Shown here: positions 1 through 21,246 of the stretch, in pieces | How positions within the stretch are numbered: position 1 is the stretch's first letter | How the letters are laid out: each line of letters begins with the position of its first letter | Virus record (IMG/VR): IMGVR_UViG_2534681772_000016 | Span: 1-21,246 of that record | Strand: one strand, 5' to 3' | DNA length: 21,246 nucleotides | From: a virus | Taxonomy: Duplodnaviria > Heunggongvirae > Uroviricota > Caudoviricetes | Notes under the pieces: generated by a model | Seen by the model: only the letters and a program-made list of their open reading frames with translations | What the model was told of the DNA's origin: nothing | Databases searched by the model: none | Program-made: the position numbers and the translations under genes

Positions 1-261
1 GAAGCCGGATTACTGGCATCAACAGGAAGTACAGGCGACTCGTATGACAACGCGATGGCGGAGAGCATCAATGGTCTTTACAAAGCGGAGGTAATACACC
101 GTAAGAGCTGGAAAAACCGTGCAGAAGTGGAACTGGCCACACTCACGTGGGTGGACTGGTATAACAATCGACGATTGCTGGAAAGGCTGGGCCATACTCC
201 TCCGGCAGAAGCAGAAAAAGCTTATTATGCTTCCATCGGAAACGATGATCTGGCAGCCTGA
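1..261 (+). CDS. IS3-family transposase OrfB (DDE integrase domain), C-terminal fragment
   Basis: The in-frame translation ...[80 protein letters not shown] matches the C-terminus of the OrfB encoded at 17406-18296. It is truncated by the window edge. Confidence 0.9.
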   Translation, partial: EAGLLASTGSTGDSYDNAMAESINGLYKAEVIHRKSWKNRAEVELATLTWVDWYNNRRLLERLGHTPPAEAEKAYYASIGNDDLAA

Positions 262-303
262 GTTCACAGATAAAACACTCTCCAGGAAACCCGGGGCGGT
301 TCA
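1..303 (+). mobile_element. IS629-like (IS3 family) insertion sequence, 3'-terminal 303 bp only; the element continues beyond the window start
   Basis: Positions 1-303 align with the last 303 bp of the complete IS copy at 18036-18338, with about 7 mismatches. The terminal inverted repeat ends in ...cccggggcggttca at 303, after which the sequence diverges from the other copy. Confidence 0.9.
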
Positions 304-659
304 GCTTGATTAGGATGTCTTTCCATCAGTCCGCCACCACAAAGAATCTTTTTTTGCCATAAGGCAGGAGGTTCATCTTTCAGTGGCTGCCAGTGTTATT
401 TCCCCACTTACTGGCTTGGGTTGTTTCGCTGTACTGCCGTAACTGGTTACCCAGAATAAATTCCGGTTTCATTATCAAGCCCACCAGTAGATAGGCTTTG
501 TAATGAACTGGCTCTTATCTCAACGCAGCCCCTTACCGCGCGCCAGATGCTCAATATCAAGCATCAGCAATGAGATGTTTAATCTGGATTCACTCCAGAA
601 GTGATCACCACCCTGTCTACAGAGCCAGATGTGAAGGATGATGAGTAAAATTATCGCTA

Positions 660-1117
660 TCATCGAAGGCATTGCGTCCTGATGTATTCCTGCAGGTAGT
701 TAACCTGCGCGGTTATCCTGTCGATTCCACTTCGGAGACGGTAATAATTGAGTTCAGCATCTGCTGTAAGTCTTGGGCTTTCTCCATCGCCCATGCCGCT
801 GGCTCCGGTCGTTGACTTTGCACAGGTGGCGGCGACCTGCAGGCGCTTACGCCCAGCAGAAACATCAGCACGGAGACTTTCGATAGTCGCGTTAGCATCA
901 GCAAGCTCCTTTGTGTATCTTGCATCGAGCGCAGCAACATCACGCTGACGCATCTGCATGTCAGTAATTGCCACGTCGCCAGCTTCAGTTCTCTGGCATT
1001 TTTGTCGCGCTGGGCTTTGTAGGTAATGGCGTTATCACGGTAATGATTAACAGCCCATGACAGGCCGACGATGATGCAGATAACCAGAGCGGAGATAATC
1101 GCGGTTACTCTGCTCAT
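660..1117 (-). pseudogene. Rz: Rz i-spanin, frameshifted relative to lambda Rz
   Basis: The N-terminal frame reads [47 protein letters not shown] and then leaves the Rz frame. The C-terminal part, ..[26 protein letters not shown].., is in another frame (ORF 660-974). A 1-bp loss around 975-990 is inferred from the remembered lambda Rz sequence. Confidence 0.7.
713..898 (-). CDS. Rz1: Rz1 o-spanin lipoprotein, embedded in the +1 frame of Rz
   Basis: The 61-aa product [42 protein letters not shown]... has a signal peptide, a lipobox-like Cys and a proline-rich segment. The embedded position is the same as lambda Rz1. Confidence 0.6.
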
Positions 1118-1590
1118 ACCTCAATCTCTCTGACCGTTCCGCCTGCTTCTTTGAATTTTGCAATCAGGTTGTCAGCCTTATGCTCGAACTGACCATAACC
1201 AGCGCCCGGCAGTGAAGCCCAGATATTGCTGCAACGGTCGATAGCCTGACGGATATCACCGCGATCAATCATCGGTAAAGCGCCACGCTCTTTAATCTGC
1301 TGCAATGCCACAGTGTCCTGGCTTTTCGGAGAGAAGTCTTTCAGGCCAAGCTGATTACGATAGGCATCCCACCAACGGGAAAGAAGCTGGTAACGTCCGG
1401 CTGCTGTTGATTTGAGTTTGGGGTTTAGCGTGACAAGTTTGCGAGGGTGATCTGAGTAATCAGTGAATAGCTCTCCGCCTACAATGACGTCATAACCATG
1501 ATTTCTGGTTTTCTGCCGTCCGTTATCAGTTCCCTCTGACCACGCCAGCATATCGAGGAACGCCTTACGTTGATTATTGATTTCCACCAT
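1114..1590 (-). CDS. R: Endolysin R (lambda-type lytic transglycosylase)
   Basis: The 158-aa product [39 protein letters not shown]... is near-identical to lambda R as recalled. The start overlaps the S stop and the stop overlaps the Rz start. Confidence 0.95.
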
Positions 1591-1897
1591 CTTCTACTCC
1601 GGCTTTTTTAGCAGCGAAGCGTTTGATAAGCGAACCAATCGAGTCAGTGCCGATGTAGCCGATGAACACGCTCGTTATATAAGCGAGATTGCTACTTAGT
1701 CCGGCGAAGTCGAGAATGTCACGAATGAACCAGGCGATAATGGCGCACATCGTTGCGTCGATTACTGTTTTTGTAAACGCACCGCCATTATATCTGCCGC
1801 GAAGGTACGCCATTGCAAACGCAAGGATTGCCCCGATGCCTTGTTCCTTTGCCGCGAGAATGGCGGCTAACAGGTCATGTTTTTCTGGCATCTTCAT
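1574..1897 (-). CDS. S: Holin S (class I, lambda S107/S105 dual-start motif MKMPEK)
   Basis: The 107-aa product [34 protein letters not shown]... is near-identical to lambda S. It contains hydrophobic transmembrane segments and sits upstream of R. Confidence 0.95.
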
Positions 1898-2302
1898 GTC
1901 TTACCCCCAATAAGGGGATTTGCTCTATTTAATTAGGAATAAGGTCGATTACTGATAGAACAAATCCAGGCTACTGTGTTTAGTAATCAGATTTGTTCGT
2001 GACCGATATGCACGGGCAAAACGGCATGAGGTTGTTAGCGCAGCCTCTTGCCACCCGCTTTCACGAAGGTCATGTGTAGAAGGCCGCAGCATAACTATCA
2101 CTGATGAATTCAGGATAGCCAGTGGCTACGGCTCAGTTTGGGTTGTGCTGTTTCTGGGCGGCGATGACGCCTGTACGCATTTGGTGATCCGGTTCTGCTT
2201 CCGGTATTCGCTTAATTCAGCACAACGGAAAGAGCACTGGCTAACCAGGCGCGCCGACTCTTCACGATTATCGACTCAATGCTCTTACCTGTTGTGCAAA
2301 CA

Positions 2303-2340
2303 AAAAAGCCACCGTTGCAACTTAAGAGTCACTAACGGCA
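2303..2340 (-). terminator. Putative tR'-like intrinsic terminator of the short late leader transcript
   Basis: On the minus strand, the hairpin ugccguu...aacggugg is followed by cuuuuuuguuug. It lies immediately upstream of the lambda-like late leader that runs to S. Confidence 0.4.
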
Positions 2341-2345
2341 GCTTA

Positions 2346-2382
2346 CCCTCTAATTATGGCTAAATGGCTAATTGCATGTCAA
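2346..2382 (-). promoter_or_regulatory. Putative late promoter pR' (-35 TTGACA, 18-bp spacer, -10 CATAAT) overlapping the last codons of Q; likely qut region
   Basis: On the minus strand TTGACA (2377-2382) lies within the final Q codons and CATAAT (2353-2358) lies just after the Q stop. This is the expected position for a Q-dependent late promoter. Confidence 0.45.
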
Positions 2383-2878
2383 GGTTTTTAACAGCAACAT
2401 GCTTAACTTTCTCAACACGTTTACGCATTTTGAAAGCATTTTGCATTGGCTGGTACAAAACAAATAACGACGCTTTCAGGATGTCGTCAATTTCGTTTCT
2501 ACAGGTTGCCAGTGAAGGTTTTCTCCATCCCTCGCCACCACGTCCACACATCTTGCGTGGCTTTGCAGTCGCGTGATAGTAGGATGCAATTGCTCGCTTA
2601 GATGAACCATGAGCGTAGTAGCTGAGGAGGATGCCAAAGGCTTTCTTGTCAATGCACATGACGGAATCGACGACCTGAGAAATCAACATTCCATCATCAT
2701 CATTGCACATTGGCCTTGTCATAACTCTTCCCGGCTCTACGCTCTCCATGAACTTCGCTATTACGCTGCTCATGCGCTTTTCCAGACGACCTGAATAAAC
2801 CCATGCGCCCCACAGTTCAAGCCAGCCATTCAGCCACTCATGCTGCTCTTTGGTGAGGTTTAGTTCTCTTATTCCCAT
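2360..2878 (-). CDS. Q: Late-gene antiterminator Q (non-lambda Q family, similar to phage 21/82 and QuuD types)
   Basis: The 172-aa product contains ..[37 protein letters not shown].. motifs recalled from Q-family antiterminators. It sits between the nin region and the late promoter and lysis genes. Confidence 0.75.
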
Positions 2879-3539
2879 GCGCCTTCTCCCTGTACCTGAA
2901 TCAATGTGAGGTTTCCGCAGAACACTGCGCCGGTATCGATATACATCTGGTTGGCAAACTTGAGTGGTTTCACTGCTGGCGTATGACCAAAGATGAACAT
3001 GTCCGCGCCTTTGATTTCTTTCACGATCCCGTCTTGTGAGTTGCTGATTCGTTCGCGATTCCAGATTACCTGCTGATGATCAACTGGCTTTCCGAACTCG
3101 TATTCGTCACAAGGATAATCGGCGTGGCAGATGACATATTTTTTCCTTTACTCACCAGTTCGATTATTAACGGAAGTTCATCTGCTTTATGGGCAAGAGC
3201 TTTAGCCAGAATTTCTTTGTCGTAATCGAGATTAAAGAACCAGCCACCGCCATTAAGCAGCCAGTGATTAACGTTTCCACGCTCTGATAAGCCATCAATC
3301 ATCATTTGCTCATGGTTTCCACGTACAGCTCTGAACCAGGGGAATGTGATTAATTCCATACATTCGACGTTCTCTGTACCGCGATCAACCAAATCGCCAA
3401 CCGAGATAAGCAGGTCTTTTTTGGTGTCGAATCCTATCGCCTCCAGTTTTTTCATCAGGTTCGTGTAGCATCCGTGCAGATCGCCAACTACCCAAATATT
3501 TCGGTATTTGCTGCCATCAATTCTTTCGTAATAGCGCAT
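2869..3539 (-). pseudogene. ninI: NinI-like Ser/Thr protein phosphatase (calcineurin-like metallophosphatase), frameshifted
   Basis: The N-terminal frame [28 protein letters not shown]...[19 protein letters not shown] matches lambda NinI. The C-terminal part [11 protein letters not shown]...[33 protein letters not shown] is in another frame. The break is at a T6 run (plus strand 3137-3142). Confidence 0.8.
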
Positions 3540-3723
3540 CTCTTTCACTCCATCCGCGATGAACCATAAGAACGTCGTTGACGATGGCGTGCATTTTCCC
3601 GTCTTTATCATCAACGTATTTTCTGACCGTGCCGCGACTACATTTCAGTCTGCGTGCTACTTCTGTCTGGTTTCCGTATGCTTCAACGAGCATGTCTGGA
3701 ATGGTTTTTACTGAGAACGTCAT
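3517..3723 (-). CDS. ninH: NinH
   Basis: The 68-aa product [39 protein letters not shown]... matches lambda NinH as recalled. Confidence 0.9.
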
Positions 3724-4331
3724 GCGGCCTCACTTCTGCTATTTCGCAGGTCTTTGAGTTTCTGCTGATACTCCGCCTTGATCGCCTTGCACTCTTCGAC
3801 AGTCCAGCGATGGCGGTTATGGTTTGATTCGATTTCGTCTACTGCTTCCTGCCCGATGCGATTAATCAGTTCGACGCGATACGGAACGAGATTTCCGCTT
3901 TTGTGCTGGTTGCACACCACGCATTGCTTGTGAATATTGCGTTCATCAAATCGGAGTTGAGGTGCCGCAGCAGTTGTCCGGTAATGTCCGGCATCCCACT
4001 GAGCAGACGTGAGCGTTCCGCACGAGATACATGGTAAGTCGCGGTCTCTTTCTCTGATGAAGGCGTTTACGGCTTGTTGGGCTTGTTTAATCCAGTAACT
4101 GCGGGGCTTTAAGGCGAGTTTTCGAATCTTAAGTTTATCTTTCTGTTTCTGCTCCTCTCGTCGTCGTTTCTTCTCTGCTGCCTTTTCCGCTTTTTCGCGT
4201 TCTTTGCTTCGTCGTTCGAGTGCTATCTTGGTTCCACACTCTGGAGAGCACCACCACTGATTGGCGAATGCAGGGTGAAACCATTCCCGACATTCATCGT
4301 TTTTACATCGTCTTCGCGCTGGTTTAGCCAT
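3720..4331 (-). CDS. ninG: NinG (Rap-family recombination-associated endonuclease)
   Basis: The 203-aa product [35 protein letters not shown]... has the Cys-rich pattern and length of lambda NinG. Confidence 0.9.
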
Positions 4332-4494
4332 CGTCTTCTTCCTCGTGCATCGAGCTATTCGGATCGCTCATCAGTTCTGCGCAGCAGTGCTCACACACGT
4401 GAACTTCCAGCACATGCAGCTTCTGACCGCAGTTAGCGCACGTTAAAGCTCGCTCGACGCTTTCTTGTTCGTAACTTCGATTTGGGTCAATCAC
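4324..4494 (-). CDS. ninF: NinF (GTG start)
   Basis: The 56-aa translation (V)[55 protein letters not shown] matches lambda NinF. It is shorter than the 60-aa cutoff of the ORF track. Confidence 0.8.
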
Positions 4495-4673
4495 CTTGTT
4501 TTCCTCGCACGTTCTCTAAGCCACCGGATATCCCACAGGTGAGCCGTGTAGTTGAAGGTTTTTACGTCAGATTCTTTTGGGATTGGCTTGCGTTTATTTC
4601 TGGAGCGTTTCGTTGGAAGGTATTTGCAGTTTTCACAGATGATGTCGGTGATACTTCGTCGCTGTCGTCTCAT
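4491..4673 (-). CDS. ninE: NinE
   Basis: The internal Met start gives [52 protein letters not shown]..., which matches lambda NinE (60 aa). Confidence 0.85.
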
Positions 4674-5200
4674 GCCGCCCTCCTGACGCGCTGCCCGATT
4701 GCCATCAATGCCGCTTTGGATACAGTAGTAAACATCCGTCGAGGACTGATGAACGGTCGCCAAATCAGCAGCATGGAGCCTTTGCTGTTTCCCTTCTTCT
4801 CCAGCCCTGTCGATGGTTCGATAAAATTAATCCGTCCATCAGTGATAATGCGAACTTCGTCGACACTCTCCAGAGCCTTGCTGAACCATCCGACTGACAT
4901 ATCCTCTGGCACAAGCATCACTACCGTCTGTCGCTGTTGTATACACTGCTCAGCGGCTTTTTCCACCCACGGCCTGATATTGCTGTACGGTGGGTTATTC
5001 CAGATTGCACCGTGGCTTACCCACTCAGAATTGAGCGCGTCGTCGGCCTCAGTTAGCCAGTGAGCACACAGAGCATTTTTGTCGCTCGCTGCCGAATCCA
5101 GCCAGAATCCAAACTCAATATCCAGTGCATCAAAAAGCCAAAGCGGCGTTTGCCAGCAGTCTCTAACTTCTTTTGGTGTTTCTGATTTATGCTTAATCAT
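4670..5200 (-). CDS. Phage Dam-like DNA N6-adenine methyltransferase
   Basis: The product contains [17 protein letters not shown] and NPPYS (the D/N-PP-Y catalytic motif). Its ATG overlaps the ninB stop (ATGA). It occupies the lambda ninC/ninD position. Confidence 0.7.
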
Positions 5201-5649
5201 GCAGCCTTTCCTTTTCGTTGTGACCATTCATACTCTCGCCGGGAGTCATCACTCCACCGCACGTTGCGCTCTGAGCCGAACCAGAACATGATTTCGATAA
5301 GCTCAGTCATGCTGGCCTTTCGCATTTTGCTGGTACGCACACCAAGCATGACAACGCCACCATCGATACCAGGAACACTTCGTTGCTCCAGTTTTTTGGT
5401 CTTAAGCCACAGGGCAGTGAACAGGTCTTTCCAGTCTTCCGGTGCCAGCCGTTGACCATGCCATAGCACCTGACGCGAAACATCGTTCAGCATCGGCCAC
5501 ATACGGTCATTCTGAGCTTTGCTGCGTTTGGGTTCTCTAACGTGGACTTCATGAGGTGACTTGTCGTCGATCGGAAGTGAGAGTATTGCGTCTATGGCGT
5601 TGTTTCTGATTGCTTCGTTGCGAAGCATGTATATTTGCTTCATTGTCAC
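5197..5649 (-). CDS. ninB: NinB (Orf-family recombination mediator)
   Basis: The 150-aa product has ..DVSRQVLWHGQRL..EDWKDLFTA..FGSERNVRWSDD.., matching the lambda NinB pattern. Confidence 0.8.
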   Translation of the reverse strand: MTMKQIYMLRNEAIRNNAIDAILSLPIDDKSPHEVHVREPKRSKAQNDRMWPMLNDVSRQVLWHGQRLAPEDWKDLFTALWLKTKKLEQRSVPGIDGGVVMLGVRTSKMRKASMTELIEIMFWFGSERNVRWSDDSRREYEWSQRKGKAA

Positions 5650-5675
5650 CTCAACTCACAAAACGCCACGCCATT

Positions 5676-5831
5676 TTATAGGCTCCATCCATCCCATTTT
5701 CTCTCACCAAAAATATGCCTGTGCCATTCTTCCCGCTGCCGTCTCCATAGTTCCATCATGTCTGGCTGGTTCTTTTCTCGCATTTTTCGAATCTGCTCAA
5801 GGATGAACTCTATTTGCTGCTGATTTGTCAT
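5676..5831 (-). CDS. Hypothetical small protein (51 aa)
   Basis: The ORF MTNQQQIEFILEQIRKMREKNQPDMMELWRRQREEWHRHIFGERKWDGWSL is preceded by GAAGGAG at suitable spacing. No family was recognised. Confidence 0.35.
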   Translation of the reverse strand: MTNQQQIEFILEQIRKMREKNQPDMMELWRRQREEWHRHIFGERKWDGWSL

Positions 5832-5841
5832 GCTCACTCCT

Positions 5842-6057
5842 TCACTTTAAATTCAGGTTCCGGATTATTCTGTTGCGCTGAAACTCATTGTTGAGTTTGA
5901 ACAACCGCCGAAGAACACGGTCACGCGGATAGCGTCGTGCGGCAGGTGAATGCTCATACAACTCATCAATCGGCAAACTGGACGATGAACGATACTGATA
6001 CCAACGCACCAACTCTTCACGAAAATTAGCCCTGACAAGTTCAGCTATCGTACTCAT
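5842..6057 (-). CDS. Hypothetical protein (71 aa), in the position of lambda ren
   Basis: The ORF has an upstream GGAGG RBS. It lies between the tR2-like terminator and ninB. No family was recognised. Confidence 0.45.
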   Translation of the reverse strand: MSTIAELVRANFREELVRWYQYRSSSSLPIDELYEHSPAARRYPRDRVLRRLFKLNNEFQRNRIIRNLNLK

Positions 6058-6082
6058 TTCTTAAAGCCTCCAATTCCCTCTC

Positions 6083-6118
6083 CCCCAAATAAAAAGGCCT
6101 GCGATTACCAGCAGGCCT
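6083..6118 (-). terminator. Intrinsic terminator downstream of the replication genes (tR2-like position)
   Basis: On the minus strand, the perfect 8-bp stem aggccugc/gcaggccu with an 8-nt loop is followed by uuuuuauuug. It lies 30 bp after the helicase stop. Confidence 0.6.
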
Positions 6119-6147
6119 GTTACAAGCTCAGTGATGTAGATGGTCAT

Positions 6148-6915
6148 TTAATACTCCGTCACGTTTTCCTGTCGCCACGCCTCGTCATATTCCGACTTCG
6201 GCATATTGGCGATGTAGCTATATGGCGATCCTGATTCAAGTTGCAGGAACTGGTGCGATTGCTCGTCAAGGAACAACGGGACACCACCTTCCCAACCTTC
6301 GCCGTTACGTTGTTTTTCAAGCATCAAAACAGATGCCGGAGATGCCAGTAGCTGTTCGTCCTTCTCTGACATCTTTTCACCACTCTGAACTCTCTGTAAC
6401 GCTCTCTCGCGAGCCTTGTTACGCCAGATGATGAAAAGATTGTCTGTCAGGTCTGTTATCGCTCCAGAGCCTTTTACGTCCATTTTCCCGGTTGGTTTTT
6501 CTTCGCTGTCTCCTTTTCGCGAGTGAGTAACGAGAATGACGTGGGAGTTTGTTTTGTTTTTGAAGTCGCAAATCGAGTCAACAAACGCCTTCTGCCCGTT
6601 ATAGTCATCGTCGCCTATGCCACATTTCATCAGGCTGTCGATGATGAATAACTGGATCCCGTATCGGCGGCGAGCGTAGTCGAATATTTCGATCAGCCTG
6701 TCGGCTTTCGCCGTTCCGGTCAGACCAAACACCCAAAGTCTCTCGTCATAAAATTTAAATGCAGAGTCAATTTCCAGCACTGGCGGCATCTTGCAGCACG
6801 TCGCCTGACGGGTAAGTCGCTTAAGGAGAATGCCTGGCTTCAGCTCAAGTGACGCGATGCAGGTCTTCACACCCTGACGCATTGCCTCAAGTGCCATATG
6901 CCCGACAACCTCGGT
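6148..6915 (-). CDS. Replicative primase-helicase, C-extein: RecA-like helicase core of the T7 gp4/DnaB type
   Basis: After the intein terminal HN the product reads TEVVGHMALEAMRQ... It has a Walker B-like IQLFIIDSLMK and the motifs HVILVTHSRK and GSGAITDLTDNLFIIWR. Confidence 0.7.
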   Translation of the reverse strand, partial: TEVVGHMALEAMRQGVKTCIASLELKPGILLKRLTRQATCCKMPPVLEIDSAFKFYDERLWVFGLTGTAKADRLIEIFDYARRRYGIQLFIIDSLMKCGIGDDDYNGQKAFVDSICDFKNKTNSHVILVTHSRKGDSEEKPTGKMDVKGSGAITDLTDNLFIIWRNKARERALQRVQSGEKMSEKDEQLLASPASVLMLEKQRNGEGWEGGVPLFLDEQSHQFLQLESGSPYSYIANMPKSEYDEAWRQENVTEY

Positions 6916-7937
6916 GTTATGCGTTGCCACATATCCTCTGGTTACATACAGGTGGCGAGGGTGATCGACCATGATACACAAGCATTCTGCATTGCCGATT
7001 TTTTCAACATTCCTGACGAATACCCCACACCCCTCGAATCGATGCGCAGTTAATCTGCCATTGAGTCGTGGTGAACGGATGGCCTCCCTGATTTCCCTTG
7101 TCAGTCGTATCCTTGCCTCATATGAATCCATCCCATGCCGCTTATCGCCCTTGTATGTGTATGTCACGCCAGTTTTAACTCGCGTCCGGCATGAACCGCC
7201 GAGTGAGTTAACCAGTTGAACAACCCCATTACGCAGTTCTTCACTTGCTGAGGAAAAACAAGCGTTCCATCCTTCTCGACATAACCATCCGTTTCAAGCA
7301 GACCACACAGCATTCCTATACGCGTTGATTTGTTTGCGGAAAAAAACACACGAGGGATGAATTTGTTTTTTGCTGTGCACCCCATTAGTCCATAAACTCG
7401 CAGGGTCTCCATGAGTGGATTTACCTGACCACGCGCCGTTGATATCAGCCAGTCCTTACCATCTCCAGAGAAGTTGTAATCAGGCAGTTCAGCCTTCATA
7501 CGCTCGATCATGTATGGCTCGACGTTTGAAAACTTCACGCTCCCATTGCTAAGACTACCATCCCCGAGAAGGGAGCCGATAACCCATGCTAATGGCTCTG
7601 AGTGGTCGCCAAAGTCACCAGTTATTTCGGGTATCCTGACGCCATTTTTGTGCCTCTTCGTTTCACTCAACCGTTTCAGCTCGAAGGTGTCTATCACGCG
7701 GCGCTTCTCGCCTTTCGTGAATCCACGACTAGTGACCTCCCATAGGTGATCGCCTGCGCAATCAACATAACGACCATCTTCAAATGTGACTCGGTAAACA
7801 TCTCTAACACCCTGCGGGAATATCCCGGTGACAGTTGACGGATTGCCGTCTACTGATGCCACCTGATCGCCAATTTTTACATCCCCGTGAGTAGTCCATT
7901 CACCATTAGCGAGCAGAATTGGTTCATCAAGTGGACA
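6916..7937 (-). other. Intein (Hint domain with embedded LAGLIDADG homing-endonuclease motifs) inserted in the helicase P-loop; reading frame broken at an A5/T5 run (plus strand 7254-7258)
   Basis: N-terminal block CPLDEPILLANGEW..IGDQVASVDG..VYRVTFEDGRYVDCAGDHLWEV. Two LAGLIDADG motifs: LAWVIGSLLGDGSL and IGMLCGLLETDGYV. C-terminal block, in the other frame, CLCIMVDHPRHLYVTRGYVATHN followed by T. The extein-only product restores GHGK(A)T. Confidence 0.7.
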
Positions 7938-9053
7938 GGCTTTTCCGTGACCGTTCACACCATTGACCAGCGTCAACTCTGCCTCACGGAACTGGAATTT
8001 ATCTGCCAGAGATTCCCACGGTGGATTAAACAGATACTGCTGCTTGCCGTAGAAAGCGTTGATAGTGTCCTGGTAAAACTCTCGCGCACTGTAGAGTTCT
8101 TCAGGATCGAAGTAGGATGCCGTGCCGATGTACTGCCAGATTTCATCCTCGGTAACACCGTTCATCAGGCATTCGTTGATGTCTTTGTACGGCAGAGTAA
8201 CAAGACGGCAACGATGTTCACCGAGTCGGCTTGCGATTTCCCTTGCGGCTTCACGACCAACATCATCAACGTCCATCGAGATGAATATTTCCTCAAACCT
8301 GTCGAGGTTGTGATACTCAAACTCAATCCACTGTTGCTTAGCGCCTTTCCCGCCACCAAACGGCACGGATAACGCCGAGATGCCGTATTGCGCATAGCTC
8401 ATACAATCAATTTCGCCTTCGCAAAGTACAACCGCCCTCACGCCAGCGTCCAGAGCCTGCCATCCGAACAGACAAGGTTCGCAATCACCTTCTGCCATAA
8501 TGACTTTCTTCCCGTCCGGGCGCTCAGTGCTGATTCGCTTGACCTGCAACAACTCACCATCGCGTTTGTACGGAAGCACCAGTGCATCAAGTTCTCGTTC
8601 TCCATTCCACACCTTGCCGCTGACAACCTCGTAGCGCTTTACGACTTCTGGCGATATGCCACGCGATTGCAGGTACTCAAGATGGGATTCTGTTCTGGTA
8701 ACGTAGCGGGCGATTTTCTTGCGGTCAGGTCTGGAGAATTTCTTCTCACGTTTGGCATCGAAATGGTGATCGTCATCCTTGATTCCGAGAAAGGCTTTCG
8801 CTTCCTGCATAGCCTGATGCAGGTTAATTCCACGACATGCCATCCACAAATCAAGCATGTCACCGCCGTCTCCCTCAGCGAAATCAGCCCATTTTTTCTT
8901 GCCGCTAAGGTTGACCTTAAGGCTGTTTCCCTTGTCACCGTTGACGTTACCGGCAACCCACTCATGCCCCTCTTTCTTGCCGTTTGGCAACAGGTGCGGA
9001 GCCACCCTGTCAACCTGCGCCCAAAGCAGGTCGCTAAGTTCACTTGGCGTCAT
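7938..9053 (-). CDS. Replicative primase-helicase, N-extein: toprim primase domain plus the start of the helicase up to the Walker A GVNGHGK
   Basis: The product contains the toprim signatures VVLCEGEIDCMSYAQYG and FISMDVDDVGREAA and ends in ..LTLVNGVNGHGKA before the intein. A GAGGGA RBS precedes the ATG at 9053. Confidence 0.75.
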
Positions 9054-9160
9054 GATTCCCTCAGATTGAGATTTTTAAACCAGAAATCGACAAACGAAAT
9101 ACTTAACCAGCCGTGGTTATAACCAGCGACCAGTAGCGATTTGATTTTTGATTTCATGGT

Positions 9161-10021
9161 TCACCTGTCGAAAAACACGTAGCCAGTTTTCGATACGGTG
9201 ATTGCGGATGATGGTTTGGATTGTGGTTGAATAGTTTCTGGCTTCTCGTCGTTCCAGCGTTGACCGTTCAGGTAGCTCGATGGTAACAACCTGTCGAATC
9301 CGAACTGCTTACCATTCCTGCATGCGATGTCTTCTGCCAGCATCGTGGCAAACTCGCTTGCCGTACCCCTGGTAGTTTTACGCCATTCCCTGAACTGTGT
9401 TCTGAATGCCGAAGCCGCGTTTTTCTTCCCGGCTTTCCGCATGCCTGCACACCAGAATATTTCCTCGAATGCCTTGTCGGTTTCTTCGTGACGGTCAGAT
9501 GATTTTTCACACTCCGTCCGAACACTTTCGGACATAGTGTTTTTATTATTTCTTTTTTCTTTTGTAATAGTTTCTTTTGTGTGTCCCTGTTTTGGTGACA
9601 GCGCTGTCACCGTTTTGGTGACACTTTTTGTCACCAATGCAGTGACATTATCACCAGAGTAGTGACACCCTTCGATTTGCCATTCTTCGATGTTCTTGTT
9701 AGGCCCGATTTGCTGGCCTTCGCGAAGGATAACCTTCATCGCGATAAGCTCATTCTTGGCCTTGTTTACCTTCTGTCTTGGCAGCCTGGTAATTTGAGCT
9801 AACTGACTATCAGAAATGCGATCCATCTTTTTACCGTAGCCGTATGTTTTACGGCATATGGCGTGGGCAACCTTGCTCTGATTTTTCGTTAAATCTGCGC
9901 CGATAAGCTCTTCATACAGGGCATTTGCAAGACGGGTATAACCATCTTCAACTTCTGCCACACGACGCTCCACAGGCCGTTGTGAAGGCCTTAAATGTGT
10001 TACGGTTGCAAGATTACTCAT
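9161..10021 (-). CDS. Replication initiator, lambda O-like N-terminal iteron-binding domain with a divergent C-terminus
   Basis: The N-terminus ..[70 protein letters not shown] is similar to the lambda O N-domain as recalled. The iteron origin lies inside the gene, as in lambda O. Confidence 0.75.
9541..9668. repeat. Phage replication origin: about 4 iterons (GGTGACA/TGTCACC palindromes) plus an adjacent AT-rich region, inside the O-like gene
   Basis: The iterons are ggtgacagcgctgtcacc (9594-9611), ggtgacactttttgtcacc (9617-9635), gtgacattatcacc (9642-9655) and gtgacacc (about 9662-9669). A T-rich tract lies at 9541-9585. The order matches lambda ori relative to O. Confidence 0.7.
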
Positions 10022-10160
10022 GACCTTTCTCCTTCTGCATCAGCTTCACTTTTTCCAACTCAGCCCGGAATCGACCAGGCTGCTTGAAGCTGGACAGGAA
10101 GCGATCACGTAGTATGTGTTTGTGAATTTTGTCCTGGTAAGGACTGAGTTGTTTTGTCAT
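10014..10160 (-). CDS. Hypothetical small protein (48 aa) between cII and the O-like gene
   Basis: The [51 protein letters not shown] has an AGGAG RBS. Its stop overlaps the O start. Lambda has no gene at this position. Confidence 0.35.
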
Positions 10161-10170
10161 AATGACTCCT

Positions 10171-10247
10171 GTGGATTGATCCAGTAATGACCTCAGAATT
10201 CCATCTGGATTTGTTCAGAACGCTCGGTTGCAGCCGGGCGTTTTTTA
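10171..10247 (+). ncRNA. oop: oop-like antisense RNA overlapping the 3' end of cII
   Basis: The sequence gtggattgatccagtaatgacctcagaattccatctggatttgttcagaacgctcggttgcagccgggcgttttttatt closely matches lambda oop as recalled. It ends in a hairpin (cgctcgg/ccgggcg) followed by T6. Confidence 0.6.
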
Positions 10248-10486
10248 TTGGTGAGAATCGAAGCAACTTGTCGTGCCAATCGAGCCATGTCGTCGTCGAC
10301 GACACCCCATTCAAGAACAGCAAGCAGCATTGAGAACTTTGGAATCCAGTCCCTCTTCCACCTGCTGATCTGCGACTTATCAACTCCCACAGCTTCCGCT
10401 GTCTTCTCAGTTCCAAGCATTGCGATTTTGTTAAGCAACGCACTCTCGATTCGTAGAGCCTCGTTGCGTTTGTTTGCACGAACCAT
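10193..10486 (-). CDS. cII: Transcriptional activator CII
   Basis: From the internal Met, the 97-aa product [74 protein letters not shown]...EQIQMEF is near-identical to lambda CII as recalled. Confidence 0.9.
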
Positions 10487-10545
10487 ATGTAAGTATTTCC
10501 TTAACAAATAAGAAGTTATGCGCATCAACTTATGCGCGTTGTATT

Positions 10546-10588
10546 CCCGCATTTCGGCGGGAATGAGGACCATGACTGTTAAAGAGCA
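10546..10588 (-). promoter_or_regulatory. nutR (boxA TGCTCTTTAACA-like and a boxB hairpin) between cro and cII
   Basis: On the minus strand, gctctttaaca is followed by the hairpin cccgc-cgaaat-gcggg. The boxB is identical to the one in nutL at 11701-11716. Confidence 0.65.
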
Positions 10589-10594
10589 ATTTGC

Positions 10595-10780
10595 TTATGC
10601 CGCTTTGCGGTAAGCGCTTTCTTGATACTTCAGGGCGCCAGCTGTAACGACTTCCAGTCGATAGGCGTCTTTCTCTGGGATGACTTCCTTCCACTGAGAG
10701 ACTGCTGCGTCGCTAATGCCTAACGCTTTAGCTACAGCACGCTGGGTTCCGAAGTGGTCGATAACATCTTTCTTGTACAT
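10595..10780 (-). CDS. cro: Cro repressor, P22 type
   Basis: The 61-aa product MYKKDVIDHFGTQRAVAKALGISDAAVSQWKEVIPEKDAYRLEVVTAGALKYQESAYRKAA matches P22 Cro as recalled. Confidence 0.9.
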   Translation of the reverse strand: MYKKDVIDHFGTQRAVAKALGISDAAVSQWKEVIPEKDAYRLEVVTAGALKYQESAYRKAA

Positions 10781-10794
10781 AGACTCGCTCCGAA

Positions 10795-10860
10795 ATTAAA
10801 GAACACTTAAATTATCCACTAAAGGAATCTTAAGTCAAGTTTATTTAAGATGTCTTAACT
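10795..10860. promoter_or_regulatory. Right operator OR1-OR2-OR3 with the divergent promoters PR (towards cro) and PRM (towards c2)
   Basis: Three 18-bp sites fit the P22 operator pattern ANTNAAGNNNNCTTNANT: attaaagaacacttaaat (10795-10812), actaaaggaatcttaagt (10818-10835) and atttaagatgtcttaact (10843-10860). Confidence 0.75.
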
Positions 10861-11511
10861 ATGAAAACTCAATTGATGGGAGAGCGCATTCGCGCTCGGA
10901 GAAAAGAACTCAAGATCAGGCAGGCCGCACTTGGAAAGATGGTCGGCGTGTCTAATGTTGCCATATCTCAGTGGGAACGCTCTGAGACAGAGCCAAATGG
11001 AGAGAATCTTCTCGCCCTGGCTAATGCGTTGAAGTGTTCCCCTGACTATCTGATGAAAGGAGAGGAAAGTCTTTCAAACATTGCCTATCACAGTAGGCAT
11101 GATCCAAGAGGGTCATACCCTCTGATTAGCTGGGTGAGCGCAGGATGCTGGATGGAAGCTGTAGAACCATATCATAAGCGTGCAATAGATAACTGGTACG
11201 ATACAACCGTAGACTGTTCAGAAGATTCGTTTTGGTTGGACGTGAAGGGAGACTCAATGACGGCTCCGGCCGGTCTCAGTATCCCTGAAGGAATGATAAT
11301 ACTCGTCGATCCTGAAGTAGAGCCGCGTAACGGGAAACTGGTAGTTGCAAAGCTCGAAGGAGAAAACGAGGCAACTTTCAAGAAGTTAGTTATTGATGCA
11401 GGCAGGAAGTTTCTAAAACCACTTAACCCACAATATCCGATGATCGAGATCAACGGAAACTGCAAAATCATCGGCGTAGTTGTCGATGCAAAACTAGCAA
11501 ACCTTCCATAA
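10861..11511 (+). CDS. c2: Prophage repressor, P22 C2 type (HTH plus LexA-like S24 peptidase domain)
   Basis: The 216-aa product MKTQLMGERIRARRKELKIRQAALGKMVGVSNVAISQWERSETEPNGENL... ends in ..GDSMTAPAGLSIPEGMIILVDPE..KLANLP, the autocleavage-domain motifs. Confidence 0.9.
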   Translation: MKTQLMGERIRARRKELKIRQAALGKMVGVSNVAISQWERSETEPNGENLLALANALKCSPDYLMKGEESLSNIAYHSRHDPRGSYPLISWVSAGCWMEAVEPYHKRAIDNWYDTTVDCSEDSFWLDVKGDSMTAPAGLSIPEGMIILVDPEVEPRNGKLVVAKLEGENEATFKKLVIDAGRKFLKPLNPQYPMIEINGNCKIIGVVVDAKLANLP

Positions 11512-11533
11512 GGGGGCATTCGCCCCTTTTTTT
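11512..11533 (+). terminator. Intrinsic terminator after c2
   Basis: The hairpin ggggc-attc-gcccc is followed by T7, directly after the c2 stop codon. Confidence 0.7.
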
Positions 11534-11575
11534 ATTTCCTTTAAAAATCAAAGCCAAACTTAAGTTACGAAAGAA

Positions 11576-11630
11576 AATTTAAGTTTTCTTCAAAAATACT
11601 CTTGACCATTAATTAAAGAGATCTTAAATT
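11576..11630 (+). promoter_or_regulatory. Left operator and PL promoter region (OL sites, -35 TTGACC, weak -10)
   Basis: The site attaaagagatcttaaat (11612-11629) fits the P22 operator pattern. A second half-site pair lies at about 11576-11595. TTGACC at 11602-11607 has a TAAATT-like -10 element 17 bp downstream. Confidence 0.55.
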
Positions 11631-11676
11631 TAAGCCATCAGCAGGACGCTGGTAGCCAAACGGAACAGATTGGCAG

Positions 11677-11716
11677 GCTCTTTAACATTGATGGGATTGT
11701 CCCGCCGAAATGCGGG
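11677..11716 (+). promoter_or_regulatory. nutL (boxA gctctttaaca plus a boxB hairpin)
   Basis: The boxA-like sequence at 11677-11687 is followed by the hairpin cccgc-cgaaat-gcggg at 11701-11716, upstream of the N-like gene. Confidence 0.65.
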
Positions 11717-11824
11717 AACCAAAGAGTAGTTGGCTTTGGGGTGACGTGAAGTGCAGCTGCACGACGGCAACCGGAAGATAAGCACCCGGCGCGTCACCGC
11801 CAAAGTCAATCATCGGAGGTCAAC

Positions 11825-12097
11825 ATGACAGTAGTCATTACATATCTGGCTGACGATAACGCCAGAAATCGCCGCAGAGCACGCAGACAGGCTCAACGTG
11901 AACAGGCAATGCAAGAGCAGCGACTGGCGCGAAAAATTGCGCTAAAGCTCTCTGGTTGCGTCAGAGCAGACAAAGCAGCATCACTAGGAAGCCTTTGCTG
12001 CAAGAAGGCAGATGAATGCAGTGGAAGTATTTGCCTGCCAAACGTAGCCGTTTACGCGGCAGGCTACCGGAAATCAAAACAATTGACGGCGAGGTAA
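11825..12097 (+). CDS. N: N-like transcription antiterminator (arginine-rich motif)
   Basis: The N-terminal arginine-rich motif is DNARNRRRARRQAQREQA. The C-terminus LPNVAVYAAGYRKSKQLTAR resembles the P22 gene 24/N family as recalled. The gene lies downstream of nutL. Confidence 0.7.
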   Translation: MTVVITYLADDNARNRRRARRQAQREQAMQEQRLARKIALKLSGCVRADKAASLGSLCCKKADECSGSICLPNVAVYAAGYRKSKQLTAR

Positions 12098-12099
12098 TT

Positions 12100-12462
12100 A
12101 TGGGTCAGGAAGAAAAATATGAGCTTAAAAAGCTCATTGAAGAAGACGGCATAGAAGAAATTGCAGCATTAACAACAGCTATAAAGAATATTAGGTATGC
12201 GCTAAATGCGCTTATCTCCTCATGCGACAAAAATAGCAGGGAATTTTTGATACTTGGCGCAGCTCTAGGAATAGTTGATGCGGCAACGCTTCACCTAATT
12301 ACTCATGACGATATTCTTATTGAGCCGTATGAAACATTACTGCTTGTCAGGCAAAAAATGGCTGATGCCGCAGCAAATGGAGACCTTCAACTTTACATCG
12401 ACTTAAGGAAAGTATTAAGGCGAATGGTCAGAACTGAAGGAGATATCCCCCTGACAAAATAA
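12100..12462 (+). CDS. Hypothetical protein (120 aa), first early-left accessory gene after N
   Basis: The ORF MGQEEKYELKKLIEEDGIEEIAALTTAIKNIRYALNAL... has a GAGG RBS and starts directly after the N stop. No family was recognised. Confidence 0.5.
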   Translation: MGQEEKYELKKLIEEDGIEEIAALTTAIKNIRYALNALISSCDKNSREFLILGAALGIVDAATLHLITHDDILIEPYETLLLVRQKMADAAANGDLQLYIDLRKVLRRMVRTEGDIPLTK

Positions 12463-12562
12463 GGGGGTAAGAGGATTTTACTATTTTTCTCGCTGTAGGG
12501 GTACACGAGAACCACCGAGCCTGATGTGGTTAAAAGACAGGCATACTAATAAACACTGCACT

Positions 12563-12590
12563 GTGTATTCATTCCAACGAGTGAATACAC
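12563..12590 (+). other. Perfect 9-bp inverted repeat hairpin in a 236-bp intergenic spacer
   Basis: gtgtattca-ttccaacgag-tgaatacac. No T-run follows it, so it is not a typical intrinsic terminator. Confidence 0.4.
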
Positions 12591-12652
12591 GGAGCAATGT
12601 CGCTCGTAACTAAACAGGAGCCGACTTGTTCTGATTATTGGAAATCTTCTTT

Positions 12653-12680
12653 GCCCTCCAGTGTGAGGGCGATTTTTTAT
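12653..12680 (+). terminator. Intrinsic terminator (tL-type, presumably read through by N-modified polymerase)
   Basis: The hairpin gccctc-cagtgt-gagggc is followed by gattttttat, 19 bp upstream of the next ATG. Confidence 0.7.
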
Positions 12681-12698
12681 CTGTGAGGATATGAACAG

Positions 12699-13067
12699 AT
12701 GTCAAACATCAAAAAATACATCATTGATTACGACTGGAAAGCATCAATAGAAATTGAAATCGACCATGACGTAATGACAGAGGAAAAACTTCACCAGATT
12801 AATAATTTCTGGTCAGACTCTGAATACCGACTCAATAAACACGGCTCTGTATTAAATGCTGTATTAATCATGCTGGCGCAACATGCTCTGCTTATAGCAA
12901 TTTCAAGCGACTTAAATGCATATGGTGTTGTGTGTGAGTTCGACTGGAATGATGGAAATGGTCAGGAAGGATGGCCTCCAATGGATGGTAGCGAAGGAAT
13001 AAGAATTACCGATATCGATACATCAGGAATATTTGATTCAGATGATATGACTATCAAAGCCGCCTGA
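12699..13067 (+). CDS. Hypothetical strongly acidic protein (122 aa)
   Basis: The ORF MSNIKKYIIDYDWKASIEIEIDHDVMTEEKLHQINNFWSDSEY...DIDTSGIFDSDDMTIKAA has a large excess of Asp and Glu over Lys and Arg. No family was recognised. Confidence 0.55.
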   Translation: MSNIKKYIIDYDWKASIEIEIDHDVMTEEKLHQINNFWSDSEYRLNKHGSVLNAVLIMLAQHALLIAISSDLNAYGVVCEFDWNDGNGQEGWPPMDGSEGIRITDIDTSGIFDSDDMTIKAA

Positions 13068-13142
13068 GCGCGGCGTTACCGCATACCAATAACGCTTCAC
13101 TCGAGGCGTTTTCGTTATGCAATCAAATATAAGGAGTTACCC

Positions 13143-13277
13143 ATGATGCACTTTCAGCTCGCGGGTAGCGGCGTCATGTCCGCTTTCTACCCGCACGAAT
13201 CTGAATTATCACGCCGAGTTAAACAATTAATCAGAGCAGCAAAGAAACAACTGGAGGCGTTATGCGCAATGAAATAG
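13143..13277 (+). CDS. cIII: CIII-like protein (putative FtsH inhibitor), 44 aa
   Basis: The product MMHFQLAGSGVMSAFYPHESELSRRVKQLIRAAKKQLEALCAMK has a central amphipathic helix resembling the lambda CIII core PSESLLERITRKLRDGWKRLIDIL. An AAGGAG RBS precedes it. Confidence 0.5.
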   Translation: MMHFQLAGSGVMSAFYPHESELSRRVKQLIRAAKKQLEALCAMK

Positions 13278-13413
13278 CCATCAATCACCAGATGCTTCGT
13301 GCTGCACAGAACAAAGCAGTAATAGCCAGATTTATTGGTGATTCAAAAATGTGGCTTGAAGCAAATAAAGCGATGAAATCAGCTATCAACCTTCCGTGGT
13401 ATCGCAGGAAATG
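13261..13413 (+). CDS. Hypothetical small protein (50 aa)
   Basis: The ORF MRNEIAINHQMLRAAQNKAVIARFIGDSKMWLEANKAMKSAINLPWYRRK has a GGAGG RBS and overlaps the end of the cIII-like ORF. Confidence 0.35.
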
Positions 13414-13487
13414 AGTTTTACAGATAACTGGTCAGACGAAGAATTCATTCGTCAGATGAAAGAATTAATCGGTAACGAAGGAGATAT

Positions 13488-13661
13488 TCATGTCACTTGC
13501 AACCACAGTGAAGGAGAGCAAGTTACAGAGACGCATGTACACGCAGAAAGCTCTCTGGTATCGCCATAATGGTGACCGCGAAGGAATGCGGGTATGCCTT
13601 AATTTGTCCCGAGTCGAAGTATTAAATCAGCGTTATTTCCTTGGGCCGTGTCCATTCTGAG
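13488..13661 (+). CDS. Hypothetical small protein (57 aa), in the position of kil
   Basis: The ORF MSLATTVKESKLQRRMYTQKALWYRHNGDREGMRVCLNLSRVEVLNQRYFLGPCPF has an AAGGAG RBS. An alternative overlapping ORF at 13411-13569 cannot be excluded. Confidence 0.35.
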
Positions 13662-13668
13662 GTGAATT

Positions 13669-14376
13669 ATGGATTTGAACAAATTCGATGAGCCATTCAG
13701 CCCTGAAGATATCGAATGGCGAATACAGCAAAGCGGTAAAACACGCGATGGCAAAGTGTGGGCTATGGTGCTGGCTTATGTCACGAACCGGGCAATCATG
13801 AAACGCCTGGACGATGTTTGCGGCAAAGCAGGATGGCGCAATGAATACCGCGATATTCCCAACAACGGCGGAGTTGAATGCGGCATATCAATCAAGATTG
13901 ATTCCGAATGGGTAACCAAATGGGATGCTGCTGAAAACACGCAGGTAGAAGCCGTCAAAGGTGGTCGTTCCGGTGCAATGAAGCGTGCTGCCGTTCAATG
14001 GGGAATCGGTCGGTATCTGTATAACCTTGAGGAAGGTTTCGCACAAACATCTCTCGATAAAAAGCAGGGGTGGCACAGGGCAAAACTGAAGGATGGAACA
14101 GGATTTTACTGGCTTCCTCCATCGCTGCCGGGATGGGCAATCCCAGCATCAGATAACAAACCATCACCAGAAAATACCAACCAGAAATCTCCATCGGTTG
14201 ACTGCGAACAAATCCTGAAAGACTTCAGCGATTATGCGTCAACAGAAACTGACAAGAAAAAACTCATCGAGCGTTATCAGCGTGACTGGCAATTAATGGC
14301 TGGCAACGAGGAGGCGCAGGCTAAATGCGTTCAGGTAATGAACATCAGAGTTAACGAACTAAAACAGGCGGCATAA
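13669..14376 (+). CDS. Single-strand annealing protein, Rad52/Sak-like family recombinase
   Basis: The motif GGRSGAMKRAAVQWGIGRYLYNL is typical of Rad52-family annealing proteins. The gene sits immediately upstream of ssb in the recombination module. Confidence 0.65.
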   Translation: MDLNKFDEPFSPEDIEWRIQQSGKTRDGKVWAMVLAYVTNRAIMKRLDDVCGKAGWRNEYRDIPNNGGVECGISIKIDSEWVTKWDAAENTQVEAVKGGRSGAMKRAAVQWGIGRYLYNLEEGFAQTSLDKKQGWHRAKLKDGTGFYWLPPSLPGWAIPASDNKPSPENTNQKSPSVDCEQILKDFSDYASTETDKKKLIERYQRDWQLMAGNEEAQAKCVQVMNIRVNELKQAA

Positions 14377-14883
14377 ATGGCAAGCAGAGGCGTAAATAAG
14401 GTGATTATCCTTGGTCGGGTAGGACAAGACCCGGAAGTTCGATACTCACCATCAGGAACAGCGTTCGCTAACCTGACAATAGCCACGTCAGAACAATGGC
14501 GAGATAAAAATACTGGCGAGCAAAAGGAATTGACTGAATGGCATCGTGTTGCTGTATCCGGGAAACTGGCTGAGGTCGTTGGGCGGTATGTGAAAAAAGG
14601 TGATCAGATTTATTTCGAGGGAATGCTGAGAACCAGAAAGTGGAAAGACCAGTCAGGGCAAGACCGTTACACAACCGAGGTTCATGTCGGAATTAATGGC
14701 GTGATGCAAATGCTTGGCGGCATTGGCGACAGCAAACAACAAGCAGCCAGCAGGCAATCACAGAAGCCACAGCAGCAATCATCACCAGCACAACACAACG
14801 AACCTCCGATGGATTTTGACGACGATATACCCTTTGCACCAGTAACTCTCCCCTTCCCTCGTCACGCTATTCACGCAATTTAA
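14377..14883 (+). CDS. ssb: Single-stranded DNA-binding protein with a 15-aa extension beyond the DDDIPF tip
   Basis: OB-fold N-terminus [44 protein letters not shown]...; Gln/Pro-rich linker; ..[11 protein letters not shown] followed by [15 protein letters not shown]. Confidence 0.9.
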
Positions 14884-14896
14884 TCAGGAGAAAAAC

Positions 14897-15193
14897 ATGC
14901 CAGCGCCTTTGTATGGTGCGGATGACGCGCGCCGCTGTTCCGGCAATTCCGTATCGGAGGTGCTGGATAAATTCAGAAAAAACTACGATCGGATAATGTC
15001 GCTACCGCAGGAAACGAAAGAGGAAAAGGAATTTCGCCACTGTATATGGCTTGCAGAGAAAGAAGAGCGCGAGCGAATTTACCAGACATCAATCCGACCA
15101 TTCCGCAAAGCCACATATACCCACTTCTCTGAATATATCGACCCGCGCCTGCGTAATTACCGCTCACGCTATGGCGCTATCAGTAATGACTGA
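14897..15193 (+). CDS. Hypothetical protein (98 aa)
   Basis: The ORF MPAPLYGADDARRCSGNSVSEVLDKFRKNYDRIMSLPQETKEEKEF... has a GGAG RBS and lies in the accessory region after ssb. Confidence 0.5.
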   Translation: MPAPLYGADDARRCSGNSVSEVLDKFRKNYDRIMSLPQETKEEKEFRHCIWLAEKEERERIYQTSIRPFRKATYTHFSEYIDPRLRNYRSRYGAISND

Positions 15194-15203
15194 GGAATTA
15201 ACA

Positions 15204-15494
15204 ATGAAAACAATGAAGCTAAACATCGACCTCGGAAAATACGTTATTACCGGAACCAAACACGACCTGATTCTTAGCGAAAGAGGAATTATCAAAGAAG
15301 GCGAGAATGCAGGGAAAGAAACACTAAGCCGTATCGGTTATTACAGCAAGTTTGAGCATCTGGTCAAAGAGTTATGCAACCGTGAAATCCTGTTATCTCA
15401 GGCGCAGACGCTACAGGATATTCAGCAGCATATCGAGACTTTAGGTGTATCACTTAGCATGGCTATTGACCAGTTCGTGGAGAGTAAATCATGA
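15204..15494 (+). CDS. Hypothetical protein (96 aa)
   Basis: The [44 protein letters not shown]... has GAGG 8 nt upstream of the ATG. Confidence 0.5.
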
Positions 15495-15655
15495 GAGGAC
15501 TTGCATACAATCCCGGCATTCTTCCGGCAGAAATGATTATTCGCCAACGCGTAAAGCCAATGCCATCGAGAGAAGAATTGCTTAAGAGAAATTCTTTTCC
15601 ATCAGTGAATCAAAACAAATATCTGAATGCGATGTTGCGGAGTGGGAAGAAATGA
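15491..15655 (+). CDS. Hypothetical small protein (54 aa)
   Basis: The [57 protein letters not shown] overlaps both neighbouring genes by ATGA. Confidence 0.35.
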
Positions 15656-16026
15656 AACAAATGACACTAATTGAGATGGATGGATTTCTGAAAGGTAAAT
15701 GCATCCCACGAGATTTAAAGGTTAACGAAACAAACGCTGAATATCTTGTCCGTAAGTTCGGTGAACTTGAATCAAAACTCAACGAGCAGCGTGAATATTA
15801 CGAAGGTGTTATCTCTGATGGGAGTAAGCGTATAGCAGAGTTACAAAGTGGTTCTCAGGTACAAAAGTTAGTTGAAGCAATCATTGTTGCGATAGAAAAC
15901 GAACAGGAACGTCTTTTTGATGAAGATTACCTAATGGATTCGAAAGAATGCATTGACGTAATTCGTGAAGAAGTAAAGCGATGGAATGATTCCCGCGCCG
16001 CTGGCATTCGCATCAAAGGAGAGTGA
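15652..16026 (+). CDS. Hypothetical protein (124 aa)
   Basis: The [49 protein letters not shown]... is translationally coupled within the operon. Confidence 0.5.
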
Positions 16027-16027
16027 G

Positions 16028-16213
16028 ATGAAGCGAGAAATTATCAATTTCATCAATCCAGGTAACTGCTGCCCTGGTCATGACAAATACCCATGTGACA
16101 AATACAAAAATAGGCGTTCAGTTCGCCAACGCGCACTCGGTATTAAAAAAGAGCATCGACATGTGAGAAGAACCGTCCGTCAGGAATTGCTATTAAATAT
16201 TGGTGAGGACTAA
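16028..16213 (+). CDS. Hypothetical Cys-rich small basic protein (61 aa)
   Basis: The ORF MKREIINFINPGNCCPGHDKYPCDKYKNRRSVRQRALGIKKEHRHVRRTV... carries the cluster CCPGH..C. Confidence 0.4.
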   Translation: MKREIINFINPGNCCPGHDKYPCDKYKNRRSVRQRALGIKKEHRHVRRTVRQELLLNIGED

Positions 16214-16216
16214 CAC

Positions 16217-17028
16217 ATGACCACTATTACCAGAGAACAAGCTCTGAAAATTATTGAGGCAGCCGATGAGGTTATTAGTGCGCTTGCCGGAACTAACGAG
16301 GATGTTCACCCTGGTAGCGATAACATGCTACGTCTGTGGGATGACCTGAATGACCGTTACGCGCCGCCGGAAGTTGTGCGCGAACTGGCGCGGATTGCAC
16401 TGGCATCGCTGGAAGCAGAGCCGGTGGCTTATATTTTCAAACATCCGGCCGGGAAATTATTCTGGGCTTTAACGGATGAAAGCAATAAAGAGCAAGCGGA
16501 CGTTATTCCTGTTTATGCTGCCGCGCCTGCGTCGGTTGTGCCGGATAATGCATCAGAGCCTCTTGCTTATGCTTACAAAGAGCTTACGCCTGAGATTATG
16601 CGCAACCATTTAGCTGTATTCGAGCGATATGGAATAGCCCCAAACGATAGCTCTACCACAATTCAGGCACTGCGAATCGCGCTGGATGGCATAGAGCGGA
16701 GCGACGCCATGCTTCATGGTGCCGAAACTGTAAGCCAAACTTACAAGTTGCCTCCCCTGTCATCCAGCGAAGTAAACGACGCGGCATGGAAATTACACAA
16801 CATGCTGACTGAACACGGCCTGCTAAATGGGCGTCAGTTCAACAATCTGAAAGGTTGCTTCTATGAGGCATTAAAGGTCGCAATGCGCAACTATCCGGCA
16901 ACTCCGGATAGTTGGATAAGCTGTAGTGAGCGAATGCCGGATACCAAAACAGCCGTTCTTGTTGCCGTGGAGTTTGACAGGAAAGGTGACTGGCGAATGA
17001 AATGGGCGACTTACATCCCGGGGCATCC
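16217..17028 (+). pseudogene. DUF551-like phage protein, 5' portion, interrupted by IS629 after codon 270
   Basis: The ORF runs from the prophage into the IS at 17029. Its C-terminal region ..WISCSERMPDTKTAVLVAVEFDRKGDWRMKWATYIPGHP resembles the DUF551 pattern as recalled. The continuation is found in frame after the IS. Confidence 0.7.
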
Positions 17029-17082
17029 TGAACCGCCCCGGGAATCCTGGAGACTAAACTCCCTGAGAAAGAGGTAAACAGG

Positions 17083-17409
17083 ATGACTAAAAATACTCGT
17101 TTTTCCCCCGAAGTCCGTCAGAGGGCGATTCGTATGGTTCTGGAAAGTCAGGGCGAATATGACTCACAGTGGGCGGCAATTTGTTCCATTGCCCCAAAGA
17201 TTGACTGTACACCGGAGACTCTGCGTGTCTGGGTACGCCAGCATGAGCGGGATACCGGAGGCGGTGATGGCGGGCTCACCACCGCTGAACGTCAGCGTCT
17301 GAAAGAGCTGGAACGTGAAAATCGTGAACTGCGCCGCAGTAACGATATCCTTCGCCAGGCTTCCGCTTATTTTGCGAAGGCGGAGTTCGACCGCCTCTGG
17401 AAAAAGTGA
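17083..17409 (+). CDS. IS3-family transposase OrfA (HTH)
   Basis: The 108-aa product [40 protein letters not shown]... has a leucine-zipper-like C-terminus and matches IS629/IS1203-type OrfA as recalled. Confidence 0.9.
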
Positions 17410-18296
17410 TGCCACTGCTGGATAAGCTGCGTAAGCTGTACGGGGTCGGACCGGTATGCAGTGAACTACATATTGCCCCGTCAACGTATTACCACTGTCA
17501 GCAACAGCGACATCATCCTGATAAACGCAGTGCCCGTGCGCAGCGCGATGACTGGCTGAAGAAAGAGATACTGCGCGTATACGATGGGAATCATCAGGTA
17601 TACGGTGTGCGTAAAGTCTGGCGTCAGTTGTTACGGGAAGGAATCAGGGTAGCCAGATGTACAGTGGCGCGCCTCATGGCGGTTATGGGACTTGCCGGTG
17701 TTCTCCGGGGTAAAAAGGTCCGCACTACCGTCAGCCGGAAAGCCGTTGCCGCAGGCGACCGCGTAAACCGTCAGTTTGTGGCAGAACGTCCTGACCAGTT
17801 GTGGGTGGCTGATTTTACTTACGTCAGCACATGGCAGGGGGTCGTCTATGTGGCGTTCATCATTGATGTGTTTGCCGGATACATCGTGGGGTGGCGGGTC
17901 TCATCGTCTATGGAAACGACATTCGTGCTGGATGCTCTGGAGCAGGCGTTATGGGCCCGTCGACCGTCCGGCACAGTCCATCACAGTGATAAAGGTTCTC
18001 AGTATGTATCGCTGGCCTACACACAGCGGCTTAAGGAAGCCGGATTACTGGCATCAACAGGAAGTACTGGTGACTCGTATGACAACGCGATGGCGGAGAG
18101 CATCAATGGCCTTTACAAAGCGGAGGTAATACACCGTAAGAGCTGGAAAAACCGGACAGAAGTGGAGCTGGCCACACTCACGTGGGTGGACTGGTATAAC
18201 AATCGACGATTGCTGGGAAGGCTGGGCCATACTCCTCCGGCAGAAGCAGAAAAAGCTTATTATGCTTCCATCGGAAACGATGATCTGGCAGCCTGA
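17406..18296 (+). CDS. IS3-family transposase OrfB (DDE domain), normally made as an OrfAB fusion by -1 frameshifting
   Basis: The 296-aa product has ..WVADFTYV.. and ..HHSDKGSQY.. and ..[15 protein letters not shown].. (the DDE triad context). It overlaps orfA in the -1 frame at an A-rich site. Confidence 0.9.
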
Positions 18297-18341
18297 GTTC
18301 ACAGATAAAACACTCTCCAGGAAACCCGGGGCGGTTCATCC

Positions 18342-18423
18342 TGACGCTAATGATGGGTGGATAATTCCTGGTGCGTCGTGGAAACCGTCACACTGGATGC
18401 CGCTACCAGAGCCTCCACTTTGA
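18342..18423 (+). pseudogene. 3' remnant of the IS-interrupted DUF551-like gene
   Basis: Removing the IS and one copy of tcc gives a continuous ORF ending ..GHPDANDGWIIPGASWKPSHWMPLPEPPL. Confidence 0.6.
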
Positions 18424-18519
18424 AAGCGAAGCTTATACATATCTTTTACATCAGCAATCTATTGTTAATCTCCAATCAATGTTACGTTGTCATCTCACTC
18501 ATGCTTTGGAGGTAGTGAT

Positions 18520-18699
18520 ATGTCTTGTCCAAAATGCGGTTCTGGAAATATTGCAAAAGAAAAAACAATGCGTGGATGGTCTGGTGATTATGTGTGCTGC
18601 GATTGCGGATACAACGACTCTAAAGACGCATTTGGAGAGCGTGGTAAAAACGAGTTTGTTAAAATTAATAAAGAACGCGAAGGCAACGAAAAAAGCTAA
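18520..18699 (+). CDS. Hypothetical zinc-ribbon small protein (59 aa)
   Basis: The ORF MSCPKCGSGNIAKEKTMRGWSGDYVCCDCGYNDSKDAFGERGKNEF... has two CxxC pairs. GGAGG lies 8 nt upstream of the ATG. Confidence 0.5.
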   Translation: MSCPKCGSGNIAKEKTMRGWSGDYVCCDCGYNDSKDAFGERGKNEFVKINKEREGNEKS

Positions 18700-18764
18700 T
18701 TTATTTATTCATATATGAAAACAATGTAACCAATATTCGATTTGAAGAACTGAAAGAACACCAA

Positions 18765-18787
18765 GCCGCCTGATGGCGGTTTTTTAT
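18765..18787 (+). terminator. Intrinsic terminator
   Basis: The hairpin gccgcc-tgat-ggcggt is followed by ttttttatt. Confidence 0.55.
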
Positions 18788-18799
18788 TGGAGACAAGAA

Positions 18800-19144
18800 A
18801 TGTCAGATTTGGCTATGAAGGTTTTGAAATGGCAATCGACTGGCGATGTTGGCATCAGTAGCGCAACTCTTGCCTCAATCGCATGTGGACTGAAAAAGAA
18901 TATCTATGGTCATCACTTCGGCGCTCCACATGACGCAGCCGATTTCCGGCGATGCGTTGCACTTGTTGAGCAGATTCCAGAAATCAGAGATTCATTCGAC
19001 AAGGTTGCAAAGCGCGTTCCGGCATTCAAAGGCATCCTCAACGAATGGGATTCTCTCGTTGCTCTGTTGAAGTCTGAAATGAAGATACACGGAAACAAAG
19101 CACCAGAGACTTACAGAAGAATCAGCGAGCTACGCAAGGACTAA
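18800..19144 (+). CDS. Hypothetical protein (114 aa)
   Basis: The ORF MSDLAMKVLKWQSTGDVGISSATLASIACGLKKNIYGHHFGAPHDAADFRR... has a GGAGA RBS. The upstream ATG at 18773 lies inside the terminator and was not used. Confidence 0.5.
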   Translation: MSDLAMKVLKWQSTGDVGISSATLASIACGLKKNIYGHHFGAPHDAADFRRCVALVEQIPEIRDSFDKVAKRVPAFKGILNEWDSLVALLKSEMKIHGNKAPETYRRISELRKD

Positions 19145-19268
19145 CCACAGTCTCACACTCGATGAGGCCTGTTCATTTCTCAAGATATCCAGACCTACCA
19201 TTGCTGCATCAATGCGGCTTTTTATTGCCTGATTTGCAGGTTCGATTCCCTATTCGGAGATAGCACTC

Positions 19269-19469
19269 ATGCAACACGAACTACAACCTGATTCACTGGT
19301 TGATTTGAAATTCATCATGGCTGATACTGGCTTCGGTAAGACCTTCATCTATGACCGGATTAAGTCCGGCGACCTGCCAAAAGCCAAAGTTATCCACGGA
19401 CGAGCAAGATGGTTATATCGTGACCATTGTGAATTCAAAAATAAGCTCTTAAGCCGCGCCAATGGGTAA
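19269..19469 (+). CDS. torI: AlpA/Xis-family excisionase (TorI-like recombination directionality factor)
   Basis: The 66-aa product MQHELQPDSLVDLKFIMADTGFGKTFIYDRIKSGDLPKAKVIHGRARWLYRDHCEF... matches the winged-helix excisionase pattern and TorI of the KplE1 prophage as recalled. It lies adjacent to the att core. Confidence 0.7.
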   Translation: MQHELQPDSLVDLKFIMADTGFGKTFIYDRIKSGDLPKAKVIHGRARWLYRDHCEFKNKLLSRANG

Positions 19470-19542
19470 AATAGCGGGTAAAATATTTCTCACATCTAAA
19501 AAACACCATTCCAATCAATCCCCTGCCGCTTCAAGTAGATGT

Positions 19543-19557
19543 CTGCAGGGGACACCA
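19543..19557 (+). other. Prophage attachment-site core (attR-type), identical to the 3' end of tRNA-Arg (argW)
   Basis: ctgcaggggacacca equals the acceptor-stem 3' strand plus CCA of argW as recalled. The 5' part of the tRNA is absent, so this is a displaced partial copy marking the prophage-chromosome junction. Confidence 0.6.
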
Positions 19558-19998
19558 GATACCCTTCAAACGAAATCTACCTTCACCCCGTAAAAGATGG
19601 GTTTGGCAGCACACTTGCCTTATATCTACTCATTTTTACTGCAACAGGTTGAAATCTCAGCACTGTCAGAAAGCGCTGATGACTAAACAGCCCTGAGCCG
19701 GGCGATGTAACCATCACACAGAATCCTGATAGCGAAATATGGCGTGACTCGATACTTCACTCCGCAATGCATTCCTTGATGAATTCGCAGGACCGTGATA
19801 CACGGGACAGGTCACTGAATGACGACAATGTCCTGGAAACCAGCGAACCGCGCATCTGAAGTACATTTGAGCGACTGTACCAGAACATGAATGAGGCGTT
19901 TGGATTAGGCGATTATTAGCAGGGCTAAGCATTTTACTATTATTATTTTCCGGTTGAGGGATATAGAGCTATCGACAACAACCGGAAAAAGTTTACGT

Positions 19999-21246
19999 CT
20001 ATATTGCTGAAGGTACAGGCGTTTCCATAACTATTTGCTCGCGTTTTTTACTCAAGAAGAAAATGCCAAATAGCAACATCAGGCAGACAATACCCGAAAT
20101 TGCGAAGAAAACTGTCTGGTAGCCTGCGTGGTCAAAGAGTATCCCAGTCGGCGTTGAAAGCAGCACAATCCCAAGCGAACTGGCAATTTGAAAACCAATC
20201 AGAAAGATCGTCGACGACAGGCGCTTATCAAAGTTTGCCACGCTGTATTTGAAGACGGATATGACACAAAGTGGAACCTCAATGGCATGTAACAACTTCA
20301 CTAATGAAATAATCCAGGGGTTAACGAACAGCGCGCAGGAAAGGATACGCAACGCCATAATCACAACTCCGATAAGTAATGCATTTTTTGGCCCTACCCG
20401 ATTCACAAAGAAAGGAATAATCGCCATGCACAGCGCTTCGAGTACCACCTGGAATGAGTTGAGATAACCATACAGGCGCGTTCCTACATCGTGTGATTCG
20501 AATAAACCTGCATAAAAGACAGGAAAAAGTTGTTGATCAAAAATGTTATAGAAAGACCACGTCCCCACAATAAATATGACGAAAACCCAGAAGTTTCGAT
20601 CCTTGAAAACTGCGATAAAATCCTCTTTTTTTACCCCTCCCGCATCTGCCGCTACGCACTGGTGATCCTTATCTTTAAAACGCATGTTGATCATCATAAA
20701 TACAGCGCCAAATAGCGAGACCAACCAGAAGTTGATATGGGGACTGATACTAAAAAATATGCCGGCAAAGAACGCGCCAATAGCATAGCCAAAAGATCCC
20801 CAGGCGCGCGCTGTTCCATATTCGAAATGAAAATTTCGCGCCATTTTTTCGGTGAAGCTATCAAGCAAACCGCATCCCGCCAGATACCCCAAGCCAAAAA
20901 ATAGCGCCCCCAGAATTAGACCTACAGAAAAATTGCTTTGCAGTAACGGTTCATAAACGTAAATCATAAACGGTCCGGTCAAGACCAGGATGAAACTCAT
21001 ACACCAGATGAGCGGTTTCTTCAGACCGAGTTTATCCTGAACGATGCCGTAGAACATCATAAATAGAATGCTGGTAAACTGGTTGACCGAATAAAGTGTA
21101 CCTAATTCCGTCCCTGTCAACCCTAGATGTCCTTTCAGCCAAATAGCGTATAACGACCACCACAGCGACCAGGAAATAAAAAAGAGAAATGAGTAACTGG
21201 ATGCAAAACGATAGTACGCATTTCTGAATGGAATATTCAGTGCCAT
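19999..21246 (-). CDS. cscB: Sucrose permease CscB-like (LacY-family oligosaccharide:H+ symporter, MFS); chromosomal flank
   Basis: The 415-aa product MALNIPFRNAYYRFASSYSFLFFISWSLWWSLYAIWLKGH... has 12 predicted hydrophobic segments and matches CscB as recalled. Its start codon is the last codon of the window. Confidence 0.85.
   Translation of the reverse strand: MALNIPFRNAYYRFASSYSFLFFISWSLWWSLYAIWLKGHLGLTGTELGTLYSVNQFTSILFMMFYGIVQDKLGLKKPLIWCMSFILVLTGPFMIYVYEPLLQSNFSVGLILGALFFGLGYLAGCGLLDSFTEKMARNFHFEYGTARAWGSFGYAIGAFFAGIFFSISPHINFWLVSLFGAVFMMINMRFKDKDHQCVAADAGGVKKEDFIAVFKDRNFWVFVIFIVGTWSFYNIFDQQLFPVFYAGLFESHDVGTRLYGYLNSFQVVLEALCMAIIPFFVNRVGPKNALLIGVVIMALRILSCALFVNPWIISLVKLLHAIEVPLCVISVFKYSVANFDKRLSSTIFLIGFQIASSLGIVLLSTPTGILFDHAGYQTVFFAISGIVCLMLLFGIFFLSKKREQIVMETPVPSAI

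Follow-up and report, generated by a model that had tools for sequence, protein, structure and literature searches.

The prophage half in the window

The window, that is, the whole stretch of 21,246 bp analysed here, corresponds to positions 3-21248 of the draft contig AIHG01000020.1 of Escherichia coli DEC13B, as identified by exact-protein look-ups, and its proteins have DEC13B GenBank accessions. It covers one half, the early and lysis part, of an argW-integrated prophage. At its left edge lie the right-terminal 303 bp of an insertion sequence (IS) of the IS629 type, here called IS(b) (1-303, plus strand). These are followed by a stretch separating the IS from Rz (304-659) and by the lysis cassette (660-1897), which comprises Rz/Rz1 (660-1117), endolysin (1114-1590) and holin (1574-1897), all on the minus strand. 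Further to the right, a complete IS629-type element, IS(d) (17029-18338, plus strand), interrupts a DUF551 gene. The last prophage gene at this end encodes a TorI-type excisionase (19269-19469, plus strand; from the annotation of a 100% identical stretch in strain TW10590). Beyond it, the 15-bp att core CTGCAGGGGACACCA (19543-19557, plus strand), equal to the 3' end of tRNA-Arg (argW), forms the right prophage boundary; a tRNA scan found no tRNA gene within the window. The gene at the far right is cscB (sucrose permease; 19999-21246, minus strand), which is chromosomal and not an integrase.

The argW prophage of TW10590 (NZ_CP035850.1, approximately 2,743,500-2,789,900) serves as an intact relative. 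It shares with the DEC13B prophage 99.9% nucleotide identity over 304-21246, the argW site next to cscB, the gene order and the frameshift in Rz. All three indels between the two fall within homopolymer runs, consistent with error-prone 454 data. In TW10590 the prophage is free of the DEC13B IS insertions and of the intein; it has an inverted IS copy of its own, of the 'B-type' also represented by IS(d), between the Rad52-like and ssb genes, and an unrelated IS3-family element in the Wedge1 gene. A 47-mer taken across the intein frameshift matched a different prophage of another isolate. In TW10590 intS adjoins tRNA-Arg, and on DEC13B contig AIHG01000019.1 (contig 19) it adjoins yfdC. With the argW att core at the torI end and intS at the other, the prophage has a recombination module of the KplE1/CPS-53 type; argW itself was seen beside intS in TW10590.

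Between Rz and IS(b), the sequence-only reading had described about 355 bp of non-coding DNA. The length stands (356 bp, with Rz ending at 660) but the stretch, which is identical in TW10590, holds a conserved 50-amino-acid ORF (520-672, minus strand) annotated by RefSeq in relatives.

The complete element

IS(d) is a 1310-bp member of the IS3 family. Its 25-nt terminal inverted repeats, TGAACCGCCCCGGGAATCCTGGAGA on the left (17029-17053) and TCTCCAGGAAACCCGGGGCGGTTCA on the right (18314-18338), are imperfect (92% complementary) and have TG...CA ends. It carries orfA (17083-17409, plus strand; Pfam HTH_Tnp_1) and orfB (17406-18296, plus strand; Pfam HTH_21, rve and rve_3, the DDE domain). The orfB gene is in the -1 frame, and a programmed frameshift is predicted at the slippery A-run GGAAAAAG in the orfA/orfB overlap; an ALIL frameshift pseudoknot is found at 17364-17480 (Rfam, 116 bits). 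The element is flanked by a TCC target duplication (17026-17028 and 18339-18341), and the site is empty in TW10590. The 5' part of the DUF551 gene (16217-17028, plus strand; EHX60191.1, ECDEC13B_2414) is separated by the insertion from a 3' remainder at about 18342-18423, and the ORF as called continues into the IS to 17077.

The length, TG...CA repeats, HTH-containing orfA, DDE-containing orfB, ALIL pseudoknot and 3-bp duplication are all shared with IS629/IS1203. In E. coli O157:H7 prophages and in Shigella these elements occur in multiple copies, and the O157 literature describes IS629 as usually inserting into prophage genes. IS3-family members transpose by a copy-out/paste-in route that duplicates 3 bp of target. 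IS(d) is 100% identical to copies on plasmids and chromosomes of enterotoxigenic E. coli (for example, H10407 and TW10590), for which RefSeq gives only the generic label 'IS3 family transposase'. Against genomic copies, its identity is 95.3% to one from O157:H7 that is labelled IS1203 and 95.6% to a sister-variant copy whose 3' end matches one labelled IS629; the ISfinder convention for isoforms is approximately 95% nucleotide identity or more to the reference sequence. 'IS629-like' would thus be a fair name, with borderline identity.

The left copy and its partner junction

What is seen of IS(b) in the window corresponds to IS positions 1008-1310 and includes the C-terminus of OrfB (1-261, plus strand) and the right inverted repeat (279-303, plus strand). 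These 303 bp are 100% identical to many E. coli copies, one of which is labelled 'IS629 family' in RefSeq. Only 2 nt of the draft contig precede the window, so that the element is cut at position 1 by a break in the assembly and not by a biological event.

The right end of IS(b) is followed by GCT (304-306). A simple insertion predicts a left junction in which GTGGAGTGGTTGCT is followed by TGAACCGCCCCGG, and this has exactly one match in IMG/VR, on a 5,832-bp contig (L021) of IMG taxon 2534681772; the window junctions themselves had no match there. L021 contains, in order, an IS right end, GAA, a fragment of a DUF2213 head gene, MuF, portal, terL, terS, Gp49, GCT (5424-5426) and 406 bp of an IS left end, and has only 2 mismatches with TW10590 in 5,211 bp. 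Its GCT and IS left end are the exact partner of the IS right end and GCT in the window; on the Gp49 side the junction sequence is GTGGAGTGGTTGCTTGAACCGCC. The left end and target duplication of this IS, which the sequence-only reading had proposed to look for upstream, are thus GCT and an IS end abutting Gp49. In TW10590 the two flanks are contiguous (L001 20000/20001), the site is empty and is followed after 23 bp by the start codon of Gp49. Because the GCT duplications match and the flanks are contiguous in TW10590, IS(b) lacks the features of a deletion endpoint. It appears highly likely, at the confidence that we give to the explanation as a whole, that IS(b) is a complete element which inserted simply, 23 bp upstream of the Gp49 start and without deletion.

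The contig name of L021 conveys only a taxon number, and its probable assignment to DEC13B is made through the complementary junction and exact protein identity. IS(b) is read here from its two ends, about 600 bp in its middle being absent from the assembled contigs examined.

Comparison of the two copies

The two copies align without gaps and on the same strand, as direct repeats (1-303 with 18036-18338), with mismatches at window positions 33, 36, 75, 120, 121, 132 and 182; similarity is lost beyond 304/18339. The OrfB C-termini differ at two residues (A/T and E/G), and the interval between the copies (304-17028) is 16,725 bp. The direct orientation, the 7 differences in 303 positions and the two OrfB changes given by the sequence-only reading are borne out by this alignment, and the copies are not identical.

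All seven differences are alleles of a widespread sister variant and not random changes. The IS left end on L021 also departs from the B-type, at three positions and with alleles of the same sister variant, and the left copy would combine both IS lineages as a mosaic. Where a contig stops within a repeat, reads from further IS copies could have entered its terminal sequence, and we considered whether the seven differences are a consensus of such collapsed reads. The 303 bp do lie at a contig end within a multi-copy repeat, all seven alleles belong to a common variant, and the homopolymer indels noted above are as in error-prone 454 data. The contig runs only about one read length past unique flank, however, where reads should be anchored, and the sister-variant alleles recur at the other end of the element on L021. 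We regard a collapsed consensus as unlikely.

Independent insertion of different IS variants, as originally proposed, is supported by this comparison, because each copy has its own 3-bp duplication (TCC for IS(d), GCT for IS(b)), both sites are empty in TW10590 and the left copy carries sister-variant alleles. A composite transposon, in which the two copies and the 16.7 kb between them moved as a unit, would also place direct IS copies on either side of the segment. Such a unit is scarcely credible here: the separate GCT/GCT and TCC/TCC duplications indicate two single-element insertions into a pre-existing prophage, and the uninterrupted form of that prophage exists in TW10590. No 19-kb IS-bracketed unit was seen at another locus.

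The late module and further insertions

According to the sequence-only reading, the expected bor, cos and structural region had been replaced by the left copy. This is supported neither by the partner junction, where the IS left end adjoins Gp49, terS, terL, portal and MuF, nor by the DEC13B proteins, which include late gene products. A second contig of the same IMG isolate (L022) runs from an SLT fragment, by way of capsid, to the remaining part of the DUF2213 gene, with IS ends on both sides. The terS, MuF, terL, Gp49 and capsid proteins encoded between them by L021 and L022 are identical to those of TW10590, where the late module is single-copy. The terS, MuF and capsid proteins of these contigs have DEC13B GenBank accessions, and the exact terS and the exact MuF sequences are each on record on only three contigs.

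The alternative that IS insertion or rearrangement removed bor, cos, terminase and structural genes, so that the prophage ends at the IS, has in its favour that the window holds only IS to the left of 304. In addition, the end of contig 19 is likewise formed by an IS left end, oriented as in the window, and a single IS bridging the two contigs is geometrically possible. Nevertheless, this reading is highly improbable. A partner junction with matching GCT and late genes exists; the DEC13B terS, MuF, capsid, Ant and baseplate proteins are identical to those of TW10590; the contig 19 flank is TTC and not GCT; its IS end has B-type sequence throughout, from which the left end of IS(b) departs at three positions; and TW10590, although intact, also lacks bor and cos. 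A single hybrid IS (B-type on the left, sister variant on the right) bridging contigs 19 and 20 was searched for and is absent in complete genomes, the best matches being pure B-type (99.5%). The hybrid became needless once L021 had been found.

At least five IS629-type insertions are present in the DEC13B prophage, and none of the five is in that of TW10590. Two are IS(b), upstream of Gp49, and IS(d), in the DUF551 gene. A third lies just upstream of a baseplate gene (sheath initiator), a fourth interrupts the SLT gene in inverted orientation, and a fifth, with a GAA/GAA target duplication, interrupts the DUF2213 head gene. Four of the five are in one orientation, within a prophage of about 46 kb. 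On the baseplate side the IS right end would be followed by TTCTGTATGTCATG; the predicted right junction of this IS had no match in IMG/VR, and for the inverted IS in the SLT gene a generic right-junction pattern matched only unrelated isolates there. The module was thus seen except for the stretch from the baseplate-assembly gene to the SLT fragment (at least one contig). The junctions of the left IS, of the DUF551 IS and of the contig 19 IS each occur in 0 of 5,426 complete E. coli genomes.

Every module contig end that was seen is an IS end. This bears on a mixed culture, in which most cells would carry an IS-IS deletion joining contigs 19 and 20 while a minority keeps the late module, hence the small contigs. 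Direct-orientation IS copies do flank the module, which is split over several small contigs with locus tags of about 4783-4816, compared with 2380-2414 for the flanks. The additional insertions fully explain this fragmentation, however, and the contigs seem to be numbered in the order of their genes in K-12, which suggests that they were ordered against a reference. We consider a mixed culture very unlikely. That directly repeated IS copies are substrates for deletion, as the sequence-only reading pointed out, is true in principle, but neither such a deletion nor these insertions were found in any of the 5,426 complete genomes.

Layout of the late region in related phages

The expectation of bor and cos after Rz was derived from lambda, which shares with this prophage a Q antiterminator controlling a cassette of holin, endolysin and Rz/Rz1. 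The late layout of lambda is Rz, bor, cos, Nu1, A. The TW10590 prophage, in contrast, has no bor and no Nu1/A-type terminase; its order after Rz is the 50-amino-acid ORF, Gp49, terS (Terminase_2) and terL (Terminase_6), then portal, head and tail genes. Bor and cos/Nu1-A do not directly follow Rz there, and L021 carries the same Gp49, terS and terL genes.

The early and lysis region resembles that of P22, Sf6 and Sf101. In the P22-like Shigella phages Sf101 and Sf6 and coliphage IME10, the early, nin and lysis regions are 96-98% identical over 42-50% of 304-17028, and the region downstream of Rz contains small ORFs and no gene annotated as bor. In P22-like phages the lysis genes are followed by a small terminase and headful packaging, not cos. 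The DEC13B late module has no close relative among isolated phages. It specifies a virion with a contractile tail (sheath, baseplate J and members of Pfam families that take their names from phages E217, XM1 and Pam3), unlike the P22 podovirus.

Proposed explanation

In our preferred explanation, both copies would be ordinary complete IS629-type elements that inserted separately. IS(b) would have entered the late operon, with the lysis cassette on one side of it and the packaging genes on the other, and a 454-type assembler would have halted about one read length inside the multi-copy repeat, so that the element looks partial; its left end and the late genes would then have been placed on a separate 5.8-kb contig. 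IS(d) would have inserted independently into the DUF551 gene. The prophage would therefore be disabled by insertions and not by loss of its late region. Judged on the sequences compared here, we hold this combination (a complete IS(b) split between contigs, retained late genes and a separate IS(d)) to be very probable. A probable further effect of IS(b) is that Q-dependent late transcription does not extend into the genes for packaging and the head.

The insertions within about 46 kb could reflect a recent local transposition burst, through local hopping or through selection for silencing of an active prophage, instead of random genome-wide insertion. We put this forward tentatively and think it rather less likely than otherwise.

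Two cautions follow for annotation: where a window begins or ends in part of a repeat, the cause may be a break in a draft assembly, and lambda gene order is the wrong expectation for some lambdoid prophages. The finding itself is ordinary, accumulation of IS629-type elements in prophages being already known. It adds one more case in which such elements accumulate in a prophage and disable it, here in head, tail and accessory genes and in the late operon. The density of insertions, which were seen only in the DEC13B prophage, is mildly interesting with regard to the speed of prophage inactivation.

IS copies in the window

The two IS629-type copies recognized as direct and divergent in the sequence-only reading are real. 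Positions 1-303 and 18036-18338 form a gapless same-strand alignment with seven mismatches; the OrfB products differ by two amino acids (A/T and E/G) and similarity stops at 304/18339. The full copy (17029-18338, plus strand; 1310 bp) has terminal inverted repeats of 25 nt (TG...CA) and is bracketed by TCC on both flanks. Its orfA encodes an HTH_Tnp_1 domain and its orfB, which overlaps orfA at a GGAAAAAG run, HTH_21 and rve domains. It also includes an ALIL frameshift pseudoknot (Rfam, 116 bits). IS3-family members transpose by a copy-out/paste-in pathway via a circular intermediate; their OrfAB transposase is produced by -1 frameshifting.

This full 'B-type' copy is 100% identical to copies on ETEC plasmids and chromosomes, approximately 95.3% identical to the IS1203 copies of O157:H7 and 95.6% identical to a sister variant (a second IS629-type lineage) in NCTC86. 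The left copy was read from its first 406 bp and last 303 bp, the middle being unassembled. The final 303 bp, which are 100% identical to many copies, carry sister-variant alleles at all seven of the seven differing positions, and the first 406 bp are B-like except for sister-variant alleles at positions 33, 378 and 405. Since sister-variant alleles occur at both ends and the left part is otherwise B-like, the left copy appears to be a mosaic of the two lineages. Judged from these alleles, it is clearly not a fresh copy of the full element, and the earlier proposal that different variants inserted independently is well founded.

The closest complete genome, ETEC TW10590 (99.9% identity across window positions 304-21246), includes an inverted B-type copy between the Rad52-like and ssb genes (33107-34416 of the TW10590 stretch L001, equivalent to window 14429-14436). 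This inverted prophage copy shares 99.6% identity with the full copy in the window and has sister-variant alleles at two of the five differences. This pattern suggests that gene conversion among IS629-type copies is frequent.

Exact-protein matching places the window at positions 3-21248 of AIHG01000020.1 (247,264 bp; assembly GCA_000250335.2) of E. coli DEC13B: the Rz fragment (EHX60163.1) and a DUF551-IS fusion protein unique to the window (EHX60191.1; ECDEC13B_2414) both carry accessions of that strain. The 'partial' left IS therefore makes up the final 305 bp of a draft contig whose assembly stopped about one read length inside the repeat.

Prophage identity and gene order

In the TW10590 annotation, the final prophage gene at the right end encodes a TorI-type excisionase (19269-19469). 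The prophage boundary is a 15-bp att core (19543-19557) corresponding to the 3' end of the tRNA-Arg gene argW. The 415-aa ORF at 19999-21246 was considered as an integrase and rejected, as it is annotated in TW10590 as cscB (sucrose permease). The integrase gene, intS, lies at the opposite end, beside argW, and is adjoined by an O-antigen-type acyltransferase gene. KplE1/CPS-53 likewise has its torI-type excisionase and intS at opposite ends.

The prophage is a hybrid, with a P22/Sf6-like early and lysis region (resembling the P22-like phages Sf101, IME10 and Sf6) and a contractile-tail/baseplate late module. The late half has no close relative among isolated phages, the best being a Vibrio phage (70% identity over 2.9 kb), and its Pfam families are named for phages E217, XM1, Pam3 and Pa193 (TW10590 stretches L001 1-20000 and L006 1-8800; DEC13B stretches L015, L021 and L022). 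In the intact TW10590 prophage, Rz is followed on its 3' side by a 50-aa ORF, a Gp49-family gene, terS, terL, portal, head genes and the contractile-tail/baseplate module; neither bor nor a lambda-type terminase occurs downstream of Rz. The expectation of bor and cos at this position was a lambda-based assumption. The label 'anti-CBASS protein Acb1 family' that RefSeq gives the gene at the portal position appears to be an artefact of naming.

Sequence to the left of the first IS

Both IS sites of the window are empty in TW10590, the left one reading ...gtggagtggtt/gcttgatta..., 23 bp upstream of the Gp49 start. DEC13B retains the late genes. Proteins 100% identical to those of TW10590 are found under DEC13B accessions: terS (EHX54182.1), MuF (EHX54185.1), major capsid (EHX54424.1; ECDEC13B_4783), Ant (EHX54059.1), baseplate (EHX54020.1; ECDEC13B_4816) and tail fibre (EHX61069.1; ECDEC13B_2380). 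Exact matches to the terS and MuF sequences are recorded on just three contigs each, and the 20-kb late module is present as a single copy in TW10590.

A second DEC13B contig, AIHG01000019.1, carries yfdC, intS, the tail-fibre gene, baseplate J and the sheath-initiator gene; its terminal 356 bp are an IS left end, oriented as in the window and flanked by TTC. This end raised the possibility of a deletion, with contigs 19 and 20 joined by a single hybrid IS. The junction predicted for a simple insertion (TW10590 flank, GCT, IS left end) was scanned against IMG/VR and gave exactly one match, the 5,832-bp contig L021, which makes the hybrid IS unnecessary. In L021, 219 bp of IS right end and GAA precede the TW10590-type late region, which runs from within DUF2213 through MuF, portal, terL, terS and Gp49; GCT and an IS left end of 406 bp follow. 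The contig differs from TW10590 by two mismatches in 5,211 bp and encodes the exact TW10590 terS, terL, MuF and Gp49 sequences, terS and MuF being those with DEC13B accessions. At the window junction the IS right end is followed by GCTTGATTA. The two junctions are complementary and thus define one IS element with a GCT duplication. On this junction sequence the left IS reads as a simple insertion with no sequence lost; together with the late genes under DEC13B accessions, this refutes the earlier view that it had replaced the late region. A sub-population of DEC13B could in principle carry a deletion, though this is unlikely.

A contig from the same isolate as L021, L022 (8,857 bp), spans the genes from an SLT fragment to the other DUF2213 fragment, capsid included. 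It is bounded on one side by an inverted IS left end and on the other by the partner junction of the DUF2213 insertion (duplication GAA). Both contigs are linked to DEC13B by junction fit and protein identity, not by name.

Reconstructed map and insertion density

In window orientation, the map begins with argW, intS, acyltransferase, tail fibre, Wedge1, baseplate J, sheath initiator, TTC and a forward IS. Unseen contig(s) would follow with baseplate, Ant, P63C and an SLT fragment, then an inverted IS, the SLT fragment through capsid to a DUF2213 fragment, a forward IS between GAA repeats, the other DUF2213 fragment, MuF, portal, terL, terS and Gp49. Next come the left IS of the window (forward, between GCT repeats), the 50-aa ORF, Rz, R, S, Q, nin genes, replication genes, cI/cro and recombination genes, and finally a DUF551 fragment, the full IS (forward, between TCC repeats), the other DUF551 fragment, torI, attR and cscB.

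There are at least five IS629-type insertions in this one prophage of about 46 kb, four sharing one orientation (IS sequence at L015 1-356; L021 1-219 and 5427-5832; L022 1-338 and 8507-8857; window 1-303 and 17029-18338). Three DEC13B IS junctions were searched for and found in none of 5,426 complete E. coli genomes, and none of the DEC13B insertions occurs in the 99.9%-identical TW10590 prophage. The insertions may represent a local burst.

Sequence quality and the primase-helicase intein

All three indels between the DEC13B draft and TW10590 fall in homopolymer runs, as does a 1-nt gap relative to the intact intein allele, which fits 454-type data. At about 3139 (T6, T7 in TW10590) a Ser/Thr phosphatase gene is broken into ORFs of 157 and 51 aa; another indel (about 11527; T7, T8 in TW10590) lies within a terminator-like T-run. 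The Logan contig L004 (SRR096910_327) is 100% identical to window 339-3144 and ends near homopolymers (the A/T7 run near 350 and the T6/T7 run near 3139); SRR096910 is probably the 454 read set for DEC13B. Rz (660-1117, minus strand) is also frameshifted (ORFs 713-1117 and 660-974), probably genuinely, because the finished TW10590 genome has the same frameshift.

The toprim/primase-helicase gene (6148-9053) includes a 342-codon intein with two LAGLIDADG motifs (6916-7940, minus strand), inserted in the P-loop (GHGK/T); the TW10590 gene has no intein. Its first residue is Ala, not Cys or Ser, its end is ...ATHN/T, a Trp follows the block-B His (GDHLW) and block F has a Cys, features which together resemble the class-3 'WCT' type. 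Class-3 'WCT' inteins are known in mycobacteriophage DnaB. At 7254-7258 the window has an A5 run where intact alleles have A6, and this difference splits the gene into ORFs of 629 and 339 aa; the intact 968-aa allele is found in 79 complete genomes, including O157:H7 WS4202 (WP_023439153.1). That all draft indels, including this frameshift, are homopolymeric suggests 454 errors, but an unrelated IMG/VR prophage (L026) has the A5 allele too.

Consequences for the prophage

This is a known kind of element, with known behaviour, within a draft assembly. Direct IS repeats could mediate deletions, of which none is documented. The left IS, within the late operon and antisense to its transcription, would be expected to have a polar effect on the packaging and head genes. 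Disruption of the DUF2213 and SLT genes by insertion would be enough alone to block virion formation.

Follow-up and report, generated by a model that had tools for sequence, protein, structure and literature searches.

The intein treated here is already known from Stx phages and Shigella prophages. Smith et al. (2012; PMC3430580) described an intein in the P protein of Stx phage phi24B, with further copies in Min27 and in a Shigella flexneri prophage, and considered its function 'yet to be experimentally determined'; no class was assigned to it and an endonuclease was not mentioned. Previously, Tori et al. (2010; PMC2807308) had named the 'Primase' inteins that InBase lists for S. flexneri prophages ('ShP-Sfv-2a ... 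Primase'). A preliminary description of the present locus, which knew of no such intein in a helicase of this type from lambdoid prophages, was wrong on this point, as both papers show. In a full-text literature search for the intein name 'EP-Min27 Primase', only the ShP-Sfv mention was retrieved; the name itself presumably corresponds to an InBase entry.

Inteins of a mycobacteriophage and of mycobacteria are also close to this element. MP-Be DnaB, from mycobacteriophage Bethlehem, is the prototype of class 3 inteins; it lacks an N-terminal nucleophile and has a WCT triplet and Thr+1 (Thr or Ser at +1 in the class as a whole), and most inteins of this kind are located in ATPase P-loops (Tori et al., 2010; PMC2807308). 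MchDnaB1 and MsmDnaB1 (DnaBi1; PDB entries 6rix, 6riy and 6bs8) were solved as mini-inteins of about 140 aa that lack an endonuclease; these structures belong to class 3 and display a Cys124-His65-Thr143 triad together with Trp67, and MchDnaB1 is inhibited by H2O2. Kelley et al. 2018 reportedly placed DnaBi1 in the DnaB P-loop and showed redox control of MsmDnaBi1 through a cysteine disulfide. PI-SceI, TliVMA and PI-PfuI, like the present element, couple a HINT splicing domain to a two-motif LAGLIDADG endonuclease, but they belong to class 1 (Cys1, Asp at F:4, Cys+1) and occur in V-ATPase or ribonucleotide reductase.

In this work, we analyzed a stretch of 21,246 nt from E. coli DEC13B (the window), in which the segment 6916..7940 (minus strand) is, with high confidence, a mobile class 3 intein that contains a LAGLIDADG homing endonuclease, placed between Lys371 and the Thr of the Walker A motif (GxxxxGK/T, the slash marking the insertion point here and below). 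The phi24B P intein and its Min27 and S. flexneri copies are the same element as the window intein: they occupy the same site (GHGK/ACPL...ATHN/TEVV) of the same 968-aa primase-helicase, with 96-98% nucleotide identity. The start given by Smith et al. (2012) for phi24B, residue 372, is that of the window copy, whereas they give the end as residue 702 and we place it at 713. The window allele is a slightly different variant (CPLDEPILLANGEW, closest to Klebsiella phage phiKp_30) from that of the Stx phages (CPLNEPILLADGTW) and, unlike phi24B P, it carries a T6-to-T5 frameshift of its own.

Compared by description rather than by alignment, MP-Be DnaB and the window intein share the class 3 features listed above and their location in a phage replicative helicase, although the host is an actinophage DnaB in the former and a gp4-like primase-helicase of enterobacterial phages in the latter. 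Their layouts nearly coincide: 341 aa with Cys320 (F:4), Thr339, His340 and Asn341 for MP-Be, and 342 aa with Cys322, Thr340, His341 and Asn342 for the window intein; the block F mechanism has been shown biochemically for MP-Be only.

Insert boundaries in the primase-helicase gene

The primase-helicase gene spans 6148..9053 on the minus strand. It appears in the ORF list as an upstream half of 629 aa (7164..9053, minus) and a downstream half of 339 aa (6148..7167, minus), the two halves being split by a 1-nt deletion; if this deletion is repaired, the product has 968 aa, with an N-terminal primase/Toprim region and a gp4/DnaB-type helicase domain. The N-extein (aa 1-371; 7941..9053, minus) ends within Walker A, of which it holds the opening residues GVNGHGK, and harbors a Pfam Toprim_2 match (E=3e-12), while the C-extein (255 aa plus stop; 6148..6915, minus) begins with Thr+1, which completes the motif as GHGK-T. 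Pfam AAA_25 and DnaB_C matched the spliced sequence, both under their cut-offs. For structural comparison, the intact Cronobacter ortholog P0006 was modeled with AlphaFold, and a fold search against the PDB matched the exteins of this model to Twinkle, T7 gp4 and DnaG structures. The host protein is thus a T7 gp4/Twinkle-like bifunctional primase-helicase of a lambdoid prophage.

Direct translation reads GHGK-ACPLDEPILLANGEW...DCAGDHLW at the N-terminal junction and CIMVDHPRHLYVTRGYVATHN-T at the C-terminal one, that is, ...VATHN followed by Thr+1. By comparison of alleles with and without the insert, the element comprises 342 codons, from Ala1 to Asn342; it measures exactly 1026 nt in the 7 other intein-carrying alleles, 1025 nt in the window copy, where one T is missing, and 0 nt in 7 intein-free orthologues. 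The latter (mEp043, Sf101, 720R6, Stx2_EH2086, ES18, SEN22 and epsilon34) all read GHGK/TEVVGH, and all 7 other intein-carrying alleles read GHGK/ACPL…ATHN/TEVVGH. Excision of the insert therefore yields the sequence of the intein-free orthologues to the residue, GHGK-TEVVGH, a canonical Walker A. The preliminary description had located the insert at these very coordinates and had proposed that its removal rebuilds the P-loop, and the comparison bears out both claims exactly. Intein-free relatives, which the description had called for, are abundant: 116 of the best 120 cluster representatives have the intein-free length (624-629 aa). The C-terminal His-Asn and the following Thr+1 are kept in all alleles. 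The Thr+1 codon is consistently ACC in alleles with the intein and ACG in those without it, a contrast showing that the alleles differ at the junction and carrying no information on present endonuclease activity.

The same comparison decides between the two N-terminal boundaries that had been considered at the outset, Cys373 and Ala372. Since the intein-free orthologues read GHGK/TEVVGH and the intein alleles GHGK/ACPL…ATHN/TEVVGH, the start is settled at the sequence level as Ala372, not Cys373, and the predicted spliced product carries GHGKT. A standard class 1 intein starting at Cys373 by an N-S acyl shift, which would leave GHGK-A-TEVVGH in the spliced helicase, is accordingly very improbable, even though Cys or Ser is the first residue of most inteins, a Cys adjoins the junction, and the 'AC' start is conserved in every primase-helicase allele, including the diverged P0006, P0007 and P0009. 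Against such a start, the 342-codon insert includes the Ala codon and the 7 intein-free orthologues have GHGKT without Ala; GHGKAT would break the GK[ST] consensus of Walker A; the insert holds a complete WCT triplet; and numbering from Ala1 gives His65 and Trp67 the same numbers as in MchDnaB1. Two sister inteins, described below, keep Ala1 without having a Cys at position 2.

Class 3 signature and endonuclease domain

The splicing blocks of the insert display the full class 3 signature: Ala1, Trp67 (B:12), Cys322 (F:4), Thr340 (G:5), His341-Asn342 and Thr+1, which further upholds the Ala372 boundary. Block A, ACPLDEPILLANG (7902..7940, minus), starts with the non-nucleophile Ala1, followed by a Cys2 that is conserved only in the primase-helicase lineage. 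Block B, GDHLWEV (7734..7754, minus), contains His65 (B:10) and Trp67, the W of the WCT triplet, and blocks F and G, AECLCIMVDHPRHLYVTRGYVATHN (6916..6990, minus), contain the nucleophile Cys322, Thr340, His341 and Asn342. Against solved structures, the best sequence matches at both ends of the intein, corresponding to blocks A-B and F-G, were MchDnaB1 (6rix/6riy) and MsmDnaB1 (6bs8), with E=6e-10 (phmmer) and about 30-35% identity in the splicing blocks. Its nearest relatives among solved structures are therefore class 3 inteins, with which it shares the Cys-His-Thr triad and the Trp. The aligned blocks read HQW, vrCveV and pTHN in the mycobacterial inteins and HLW, clCimV and aTHN in the insert, with Trp67, Cys322 and Thr340 aligned to the W, C and T, so that the triplet is complete. 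The Pfam family Hom_end_hint scored 25 bits, below its 32-bit gathering score.

A homolog search with the intein alone, which is not a census, returned 5 proteins. Its matches include a DnaB sister intein, 51% identical, at the site GARPKMGK/AMALE, and one in a PhoH-like ATPase (GPAGTGK/AQPL...VTHN/T). Both have Ala after GK and keep the W, C and T, with Met or Gln at position 2. Cys2 could still have some role in the primase-helicase alleles. One long-shot idea, modeled on the cysteine toggle described for mycobacterial DnaBi1, is that the Ala1-Cys2 intein may act as a redox- or induction-sensitive switch, with Cys2, adjacent to the scissile bond, in a reversible disulfide with Cys322; the primase-helicase lineage conserves Cys2, whereas the sister inteins lack it. 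If such a switch operated, helicase maturation in Stx phages, and with it replication and amplification of the Shiga-toxin gene, would be tied to the oxidative state during SOS induction.

The middle of the insert is, as judged by profile and model, a two-motif LAGLIDADG endonuclease. Both motifs reported earlier are found by direct translation (LLGDGSL and LLETDGYV), each with an acidic residue: motif 1, WVIGSLLGDGSL (Asp127; 7551..7586, minus), with L124, L125, G126, D127 and G128 invariant among aligned relatives, and motif 2, IGMLCGLLETDGYV (Asp218; 7278..7319, minus), with T217, D218 and G219 likewise invariant. Intein residues 207-261, motif 2 included, match Pfam LAGLIDADG_3 with E=1.9e-8, above the curated cut-off. 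This profile match and the matches of solved class 3 inteins to both ends, together with the intein-free orthologues, take the identification well outside what chance would give and agree with the initial reading, in which the Walker A P-loop is interrupted by an intein that carries a LAGLIDADG homing endonuclease. In the P0006 model, the endonuclease core (residues about 480-660) is predicted with a pLDDT of 84-93, and the HINT strands with moderate confidence (pLDDT about 55-80); in the PDB, the model best matches the folds of the TliVMA intein, PI-SceI and PI-PfuI, with E values as low as 6e-15. Inteins of this type also gave weak sequence matches to the endonuclease part among solved structures (phmmer). 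Their identity to the window intein is 13-18%, and, being of class 1, they differ in the first splicing step.

Distribution, probable splicing and proposed homing

The intein was found in 79 of the 462 complete E. coli genomes carrying the gene (5,426 complete genomes in all), with O157:H7 Stx2a prophages among the carriers, as well as in 9 of 57 phage records, and it is also recorded in Salmonella, Shigella, Cronobacter and a Klebsiella phage. Each of the 79 E. coli copies has its full length and a single-CDS annotation, and in the isolated phages phi24B, Min27 and phiKp_30 the intein splits the helicase P-loop; for these reasons, splicing is probably functional in intact alleles. Exteins of the intein-free alleles are 98.6% identical. 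In the diverged hosts P0007 and P0009, identity reaches 82-84% for the intein against 58-68% for the exteins, and this higher conservation of the intein over its exteins indicates its horizontal spread. Compositional foreignness of the intein was considered and discarded, with a GC content of 49.3% against 50.0-51.6% in the exteins.

It is very doubtful that the insert is instead a fixed non-splicing domain, a degenerate intein retained in the mature protein. The insert parts the Walker A Lys from its Thr, so that normal ATP binding would be out of reach for an unspliced protein. Isolated phages have the insert in their helicase gene. Moreover, the insert is absent from most orthologues, and every catalytic residue (His65, Trp67, Cys322, Thr340, His341, Asn342 and Thr+1) is conserved across alleles whose exteins are 58-88% identical.

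Taking the insert as a class 3 intein, we infer its splicing chemistry, endonuclease activity and target site as follows. The intact 968-aa precursor would splice by the class 3 route: Cys322 (F:4), helped by His65, Trp67 and Thr340, would attack the Lys371-Ala1 peptide bond to form a block F thioester branch, from which the N-extein would pass to the hydroxyl of Thr+1. Cyclization of Asn342 would then free the intein, and an O-to-N shift would give GHGK-TEVVGH, identical to the intein-free protein, with the predicted ligated junction peptide ...VNGVNGHGKTEVVGHMALEAMR. The endonuclease would most likely cut intein-free alleles about GTGAACGGTCACGGAAAA/ACGGAGGTTGTCGGGCAT, the site GTGAACGGTCACGGAAAAACGGAGGTTGTCGGGCAT of an intein-free allele (mEp043 or Sf101 gene 55) being a candidate target, and repair of the cut allele would copy the intein in. 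Such homing would explain the patchy spread of the element among lambdoid, P22-like and Stx phages. The presence/absence polymorphism and the conservation of the intein above that of its exteins lend this putative cleavage indirect support.

Because the intein interrupts the P-loop of the replicative helicase, splicing would be a required step for Stx-phage replication, and the genetics available in E. coli make this a convenient natural system for studies of class 3 splicing and intein homing. The gain for the field is modest.

Frameshift in the window copy

Eight intact relatives have a run of six T on the coding strand where the window copy, from E. coli DEC13B, has five (7254..7258, minus; A5 on the plus strand), after intein residue 228. 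The deletion interrupts the endonuclease reading frame, and the shifted frame reaches a premature stop codon at 7164..7166 (minus), so that the 629-aa product breaks off within the endonuclease domain. Since blocks F and G, along with the whole C-extein, no longer share the reading frame of the N-terminal part, the window copy as written can neither splice nor carry out any other of the steps proposed above. Either the gene is a pseudogene, or the T5 run is a homopolymer sequencing error.

We lean slightly towards a real frameshift in a decaying pseudogene of a cryptic prophage, which would produce only a 629-aa primase plus partial-intein fragment, apart from rare -1 slips on GUU UUU C restoring ...VFSSASE... 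Under this reading the sequence is taken as given, with T5, and the same gene has been independently inactivated in Shigella and Min27, which shows that such decay is common. Further, no recognizable Shine-Dalgarno sequence precedes the internal starts at 7167 and 7131, and the 274-aa ORF proposed by the gene caller begins after Cys322. On the other hand, the lesion stands alone, about 2.9 kb being otherwise free of stops and indels, and any inactivation would therefore be very recent; with the present data it looks the same as a sequencing error. A real deletion would mean a dead gene and a prophage unable to supply its own helicase.

A homopolymer miscall or assembly error in the DEC13B draft, hiding an intact, splicing-competent 968-aa precursor like that of the O157:H7 Stx2a prophages, is a serious alternative with somewhat less than an even chance. 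Apart from one missing T in a homopolymer (T5 versus T6) the gene has no defect, and both halves are otherwise open; phiKp_30, the closest relative, keeps T6 despite 46 differing sites; all 79 complete-genome E. coli copies measure 1026 nt; and the exact truncated protein is recorded in one assembly only, the WGS draft GCA_000250335.2. Nevertheless, prophage replication genes do decay: the Min27 record has two 1-nt insertions in the C-extein, the S. flexneri copies are broken elsewhere in the intein, and ISEc20 splits the O-like gene beside the FDAARGOS_944 copy.

Two further readings of the split gene were rejected. A split intein created by the frameshift and acting by trans-splicing is unlikely given the lack of Shine-Dalgarno sequences at the internal starts and the position of the 274-aa ORF past Cys322. 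As for programmed frameshifting, the exact wild-type sequence would be regained if tRNA-Phe slipped by -1 on GUU UUU C, but the T5 run is short, no X XXY YYZ heptamer is present, and the relatives simply have T6. For annotation, the ORFs at 7164..9053 and 6148..7167 correspond to one intein-containing primase-helicase gene with a frameshift, and the RefSeq name 'toprim domain-containing protein' conceals the intein.

The intein and its boundaries

The preliminary description of window positions 6916..7940 (minus strand) as an intein with LAGLIDADG motifs in the P-loop of the primase-helicase was correct, as indicated by motifs, profile and structure matches and intein-free orthologues, and alignment to the latter returned exactly the same coordinates. 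Translation recovered the reported N-terminal motif (GHGK-ACPLDEPILLANGEW...DCAGDHLW), both LAGLIDADG-type motifs (LLGDGSL and LLETDGYV), and the C-terminal end CIMVDHPRHLYVTRGYVATHN followed by Thr. The frame-corrected insert exceeded the curated cut-off of Pfam LAGLIDADG_3 (E=1.9e-8) and scored weakly with Hom_end_hint and Hom_end, and its NCBIfam matches, to models of intein-containing DnaB, RecA, RNA polymerase A'' and Tes, were confined to their intein portions. The top sequence matches among solved structures (6rix/6riy and 6bs8) cover the first ~80 and last ~35 insert residues; the model of the Cronobacter ortholog P0006 displays pLDDT values of 84-93 over the endonuclease core and, in the fold search of the PDB, was matched best by the TliVMA intein, PI-SceI and PI-PfuI.

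A megablast against phage genomes yielded two groups of records, one covering the whole query and the other 66% of it, with about 1025 nt absent, and 15 sequences were extracted for junction comparison. All seven intein-free genes (mEp043, Sf101, 720R6, Stx2_EH2086, ES18, SEN22 and epsilon34) show the junction ...GGTCACGGAAAA|ACGGAGGTTGTC, encoding GHGK|TEVVGH. Seven other genes, which carry the intein (listed as phiKp_30, FDAARGOS_944, O157 WS4202, Min27, phi24B, Stx2_16002 and the window's own contig), display exactly 1026 extra nt between the Lys and Thr codons, compared with 1025 in the window; thus, the insert corresponds to 342 codons, ACPL...ATHN. This alignment places intein residue 1 at Ala372, the last residue at Asn713 and the +1 residue at Thr714. 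The N-terminal boundary, previously left open between Ala372 and Cys373, is settled by the GHGK|TEVVGH reading in favor of Ala372, the class 3 option; a start at Cys373 is excluded, since the spliced product would read GHGKAT, which is found in no intein-free orthologue.

Earlier papers had already recorded the element, the site it occupies and its non-canonical start (Smith et al., PMC3430580; Tori et al., 2010, PMC2807308), and the initial claim of novelty therefore fails. Smith et al. named orthologues in Min27 and, at 955/968 identity, in a S. flexneri prophage; their intein ends at residue 702, whereas the boundary presented here, at 713, is residue-exact and gives 342 aa. Our analysis uses the WCT alignment to assign the intein explicitly to class 3, recognizes the LAGLIDADG endonuclease, and adds an E. 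coli genome census, evidence of lateral spread, and the diagnosis of a frameshift.

Class 3 features

The hallmarks of class 3 inteins are the lack of a position-1 nucleophile, a Trp(B:12)-Cys(F:4)-Thr(G:5) triplet and a +1 residue that is usually Thr or Ser, the first attack being made by the block F Cys (PMC2807308; PMC5050341; Beyer et al., 2020). The key residues of the insert (Ala1, His65, Trp67, Cys322, Thr340, His341, Asn342 and Thr+1) were aligned by phmmer with aaHQW, vrCveV and pTHN of MchDnaB1 and MsmDnaB1, two class 3 structures with a Cys124-His65-Thr143 triad plus Trp67 (Beyer et al., 2020). The layout is almost the same as that of the prototype MP-Be DnaB intein, of 341 aa with Cys320, Thr339, His340, Asn341 and Thr+1 (PMC2807308). 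Related inteins of a DnaB helicase (51% identity; GARPKMGK|AMALE...) and of a PhoH-like ATPase (GPAGTGK|AQPL...CQCILI...VTHN|TML) also have Ala directly after the P-loop GK and keep the W, C and T. With Met or Gln at their second position, these relatives show that Cys2 is not conserved as a catalytic residue. As far as can be judged from sequence, the insert has the features of a class 3 intein, with the corresponding chemistry predicted.

Two further relatives were observed. P0003 is an intein-like ORF of 357 aa that stands alone; it has QLW in block B, Arg in place of the F:4 Cys and THC at its C-terminus, and resembles a relative that has degenerated or been orphaned. In P0005, a DnaB, the related intein ends after block B and is joined to a phage Mu F-like domain (PF04233).

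Distribution and probable lateral spread

Of 5,426 complete E. coli genomes, 462 had the primase-helicase gene and 79 the intein, with all 79 copies full length and each inside a single annotated CDS. Four of the best 120 protein-cluster representatives carry the intein (three full-length, one of them from Cronobacter malonaticus, and one partial, from Shigella flexneri), and the remaining 116 are 624-629 aa long; Salmonella enterica and Shigella boydii also appear among cluster members. This census, with 79 complete E. coli genomes and Salmonella enterica cluster members, contradicts the statement on intein distribution by Kelley et al. (PMC5050341). Phage records with the intein include Stx2a phages Min27, phi24B, F403, F451, Xuzhou21 and Stx2_16002, and the P22-like Klebsiella phage phiKp_30; the megablast of phage genomes did not find it in mEp043, Sf101, two other Stx2a phages and many Salmonella phages.

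The related proteins P0007 and P0009 share 82-84% identity with the window in the intein but only 58-68% in the exteins, an outcome that horizontal transfer of the intein between diverged host genes would produce. No difference in composition was found between the intein and its exteins. Furthermore, across the window and 14 compared loci (L001-L014), the Thr+1 codon (window 6913..6915) is ACC in 8/8 intein-carrying and ACG in 7/7 intein-free alleles, which may reflect co-conversion, or a change in or protection of the homing site; the Lys-1 codon of intein-carrying alleles is AAA or AAG.

Frameshift in the window copy and decay of the gene

The early region around the primase-helicase is standard lambdoid, ordered N, cI, cro, cII, Phage_rep_O gene, primase-helicase, DUF7301, NinB, Dam, NinE, NinF and NinG. 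Pfam labels of the source contig locate, all on the minus strand, the Phage_rep_O initiator at 9161..10021, the DUF7301 protein at 5842..6057, NinB at 5197..5649 and the Dam-type methyltransferase at 4670..5227. In several Stx phages an additional hypothetical gene of 270 nt, absent from the window, lies immediately 3' of the helicase; the nearest phages overall are Sf101, IME10, 720R6, Sf6 and mEp043. The primase-helicase displays Toprim_2 at its N-terminus and AAA_25/DnaB_C at its C-terminus (Pfam), and an intact ortholog, modelled with AlphaFold, matches the primase-helicase structures of Twinkle and T7 gp4.

In alignment with E. coli FDAARGOS_944 and O157:H7 WS4202, whose genes are intact and 2907 nt long, the only difference noted in the window copy is one missing base, which, once put back, gives a 968-aa protein. 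The minus strand has a T5 run at 7254..7258 (A5 on the plus strand), compared with T6 in relatives, the missing T lying after intein residue 228, ten residues beyond the second LAGLIDADG motif. After the shift, the frame runs into a stop codon at 7164..7166 (minus strand), and the gene is read as a 629-aa ORF (7164..9053) and a 339-aa ORF (6148..7167), both on the minus strand and overlapping by a few bases. Neither blocks F and G (6916..6990, minus strand) nor any of the C-extein remains in frame; the 629-aa product, taken as written, lacks the block F nucleophile and the C-terminal splice junction, and the helicase domain is without its P-loop Lys. This exact product is on record in a single assembly, GCA_000250335.2 (EHX60175.1, 'putative replication protein P [Escherichia coli DEC13B]'), and T5 was found in no other allele of the 15-sequence comparison. 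The window copy is defective or mis-sequenced, the missing T being either a true mutation or a homopolymer error in the draft assembly. On the coding strand (GUU UUU CCU, window 7254..7262), a -1 slip of tRNA-Phe on T5 would give the wild-type ...LVFSSASEELR exactly, so a trace of full-length precursor is conceivable; programmed frameshifting is not proposed, the run being too short.

Decay of this gene is otherwise common. Min27 (L005, NC_010237.1, locus 1815..4723) has two 1-nt C-extein insertions relative to O157 WS4202, at gene positions about 2497 and 2510, and its record therefore has two annotations, a 2583-nt 'replication protein P' and, apart from it, a 'DNA primase' of 336 nt. The S. 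flexneri copies (P0131, P0137 and P0127) read through the T-run; many are partial, with GVHGHGK in place of GVNGHGK, and end at a contig edge just past ...GTLVFSSASEELR (...SEELR), so that the intein is broken at a different point from that of the window; an IS element may be the cause. On 194 contigs there is a separate C-terminal ORF of 274 aa (MVDHPRH...). These partial copies fit the 'ShP-Sfv-2a ... Primase' inteins, described as partial and stopping before block F (Tori et al., 2010, PMC2807308). In FDAARGOS_944 (L001, 6063..8266), ISEc20 (IS110 family) splits the O-like initiator gene adjoining the intact intein-containing primase-helicase. The intein-free gene of phage vB_EcoP-720R6 (L009, 149..2048) is annotated as two CDSs, of 1629 nt and 225 nt, which points to a further frameshift or sequencing error among genes of this family.

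Follow-up and report, generated by a model that had tools for sequence, protein, structure and literature searches.

A one-base frame break in the class 3 intein of a lambdoid prophage primase/helicase gene, probably a homopolymer under-call in a draft assembly

The stretch of DNA analyzed here (the window; 21,246 nt, IMG/VR record IMGVR_UViG_2534681772_000016) carries the early right operon of a lambdoid prophage, with cI (10861..11511), cro, cII, O, primase/helicase, ninB, dam, ninE/F/G/H, ninI, Q, and the lysis genes. The primase/helicase gene lies downstream of an O-like initiator gene (Phage_rep_O, 9161..10021), in the place of lambda P, and it contains an intein (Table 1). No tRNA genes were found within the window. 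The spliced product (626 aa) matches the DNA primase/helicase family of PHROGs (phrog_239, PHROG 239; E = 1.9e-171) as well as structures of T7 gp4 (5IKN, 6N7I, and 1Q57; E of about 1e-23) and Twinkle. Pfam finds Toprim_2 at residues 209 to 296 of the N-terminal part and AAA_25 in the C-terminal part. A previous reading of the same DNA from sequence alone (the sequence-only reading) had called the gene a helicase; the helicase domain is indeed present, but the PHROG and structure matches indicate a bifunctional, T7 gp4-like primase/helicase. The 629-aa product in the databases is EHX60175.1, annotated as "putative replication protein P," and it was found on AIHG01000020.1 only, which belongs to Escherichia coli DEC13B (GCA_000250335.2), a 2012-era draft assembly.

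Table 1. Coordinates of the intein-containing primase/helicase gene, the shortened homopolymer runs, and other features of the window
Feature	Position	Strand	Remarks
Primase/helicase gene (T7 gp4-like, Toprim plus RecA-type helicase) with intein	6148..9053	-	2906 nt; 2907 nt (968 aa) in intact relatives
N-extein: zinc-finger/Toprim primase and first half of Walker A (..GVNGHGK)	7941..9053	-	Boundary by alignment to intein-less alleles
Intein, Ala1-Cys-Pro-Leu to Thr-His-Asn, with LAGLIDADG homing endonuclease domain	6916..7940	-	1025 nt; 1026 nt / 342 aa when repaired
C-extein: T(+1)EVVGH.., helicase domain (AAA_25/DnaB-like)	6151..6915	-	Stop codon at 6148-6150
Block B, DHLW: His65, Trp67 (W of WCT)	7740..7751	-	Aligned to His65/Trp67 of MchDnaB1, 6RIX
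LAGLIDADG motif 1, LAWVIGSLLGDGS	7554..7592	-	Intein residues 117-129
LAGLIDADG motif 2, MLCGLLETDGYV	7278..7313	-	Intein residues 210-221
T5 homopolymer, frame break	7254..7258	-	T6 in all intact copies; intein residue ~228-229
Premature TGA in the shifted frame	7164..7166	-	Overlaps GTG at 7165-7167 that opens the downstream ORF (GTGA)
Block F, ECLCIMVD: Cys322 (C of WCT, class 3 nucleophile)	6964..6987	-	Aligned to Cys124 of 6RIX
Block G, A-T-H-N: Thr340 (T of WCT), His341, Asn342	6916..6927	-	Next codon is Thr+1
Thr+1 codon difference, window versus TW10590	6913	-	ACC versus ACG
C-extein cluster of 4 synonymous differences from TW10590	6817, 6832, 6835, 6862	-	53-98 nt from C-terminal splice junction
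N-extein differences from TW10590	7980, 8088	-	40 and 148 nt from N-terminal splice junction; synonymous
Second contraction	3139..3144	-	T6 versus T7 in TW10590; splits NinI Ser/Thr phosphatase gene
Third contraction	11527..11533	+	T7 versus T8 in TW10590; T-tract after GGGGGC..GCCCC hairpin terminator downstream of cI, non-coding
IS3-family insertion	1-304		Contig end, beside lysis genes
IS3-family insertion	17029-18338		Inside DUF551 gene

When aligned with two alleles that lack the intein, those of phage mEp043 and E. coli TW10590, the gene shows a 342-aa insertion inside the Walker A motif, between GVNGHGK and TEVVGH. The best PDB matches (phmmer) are class 3 inteins, namely MchDnaB1 (6RIX/6RIY) and MsmDnaB1 (6BS8), and His65, Trp67, Cys322, and Thr340 of the window's intein align with His65, Trp67, Cys124, and Thr143 of MchDnaB1, in which the WCT catalytic residues have been identified (PMC7664689). 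As defined by Tori et al. (2010), class 3 inteins have no N-terminal nucleophile, carry a WCT triplet and a Ser or Thr at +1, and mostly occupy helicase P-loops (PMC2807308). In the window, the boundary GHGK/ACPL makes residue 1 Ala instead of Cys, the WCT triplet is formed by Trp67, Cys322, and Thr340 in alignment with both 6RIX and 6BS8, and the boundary ATHN/TEVVG puts Thr at +1. Judged by its residues and its insertion site, the window's intein agrees with that definition of class 3 in all four respects. Once the frame is repaired, the two LAGLIDADG motifs lie between the splicing halves, and Pfam recognizes LAGLIDADG_3 (34.9 bits against a cut-off of 22.5) at residues 208 to 262, across the site of the break, along with a weak match to Hom_end. 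Before repair, neither LAGLIDADG_3 nor any other endonuclease domain is detected by Pfam in the ORF, the domain being cut at residue ~228.

The published class 3 mechanism suggests how an intact copy would work. The precursor would be translated as a single 968-aa chain, and the block F nucleophile Cys322, aided by His65, Trp67, and Thr340, would attack the Lys-Ala1 junction. By the same analogy, the N-extein would then be transferred to Thr+1, and cyclization of Asn342 would release the active 626-aa primase/helicase. The endonuclease of the freed intein could drive the copying of the intein into empty alleles.

As deposited, the gene does not encode such a chain. Its minus strand reads GGAACGCTTG-TTTTT-CCTCAGCAAG, with the T5 run (A5 on the plus strand) only 4 to 5 codons past the second LAGLIDADG motif. 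An ORF of 629 aa (7164..9053) holds the N-extein, intein blocks A and B, and both LAGLIDADG motifs and ends 29 codons past the run, while intein blocks F and G and the helicase C-extein lie in another frame, in an ORF of 339 aa (6148..7167). We aligned 6148..9053 with three intact coding sequences from E. coli FDAARGOS_944, O157:H7 WS4202, and Xuzhou21 (2907 nt and 968 aa each, with an identity to the window of about 98%), and the sole indel over 2.9 kb is one T absent from the T5 run. Adding one T yields GTLVFSSASEELRNGVVQLVNSLGG, the same peptide as in the homologs. The frame break in the deposited sequence is thereby confirmed as real and not a chance ORF pattern. These results uphold the sequence-only reading, which had located a break at the A5/T5 run, assigned the N-part with the LAGLIDADG motifs to the frame of the longer ORF and blocks F and G with the C-extein to that of the shorter one, and proposed that one extra T would give a continuous peptide. 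It had also considered the gene non-functional as written, and this too agrees with the arrangement found: a break at residue ~228 cuts off blocks A and B and the two LAGLIDADG motifs from the remainder of the endonuclease, the block F nucleophile, block G, and the helicase. On the sequence as it stands, neither a splicing-competent precursor nor a helicase could be made.

Is the shortened run shared by relatives? A run of six T's was found in every one of the 47 complete E. coli genomes with a match to the 52-mer around it (49 places), in 14 of 15 IMG/VR contigs, in both metagenome contigs, and in both GTDB representative genomes, the last three counts having been made using a pattern with an optional base in the run (N{0,1}). 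Overall, about 65 other assemblies carry T6, and direct inspection of the phage copies in phiKp_30 and Min27 also gave T6. An intact 968-aa ORF is present in 17 of the 19 other full-length copies that we collected. The comparison with related prophage copies for which the sequence-only reading had called thus returned T6 and a single 968-aa ORF in every intact relative. Across our searches of complete E. coli genomes, IMG/VR, metagenomes, and GTDB, T5 occurred in no finished genome, metagenome, or later assembly.

Homopolymer contractions were seen in two other copies only, both from 2011- to 2012-era draft accessions. Shigella flexneri K-1770 (EIQ18092.1; IMG/VR contig L019) has T5 in place of T6 at the same run, the intein allele being another one. 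In a neighboring gene, its A4 is shortened to A3 as compared with the 99.7%-identical E. coli chromosome assembly VL7S7, and its copy of the primase/helicase gene is truncated by an IS as well. In E. coli LT-68 (EFZ56568.1; L020), T7 has become T6 at a run 88 nt upstream. The single-base indels of the LT-68 and Min27 copies differ from the T5 of the window. When DEC13B, K-1770, and LT-68 are each compared with their closest relatives (finished genomes, plus IMG/VR contig L021 for the window's intein), all six indels are -1 homopolymer contractions.

Two close relatives of the window are especially informative, one with the intein and one without it. Contig L021 has T6 and an intact ORF, and its intein DNA is the same as that of the window at 1025 of 1025 aligned bases, the sole difference being T5 versus T6; its exteins differ from those of the window by 19 and 13 bases. 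A 99.9%-identical version of this prophage that lacks the intein occupies the corresponding position, adjoining cscB, in the finished E. coli TW10590 genome. Over the ~19.6 kb common to the window and TW10590, only two indels occur, and on the window's side each is a -1 contraction of one of the longest T runs. The first splits ninI, which encodes a protein identical to that of TW10590 after one T is added, and the other lies in the terminator downstream of cI. Of the four runs of at least 7 nt in the shared region, two are contracted relative to TW10590, while substitutions outside the tract that flanks the intein number about two (at 2403 and, at an IS junction, 14433). Altogether, the known indels of the window versus its closest relatives are three, and all are 1-nt contractions of A/T runs. 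The gene has none of the substitutions expected of a decaying pseudogene, with 0 mismatches in 1025 nt versus L021 and extein differences from TW10590 that are all synonymous.

These comparisons lead us to favor an artefact. We consider it probable (about 0.72) that T5 is a homopolymer under-call in the 2012 draft assembly and is not in the DNA of the bacterium. The same kind of under-call would account for the shortened runs in ninI (T7) and in the cI terminator (T8), and the primase/helicase gene would be intact and ordinary. Several observations argue for this: the intein is identical to the T6 copy of L021 at all other bases, each of the three indels in the window is a -1 contraction of an A/T run, substitutions are almost absent in comparison with the 99.9%-identical TW10590 prophage, T6 is the norm in ~65 assemblies, and the other contracted copies are from drafts of the same era and accession series. 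The recognition of LAGLIDADG_3 across the site only after repair points in the same direction. Mismatch-repair-proficient E. coli accumulates roughly ten substitutions per indel in mutation-accumulation studies. Here, indels are about as numerous as substitutions. All of them are -1 and fall in the longest A/T runs, whether or not the DNA codes for protein, and this is the signature of homopolymer under-calling. We believe that the DEC13B, K-1770, and LT-68 drafts all came from one sequencing center and were produced by pyrosequencing. The contractions in the window resemble under-calls of the pyrosequencing era in being single-base, confined to A/T runs with the longest preferred, spread over coding and non-coding DNA, and missing from finished genomes that share the sequence. 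They differ in that a 6-mer is rather short for an error in the consensus, and for DEC13B pyrosequencing is the presumed platform. The sequence-only reading had left a choice between a dead gene and a sequencing error; of these two, the T6 census and the lack of substitutions in the intein favor the error and weaken the case for a dead gene.

The same evidence bears on a genuine mutation, in which replication slippage deleted one T from T6 in the DEC13B prophage and truncated the precursor inside its homing endonuclease domain. The truncated chain would then lack block F Cys322, block G, and the helicase domain. Splicing and helicase activity would be lost, and the prophage, unable to replicate from its own origin, would be decaying or cryptic. 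The deposited sequence does read T5, and real replication slippage would share the signature described above, being -1, length-dependent, and found in A/T runs; this weakens the case for an artefact, as does the shortness of a 6-nt run for a miscall at the consensus level. The T5 of K-1770, which occurs in a gene that is also IS-truncated and hence certainly dead, may just as well be a true mutation that recurs at a hotspot. Some real decay of the DEC13B prophage is implied by its two IS3-family copies, one inside a DUF551 gene and the other where the lysis and packaging regions meet, and ninI is broken too; TW10590 has its own IS3-family copy elsewhere. In Shigella lineages, this intein occurs in IS-truncated copies, and InBase lists partial "ShP-Sfv ... 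-n Primase" inteins (PMC2807308). Against a genuine deletion, the intein has no substitutions in 1025 nt versus an intact copy, so that a real frameshift would have to be very recent. Moreover, the indels relative to TW10590 are as frequent as the substitutions and consist of homopolymer contractions throughout, including one in a terminator that is non-coding, and T5 is confined to draft accessions of 2011 to 2012, with no counterpart in finished genomes, metagenomes, or later assemblies. In all, we regard a genuine deletion as unlikely, at something like one chance in four. The cryptic prophage proposed in the sequence-only reading fits the IS insertions but not the absence of substitution decay, and that proposal has held up weakly.

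It is tempting to go further and to see in the A/T runs of the endonuclease domain (T6 at 7254-7258 and T7 at 7340-7346) slippage hotspots whose contractions are real, recurrent, and independent in DEC13B, K-1770, and LT-68. They might then act as an on/off switch on prophage replication or, by way of the ORFs that overlap at GTGA, be a first step toward a split class 3 intein; we think this highly improbable. Highly improbable, too, is a real break that is tolerated through low-level -1 slippage (of tRNA-Phe on GTT-TTT-C), transcriptional slippage, or split-intein trans-splicing of the two ORFs. A -1 shift on the T run would restore the wild-type ..VFSSAS.. exactly, and the stop and start codons do overlap (GTGA, 7164-7167). 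There is also precedent for trans-splicing, which is possible for inteins broken in the endonuclease domain, and class 3 inteins are known in split form, both natural and artificial (PMC7891396, PMC10559147). Nevertheless, there is no X XXY YYZ heptamer, the zero-frame codons being CTT GTT TTT CCT, and the T run is far shorter than those known to give efficient transcriptional slippage. The two-frame arrangement is not conserved either, given that ~65 other assemblies are in frame and the only other breaks are the T5 of K-1770 and the different single-base indels of LT-68 and Min27. For trans-splicing, the downstream fragment would have to begin inside the endonuclease domain, and in the local sequence neither the GTG nor the following ATGs that could start the downstream ORF are preceded by a recognizable Shine-Dalgarno sequence. 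Programmed -1 frameshifting in particular was rejected, with no slippery heptamer, a single ORF in 17 of the 19 other full-length copies, and T6 in 47 of 47 complete genomes; the sequence-only reading had thought it unlikely for want of a heptamer, and relatives prove simply to be in frame with T6.

Whatever the status of the T5 run, the intein belongs to a family that is already known. Like the window's intein, the class 3 P-loop inteins (the prototype in DnaB of mycobacteriophage Bethlehem, MchDnaB1, and MsmDnaB1) have a non-nucleophilic Ala1, the WCT residues, and Thr+1, and class 3 helicase inteins share with it the ATPase P-loop of a phage-origin replicative helicase as the insertion site (PMC2807308). 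The host protein is different, however, being a T7 gp4-like primase/helicase in the window and DnaB for MchDnaB1 and MsmDnaB1. The class 3 inteins of solved structure are also mini-inteins, in contrast to the full-length intein of the window with its LAGLIDADG endonuclease, and the similarity between them is confined to the splicing blocks (E of about 1e-10 to 1e-7). Much closer are the InBase "ShP-Sfv ... Primase" inteins of S. flexneri prophages, which represent the same gene family and the same intein, and the copies from Min27, Stx2a phage, and S. flexneri are 97 to 98% identical to the window's gene. Presumably, InBase also has an entry for the primase intein of Enterobacteria phage Min27. 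Broken "n" copies that stop before block F have already been noted in S. flexneri 2a strains 301 and 2457T (PMC2807308). In S. flexneri SFBU1023, an IS3-family (IS600-like) insertion cuts the intein right after ...SSASEELRN and T6 is intact, and we therefore rejected the T5 lesion as the cause of the partial Shigella intein in that strain; truncation by an IS3-family element there contrasts with a T-run indel in the window. An IS insertion as in SFBU1023 probably explains the "n" partial inteins of InBase. Class 3 LAGLIDADG inteins in the P-loop of prophage primase/helicases are thus known and catalogued, broken copies included.

The comparison of alleles with and without the intein also bears on its mobility. 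Intein-less alleles (1881 nt) occur in phage mEp043, E. coli TW10590, and E2348/69, with exteins that are 98 to 99.8% identical, such that the intein is polymorphic for presence and absence at an otherwise conserved site. In L021, an identical intein is found in a different extein background. Within the gene, all differences between the window and TW10590 lie at most 150 nt from the insertion site, and all are third-position synonymous changes (Table 1). The variants in the C-extein are similar to those of E2348/69-type alleles, which lack the intein and match the C-extein tract of the window better than does the best intein-containing match, at 96.5% identity among complete E. coli genomes. 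The tract has no match in IMG/VR, and with an intein-containing match of 96.5% at best, the donor of the flanking tract appears to be unsampled. From their placement, the flanking synonymous differences look like a conversion tract left by a recent gain or loss of the intein. The two prophages, 99.9% identical with and without the intein, are a clean natural example of recent intein movement.

What would each outcome mean? If T5 is an artefact, a single intact primase/helicase with its intein has been annotated as two proteins, EHX60175.1 (629 aa) and a 274-aa call downstream of it, and the split NinI is likewise probably intact. This would be a lesson for annotation and would hold nothing new for biology. 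If the deletion is real, it would add one more decaying prophage gene. The recent intein movement seen in near-identical prophages could interest intein specialists.

In a finished genome, that of E. coli TW10590 (NZ_CP035850.1), this prophage occupies the identical site adjoining cscB, is 99.9% identical to window 304..21246 and has a primase/helicase without the intein. Between the window and TW10590, all differences in the primase/helicase gene are synonymous and fall no more than 150 nt to either side of the intein insertion site, a distribution that resembles the tract a conversion would leave when an intein is gained or lost. The window also holds other homopolymer contractions. A T7 to T6 contraction at window 3139..3144 breaks in two the gene for the NinI Ser/Thr phosphatase (minus strand, about 2869..3539), and adding one T there gives a protein identical to that of TW10590. 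The hairpin and T-tract past cI (see the table) have the appearance of an intrinsic terminator; the tract of this putative terminator is T7 in the window versus T8 in TW10590.

Downstream of the frame break in the primase/helicase gene, the truncated ORF's stop codon overlaps, as GTGA, with the GTG that opens the downstream ORF (window 7164..7167). Mechanically this is, as read from the sequence, a coupling arrangement, and no ribosome-binding site was found upstream of the GTG.

Broken copies of the gene occur in other genomes as well. The draft genome of S. flexneri K-1770 (L019, 4888..7234) shares the window's T6 to T5 contraction in a different intein allele; its gene is also IS-truncated at the 5' end, and another −1 contraction, from A4 to A3, is found at position 1858 of this locus, in a neighbouring LvrA-related gene. 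In draft E. coli LT-68 (L020), the neighbouring T run, 88 nt upstream of this T6 tract, has six T's in place of seven (CDS column 1708; its counterpart is window 7340..7346), leaving a truncated 578-aa product, EFZ56568.1. The record of phage Min27 (NC_010237.1) has one inserted base at each of two points in the helicase part, CDS alignment columns 2498 and 2511, so that 'replication protein P' and 'DNA primase' are annotated separately; these insertions are probably sequence errors too. A different kind of lesion is found in S. flexneri SFBU1023 (L038, 86..1609), where an IS3-family (IS600-like) element interrupts the intein ORF directly after ...SSASEELRN and a DnaC/DnaB-type replication module follows, as in two further copies, L037 and L031. 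This cut probably accounts for the Shigella primase inteins listed as 'partial' in InBase, and also for the 274-aa C-terminal fragment, which is present on 194 contigs.

Two IS3-family copies lie in the window, and the TW10590 prophage has a single copy elsewhere, between the Rad52-like gene and ssb. The sites differ, and insertion therefore took place independently in each sister prophage. No integrase was found on the excisionase/cscB side of the prophage, and the window contains no tRNA genes; we take this TorI-like excisionase end to fit the KplE1/SfV-type layout, in which the integrase lies at the opposite prophage end.

Mobile-element, regulatory and boundary features of the prophage
Feature	Window position	Setting
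IS3-family copy	1..304	contig end, adjoining lysis genes
Hairpin GGGGGC-ATTC-GCCCC + T-tract	11512..11533	directly past cI stop
IS3-family copy	17029..18338	within DUF551 gene
TorI-like excisionase gene	19144..19999	final prophage gene ahead of chromosomal cscB

The primase/helicase protein itself also varies. An E. coli variant of 942 aa (P0010) has an in-frame 26-aa deletion close to its N-terminal end, flanked by two ..GKK repeats (NGKK|EGHEW...LSGKK|KWADF). At the DNA level, the window intein (6916..7940) aligns with that of the intact copy on contig IMGVR_UViG_2737471865_000001 (L021, gene 8435..11341) with 0 mismatches in 1025 nt, the T-run excepted, and the exteins of the two differ by 19 and 13 nt despite the 100% identical intein. 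One intein allele in two host-gene backgrounds implies that the intein has recently moved horizontally.

Follow-up and report, generated by a model that had tools for sequence, protein, structure and literature searches.

The stretch of the early-left (PL) operon studied here is occupied by ral and sieB in phages lambda and P22. A gene from the same accessory region as ral, orf184, triggers gop-beta-cII (Silas et al., bioRxiv 10.1101/2023.04.06.535777). Between ral and ea10, lambda encodes LPR1, or PreS, an Hfq-bound small RNA of ~88 nt that is processed to ~68 nt, with the terminator tL2a as its 3' end (Melamed and colleagues, bioRxiv 10.1101/2024.10.31.621285). The same study reported that lambda PreS is produced exclusively during lytic growth, that it activates translation of dnaN by opening the ribosome-binding site, with compensatory mutations proving the pairing, and that it supports phage DNA replication. 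PreS has also been covered in a review (PMC12197685).

The protein encoded next to PreS, Ea10, is an abundantly produced lambda early protein that was once mistaken for Kil (PMC3961180), and it is non-essential (PMC10695390). The authors of the PreS study describe its role as 'not fully understood' (bioRxiv 10.1101/2024.10.31.621285). After 50 years, Ea10 is still an orphan protein in the phage that has been studied best. Two other phages are relevant for comparison. In HK620, the gene directly after N is hkaQ, and the convergent gene hkaP is annotated as encoding a putative exclusion protein. In P22, gp17 is annotated as allowing P22 growth on Fels-2 lysogens.

In this study, we analysed the region downstream of N in a 21,246-nt stretch of phage DNA (the window). 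We found that it is almost certainly an ordinary piece of an E. coli lambdoid prophage PL operon, built from known modules. Lambda ea10, HK620 hkaQ and the PreS sRNA are all already in the literature or databases, and what is slightly unusual is their combination, with hkaQ present without hkaP and ea10 without ral. As a discovery, this carries little weight. The only part with an established mechanism is the sRNA, which had been noted earlier merely as a 'structured spacer'.

Layout of the early-left operon

ORF, Pfam and PHROG analysis placed the PL operon of a lambdoid prophage on the + strand of the window. The gene order is a cI-like repressor gene (10861-11511), N, ORF1, a gap of 236 nt, ORF2, cIII, kil, a Rad52-type annealase gene and ssb. 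The stretch 12050-13120 is present at 100% identity in the chromosome of E. coli TW10590. The features of the region are as follows.

11825-12097, + strand: antiterminator gene N of the phage 21/HK620 type, 90 aa (Pfam N_peptide, 1.6e-14; PHROG 271; HK620 N annotation)
12100-12462, + strand: hkaQ homolog (ORF1), 120 aa (PHROG 7374; HK620 HkaQ; AlphaFold2 model)
12447-12467, + strand: CCCCC...GGGGG hairpin spanning the hkaQ stop codon, beside the junction where hkaP is missing (read from the sequence; HK620 comparison)
12475-12545, - strand: remnant of the sieB/hkaP promoter region, no longer followed by a gene (lambda, P22 and HK620 matches)
12563-12590, + strand: conserved hairpin directly 5' of PreS (spacer fold; identical in lambda)
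12591-12678, + strand: PreS (LPR1), Hfq-dependent sRNA, ~88-nt form (exact match to lambda 33925-34012)
12628-12653, + strand: unpaired PreS seed, complementary to the E. coli dnaN leader (minimum free energy fold; RNAduplex)
12651-12678, + strand: intrinsic terminator tL2a, the 3' end of PreS (terminator scan; HK620 and phage 21 annotations)
12699-13067, + strand: ea10 (ORF2), lambda early protein Ea10, DUF2528, 122 aa (lambda identity; PF10800; AlphaFold2 model)
13091-13117, + strand: tL2b-like terminator between ea10 and cIII (terminator scan; HK620 tL2B annotation at the homologous place)
13143-13277, + strand: conserved cIII, the right-hand border of the mosaic region (Pfam cIII, 2e-30)
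13262-13414, + strand: kil

The initial annotation had described two uncharacterised genes directly downstream of N, and both the coordinates (12100-12462 and 12699-13067) and the placement behind N, identified by its Pfam N_peptide match, proved correct. The two ORFs are real genes and not chance reading frames, given the family scores described below. Read as modules, the operon runs from N and hkaQ through a promoter remnant at the place of the missing hkaP and PreS ending at tL2a to ea10, tL2b, cIII and kil. The cIII product is 44 aa long here and its gene overlaps kil; the HK620 record ascribes such a short form to an internal stop codon.

ORF2 is lambda Ea10

According to the initial annotation, neither protein could be assigned to a family. 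This was overturned for both, since ORF2 is lambda Ea10 (DUF2528) and ORF1 is HkaQ (PHROG 7374). ORF2 is identical to lambda Ea10 at 122 of 122 aa, and its gene is identical to ea10 at 368 of 369 nt. The match extends beyond the gene, as 12548-13057 equals lambda 33546-34055 base for base (510 nt, including the leader). Specifically, ORF2 scored 160.6 bits against Pfam DUF2528 (PF10800; cut-off 22), covering profile positions 1-104 of 104, and it matched PHROG 646 with an E-value of 3.8e-71. Its identity and its place between tL2a and cIII together establish ORF2 as the ortholog of lambda ea10. The Shine-Dalgarno sequence GAGGA lies 9 nt upstream of the start codon.

The gene, the PreS/tL2a leader, the ribosome-binding site and the downstream cIII are all as in lambda. 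However, the surroundings differ from lambda. The window has no ral and orf28 upstream of ea10, and its downstream recombination genes are a Rad52-like gene plus ssb, whereas lambda has gam-bet-exo.

The strong acidity of ORF2, pointed out from the outset, was borne out (pI 4.28, 22 D+E vs 8 K+R, net charge -14), and its C-terminal end reads ...DIDTSGIFDSDDMTIKAA. This acidity is family-wide, with a pI of 4.05-4.79 and a net charge of -8 to -20 in 66 of 66 aligned Ea10 members. The DUF2528 family comprises 118 clusters at 90% identity, found mainly in Enterobacterales. The invariant or nearly invariant non-acidic positions and blocks in the family are Y7, E20-I21-D22-H23, N35, F37, R44 and E90-G-W-P-P-M-D-G-S-x-G100.

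Mu-like prophages from Salmonella and Oceanobacter (L012-L015) also carry DUF2528 homologs in their early region. There, the gene sits between transposase B (AAA_22) and Gam/GemA/Mor. Members of the family occur in Mu-like phages of Burkholderia and Stenotrophomonas as well. These Mu-like occurrences show that the Ea10 family reaches beyond lambdoid phages.

ORF1 is HkaQ and is most likely translationally coupled to N

ORF1 is identical to HK620 HkaQ at 116 of 120 aa. It matched PHROG 7374 over positions 1-120 of 120 (E 2.8e-78) and lies directly after N, as the HK620 gene does, with the same 2-nt spacing. The two loci diverge further down: HK620 continues from hkaQ to the convergent hkaP and has no ea10, whereas the window lacks hkaP and has ea10. 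HkaQ in the window is mildly acidic (pI 5.0, net charge -5).

The HkaQ family is tiny, with 5 clusters among 5.8 billion proteins. An exhaustive phmmer search against 1.84 billion representatives returned 7 hits; two of these were spurious, being repeat proteins (Calx-beta, PKD) with the chance motif IxHDDxLxE, and were rejected. The gene is also found in HK629, HK630 and Stx1a phage 10051, with 7 phage records in all, and it is present in 96 of the 5426 complete E. coli genomes. More distant relatives are P0003 (63% identical) and one from Yersinia (P0125, L022; 44-52%). The AlphaFold2 model of HkaQ has a pLDDT of 76.6 and four helices (3-40, 47-65, 78-92 and 96-111). This model, built from 4 sequences, is moderately confident, and its least confident part is the most conserved segment, HLITHDDxLIEP.

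We found that the junction between N and hkaQ is highly conserved. The ATG of hkaQ follows the N stop codon by 2 nt in 43 of 43 related loci, and the junction reads GCGAGGTA(A/G)(T/G)TATG. In the window, the last N codons GCG AGG TAA hold the hkaQ ribosome-binding site, GAGG. Thus, the Shine-Dalgarno sequence of hkaQ is formed by the last codons of N. The N genes before hkaQ in these 43 loci end in ...AAG(Y/F/H)RKSxxLTAR, and the N proteins differ in their N-terminal RNA-binding arms, of which there are at least five kinds. A conserved junction behind such varied arms indicates that HkaQ moves together with the C-terminal module of N, which is conserved. The N-hkaQ layout is unchanged even in the 63%-identical homolog. 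From the nucleotide arrangement, HkaQ is most likely translationally coupled to N, and it would be made in step with N as an optional accessory protein.

RefSeq carries a 148-aa 'antitermination N domain protein' that starts from an ATG at 12016 (12016-12462, + strand) and overlaps N out of frame. Our comparison does not support this gene model. The junction kept in 43 of 43 loci points to 12100 as the start of hkaQ, which makes the RefSeq start too early.

The loci with the 63%-identical homolog are metagenomic lambdoid contigs (L006-L008). In these, the gene after hkaQ is GhoS-like and convergent (PF11080, E 8.6e-7), and a second, different N-like gene (PF26859) lies farther down the operon.

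A promoter remnant lies in the spacer

The initial annotation had called the 236-nt spacer structured, and folding agreed with this. The sequence 12463-12698 folds with -75.9 kcal/mol, compared to -57.9 +/- 4.7 for 200 dinucleotide shuffles (z -3.81), and 0 of 200 shuffles were as good.

The left part of the spacer holds the promoter remnant. Compared to HK620, hkaP is missing, and the junction lies at the short repeat GGGGT(G)AAGAGG, a microhomology found at both ends of hkaP in HK620. Next to it, 12486-12543 equals lambda 34396-34453, just upstream of sieB, and these 58 nt of the sieB promoter region are all that survives of sieB. The remnant matches the annotated PsieB region of P22, and HK620 has this sequence ahead of hkaP. 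It is now in antisense orientation, facing the 3' end of hkaQ. A consensus promoter scan did not flag the sieB/hkaP remnant. Its match to these known regions suggests promoter activity, and if active, it would produce an RNA antisense to the hkaQ 3' end.

In comparison with lambda, the window skips ral and orf28 (lambda 34056-34395) and has hkaQ at the place of sieB. The next segment, 12548-12698, equals lambda 33905-34055, the intergenic region between ral and ea10. In tblastn searches, no Ral, SieB, HkaP or gp17 homolog was found anywhere in the window; for lambda Ral, the search of the whole window gave one chance hit of 7 residues only.

The spacer encodes the PreS small RNA

The right part of the spacer carries PreS. 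In sequence, terminator, seed and dnaN complementarity, it is like lambda PreS. The difference lies upstream, where the window has hkaQ and the promoter remnant and lambda has ral. The terminator tL2a combines an 8-bp stem (5 GC pairs) with a TTTTTT tail, as expected for the 3' end and Hfq-binding module of PreS. The 5' ends were deduced from the published sizes, which would place the beginning of the processed ~68-nt form near 12611. The fold of PreS consists of a 5' hairpin, the unpaired seed and the terminator (z -3.1).

We then compared the seed with the dnaN leader of E. coli MG1655 (about -48 to -17) using RNAduplex. The duplex reached -27.6 kcal/mol, compared to -15.0 +/- 2.3 for 1000 shuffles (z -5.4). 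When the whole 88-nt PreS was paired with the dnaN region, it did not outperform shuffled sequence (23% as good), and only the seed-restricted dnaN test is meaningful.

In Rfam at the gathering threshold, only ALIL passed; nothing in the spacer was significant, and there was no PreS model. Weak spacer matches to RyhB and the S15 leader (E 0.5-2.7, at a permissive threshold) were rejected as merely terminator-like. The consensus promoter scan found no promoter preceding PreS.

We assume that PreS is expressed in the window prophage, and the mechanism established for lambda is carried over by the 100% identity. After PL fires, transcription would stop or be processed at tL2a to give PreS. PreS would then bind Hfq, and its unpaired seed would pair with the host dnaN leader. 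Opening of the dnaN ribosome-binding site would yield more beta clamp, which would help phage DNA replication.

Of 5426 complete E. coli genomes, 2239 (about 41%) contain the same 151 nt (PreS/tL2a, 12548-12698) at >=90% identity, often in several copies and with up to six per genome. Among 10 sampled E. coli records, 0 had an annotated feature under the PreS match. Thus, PreS, a booster of host beta-clamp synthesis in lambda, is widespread in E. coli yet unannotated in the 10 records sampled.

A mosaic hot spot between N and cIII

The interval from N to cIII is a classic hot spot for accessory genes. In the 43 loci, hkaQ is followed by hkaP, a 156-aa ORF and ral, each of them optional, then by PreS, then by Ea10, gp17 or nothing, and then by cIII. 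P22 gene 17 (PF17420) takes the exact place of ea10, from PreS/tL2a to cIII, in other hkaQ prophages. However, gp17 belongs to an unrelated family and has no similarity to Ea10. The 156-aa ORF (3589-4059 in L018, and in related loci) has no Pfam match; many hkaQ prophages carry it after hkaP and before PreS.

Three practical points follow for annotation. The 'ssb' label on Ea10 is baseless, as shown below, the RefSeq start of hkaQ needs correction, and PreS lacks annotation.

Possible roles of Ea10 and HkaQ

We predicted the structure of Ea10 with AlphaFold2 from the family alignment. The compact, confident model (pLDDT 95, pTM 0.86) has its elements arranged as beta-beta-alpha4-beta. Its acidic C-terminal part is also modelled confidently (pLDDT 93 and 87 in the last blocks) and is not a disordered tail. 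The best match in a Foldseek search with the model had an E-value of only 2.9, so the predicted fold appears to have no solid relative among solved structures. A PDB sequence search, PADLOC and NCBIfam returned nothing for HkaQ or Ea10 except a chance Tim29 match (E 0.031), and no anti-defence protein in the PDB was matched by either.

The initial annotation took both proteins for a candidate module of anti-restriction or superinfection exclusion and likened the acidic ORF2 to DNA-mimic proteins, of which Ocr and ArdA are examples. We consider this improbable, although part of its reasoning stands. The stretch from N to cIII is a mosaic hot spot that in relatives carries ral, sieB, hkaP, the 156-aa ORF and P22 gp17. 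The place between PreS/tL2a and cIII holds Ea10, gp17 (PF17420) or nothing, acidity runs through the whole Ea10 family, and DUF2528 lies near nuclease inhibitors (Gam) in lambdoid and Mu-like phages alike. No kinship to such proteins was found, however. Ral, sieB and hkaP are absent, neither ORF matches the Ral family in Pfam or PHROGs, and HkaQ and Ea10 have no detectable sequence or fold similarity to Ral or SieB. For a DNA mimic, Ea10 has the strongly acidic composition but no related fold or sequence, and the known mimics Ocr and ArdA are absent among its listed structural matches. Neither protein resembles known anti-restriction, exclusion, DNA-mimic or SSB proteins. Moreover, HkaQ and Ea10 are not a unit, as the content after hkaQ mixes freely in the 43 hkaQ loci. 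It is their position that supports an anti-defence role. The name that many database records give to ORF2, a single-stranded DNA-binding protein, seems hardly credible. Lambda-derived and Stx-phage records annotate it as ssb or single-stranded DNA-binding protein, but the predicted model is not an OB fold, the protein is acidic, and no SSB was among the listed structural hits. Since the model is not an OB fold, the basis of the common 'ssb' label falls, and we rejected the label as unsupported. Ea10 is thus unlikely to be either a DNA mimic or an SSB. Another reading that we consider very unlikely makes Ea10 an SPFH (band-7)-like domain standing on its own, which would act on host FtsH-HflKC together with the product of the neighbouring gene, the FtsH inhibitor cIII. 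In hhalign, Ea10 gave a probability of 0.1-0.2% against E. coli HflC and HflK.

HkaQ could also be the partner or antidote of the convergent hkaP product, orphaned by the loss of hkaP, but we regard this as a slim prospect. At >=85% DNA identity (at least 85%), hkaP occurs only beside hkaQ, in 66 of the 96 hkaQ-bearing E. coli genomes, while hkaQ stands alone in about 30, though closely related O26 STEC prophages push these counts up. In the window, hkaP is cleanly missing at a short repeat, which would fit an orphaned partner. Against this, the 63%-identical HkaQ homolog adjoins the unrelated GhoS-like gene instead, HkaP belongs to a separate PHROG family (1244), and the invariant link of HkaQ is with N and not with hkaP.

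Ea10 most likely binds a host protein or a small ligand via the surface formed by the invariant EIDH and EGWPPMDGSEG, and by this route it would act as a host-takeover or counter-defence factor. A bolder reading, which we consider less likely than not, is that Ea10/DUF2528, an acidic, abundant early protein that can trade places with P22 gp17 and whose fold lacks a solved relative, serves lambdoid and Mu-like phages alike in counter-defence or host takeover. HkaQ, made in step with N, might then be another rare accessory protein of this kind. The presence of the family in Mu-like phages and the positional exchange with gp17 are a reason to test Ea10 for counter-defence. If counter-defence is the role, this site could target a host or prophage-encoded factor. 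Overall, we give any counter-defence role for Ea10 a minor share of the likelihood, and DNA mimicry one well below that.

Two links to earlier work were considered. The orf184 product, from the accessory-gene screen of Silas et al., starts MEALVVERSEDGYWT and is neither Ea10 nor HkaQ. As to a possible mapping to ea10 of the host-replication block reported by Sergueev et al. 2002, later papers citing that work have titles on the exo-xis region.

An insertion sequence in the early-left region

The Rfam match noted above is an ALIL pseudoknot (RF01497, 116 bits), the frameshift element of IS3-family transposases, at 17364-17480 on the + strand. Its presence indicates an insertion sequence inside the early-left region of the prophage. 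In the near-identical TW10590 prophage, an IS3 copy lies elsewhere, between the Rad52-like gene and ssb.

Follow-up and report, generated by a model that had tools for sequence, protein, structure and literature searches.

A conserved peptide directly after the acidic tip of single-stranded DNA-binding proteins encoded by mobile elements of Gammaproteobacteria

The SSB (single-stranded DNA-binding protein) of a P22/Sf6-like prophage was found to carry the acidic tip of its family internally, with a 15-residue peptide (the tail) following the tip phenylalanine. The region was analysed as one stretch of 21,246 nucleotides (positions 1 to 21,246 of the IMG/VR record IMGVR_UViG_2534681772_000016), hereafter called the window. 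We consider it probable that the tail is a genuine, translated and selected C-terminal peptide 'cap' of 14-16 residues, placed directly after the tip Phe, that alters the interaction specificity of SSB. The capped tip is the mark of a large class of SSBs on mobile elements of Gammaproteobacteria, namely phages, both temperate and virulent, and IncN plasmids.

The ssb gene and protein of the window

The 168-aa SSB is encoded by a single ORF at window positions 14377..14883 (+), which contains 168 codons plus TAA and matches PF00436 (E = 5e-36) and phrog_44 (E = 5e-66). The OB-fold ssDNA-binding domain (residues 6-104; 14392..14688, +; PF00436, E = 5.3e-36) is followed by a Gln/Pro/Ser-rich linker (residues 115-142; 14719..14802, +), assigned as disordered from its low pLDDT and poorly conserved alignment columns. 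The acidic tip (residues 143-153; 14803..14835, +), read from the sequence, ends with Phe153 (codon ttt, 14833-14835) and is internal here, not C-terminal. It is continued by the 15-residue tail (14836..14880, +; codons gca cca gta act ctc ccc ttc cct cgt cac gct att cac gca att TAA), with the stop codon at 14881-14883. An earlier reading of the same DNA, made from the sequence only, had reported an SSB tip buried under a 15-residue extension; in the ORF and translation of 14377-14883, its coordinates and quoted sequence proved exact.

The protein belongs to the bacterial SSB family in its fold, linker and tip: the PF00436 features are in place, namely the OB-fold domain, the disordered linker and the acidic D-D-D-I-P-F tip. 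The free C-terminal Phe carboxylate that is the hallmark of PF00436 SSBs is absent, with 15 residues after Phe153, and the translated protein is thus predicted to be an SSB without the functional hallmark of its family, a free C-terminal tip. For the window SSB, an AlphaFold2 model (monomer, 53-sequence alignment) had a pLDDT of 82-90 over residues 11-100, with a beta-barrel strand pattern, and of ~30 over residues 115-168 (linker, tip and tail). The model depicts the tail as disordered, and within this disordered region it would act like a short linear motif. That the tail docks on the OB fold of the same molecule was considered and rejected, the monomer model leaving residues 115-168 at pLDDT ~30. 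No PDB chain contained the tail, and only 13 tip residues matched any chain.

Genomic setting

The window corresponds to the early region of a P22/Sf6-like prophage, with best matches to Sf101, IME10 and Sf6. Directly upstream of ssb lies the gene of a Rad52/Rad22-family single-strand annealing protein (13669..14376, +; PF04098, E = 5e-26), whose stop codon overlaps the ssb start (TAAATG) and whose counterpart is annotated as an Erf-like SSAP in Huey, Sf6 and epsilon34. Directly downstream, the Abc2 anti-RecBCD protein is encoded (14897..15193, +; PF11043, E = 2.4e-61). The window ssb belongs to the recombination module of the pL (leftward early) operon, composed of the Rad52-like annealase, ssb and abc2. 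Encoding by a mobile element, in either a recombination module of a phage or the leading region of a plasmid, is a defining trait of the capped-tip group and is seen here in the P22/Sf6-like prophage and in the annealase and Abc2 neighbours.

Elsewhere in the window, the Rfam ALIL pseudoknot (RF01497, 116 bits) was matched at 17364-17480 (+), overlapping the junction of the ORFs 17083-17409 and 17406-18296. The match indicates an IS3-family insertion sequence with a programmed frameshift site inside the early-left region of the prophage.

Distribution of the tip-plus-tail

The sequence-only reading had named a sequencing error at the stop codon as grounds for dismissing the extension. Such an error is contradicted by the recovery of the gene at at least 99% identity in 160 E. 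coli genome records and in HK75, mEp235 and mEpX2, which are independently sequenced phages whose ssb genes are 99-99.8% identical to that of the window (99.8% for HK75). The contiguous 78-nt tip-plus-tail junction was present in 297/5,426 complete E. coli genomes. At the protein level, the 15-residue tail was borne by ~110 of the 120 clusters closest to the query, from Escherichia, Salmonella, Klebsiella, Citrobacter, Enterobacter, Kluyvera, Phytobacter and Pluralibacter; the premise of the earlier reading, that SSBs end exactly at IPF, was too strong.

A degenerate DNA scan of one genome per species yielded ~40 true tail cases. The genera included Proteus, Providencia, Moellerella, Pantoea, Sodalis and Vibrio, and further Glaciecola, Pseudoalteromonas, Oceanisphaera, Oceanimonas and Zobellella, so that the tail is found in the orders Enterobacterales, Vibrionales, Alteromonadales and Aeromonadales. 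The Salmonella phages epsilon34, g341c and NM-3 carry an ssb with 88.8% nucleotide identity to the window and an identical tail peptide, and the same tail is borne by ECP1, CP-1639 and E. coli W, whose ssb is of a second core type with ~74% DNA identity. Proteus phages, too, are among the carriers of the junction. Searches by tblastn with the 28-residue end returned 104 phage records, 39 of them from Vibrio phages and others from large virulent phages of Klebsiella, Salmonella and Escherichia, together with 88 plasmid records (58 typed as conjugative). Both plasmid records examined were IncN, carried NDM or KPC and encoded a capped-tip SSB. The form seen in the window is the common allele and in itself ordinary; as a class, it is unexpected.

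On these IncN plasmids, the capped-tip ssb (L194:2006-2539 of pYNKP001-NDM and L195:1904-2437 of pKPC-SMH) adjoins a convergent gene for a SprT-family metalloprotease and antirestriction genes (ardR and others), near repA. A type IV secretion signal was considered as a role of the tail in IncN SSB and rejected: the one paper examined gives it no support, and the phage cases would stay unexplained.

Selection on the tip and tail

The 58 distinct tails that were collected (46 with 15 residues, 11 with 14 and one with 16) follow the pattern [AS]-P-[VIL]-[TG]-L-[PQM]-[FY]-[PG]-...-hydrophobic end. Pro2 and Leu5 are invariant, position 3 is V, I or L, position 4 is T or G, position 7 is F or Y and position 8 is mostly P; in all 58, the last residue is I, L, M or V and the penultimate residue is small or hydrophobic. 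The window tail fits every position of the table compiled from them. In 53 tail-bearing canonical SSBs, the tip residues F147, P152 and F153 were invariant, and conservation of D148-150 was at least 90%. The comparison with related ssb alleles that the earlier reading had proposed shows a conserved extension of fixed length (14-16 aa).

In 27 diverse enterobacterial loci, the entropy at codon positions 1/2/3 was 0.54/0.33/1.23 bits per site for the tail and 0.33/0.29/1.38 bits for the tip. By the pooled Nei-Gojobori method, dN/dS was 0.15 over the tail as a whole and 0.21-0.22 when limited to codons left unfixed by the search pattern, values that are rough, being pooled over non-independent pairs and with some codons fixed by the search pattern. 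Between the tails of the window and of locus L072, 7 synonymous and 0 non-synonymous differences were counted, the amino acids being identical. An RNA-level role of the tail DNA was rejected: the RNA fold of the tail region was no better than that of shuffles (z = 0.40), no Rfam family matched there, and the downstream ribosome-binding site lies after the stop codon. With an unexceptional RNA fold and no Rfam match, conservation of the tail acts at the protein level, and the codon pattern shows purifying selection on both tip and tail. A programmed frameshift to an isoform ending at IPF* was also rejected, no slippery heptamer being found in register; the +1 frame of the window has a stop two codons on, and alternative-frame stops fall inside the tail region in only 19/27 and 3/27 loci.

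These data bear on the reading that the tail is an accident, in which a lost stop codon or a sequencing error gave run-on translation of a meaningless peptide; the sequence-only reading had offered a 'decay mutation' as one option. Decay is made plausible a priori by the prophage setting, and decayed neighbours do exist (the phiKp_30 endonuclease remnant and the rearranged copy in E. coli EC931, described below), but the same tail recurs in hundreds of independent genomes (the 297/5,426 E. coli genomes among them), in free phages, in IncN plasmids and in several orders, with a fixed length, conservative substitutions and a dN/dS of ~0.15-0.22. Decay is refuted by the distribution and the codon pattern together, and its remaining probability is negligible. 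The other ground on which the earlier reading would have given up its interpretation, an extension widespread and functional in a defined SSB subfamily, held for the spread and for selection, from which function is deduced.

Modularity and possible partners of the tail

Proteins of at least five ssDNA-binding architectures end with the tip plus tail: canonical SSB; a short PF00436 SSB of divergent sequence ('MAIN...', 151-157 aa); the phrog_743 SSB (243-251 aa, no Pfam match); a ~400-aa two-OB protein of Vequintavirinae (KB57_040, Bas50_0088); and OB-fold proteins of Vibrio phages. The tip-plus-tail is a portable module.

A conserved phage-encoded partner beside ssb was sought by neighbourhood clustering of 38 loci and rejected, as nothing was constant: the neighbours of tail-bearing ssb genes vary, and include Rad52-like, RecT plus PDDEXK nuclease, RdgC, DUF2303, Dam and exonuclease genes. 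Because no phage-encoded neighbour co-varies with the tail, the partner would be a host protein or SSB itself, and is probably a conserved host protein.

Two specific roles were weighed. ClpXP reads C-terminal signals such as ssrA-LAA and MuA-KAI, and the tail ends resemble ClpX signals. The tail could be a degradation tag with a non-polar end (...HAI, ...YVI, ...LAM, ...YAL), read by ClpXP, that keeps the SSB of the element short-lived, and also the endonuclease that borrowed the tail (see below). All 58 tails end with I, L, M or V after a small or hydrophobic residue, and a potentially toxic nuclease bears the tail as well, both of which favour this role; the best-conserved part, however, is the N-terminal AP-x-[GT]-L-x-[FY]-P and not the last three residues, and a degron needs neither that part nor a position directly after an intact tip. 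We judge this role unlikely.

The other role is a tether to the host beta sliding clamp, in which P-[VIL]-x-L-x-[FY] and the acidic flank would bind the clamp and link it to SSB-coated ssDNA. The clamp motif closest to the tail is, we presume, that of Hda (QLSLPL). The clamp-binding consensus is Q-phi-x-[L/M]-x-[F/L], with a strong contribution of Gln to affinity (PMC11139829). The tail agrees with consensus positions 2, 4 and 6 (V/I/L, L and F/Y) and has an acidic flank (DDD upstream), but position 1 of the motif is always Pro and never Gln (tail position 2 is Pro in 57/57 tails of 14-15 aa), and the residues listed for position 6 do not include Tyr (PMC11139829). The pattern is moreover of low complexity and low information content, and the seven conserved residues after it are left unexplained; a clamp tether is given a low probability.

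An HNH-like endonuclease at the tip/tail boundary

In Huey and Sf6, ssb ends with ...NFDDEIPF* or ...DDSDIPF* and is followed by an HNH-like endonuclease gene (phrog_2340). The endonuclease is Cys-rich (155-160 aa), and its last 14 residues are identical to the tail and encoded by the same 46 nt; the Sf6 GenBank record already notes '14 contiguous amino acids identical to ... E. coli SSB'. The Huey ssb is otherwise 98-99% identical to the window ssb. Examples of the endonuclease gene are Sf6 gp26 (L002:1984-2463), Huey (L001:1978-2445) and E. coli HZDC01 (L005:1567-2049). The Sf6-type protein had no Pfam match and matched only phrog_2340. In 99 complete E. coli genomes, its gene is the immediate downstream neighbour of ssb and is unannotated by RefSeq/PGAP ('none' under every match). 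Among 119 tail-bearing viral contigs, the tail was on the SSB tip in 92, on the endonuclease in 24 and elsewhere in 3.

The endonuclease is absent from the window, which represents the empty, tail-on-SSB allele. Its presence or absence concerns one exact position: the window and HK75 lack the gene and Huey has it, with flanks 98-99% identical. From the junction sequences, the homing/insertion site was inferred at 14808..14841 (no strand assigned), where the gene takes the place of 'gc(a)', with ttt (14835) on one side and cca (14839) on the other. The window and Huey ssb genes have 2 mismatches in nt 1-431 and 8 in nt 432-456 (window 14808-14832), which places 8/10 within the last 28 nt before the insertion; the clustered differences are mostly synonymous, plus D-to-N and D-to-E. 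Sf6-type occupied alleles have one extra Ser codon. A mismatch cluster of this kind is what co-conversion or a self-immunity tract would leave at a homing site, and the coding junction of tip and tail would mark a putative homing site of the endonuclease.

The direction of the event is clear: the endonuclease gene entered after the Phe codon and before the second tail codon, gave ssb a stop codon and read into the old tail, so that the endonuclease borrowed the tail from ssb. This direction is favoured because the phrog_2340 profile ends before the tail and homologues at other loci end with ...HKHNKPIY(xx)*, without it, and because divergent tails occur on SSBs far outside the range of the endonuclease, at loci classed by peptide context alone with their flanks unscanned for the gene. 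On the grounds of the same profile and homologues, the tail was rejected as an intrinsic part of the endonuclease.

The opposite reading, that the tail is an Sf6 gp26-type C-terminus fused to ssb by deletion, with no role beyond that of a by-product or of a homing or boundary sequence in the DNA, is very unlikely. The identical 14 residues at the end of the endonuclease in Sf6, Huey and 24/119 viral contigs are compatible with it, as are partial-deletion chimeras (P0131, P0134, P0144, P0173) and the 46-nt tail DNA, almost identical in the E. coli and Salmonella loci despite the variation of both flanks. Besides the profile and the tail-less homologues, it is opposed by the divergent tail on SSBs of Vibrio, Proteus, Glaciecola and IncN plasmids (assigned by peptide context only, flanks unscanned), by the junction 'ttt gc/a cca', which cannot be derived by simple deletion of the Huey arrangement, and by the three-base periodicity in the ssb frame, which shows protein-level selection.

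Rearranged forms of the locus were also observed. P0131 and P0134 are chimeras of an SSB N-terminus and an endonuclease C-terminus, and P0144, P0173, P0180 and P0183 are chimeras of an endonuclease N-terminus and a 3'-5' exonuclease; as partial-deletion leftovers, these ORFs suggest a cycle of invasion, decay and loss at the locus. In the Klebsiella phage phiKp_30 (L006:1851-2054), the endonuclease gene between ssb and the exonuclease gene is reduced to its first ~40 and last ~70 nt, and the tail has drifted (...PRHAAYAI), which is consistent with relaxed selection once it was detached from a complete ORF. In E. coli EC931 (L004:1896-2059), a truncated holin pseudogene of the lambda family has been fused to '...atataccctttgc', the tail and abc2; the rearrangement has its breakpoint within the inferred target of the endonuclease, 13 nt upstream of the tail.

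Predicted consequences for partner binding

Partner proteins bind the last SSB residues: a hydrophobic pocket takes up the Phe side chain, and basic residues hold its alpha-carboxylate. With the tail in place, the terminal carboxylate of the tip Phe would no longer be free, and the tip should not dock canonically in the pockets of host partners, because a single added Gly abolishes binding of chi and DnaG: E. coli SSB with one C-terminal Gly (SSB+Gly) had no detectable binding to chi or DnaG primase and was impaired in vivo, complementing only under slow growth (PMC3045619, PMC3632105). By analogy with this mutant, the expectation of the sequence-only reading that the extension would disturb tip-mediated docking is supported. 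From established SSB biochemistry, the pockets concerned would be those of chi, DnaG, ExoI, RecQ, PriA and others, and ssDNA coated by capped SSB would fail to attract the host SSB interactome in its normal manner. The option, raised by that reading, of a variant that leaves host partners unrecruited remains the most likely direction.

A pure mask fails to explain the strong conservation of both the tip and the tail sequences. Because a bare mask needs neither a conserved sequence nor an intact DDDIPF, the tail, or the tip and tail together, probably forms a second short linear motif with a different interaction specificity. If a mask alone is insufficient, the tip may work internally, tip and tail may make up a composite motif, or the tail may be removed post-translationally. 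Sf6, Huey and IME10 have a canonical IPF* SSB through the endonuclease insertion, yet are viable; the tail on SSB is therefore inessential for laboratory growth.

A more far-reaching proposal, which we offer tentatively as less probable than not but worth stating, is that the capped-tip SSBs (of temperate phages, rV5-like virulent phages, Vibrio phages and IncN resistance plasmids) are an unrecognised class that avoids canonical tip recruitment of host nucleases, helicases and restart proteins, and whose tail engages another host factor. Under this proposal, capped SSBs would coat the ssDNA of the element and possibly mix into host tetramers, and a portable peptide module would rewire the SSB interaction hub, with homing endonucleases targeting its coding junction. 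Literature searches by peptide string, keyword and concept, which mostly did not cover subscription journals, found no description of the tail other than the GenBank note on Sf6 gp26; a prior description may exist.

Significance

The free C-terminal Phe of SSB is treated as a universal handle that recruits at least 17 genome-maintenance proteins, and as a drug target. The universal free-Phe rule is contradicted by SSBs that bury this handle and form a class that is natural, widespread and under selection. The capped-tip class is present in ~5% of E. coli genomes, on NDM/KPC IncN plasmids and in many phages. Capped alleles can be paired with uncapped ones in near-identical phages (HK75 and the window vs Huey; ECP1 and E. 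coli W vs Sf6; Bas50 vs Bas55), which provides a natural experiment. The practical relevance is that phage SSBs trigger retron and DRT defences and that pairs of phage annealase and SSB are used for recombineering, where the SSB tail decides portability.

Comparison with known systems

The E. coli chromosomal SSB and the plasmid F SSB share with the window protein the PF00436 OB fold, the disordered Q/P-rich linker and an identical acidic tip. Their tip is the true C-terminus, with a partner-bound carboxylate, whereas that of the window is internal and followed by 15 residues. The only experimental analogue found is the engineered SSB+Gly (Naue et al., PMC3045619, PMC3632105), in which the tip is likewise extended beyond Phe. 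That extension is artificial, one residue long and causes loss of function, whereas the tail found in nature is 14-16 residues long, conserved and under selection, which argues for a gain or change of function rather than plain loss.

The endonucleases Sf6 gp26 and Huey CDS0028 (phrog_2340) have the identical last 14 residues, the same 46-nt DNA and the same genomic position, but are another protein, absent from the window, with the tail outside their family profile. The HK620 SSB, encoded with Sak4, resembles the window SSB in being a phage SSB beside a phage annealase at the same operon position, and its C-terminal residues mediate functional coupling with Sak4; it is, however, a distant homologue that ends with NDYPPF-COOH, with a free terminus and no cap (PMC5928155).

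The two-OB SSB-like proteins of Vequintavirinae have the same tip and, in KB57_040 and Bas50_0088, a 15-aa tail of the same kind, and in tail-bearing members a homing endonuclease gene adjoins the 3' end. They differ in their unrelated ~400-aa N-terminal architecture, and a close relative, Bas55_0086, ends at IPF* without the tail. Bas52_0087, of the same family, is reported to be the trigger of the DRT10 defence (bioRxiv 10.64898/2026.04.29.721553). Of the rV5-like BASEL phages, Bas50 (DrSchubert) encodes the two-OB protein with tip and tail at L198:901-2172, its 3' end overlapped by a 'putative homing endonuclease' gene (2144-2767), and in Bas55 (JeffSchatz) the protein (L197:901-2127) ends at IPF* and the homing endonuclease gene is absent.

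Follow-up and report, generated by a model that had tools for sequence, protein, structure and literature searches.

Five consecutive open reading frames, O1 to O5, occupy positions 14897–16213 of the window, the 21,246-nt stretch of phage DNA analysed here (Table 1). All are on the plus strand, co-oriented and tightly packed. Their neighbours are ssb on one side and a DUF551 gene on the other, in the early-left accessory region, as the first-pass annotation had it. The ATGA overlaps and very short gaps that it described are also present: overlaps occur at two junctions, O2/O3 and O3/O4, and the gaps elsewhere are 13 nt (ssb/O1), 10 nt (O1/O2), 1 nt (O4/O5) and 3 nt (O5/DUF551 gene). Reading of the sequence places a Shine–Dalgarno-like GGAG or GAGG 6–8 nt 5′ of each of the five starts. 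For O2, RefSeq/PGAP chooses a start at 15213 (93 aa), nine bases 3′ of 15204; most O2 homologues begin at the Met of 15213, and the ribosome-binding site belongs to the ATG at 15204.

Table 1. Genes and other features at and around positions 14897–16213 of the window.
Feature	Positions	Strand	Length	Description	Evidence
Annealase gene	13669..14376	+		Rad52/Rad22-type single-strand annealing protein, first gene of recombination module	PF04098, E 5e-26
ssb	14377..14883	+		Phage SSB	PF00436, E 5e-36
O1	14897–15193	+	98 aa	abc2
O2	15204–15494	+	96 aa	DUF5405 protein
O3	15491–15655	+	54 aa	DUF2737 protein
O4	15652–16026	+	124 aa	Short acidic coiled-coil protein, Ea22/Ead-family modules
O5	16028–16213	+	61 aa	Basic CCPGHD-motif protein
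DUF551 gene	16217..17028	+		DUF551-domain gene, 3′ end removed by IS insertion	PF04448, E 3.7e-9
IS element	17029..18338	+	1310 bp	IS3-family, IS629-like, TCC target duplication	Breakpoints against TW10590

A prophage of E. coli TW10590 (NZ_CP035850.1) is 100% identical in DNA sequence over 14897–16213. All five genes are called there, under the RefSeq names phage anti-RecBCD protein, DUF5405 (in full, DUF5405 family protein), DUF2737, hypothetical and hypothetical, in that order. The stretch is, then, already known, and is annotated in RefSeq with family names that match those found here. The two prophages differ in the site of an IS3-family element, which lies inside ssb in TW10590 and inside the DUF551 gene in the window; the latter gene is identical to its TW10590 counterpart up to window position 17031, where IS sequence takes over. 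Rfam and tRNA scans gave a single hit, the ALIL frameshift pseudoknot of the IS element (17364–17480), and nothing in 14897–16213. A promoter and terminator scan of the same interval found no promoter-like or strong terminator-like site on the plus strand. These empty scans fit transcription by read-through from PL, and the whole stretch would presumably be read in one long transcript.

The very small size of O3 and O5 raises the possibility that some of the ORFs are there by chance, in what is really intergenic DNA. All five, however, match a PHROG family (E ≤ 1e-28). O3 matches PF10930 (DUF2737) with 110.5 bits against a cutoff of 25, and O5 falls in phrog_5428 with an E-value of 1.3e-30 and has homologues of 60–70% identity in unrelated phage families; Shine–Dalgarno sequences precede both. 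Pairwise dN/dS is low, at 0.039/0.151 for O1 against P22 abc2, 0.18/2.0 for O3 against P22 orf56 (a ratio of ∼0.09) and 0.057/1.03 for O5 against its Kuravirus homologue (∼0.06). This pattern of conservation effectively refutes a chance origin, which we regard as hardly conceivable; O1 to O5 are genuine genes, and the low dN/dS of O1, O3 and O5 shows purifying selection.

It had been stated that none of the five matches a recognised family, and that the genes sit where P22 has its abc anti-RecBCD genes. The latter is exact, O1 being abc2 itself, but the former does not stand. O1 belongs to a characterised family, Abc2 (PF11043), O2 matches DUF5405 (PF17399) and O3 matches DUF2737, with the RefSeq names in agreement. 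None of the five proteins has a match in NCBIfam, PDB sequence searches with O2, O3, O4 and O5 gave nothing significant, and the six proteins compared with the PADLOC defence-system models had no match at E ≤ 0.01.

O1 scores 204.4 bits against PF11043 (Anti-RecBCD_p2; cutoff 25, E 2.4e-61), its residues 1–98 aligning to positions 1–97 of the 97 in the profile, and is assigned to phrog_656, ‘abc2 anti-RecBCD’. The P22 Abc2 chain 8b1t_A (PDB 8B1T/8B1U) matches it over residues 1–98 with an E-value of 1.3e-55. The two proteins are 93% identical, with only three substitutions within residues 1–66, and Pro68, present in O1, is invariant in a comparison of four Abc2 proteins with identities down to 61%. 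We conclude from these matches that O1 is Abc2, a member of the anti-RecBCD family.

P22 Abc2 contacts RecC through residues 3–66; its binding site is on the Chi-recognition (‘inactivated helicase’) domains, near the latch helix and the alternative ssDNA exit (PMC9836394). The complex with RecBCD forms on co-expression in the absence of other P22 proteins, and the core activities of isolated RecBCD are little affected by it (PMC9836394). Cryo-EM further revealed that Abc2 recruits host PpiB via Pro68, which is placed in the PpiB active site (PMC9836394). In Murphy's model, which is a proposal even for P22, RecBCD loses its sensitivity to Chi through Abc2, and the ssDNA that the enzyme produces is passed to the phage annealase instead of to RecA (PMC9836394). 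Given 93% identity to P22 Abc2, we infer that O1 would likewise bind RecC and alter the response of RecBCD to Chi. This allele would then act as proposed for P22 Abc2, with a RecBCD that no longer answers to Chi and whose ssDNA may be redirected, with SSB, to the Rad52-type annealase encoded upstream. The 21 kb contain no Chi site against 0.47 expected, a number too low to inform on Abc2 activity.

The genes 5′ of O1 are consistent with such a role. The annealase is named Rad52/Rad22 family DNA repair protein in RefSeq and also belongs to phrog_1097, ‘Erf-like ssDNA annealing protein’ (E 3.5e-130); the start of ssb abuts its stop codon. O1, as the last gene, completes a canonical recombination module whose other members are the Rad52-type annealase and SSB. 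Between the repressor gene and the annealase, the RefSeq annotation of the identical prophage lists no exonuclease. The combination of annealase, SSB and Abc2 without a phage exonuclease is a recognised lambdoid recombination module: HK620 carries sak4-ssb-abc2 (PMC5928155), and modules of annealase, SSB and anti-RecBCD proteins have been described across 325 lambdoid phages (PMC12315714).

O2 matches DUF5405 with 25.4 bits, the cutoff being 21.6. Its AF2 model (pLDDT 89) has a sheet of four strands and, after it, a helical hairpin, and a fold search of BFVD with this model returned DUF5405 proteins first and otherwise only unnamed phage proteins, including those of Bacillus, Cellulophaga and Lactobacillus phages. 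Although phrog_154 and some RefSeq phage records label DUF5405 a ‘replication initiation protein’, O2 has no similarity to a demonstrated initiator or to a known initiator fold, and the label looks like a propagated name without support. As in P22, loci that lack DUF5405 have abc2 followed directly by the DUF2737 gene, with the same TGAGGAATTTACCATG junction. DUF5405 was therefore inserted cleanly between two genes, and O2 is an optional cassette placed between abc2 and the DUF2737 gene.

O3 is a basic protein (pI 11) and is 77% identical to P22 orf56, which lies directly 3′ of abc2 in that phage. We found no functional study of DUF5405, DUF2737 or orf56 in the literature.

O4 is a short mosaic of Ea22/Ead-family pieces. 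It belongs to phrog_614 (E 7e-28), whereas its match to PF13935 (Ead/Ea22) covers residues 29–65 only and, at 22 bits, falls below the cutoff of 27. A 26-aa coiled-coil stretch is 92% identical to residues 77–102 of lambda Ea22 by BLASTP, which aligned nothing outside this segment, including the C-terminal domain solved by NMR. The C-terminal AAGIRIKGE resembles the C-terminus of P22 EaD, and DNA blocks from the N- and C-terminal parts of the gene recur in genes annotated ead/Ea22-like, DUF551 or YfdS, which for the N-terminal block lie in other prophages. No similarity to P22 EaE was found, and O4 was rejected as a homologue of that protein. Lambda Ea22 comprises a short N-terminal domain, a coiled coil and a dimeric C-terminal domain (PMC10834534), and a pro-lysogenic effect has been reported for the gene (PMC7093339, PMC10834534). 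Like ea22 (182 aa in lambda, 124 aa for O4), O4 lies between the recombination genes and xis. Because it shows no similarity to the Ea22 C-terminal domain, a pro-lysogenic function cannot be assumed for O4.

O5 has no match in Pfam, NCBIfam or PDB. It had been described as Cys-rich and basic; basic it is (pI 10.0), but Cys-rich overstates the case, since it has three Cys, of which the CC pair alone is conserved. Alignments of the family show a conserved core in which CCPGHD precedes Y..RRS and an Arg-rich helix comes last. The 60–70% identical homologues are found in 145 phage records, mostly of virulent phages, and their neighbours vary from case to case: in Felixounavirus the gene is directly 3′ of that for DNA ligase, and in Kuttervirus it lies between the primase-helicase and ligase genes. 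The Kuravirus homologue is 90% identical, and others occur in a Morganella phage and in Stenotrophomonas phage DLP6. The family is small: an exhaustive profile search recovered only 75 clusters among 1.84 billion protein representatives, nearly all members of which are stand-alone proteins of 55–70 aa, and the ten longest, scanned with Pfam for informative domain fusions, gave none and have no Pfam domain. The AF2 model of O5 is too poor for use (pLDDT 62), with the C-terminal helix only and the motif region unmodelled. Among 5426 complete E. coli genomes, O5 DNA is present in TW10590 only.

O5 is read here as a small basic CCPGHD protein exchanged between temperate and virulent phages. A role in binding metal, nucleic acid or a host factor would be a guess from composition and motif. 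One can go further and propose an undescribed family of ∼60-aa basic phage proteins, marked by the near-invariant CCPGHD and the helix after it, that bind metal together with nucleic acid or a host factor, and that serve host takeover or counter-defence as a transferable factor, recently acquired by this prophage, its gain being taken as recent because the gene is found in just one of the 5426 genomes. We consider this proposal speculative and, as it stands, rather improbable. The family so proposed is common to temperate prophages and to virulent phages of the Felixounavirus, Kuttervirus, Kuravirus and T4-like groups.

The order of genes at the locus is familiar from other phages. The early-left region of P22 (NC_002371) reads erf-abc1-abc2-orf56-eaE…eaA-xis-int in the same orientation as the window, and abc2 and orf56/DUF2737, with protein identities of 93% and 77%, follow in the same order just after the annealase module. 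Variable ‘ea’ genes come next in both, ending in a DUF550/DUF551-type gene. The window differs in having a Rad52-type annealase and SSB where P22 has Erf and Abc1, in its extra DUF5405 cassette, and in carrying the Ea22-like mosaic and the CCPGHD protein instead of eaE, orf45, eaF, eaD and eaI. The triplet abc2-DUF5405-DUF2737 is common to Shigella phage Sf6 (genes 25-24-23), E. coli phage HK446 and Salmonella phage ES18 (gp46-45-44). Sf6 and HK446 are 96.7–97% identical to the window in DNA over 14897–15639 or beyond, whereas ES18, with the triplet in the same order, has an Abc2 of 74% identity. All three diverge from the window inside O4 and are without O5.

The tight coupling of the genes had been taken to suggest a functional unit, that is, a complex or a pathway that serves anti-defence or takeover of the host and whose members are translationally coupled for that reason. 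Their single strand, ATGA overlaps and gaps of 1–13 nt are in keeping with this idea, as is their place in the accessory region beside the recombination genes. Presence and absence of the genes in related loci argue against it. We searched 80 IMG/VR loci that encode an Abc2 at least 97% identical to O1 with the window proteins; these are the closest Abc2 relatives and form a narrow clade, and four more divergent cases (P22, ES18, UAB_Phi20 and JEP4) were inspected by hand. DUF5405 was adjacent downstream of abc2 in 17 of 78 loci. O4 was nearly full length (coverage ≥ 80%, ∼45% identity) in 2 of 71, a further 52 of the 71 having only its first 29–35%, and O5 was found in none of these 71. The last 180–200 nt of O4 occur in 1305 of the 5426 complete E. 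coli genomes, followed by varying genes. O4 is itself a mosaic, and O5 is missing from 5425 of these genomes and has its relatives in unrelated virulent-phage contexts. The close spacing, moreover, continues outside the five genes, the annealase abutting ssb on one side and O5 lying next to the DUF551 gene on the other. A unit made up of the five genes is therefore not supported by their distribution, in which they assort independently, and we consider such a unit highly improbable. The ATGA overlaps and close spacing are, by comparison with the flanking genes, the normal packing of a lambdoid PL operon and not the mark of a five-protein machine.

One association does appear robust. DUF2737 is found downstream of abc2 in all 78 related loci that have enough downstream DNA, and this adjacency is, as far as gene order can tell, the single robust association at the locus. 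It could mean that the DUF2737 gene makes up a two-gene module with abc2, whether or not DUF5405 lies between them, and that DUF2737 serves Abc2 as a cofactor like Abc1 or Arf. The same order in P22, ES18, UAB_Phi20 and JEP4, whose Abc2 proteins are 61–93% identical to O1, speaks for such a module, as do the nearly equal numbers of phage records with full-length DUF2737 (223) and full-length Abc2 (225). Insertion of DUF5405, too, leaves the shared ribosome-binding-site context unseparated. In JEP4, however, Abc2 is only 61% identical to O1 while DUF2737 is 98% identical, and the two Abc2 proteins share an identical C-terminus. The DUF2737 gene together with the 3′ end of abc2 thus behaves as a conserved block of DNA with a mosaic junction inside abc2, rather than as co-evolving partners. 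The DUF2737 core (residues 23–54) also occurs in about 475 records, among them Jerseyvirus and Kagunavirus phages, and none of these groups of organisms is represented among the 230 Abc2 matches. Nor does Abc2 need another P22 protein for its complex with RecBCD (PMC9836394). On balance we think a dedicated cofactor module unlikely.

We therefore favour the view that 14897–16213 is an ordinary PL-operon stretch that comprises abc2 and four separately shuffled accessory genes, with a probability of about 0.88. The region is part of the early-left operon of a P22-like/lambdoid E. coli prophage, and O2 to O5 are independent accessory genes of its variable ‘ea / exo-xis’ region. The independence suggested for O2 to O5 concerns their distribution, not their function.

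The significance of these results lies mainly in correct annotation. The lead gene encodes a textbook RecBCD-hijacking protein of solved structure, and what had been described as an operon of five genes is one section of the PL operon, in which a gene of the recombination module is followed by four accessory genes that are shuffled separately. The DUF2737 and CCPGHD families are small, conserved and uncharacterised, and would be reasonable candidates for anti-defence or host-takeover screens.

Comparison with phage JEP4 revealed an uneven pattern of conservation across the stretch that runs from abc2 to the DUF2737 gene. The Abc2 proteins are only 61% identical, whereas the DUF2737 protein encoded downstream is 98% identical, and the final 18 residues of Abc2 are the same in both. 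This pattern places a mosaic recombination junction inside abc2, between the RecC-binding part of the protein and its C-terminal tail. Some 475 phage records match the DUF2737 protein in its C-terminal 30-residue core (residues 23–54) only, Jerseyvirus and Kagunavirus siphoviruses among them. None of the organism groups that carry this core alone was present among the Abc2 matches.

Coordinates of the features discussed (the TW10590 prophage locus is from NZ_CP035850.1; the last four rows are comparison loci).
Feature	Sequence	Positions	Remark
abc2 to DUF2737 gene	window	14897-15655
abc2 to DUF2737 gene	JEP4 locus	2501-2972
DUF5405 gene	window	15204-15494
DUF2737 gene	window	15491-15655
N-terminal block of Ea22/Ead-like gene	window	15652-15840	codons 1 to ~60
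CCPGHD gene	window	16028-16213	61 aa
IS3-family (IS629-like) element	window	17029-18338	1310 bp; TCC target duplication
IS of the same kind	TW10590 prophage	about 14230-15480	within 5' end of ssb
Eag-like, hypothetical and TorI-type excisionase genes	window	about 18340-21246	past DUF551 gene
Eag-like, hypothetical and TorI-type excisionase genes	TW10590 prophage	18311-21037	past DUF551 gene
CCPGHD-family match	L082	2501-2689
CCPGHD-family match	L083	2501-2701
CCPGHD-family match	L084	4001-4183
CCPGHD-family matches	L090-L094

DUF5405 proteins are labelled 'replication initiation protein' by PHROG 154 and in some RefSeq phage records, a label that neither sequence nor fold searches supported. 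RefSeq/PGAP places the start of the gene at 15213, yet it is the ATG at 15204 that has a normally spaced ribosome-binding site, GAGGA, in front of it.

The CCPGHD gene was found in one of 5426 complete E. coli genomes. At the comparison loci its relatives are surrounded by early genes and genes of DNA metabolism, none of which is a constant neighbour. Several Felixounavirus records have the match under a feature annotated as DNA ligase; in phage LinBro the protein is called as a gene of its own, starting at the ligase stop. The family is far commoner in virulent phages (Felixounavirus, Kuttervirus, Kuravirus and T4-like) than in E. coli prophages.

Beyond these genes, the window and the TW10590 prophage, otherwise identical copies, differ in the position of an IS. 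In the window the insertion truncates the DUF551 gene at its 3' end, whereas in TW10590 that gene is intact (297 aa) and the IS interrupts ssb. In both, the TorI-type excisionase gene is followed by host csc/dsd genes instead of an adjoining integrase gene, presumably the same layout as in KplE1/CPS-53 at the argW locus, with the excisionase gene at one end of the prophage and the integrase gene at the other.

The N-terminal block of the Ea22/Ead-like gene shows 97% DNA identity to genes of other E. coli prophages, and those genes are variously annotated as ead/Ea22-like, DUF551-domain or YfdS-family. The block serves as a common N-terminal module, or as a recombination linker, attached to differing C-terminal domains.

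Follow-up and report, generated by a model that had tools for sequence, protein, structure and literature searches.

The locus at positions 16217-18423 raises the question of whether a prophage gene has been split there by a mobile element and, if so, by which element and in which gene. The window analysed here is the whole stretch of 21,246 nucleotides that forms the virus record IMGVR_UViG_2534681772_000016. A first-pass annotation, made from the letters alone, had proposed an IS629 insertion into a DUF551-like gene, with a 3-bp target-site duplication and a reading frame that could be rebuilt. Based on the results of this study, a DUF551-type prophage gene of Escherichia coli has almost certainly been split, and recently, by a complete IS629-group element at codon 271 of 297. 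None of the analyses run gave evidence that contradicts the insertion itself.

Structure of the inserted element

The element lies on the plus strand at 17029-18338 and is, as judged from its length, its ends and its identity to named copies, a complete IS3-family insertion sequence of the IS629/IS1203 group. The coordinates first proposed proved to be exact: the element is 1310 bp long and both of its ends are terminal inverted repeats of 25 nt, the left one (IRL) at 17029-17053 (TGAACCGCCCCGGGAATCCTGGAGA) and the right one (IRR) at 18314-18338 (TCTCCAGGAAACCCGGGGCGGTTCA), both on the plus strand. The two repeats are complementary at 23 of 25 positions (92%) and give the ends TGAACC...GGTTCA, i.e., 5'-TG...CA-3' as in the IS3 family. 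The trinucleotide TCC directly precedes the element (17026-17028) and directly follows it (18339-18341), so that both copies of the reported direct repeat were found when the sequence was inspected again; the empty site of the enterotoxigenic (ETEC) strain TW10590 holds a single copy. A 3-bp match between flanks is expected by chance in about 1 of 64 cases and taken alone is weak support. The boundaries of the element are supported because two further copies, in TW10590 and in O157:H7, share its termini and its length of 1310 bp in a MAFFT alignment, each with a 3-bp duplication of its own (GGG and GCA).

The coding content of the element follows the plan of the IS3 family. The first frame, orfA (17083-17409, plus strand, 108 aa), encodes the helix-turn-helix N-terminal part of a transposase (Pfam HTH_Tnp_1, E 4e-12), and the orfB frame (17406-18296, plus strand) holds the DDE catalytic domain (Pfam rve, E 3.1e-27), together with matches to HTH_21 (E 1.3e-17) and rve_3. 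An ALIL pseudoknot, a frameshift-stimulating RNA, was matched over its full length (model positions 1-117) at 17364-17480 on the plus strand, with 116.2 bits (Rfam RF01497; gathering score 50). Within the span of this RNA, an A5G run at 17401-17406 marks the place where the end of orfA (TGG AAA AAG TGA) overlaps the -1 frame of orfB. A -1 shift there gives an OrfAB protein of 404 aa that is open throughout, and a public gene call of 404 aa exists for the source contig as well; in the PGAP annotation of the TW10590 and O157 copies, the ALIL feature and a 'programmed frameshift' are marked. The element thus combines the TG...CA repeats, the overlapping orfA and orfB in -1 register, the rve DDE transposase and the 3-bp duplication that characterize the IS3 family. 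Judged by its sequence, it is complete and apparently functional.

Identity and naming

The name IS629 given at first pass was borne out by comparison with copies that other authors have labelled. The identity of the element is 96.2% to the BP-4795 phage copy, annotated as IS629 by its depositors, 95.9% to the copy in Stx2a_499 labelled 'IS3 family IS629', and 95.3% to a copy from O157:H7 that bears the PGAP name IS1203. Near-identical copies (99.6-100%) were found in the ETEC strains TW10590 and TW11681. From the TW10590 copy (99.6% identity) it differs at five clustered bases that cause two amino-acid changes, and the PGAP name of that copy is the generic 'IS3 family transposase' only. By the convention of ISfinder, two elements count as isoforms when their identity is at least about 90% at the DNA level and 95% at the protein level. 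On sequence identity, it therefore seems acceptable to regard the element as an isoform of the IS629/IS1203/IS3411 group, the name resting on copies labelled IS629 or IS1203 by others, to which the element is 95-96% identical. IS1203 and IS3411 have been treated as isoforms of IS629, whose sub-types are 4-5% apart and whose target duplications measure 3-4 bp (PMC3271280).

The interrupted gene and its empty site

The 5' part of the interrupted gene (16217-17028, plus strand) comprises codons 1-270 and the first two bases of Pro271, and is 100% identical to positions 18001-18812 of the TW10590 locus (L001). The orphaned 3' end (18342-18423, plus strand) begins with the last base of codon 271 and runs through codons 272-297 to the stop codon; it encodes DANDGWIIPGASWKPSHWMPLPEPPL and is also 100% identical to TW10590. 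When positions 17029-18341 are deleted, ...ATYIPGHP is joined in frame to this tail and its stop codon, as had been predicted, and the two parts (16217-17028 and 18342-18423) form an ORF of 894 nt that encodes 297 aa ending in ...ATYIPGHPDANDGWIIPGASWKPSHWMPLPEPPL. The DUF551 assignment was likewise upheld: the rebuilt protein matches Pfam DUF551 (PF04448) with 73.9 bits against a cut-off of 22 (E 1.9e-20), over positions 1-67 of the 68 in the model. In the interrupted protein, by comparison, only aa 232-270 are matched, with 37.8 bits and over model positions 1-38.

As the locus stands, the gene is read as a fusion ORF of 286 aa (16217-17077, plus strand), made up of 271 native and 15 IS-encoded residues: the split Pro271 codon (CC|T) is followed by 15 codons of the element and then by TAA (17075-17077), which lies 5 nt upstream of the ATG of orfA. 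Each of the three reading frames that enter the IRL hits a stop codon upstream of this ATG. The read-through fusion of 16 codons described at first pass is thereby corroborated, except that it is not confined to the inverted repeat, because 49 nt of the element are read and the repeat has only 25. At the other end, an ORF of 53 aa starts within the element and runs in frame through the orphaned 3' end (18262-18423, plus strand); it is a public gene call with a weak DUF551 match. Since the last 26 native residues, including HWMPLPEPP, the most conserved motif of DUF551, are lost and replaced by 15 that the element encodes, the domain has very probably been inactivated, as far as can be predicted from the protein sequence.

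The DUF551 domain starts at aa 232, and the upstream part of about 230 aa is EaA-like; aa 1-234 share 60% identity with a region of phage JL22 annotated as an EaA protein plus a hypothetical protein. The matches of the protein in PHROGs were to families of unknown function only, a sequence search for solved structures returned none for a DUF551 protein, and the PADLOC defence models gave no match to it. In the literature, DUF551 appears as a portable domain without a known function, present in YfdS of prophage CPS-53 and in the V2 variant of Ea22 in Stx phages (PMC10834534, PMC4776307).

When the rebuilt gene was searched by megablast in 5,426 complete E. coli genomes, one perfect, full-length and uninterrupted copy emerged, in ETEC TW10590 (NZ_CP035850.1), where the 894 nt form a single CDS annotated as a DUF551 domain-containing protein (WP_126687923.1). 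The sequences flanking the element on its two sides are 100% identical to TW10590 over 2603 and 2910 bp, and TCC occurs there only once at the point of insertion. As a whole, the window is 99.9-100% identical to the TW10590 prophage. With this allele, the clean transposition into a coding sequence that had been suggested now has its matching empty site. The alignment with uninterrupted homologues that was called for at first pass comprised TW10590 (identical), plasmid p47538_2 (97%), phage Stx1_121427 (Stx1a) and a DUF551 protein of 120 aa from O157:H7; the tail ...HWMPLPEPP is kept in all four. Uninterrupted homologues on plasmids were 96-97% identical.

The interrupted state is far rarer. 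A junction query of 130 nt per side was covered by none of the 5,426 complete E. coli genomes, and the exact fusion protein of 286 aa is on record in one contig only, the source contig AIHG01000020.1 (GCA_000250335.2). Because of these two results the insertion is, on the sequences compared, recent and private to the strain of GCA_000250335.2.

Alternative readings of the locus

If the native gene ended at or before the insertion point, the in-frame continuation downstream would be a coincidence, and the main prediction of the first-pass annotation would fall. This reading can be dismissed. The 26 codons downstream extend the DUF551 coverage from model positions 1-38 to 1-67 of 68; these codons are present in every aligned uninterrupted homologue, all of which run on through the ...DANDGWIIPGASWKPSHWMPLPEPP tail, and in TW10590 all 894 nt belong to one CDS. 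The direction of the event cannot be read from the two closest sequences alone, since the source strain and TW10590 are near-identical here, and the interrupted state might in principle be ancestral, with the TW10590 allele produced by precise excision of the element together with one TCC, e.g., via an IS-excision enhancer (IEE). Excision of IS629 promoted by the IEE is documented in two reports (10.1101/2023.06.07.543989; PMC9397093). Such a history would, however, need an insertion followed by a scar-free loss, whereas a single event suffices for insertion, and the window contains no IEE gene. Moreover, the distant lineages are uninterrupted (the plasmids at 96-97% identity, the Stx1a phage and the short O157 homologue), and the near absence of the junction and of the fusion protein from the records also speaks for a derived state. 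Ancestral interruption is therefore considered very improbable.

A technical origin deserves the same scrutiny, as the source is a draft WGS assembly in which two homopolymers elsewhere in the window each differ by one base, and a multi-copy repeat could have been misthreaded into the contig at 17029-18338. The contig starts inside another IS629-like copy, so the repeat did break the assembly elsewhere. However, the junctions coincide exactly with the termini of the inverted repeats and are accompanied by a duplication of 3 bp, the target being single-copy in TW10590. A chimeric join would not yield this, and the element can be told apart from the other copy of the contig, so that an assembler can place it. 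An artefact thus appears scarcely credible, and insertion of the element into an intact gene is the reading retained here.

Proposed mechanism

By analogy with what is established in the IS3 family, the OrfAB transposase would be made when ribosomes undergo a programmed frameshift of -1 on the A-rich run that precedes the ALIL pseudoknot, and the element would have moved by the copy-out-paste-in route through a circular intermediate. Target cuts staggered by 3 bp would then account for the duplication of TCC. A resemblance of the target to the junction of an IS circle (GGTTCA-NNN-TGAACC) was also considered. The site matches at 8 of 12 positions (binomial P about 0.003) and the sites of the other two copies at 4 of 12 each, and the resemblance was put down to chance.

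The position of the element in the prophage suggests a further idea, namely that it has come under prophage control, so that induction would drive transcription of the transposase and termination-reinitiation its translation. The evidence for it is one of geometry: the TAA of the fusion ORF follows directly on the sequence AAGAGG, at the short distance from the orfA ATG given above. The AAGAGG probably serves the translation of orfA, judging from its position, and the element is oriented in the direction of the early-left operon. If the idea were true, IS629-type transposition would come in bursts tied to the SOS response. It is regarded here as improbable.

Prophage context

According to the TW10590 annotation, the gene calls on the source contig and Pfam, the interrupted gene, an accessory one, lies in the early-left ('ea') region between anti-RecBCD and xis of a P22-like/lambdoid prophage. 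The operon runs in the order N-like, CIII, Kil, Rad52-type recombinase, SSB, anti-RecBCD, several small unknowns and the DUF551 gene; this is followed by an Eag/Lar-like zinc-ribbon protein, an unknown and a TorI-type excisionase, and then by the chromosomal csc and dsd genes. A scan of 16000-18800 for sigma-70 promoters returned no site, and the terminator-like matches in the same interval were few and unremarkable. The insert of 1.3 kb now separates the early-left promoter from the downstream Eag-like, unknown and excisionase-like genes, an arrangement that may affect them.

In TW10590, an element of the same type lies in opposite orientation in about codon 18 of ssb, a site that is empty in the window. 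Each of the two sister prophages carries an element of this type at a site of its own, in DUF551 here and in ssb in TW10590, and has none where the other carries it. A local hop of one copy between ssb and DUF551 was considered and rejected. Independent insertions are the simpler reading, because the copies differ at the five clustered bases and are opposed in orientation, and because in IS3-family elements the donor copy stays in place.

Two further observations concern the state of the prophage. The window, which evidently derives from AIHG01000020.1 and starts about 2 bases into it, begins like that contig inside another IS629-like copy (positions 1-303), which is 97.7% identical to the element at 17029-18338. 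At position 3138, a single-base difference in a homopolymer disrupts a Ser/Thr phosphatase gene; this could possibly be a draft-sequencing error.

An intein in the primase-helicase gene

A separate observation was made in the primase-helicase gene (6148-9053, minus strand), in which an insert of 1025 nt at 6916-7940 has no counterpart in TW10590 (with 1028 bp as the extra length of the gene). The insert is placed after the GHGK of the Walker A motif; its first residue is Ala, and it ends in THN before a Thr at position +1. The motifs ...GDHLW..., ...ECLCIMV... and ...ATHN|T give a Trp/Cys/Thr (WCT) triplet, the blocks being assigned by eye. Two LAGLIDADG motifs are present (Pfam LAGLIDADG_3), and the sequence matches in the PDB were the chains 6rix and 6bs8, which are inteins of DnaB ('Replicative DNA helicase'), and PI-SceI. 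Class 3 inteins are recognized by a non-nucleophilic first residue, by the WCT triplet (Trp in block B, Cys in block F, Thr in block G) and by Thr or Ser at +1, and are usually found in the ATPase P-loop of a helicase-type protein (PMC2807308). Primase inteins named ShP-Sfv are listed in the same source, and by our reading they come from Shigella flexneri prophages.

On these sequence features, the insert at 6916-7940 is a class 3 intein, and its copy in the window is frameshifted: one T is missing from a run of T near 7259, so that the gene falls into two ORFs of 629 and 339 aa; this could again be an error of draft sequencing. The intein is in frame in 79 complete E. coli genomes at 96.4% identity, e.g., in a CDS of 968 aa in Xuzhou21. 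A duplication or a gene remnant was rejected as the origin of the insert, for which no self-similarity was found in protein or DNA. The intein is the most interesting item seen in the window, though it lies outside the insertion finding.

Significance

The case is a well-documented IS629-type insertion with a matching empty site, and its import beyond bookkeeping is small; the event is already known in kind and is routine for elements of this type. The insertion separates the lineage of GCA_000250335.2 from its close relative TW10590 and could serve as a marker in strain typing. It also adds to the picture of a decaying prophage, with IS copies and with frameshifts in the lysis, phosphatase and primase-helicase genes.

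Comparison with known systems

Like YfdS of prophage CPS-53 and the V2 form of Ea22 in Stx phages, the rebuilt protein has a C-terminal DUF551 domain that ends in ...WMPLPEPP, variable N-terminal modules and a location in the non-essential early region of a lambdoid prophage. It differs from Ea22 in its N-terminal 230 aa, which are EaA-like here and without the Ea22 coiled coil.

The element, in turn, shares with the IS629/IS1203/IS3411 group its length of 1310 bp, its TGAACC...GGTTCA ends, the -1 frameshift between orfA and orfB, the ALIL pseudoknot, the rve DDE domain, the 3-bp duplication and a site within a prophage. Such a site is common in O157:H7, where 62% of the IS629 copies lie in prophages (PMC3271280). 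From the named IS629 and IS1203 copies of STEC it differs as a sequence variant, by 4-5%. Close parallels to its location are also known. In several O157:H7 genomes, IS1203 splits the DUF4222 gene that directly follows a DUF551 gene; its orientation is the same and it is again flanked by a duplication of 3 bp. In phage Stx1_121427 a copy of IS629 type lies about 350 bp from that phage's own DUF551 gene. These exo-xis or 'ea' insertions of O157:H7 and Stx phages, however, concern other target genes and other positions, whereas the insertion within the DUF551 domain was found only in the source contig.

A predicted intein and apparent frame disruptions in the prophage

The primase-helicase gene of the prophage (6148-9053, - strand) contains an insert at 6916-7940 on the same strand, which, judged from its sequence, is predicted to be a class 3 intein that carries a homing endonuclease of the LAGLIDADG type. 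The insertion point lies after the residues GHGK in the Walker A motif of the primase-helicase, and the residues of the insert include Ala1, the block B Trp, the block F Cys, and a terminal THN followed by Thr+1. The prophage of the enterotoxigenic sister strain TW10590 (NZ_CP035850.1) lacks the intein, although it is elsewhere 99.9% identical to the window. In 79 complete E. coli genomes, e.g., Xuzhou21, the intein is present in frame (342 aa, 96.4% identity).

Compared with Xuzhou21, the intein in the window is frameshifted by a one-base deletion at about 7259 (a T5 instead of a T6 run, - strand), by which the primase-helicase gene is split into ORFs of 629 aa and 339 aa with an ATGA overlap. 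The gene may truly have been inactivated by this deletion, or the draft assembly may contain a homopolymer error at this point. The frame of the Ser/Thr phosphatase gene (about 2869-3540, - strand) is also broken, at about 3138, where the T-run is one base shorter than that of TW10590 (T6 vs. T7); as the second homopolymer difference in the window, it raises the suspicion of sequencing error. The Rz-type lysis gene (660-1117, - strand) lies in two overlapping ORFs (660-974 and 713-1117), and since the identical gene in TW10590 was marked as frameshifted by PGAP, this defect is common to both sister prophages.

IS629-type copies in the window and in related prophages

In the TW10590 prophage, a copy of the same IS type as the one that splits the DUF551 gene of the window (17029-18338) was found in ssb (positions 14904-16213 of the extracted TW10590 locus), in the opposite orientation and with a GGG/CCC duplication. 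It interrupts the gene at about codon 18, and the SSB annotated there by PGAP has its N-terminus encoded by the IS. The ssb of the window (14377-14883) is intact, with the empty site at 14429-14436. The two copies are 99.6% identical, and their five differences all fall within 70 bp (IS positions 1139-1208), a clustering that suggests a conversion patch. The window and the source contig both begin inside a further IS629-like copy, whose right end occupies positions 1-303 of the window; it is oriented like the copy at 17029-18338 and is 97.7% identical to it. In TW10590, the matching place, flanked by the Gp49-family gene on one side and the lysis genes on the other, contains no IS.

The rebuilt pre-insertion target in the DUF551 gene (GGGGCA-TCC-TGACGC) matches the end-to-end junction of the IS (GGTTCA-NNN-TGAACC) at 8 of 12 positions, so that the 8-mer CATCCTGA is common to both junctions (17020-17036 and 18330-18346). 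However, the targets of two other copies match at only 4 of 12, and the resemblance to a circle-type junction is therefore probably due to chance.

Insertions of this kind are also found near DUF551 genes in other genomes. In several O157:H7 genomes, an IS1203 copy in the same orientation splits the DUF4222 gene that lies just downstream of a DUF551 gene (e.g., positions 3311-4866 of the ECP19-598 locus), and in the Stx1a phage Stx1_121427 an IS629-type copy lies about 350 bp from the phage's DUF551 gene. The IS629/IS1203 group appears to strike the exo-xis/'ea' region repeatedly. For the DUF551 gene of the window, many of the nearest homologues without an interruption (96-98% identity) are located on E. 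coli plasmids of 90-120 kb and not in chromosomal prophages, and the homologue on p47538_2 adjoins ead/Ea22-like genes; these plasmids may be phage-plasmids.

Follow-up and report, generated by a model that had tools for sequence, protein, structure and literature searches.

The closest described relatives of the locus studied here are the recombination modules of KplE1, HK620, Sf6 and Kapi1, in which attP lies between the integrase gene (int) and the excisionase gene (xis), so that in the prophage the two genes are found at opposite ends (PMC2951348, PMC8787464). The module resembles the lambda int-xis-attP system in its use of a heterobivalent tyrosine integrase, a small winged-helix recombination directionality factor (RDF), IHF and a combination of arm-type and core-type sites (PMC2951348). 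In lambda, however, attP is located outside the int-xis pair, which leaves both genes at one prophage end and under shared pL/pI control (PMC2951348, PMC3509656). The RDFs of the two systems also bind to different arms, Xis of lambda to the P arm (attR) and TorI to the P' arm (attL) (PMC2951348, PMC3509656). The integrase promoter PintS overlaps attL and is repressed by both IntS and TorI (PMC2951348, PMC3509656), the latter acting via the GTTCG-type sites I4/I5 (PMC2951348). Excision is thought to depend mainly on the synthesis of TorI (PMC2951348), and the promoter of its gene, PtorI, is described as uncharacterised (PMC2951348, Figure 1 legend).

We analysed a stretch of 21,246 nt, referred to in its entirety as the window, and consider it nearly certain that its positions 19214-19557 form the right junction (attR) of a lambdoid prophage with a KplE1/HK620/Sf6-type module, the integration site being the tRNA-Arg(CCU) gene argW. 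The arrangement of this junction is already known and is textbook-like. With KplE1 (CPS-53), the cryptic prophage of E. coli K-12, the window shares an identical TorI, the same core and the position of torI as the last prophage gene at attR, and intS of KplE1 lies beside argW at attL, as it does in the nearest relative of the window, TW10590. KplE1 differs in being a 10.2-kb remnant without a repressor, in having an attR that abuts dsdC and in having a 16-nt core that ends in T (PMC2951348), whereas the prophage in the window is a lambdoid one of ~46 kb, as judged by its nearest relative TW10590, with the csc sucrose locus as the host flank and a core identity of 15 nt. A second group of close relatives comprises the P22-like Lederbergvirus phages HK620, Sf6, Kapi1 and N7, which also integrate in argW and have attP between xis and int (PMC8787464). 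These phages, together with HK633 and others, are 97-98% identical to window positions 19214-19557, a segment covering the putative promoter region, xis, hkaB, the left arm of attP and the core, and this match goes no further than the final base of the core. It is only the recombination module that HK620, Sf6, Kapi1 and N7 share with the window. The prophage, again judged by TW10590, has baseplate genes, DUF3383-type tail genes and other morphogenesis genes unlike those of P22-like podoviruses.

The gene torI (also xis or hkaC) occupies positions 19269-19469 on the plus strand and encodes a winged-helix RDF of 66 aa. All 66 residues of the product are identical to PDB entry 1Z4H, 'Tor inhibition protein' (TorI of E. 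coli K-12; E=6.6e-43), and torI is also the RefSeq label of the gene in TW10590 and relatives. In other words, the window carries the RDF gene (TorI/HkaC) that is expected of an argW module of the KplE1/HK620/Sf6 type. A Shine-Dalgarno sequence, GGAG, can be read at 19256-19259 (+) and is conserved in the alignment of related loci. The initial sequence-only reading had correctly placed the excisionase gene upstream of the core, but the distance it gave, 74 bp, has to be corrected to 73 nt. Its statement that no integrase gene lies between the excisionase gene and cscB holds as well: this interval contains only ORFs of at most 72 aa without a Pfam match, and the IntS sequence of TW10590, used in a tblastn search of the whole window, found no match better than E=0.79. 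The window's sole 'integrase core' (rve) domain is that of an IS3-family transposase (17406-18296).

The core itself, CTGCAGGGGACACCA, is found at 19543-19557 (+) as an exact and single occurrence in the window, against 0.04 matches expected by chance with up to two mismatches. It equals bases 61-75, that is the last 15 bases, of argW as present in strain TW10590 (gtcctcttagttaaatggatataacgagcccctcctaagggctaattgcaggttcgattcctgcaggggacacca), so that the core sequence assumed in the initial reading proved to be right. That reading had further supposed that the rest of the tRNA is missing at this place, and we find this to be so. ARAGORN detects no tRNA or tmRNA gene in the window, Rfam reports no family at E<=1 within 18700-20100, and the contiguous 30-nt 3' half of argW is absent from the window even if three mismatches are allowed. 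The window thus contains only two segments of argW, which are not adjacent and for which neither ARAGORN nor Rfam recognises a tRNA cloverleaf. Chance matching of these fragments can be dismissed, as both are exact and unique, whereas shuffled sequences are expected to give at most 0.08 matches with two mismatches.

To the right of the core, the sequence is that of the host. When argW was joined to window positions 19558-19998 and used as an artificial query, all 25 prophage-free records among the matches listed aligned to it without interruption, at a coverage of 100% and an identity of 99.8%. The annotation of one such empty site, in strain RM10042, reads yfdC, tRNA-Arg, 441 bp, cscB. In prophage-free strains the right host flank is therefore contiguous with an intact argW, as expected of a true integration junction, and positions 19558-19998 represent the native argW-cscB intergenic spacer of 441 bp, which puts the phage/host boundary at 19557/19558. 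The spacer includes the inverted repeat of the cscB terminator (19946-19956 and 19979-19989) and is followed by a complete cscB gene for a sucrose permease of 415 aa (19999-21246, minus strand; Pfam LacY_symp, E=1.3e-193). In TW10590 the same gene bears the RefSeq name 'oligosaccharide MFS transporter' and is followed by cscK, cscA and cscR. We also considered whether phage sequence might continue beyond the core, given that the records vB_EcoP-683R2 and 611R6 match the window past 19557. The record inspected, 683R2, contains cscB and a fructokinase gene and thus includes host flank, and this possibility was discarded.

Comparison of the junction with an empty argW-cscB locus, which the initial reading had proposed as a check, gives the pattern expected of site-specific recombination. 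In a four-way alignment of attR (window), attB (RM10042), attL (TW10590) and attP (HK620, Sf6), the arms are exchanged reciprocally around CTGCAGGGGACACCA: attR consists of the left arm of attP and the right flank of attB, while attL consists of argW and the right arm of attP. The crossover accordingly falls within the core. In the csc-type attB the shared identity amounts to 15 nt, because attB and attR (position 19558) have G as the 16th base, whereas attP and attL have T. The 15-16-nt core, CTGCAGGGGACACCA(T), thus stands directly at the junction of phage and host, as is typical of the KplE1/HK620/Sf6-type argW module. The same torI-attR-cscB junction is present in 372 of the 5426 complete E. 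coli genomes.

The other end of the prophage lies outside the window, and for this end we relied on TW10590. It is the only complete genome that matches the window at a coverage of at least 80%; its identity to the window is 100% in 19100-20100 and 99.9% across the 88% that it covers, but its IS elements are at different positions and it lacks a 1-kb insertion. In TW10590, the prophage ends ~46 kb from the junction with intS, which is adjoined by an intact argW and by yfdC. This is where argW and an integrase had been anticipated, and the layout with excisionase and integrase at opposite ends, which had been recognised as KplE1-like from the window only, agrees with both this genome and the published organisation (PMC2951348, PMC8787464). 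An integrase gene adjoining argW at the far end corresponds also to the maps of HK620 and Sf6, in which the order is xis (hkaC), hkaB, attP core, int. In the P' arm, which is likewise outside the window, five TorI sites (GTTCG/GTCCG/GATCG) overlapping PintS are found at +7, +27, +70, +80 and +90 from the core in the attL of TW10590 and in HK620 and Sf6, the fourth of them reading GTTCA in TW10590. The same five TorI-type sites recur at +9, +29, +72, +82 and +92 in three more distant phages.

Based on TW10590, we infer that the source prophage of the window itself has intS and an intact attL. The latter would be expected to read yfdC-argW-intS and to contain CTGCAGGGGACACCATTTATCAG in direct orientation relative to 19543-19557. 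A different view of the junction would be that it is an orphan stub of torI and attR, the remainder of the module having been deleted, with neither a matching attL and intS nor any excision. Some decay of this prophage copy is indeed apparent: there are two IS3-family insertions (1-304 and 17029-18338) and the gene for a primase-helicase contains a frameshifted intein, and the far end of the source prophage is deduced from TW10590. Against such a deletion speak the unbroken series of lambdoid genes (early, replication, nin and lysis), ~19.5 kb in all, that extends to torI, the complete 46-kb prophage with intS and argW in the 99.9% identical TW10590, and the intactness of torI, the putative arm-site repeats and the core. 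We therefore regard an orphan stub as highly improbable. Nonetheless, the prophage copy, even if competent for excision, may not be capable of a full lytic cycle.

Additional elements of the module are recognisable on the attR side. Two direct repeats of GGGTAAAATA (19464-19473 and 19476-19485, plus strand), detected with a repeat finder, are 12 bp apart and overlap the stop codon of torI. The equivalent of 19464-19485 in HK620 is annotated as 'repeat_region attP', and the repeats carry TAAA, the motif that the arm-type sites of IntS on attL have in common (PMC2951348). In terms of sequence presence, the TAAA-containing arm-type repeats that the module should have between the RDF gene and the core are in place, and the GGGTAAAATA copies may be taken as putative P-arm sites of the arm type for the integrase. 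On the other side of torI, directly upstream of its control region, a terminator scan identified an intrinsic terminator-like hairpin followed by a T-run (GCTGCATCAATGCGGC; 19203-19223, plus strand). A hairpin with a T-run is present at the same place in most relatives, with varying sequence, and the consensus stem obtained with RNAalifold includes compensatory changes. The homology to HK620 and Sf6 begins at 19214, inside this hairpin; upstream of that position the window diverges from both phages, which marks a mosaic boundary.

Taken together with what the literature reports on binding and on the regulation of excision, the identities, the junction, the empty site and the far end observed in TW10590 suggest the following course of events. 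In the free phage the order is xis (torI), attP, int. IntS recombined the core of attP (15-16 bp) with its identical counterpart at the 3' end of argW and thereby split the module: intS would have stayed beside the regenerated argW at attL, outside the window, and torI stayed at attR, 73 nt from the displaced copy of the core, to which the native argW-cscB spacer is now joined. For excision, TorI would be needed, which read-through of the terminator at 19203-19223 or induction past it would supply, as well as IHF and IntS, the latter constitutively low and autorepressed.

The second argW segment of the window, TTGCAGGTTCGATTCC, lies not at the junction but upstream of torI, at 19234-19249 (+). 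It is an exact 16-mer copy of argW bases 46-61, unique in the window, and we refer to it as the T-loop-like box. The sequence-only reading had noticed this match and was right about its being there, but had put it at 19241-19256; its true place is 7 nt further to the left, 3 nt outside the start of the region which that reading had delimited. The box contains the pentamer GTTCG (19240-19244), which is that of the published TorI sites and which was mutated, to CAAGC, to abolish binding of TorI in attL (PMC2951348). A K-12-type locus (L090) has the same box upstream of torI.

Loci with a related xis were gathered from Serratia, Citrobacter, Pantoea, Edwardsiella, Erwinia phages and uncultivated viral contigs. 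The scan of viral contigs with TorI returned only 100% identical copies, and the diversity was obtained by querying genomes with an alignment and by using divergent homologues as queries. In the resulting alignment of 13 lineages, GTTCGATT.C (window positions 19240-19249, plus strand) is the only invariant block upstream of the xis ATG, while both flanks are scrambled. This block starts 21-23 nt before the ATG in all of these lineages except Serratia (29 nt), and the Erwinia-phage group has the box twice, in tandem and at a distance of 16 bp. The DNA of xis, measured in eight of the lineages with the box, is 70-83% identical to torI of the window. Every related locus with a recognisable att core has the same tRNA-Arg-type core. 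The box is missing in Klebsiella phage Chronis, where xis overlaps the upstream gene, in Erwinia phage 49, Dryocola, Tatumella and Rouxiella, and in some Pantoea. Since Chronis, Erwinia phage 49, Dryocola and Tatumella keep the same P'-arm sites, the box is dispensable for recombination.

This bears on the role first suggested for the box, namely that it is a footprint of the attP arm. An attR substrate of 135 bp, starting at the primer CTCTTAAGCCGCGCCAATGG, is recombined efficiently in vitro (PMC3509656). The primer corresponds to window position 19447, ~200 bp downstream of the end of the box at 19249, and the box is therefore not a required arm site for excision. Judged against the 135-bp attR, then, the 16-mer lies outside the DNA needed for excisive recombination, a comparison that concerns excision and not integration (attP). 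Furthermore, the attP annotation of HK620 does not include the box, and in both HK620 and Sf6 the spot is labelled a putative promoter. The idea of an attP-arm footprint is consequently not supported: the box is part of the conserved module but not of the minimal attR.

If not an arm site, the box might be just a functionless relic. It could be the leftover of an earlier integration, or the insertion of xis could have divided an ancestral attP whose homology to the tRNA was longer and of which the box is one half. In favour of this, the box and core segments abut in argW (bases 46-61 and 61-75) and the copy in the E. coli lineage is perfect (16/16). However, attP in most non-E. coli relatives keeps a degenerate T-loop of its own beside the core, TTCGAT-3 nt-TGCAGGGG, at the spacing of the tRNA, and this excludes a single tRNA copy that was split by xis insertion. 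It is also hard to reconcile a relic with a box that remains invariant where the DNA of xis is only 70-83% identical and the flanks are scrambled, and that in some lineages occurs in tandem. The invariance and the tandem duplication argue for selection rather than drift, and we consider a relic unlikely.

It is tempting to speculate that the box is instead a cis-regulatory operator in the promoter or leader of torI, serving recombination proteins: it could be bound by TorI via GTTCG, by the core-binding domain of IntS, or by both. We put this forward tentatively, as a possibility that falls well short of being the probable one. The core-binding domain of IntS is a candidate binder because the box copies the T-loop of attB. 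In a similarly tentative way, the box may be viewed as a mimic of attB, the argW T-loop, which in attB lies immediately to the left of the core, having been copied into the operator. A site for TorI in its own control region is plausible because RDFs that bind near promoters have a precedent in the action of TorI on PintS. Transcriptional regulation is likewise a task of other RDFs, such as P4 Vis, P2 Cox and 186 Apl. The literature searched yielded no paper on the box or on binding of TorI or IntS there.

Two further explanations would give the box a different task. According to one of them, it serves as the spacer of a lambda-style, cII-activated pI promoter, in which TTGC-N5-TTGC straddles the -35 region. 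This draws on the annotation of HK620, where a 'phage integration' promoter and a cII site correspond, by the HK620 coordinates, to window positions 19224-19262 and 19225-19237, and on that of Sf6, which has pI here; in both phages the labels are putative. The spacing of the two TTGC motifs is, however, N5 rather than N6 as in lambda, the first of them reads TTAC or CTTG in many E. coli relatives, and in other genera neither is conserved, whereas the supposed spacer is invariant. The conserved TTGC-N6-TTGC of a lambda-type cII-dependent promoter is thus not to be found in 19224-19262. A consensus scan also detected no sigma-70-like pair of hexamers at the box, and a sigma-70 promoter was accordingly rejected; the reference to PtorI as uncharacterised (PMC2951348) likewise does not favour an established pI. 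We think it quite improbable that the box is part of such a promoter.

The other explanation is based on RNA. The 3' half of the box (AUUCC/AUUUCC) might act as an anti-Shine-Dalgarno sequence and throttle translation of TorI on read-through transcripts. Indeed, in seven of the eight lineages that were folded, Edwardsiella being the exception, the MFE or centroid structure has GGAG paired with the box or its immediate flank, and in the variants with GATTTCC the match AUUUCC:GGAGAU extends to 6 bp. Yet the register of pairing varies between lineages, RNAalifold finds no conserved helix at the box, and the z-scores of the folds are unremarkable (-1.9 to +1.2). Both partners are conserved for other reasons, which makes covariation not assessable, and the invariant 5' half, GTTCGA, is left unexplained. 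As for conserved RNA structure in the torI leader in general, RNAalifold gives only the stem of the upstream terminator and the single-sequence folds are not exceptional; nor does the box match a known RNA family in Rfam. Translational throttling by the box is consequently doubtful, to about the same degree as the cII-activated promoter, and an operator for recombination proteins is the reading that we prefer to carry forward.

What follows from these observations differs for the two argW segments. The junction is one more instance of a recombination module that was dissected in 2005-2012 and in itself matters little. Its use is mainly in annotation: the exact edge of the prophage is at 19557/19558, and the csc sucrose-utilisation locus is host DNA and not phage cargo. 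The T-loop-like box is a modest lead, and the sole element here that could repay follow-up. Control of TorI synthesis is an acknowledged gap in the KplE1 model (PMC2951348), and a short, strongly conserved box ~20 nt before the torI start codon suggests itself for closer study. If the box does turn out to be an operator for recombination proteins, it would add a new regulatory layer to a well-studied module whose PtorI is uncharacterised, and it would tie how much excision factor is made to the level of the recombination proteins, thereby stabilising lysogeny or providing autoregulation.

The prophage primase-helicase gene, encoded on the minus strand (9053..6148) with a product carrying Toprim and AAA_25 domains, is interrupted by an intein-like sequence roughly 1025 nt long (6913-7940). 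Comparison with the prophage of E. coli TW10590, the nearest relative, places the insertion point exactly in the Walker-A loop: the uninterrupted TW10590 protein reads ...NGVNGHGK|TEVV..., and the window version reads ...GHGK[ACPLDEP...LLGDGS...LLETDGYV...GYVATHN]TEVV.... LAGLIDADG-type endonuclease motifs occur in the inserted segment, which also matches Pfam Hom_end_hint weakly. Within its endonuclease part, a frameshift splits the window gene into two minus-strand ORFs (7164-9053 and 6148-7167). The insertion is present in 79 complete E. coli genomes, and in those of the 79 that were listed the matching stretch is 1 base longer than in the window and lies within one annotated, unsplit gene. 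The window copy has therefore either lost 1 nt or been misread in sequencing.

One IS3-family element is present twice in the window. The complete copy (17029-18338; orfA, 17083-17409; orfB, 17406-18296) interrupts the 3' end of a DUF551 gene, and a partial copy (1-304) lies at the left window edge. The same element occurs at another position in the TW10590 prophage, which is otherwise 99.9% identical. In host DNA, just past the stop codon of the sucrose permease gene cscB, there is a perfect 11-bp inverted repeat, TTTTCCGGTTG/CAACCGGAAAA (19946-19989), which is probably the cscB terminator.

ON470594.1 (Escherichia phage vB_EcoP-683R2), labelled 'complete phage genome', is prophage-derived sequence with a bacterial flank, and past the att core it continues into host cscB and a fructokinase gene (3286-5387). 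Enterobacterial-type torI modules are also found on two short MAG contigs of non-enterobacterial assignment, JAEWEJ010000341.1 ('Actinomycetes bacterium'; TorI identity 85%), which additionally has an argW-like core, and JBKEAL010000209.1 ('Parachlamydiaceae'; TorI identity 92%). Both cases probably reflect binning contamination.

Left of the att core, in the left arm of attP, lies another inverted repeat, CCCCTGC(ATA)-N12-(TAT)GCAGGGG (19513-19552), which is conserved between the window and the equivalent stretch of related loci L006-L008 and L094-L103. In the non-E. coli relatives the repeat spacer contains TTCGATG, a degenerate T-loop, separated from the core TGCAGGGG by 3 nt, as in argW; in E. 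coli phages it is replaced by GTAGATG. The repeat may represent a core-type (C) integrase site.

In the attL of TW10590, where argW (27889-27963 of locus L002) lies alongside the P' arm, the GTTCG of the argW T-loop is, by hand count, 31 bp upstream of I1, one of the sites bound by the excision factor TorI. Since I1 and I2 are spaced by 20 bp, and I3, I4 and I5 by 10 bp each, the tRNA T-loop falls on approximately the same face of the helix as the mapped TorI sites, and it could be a sixth, so far unrecognised, TorI site.
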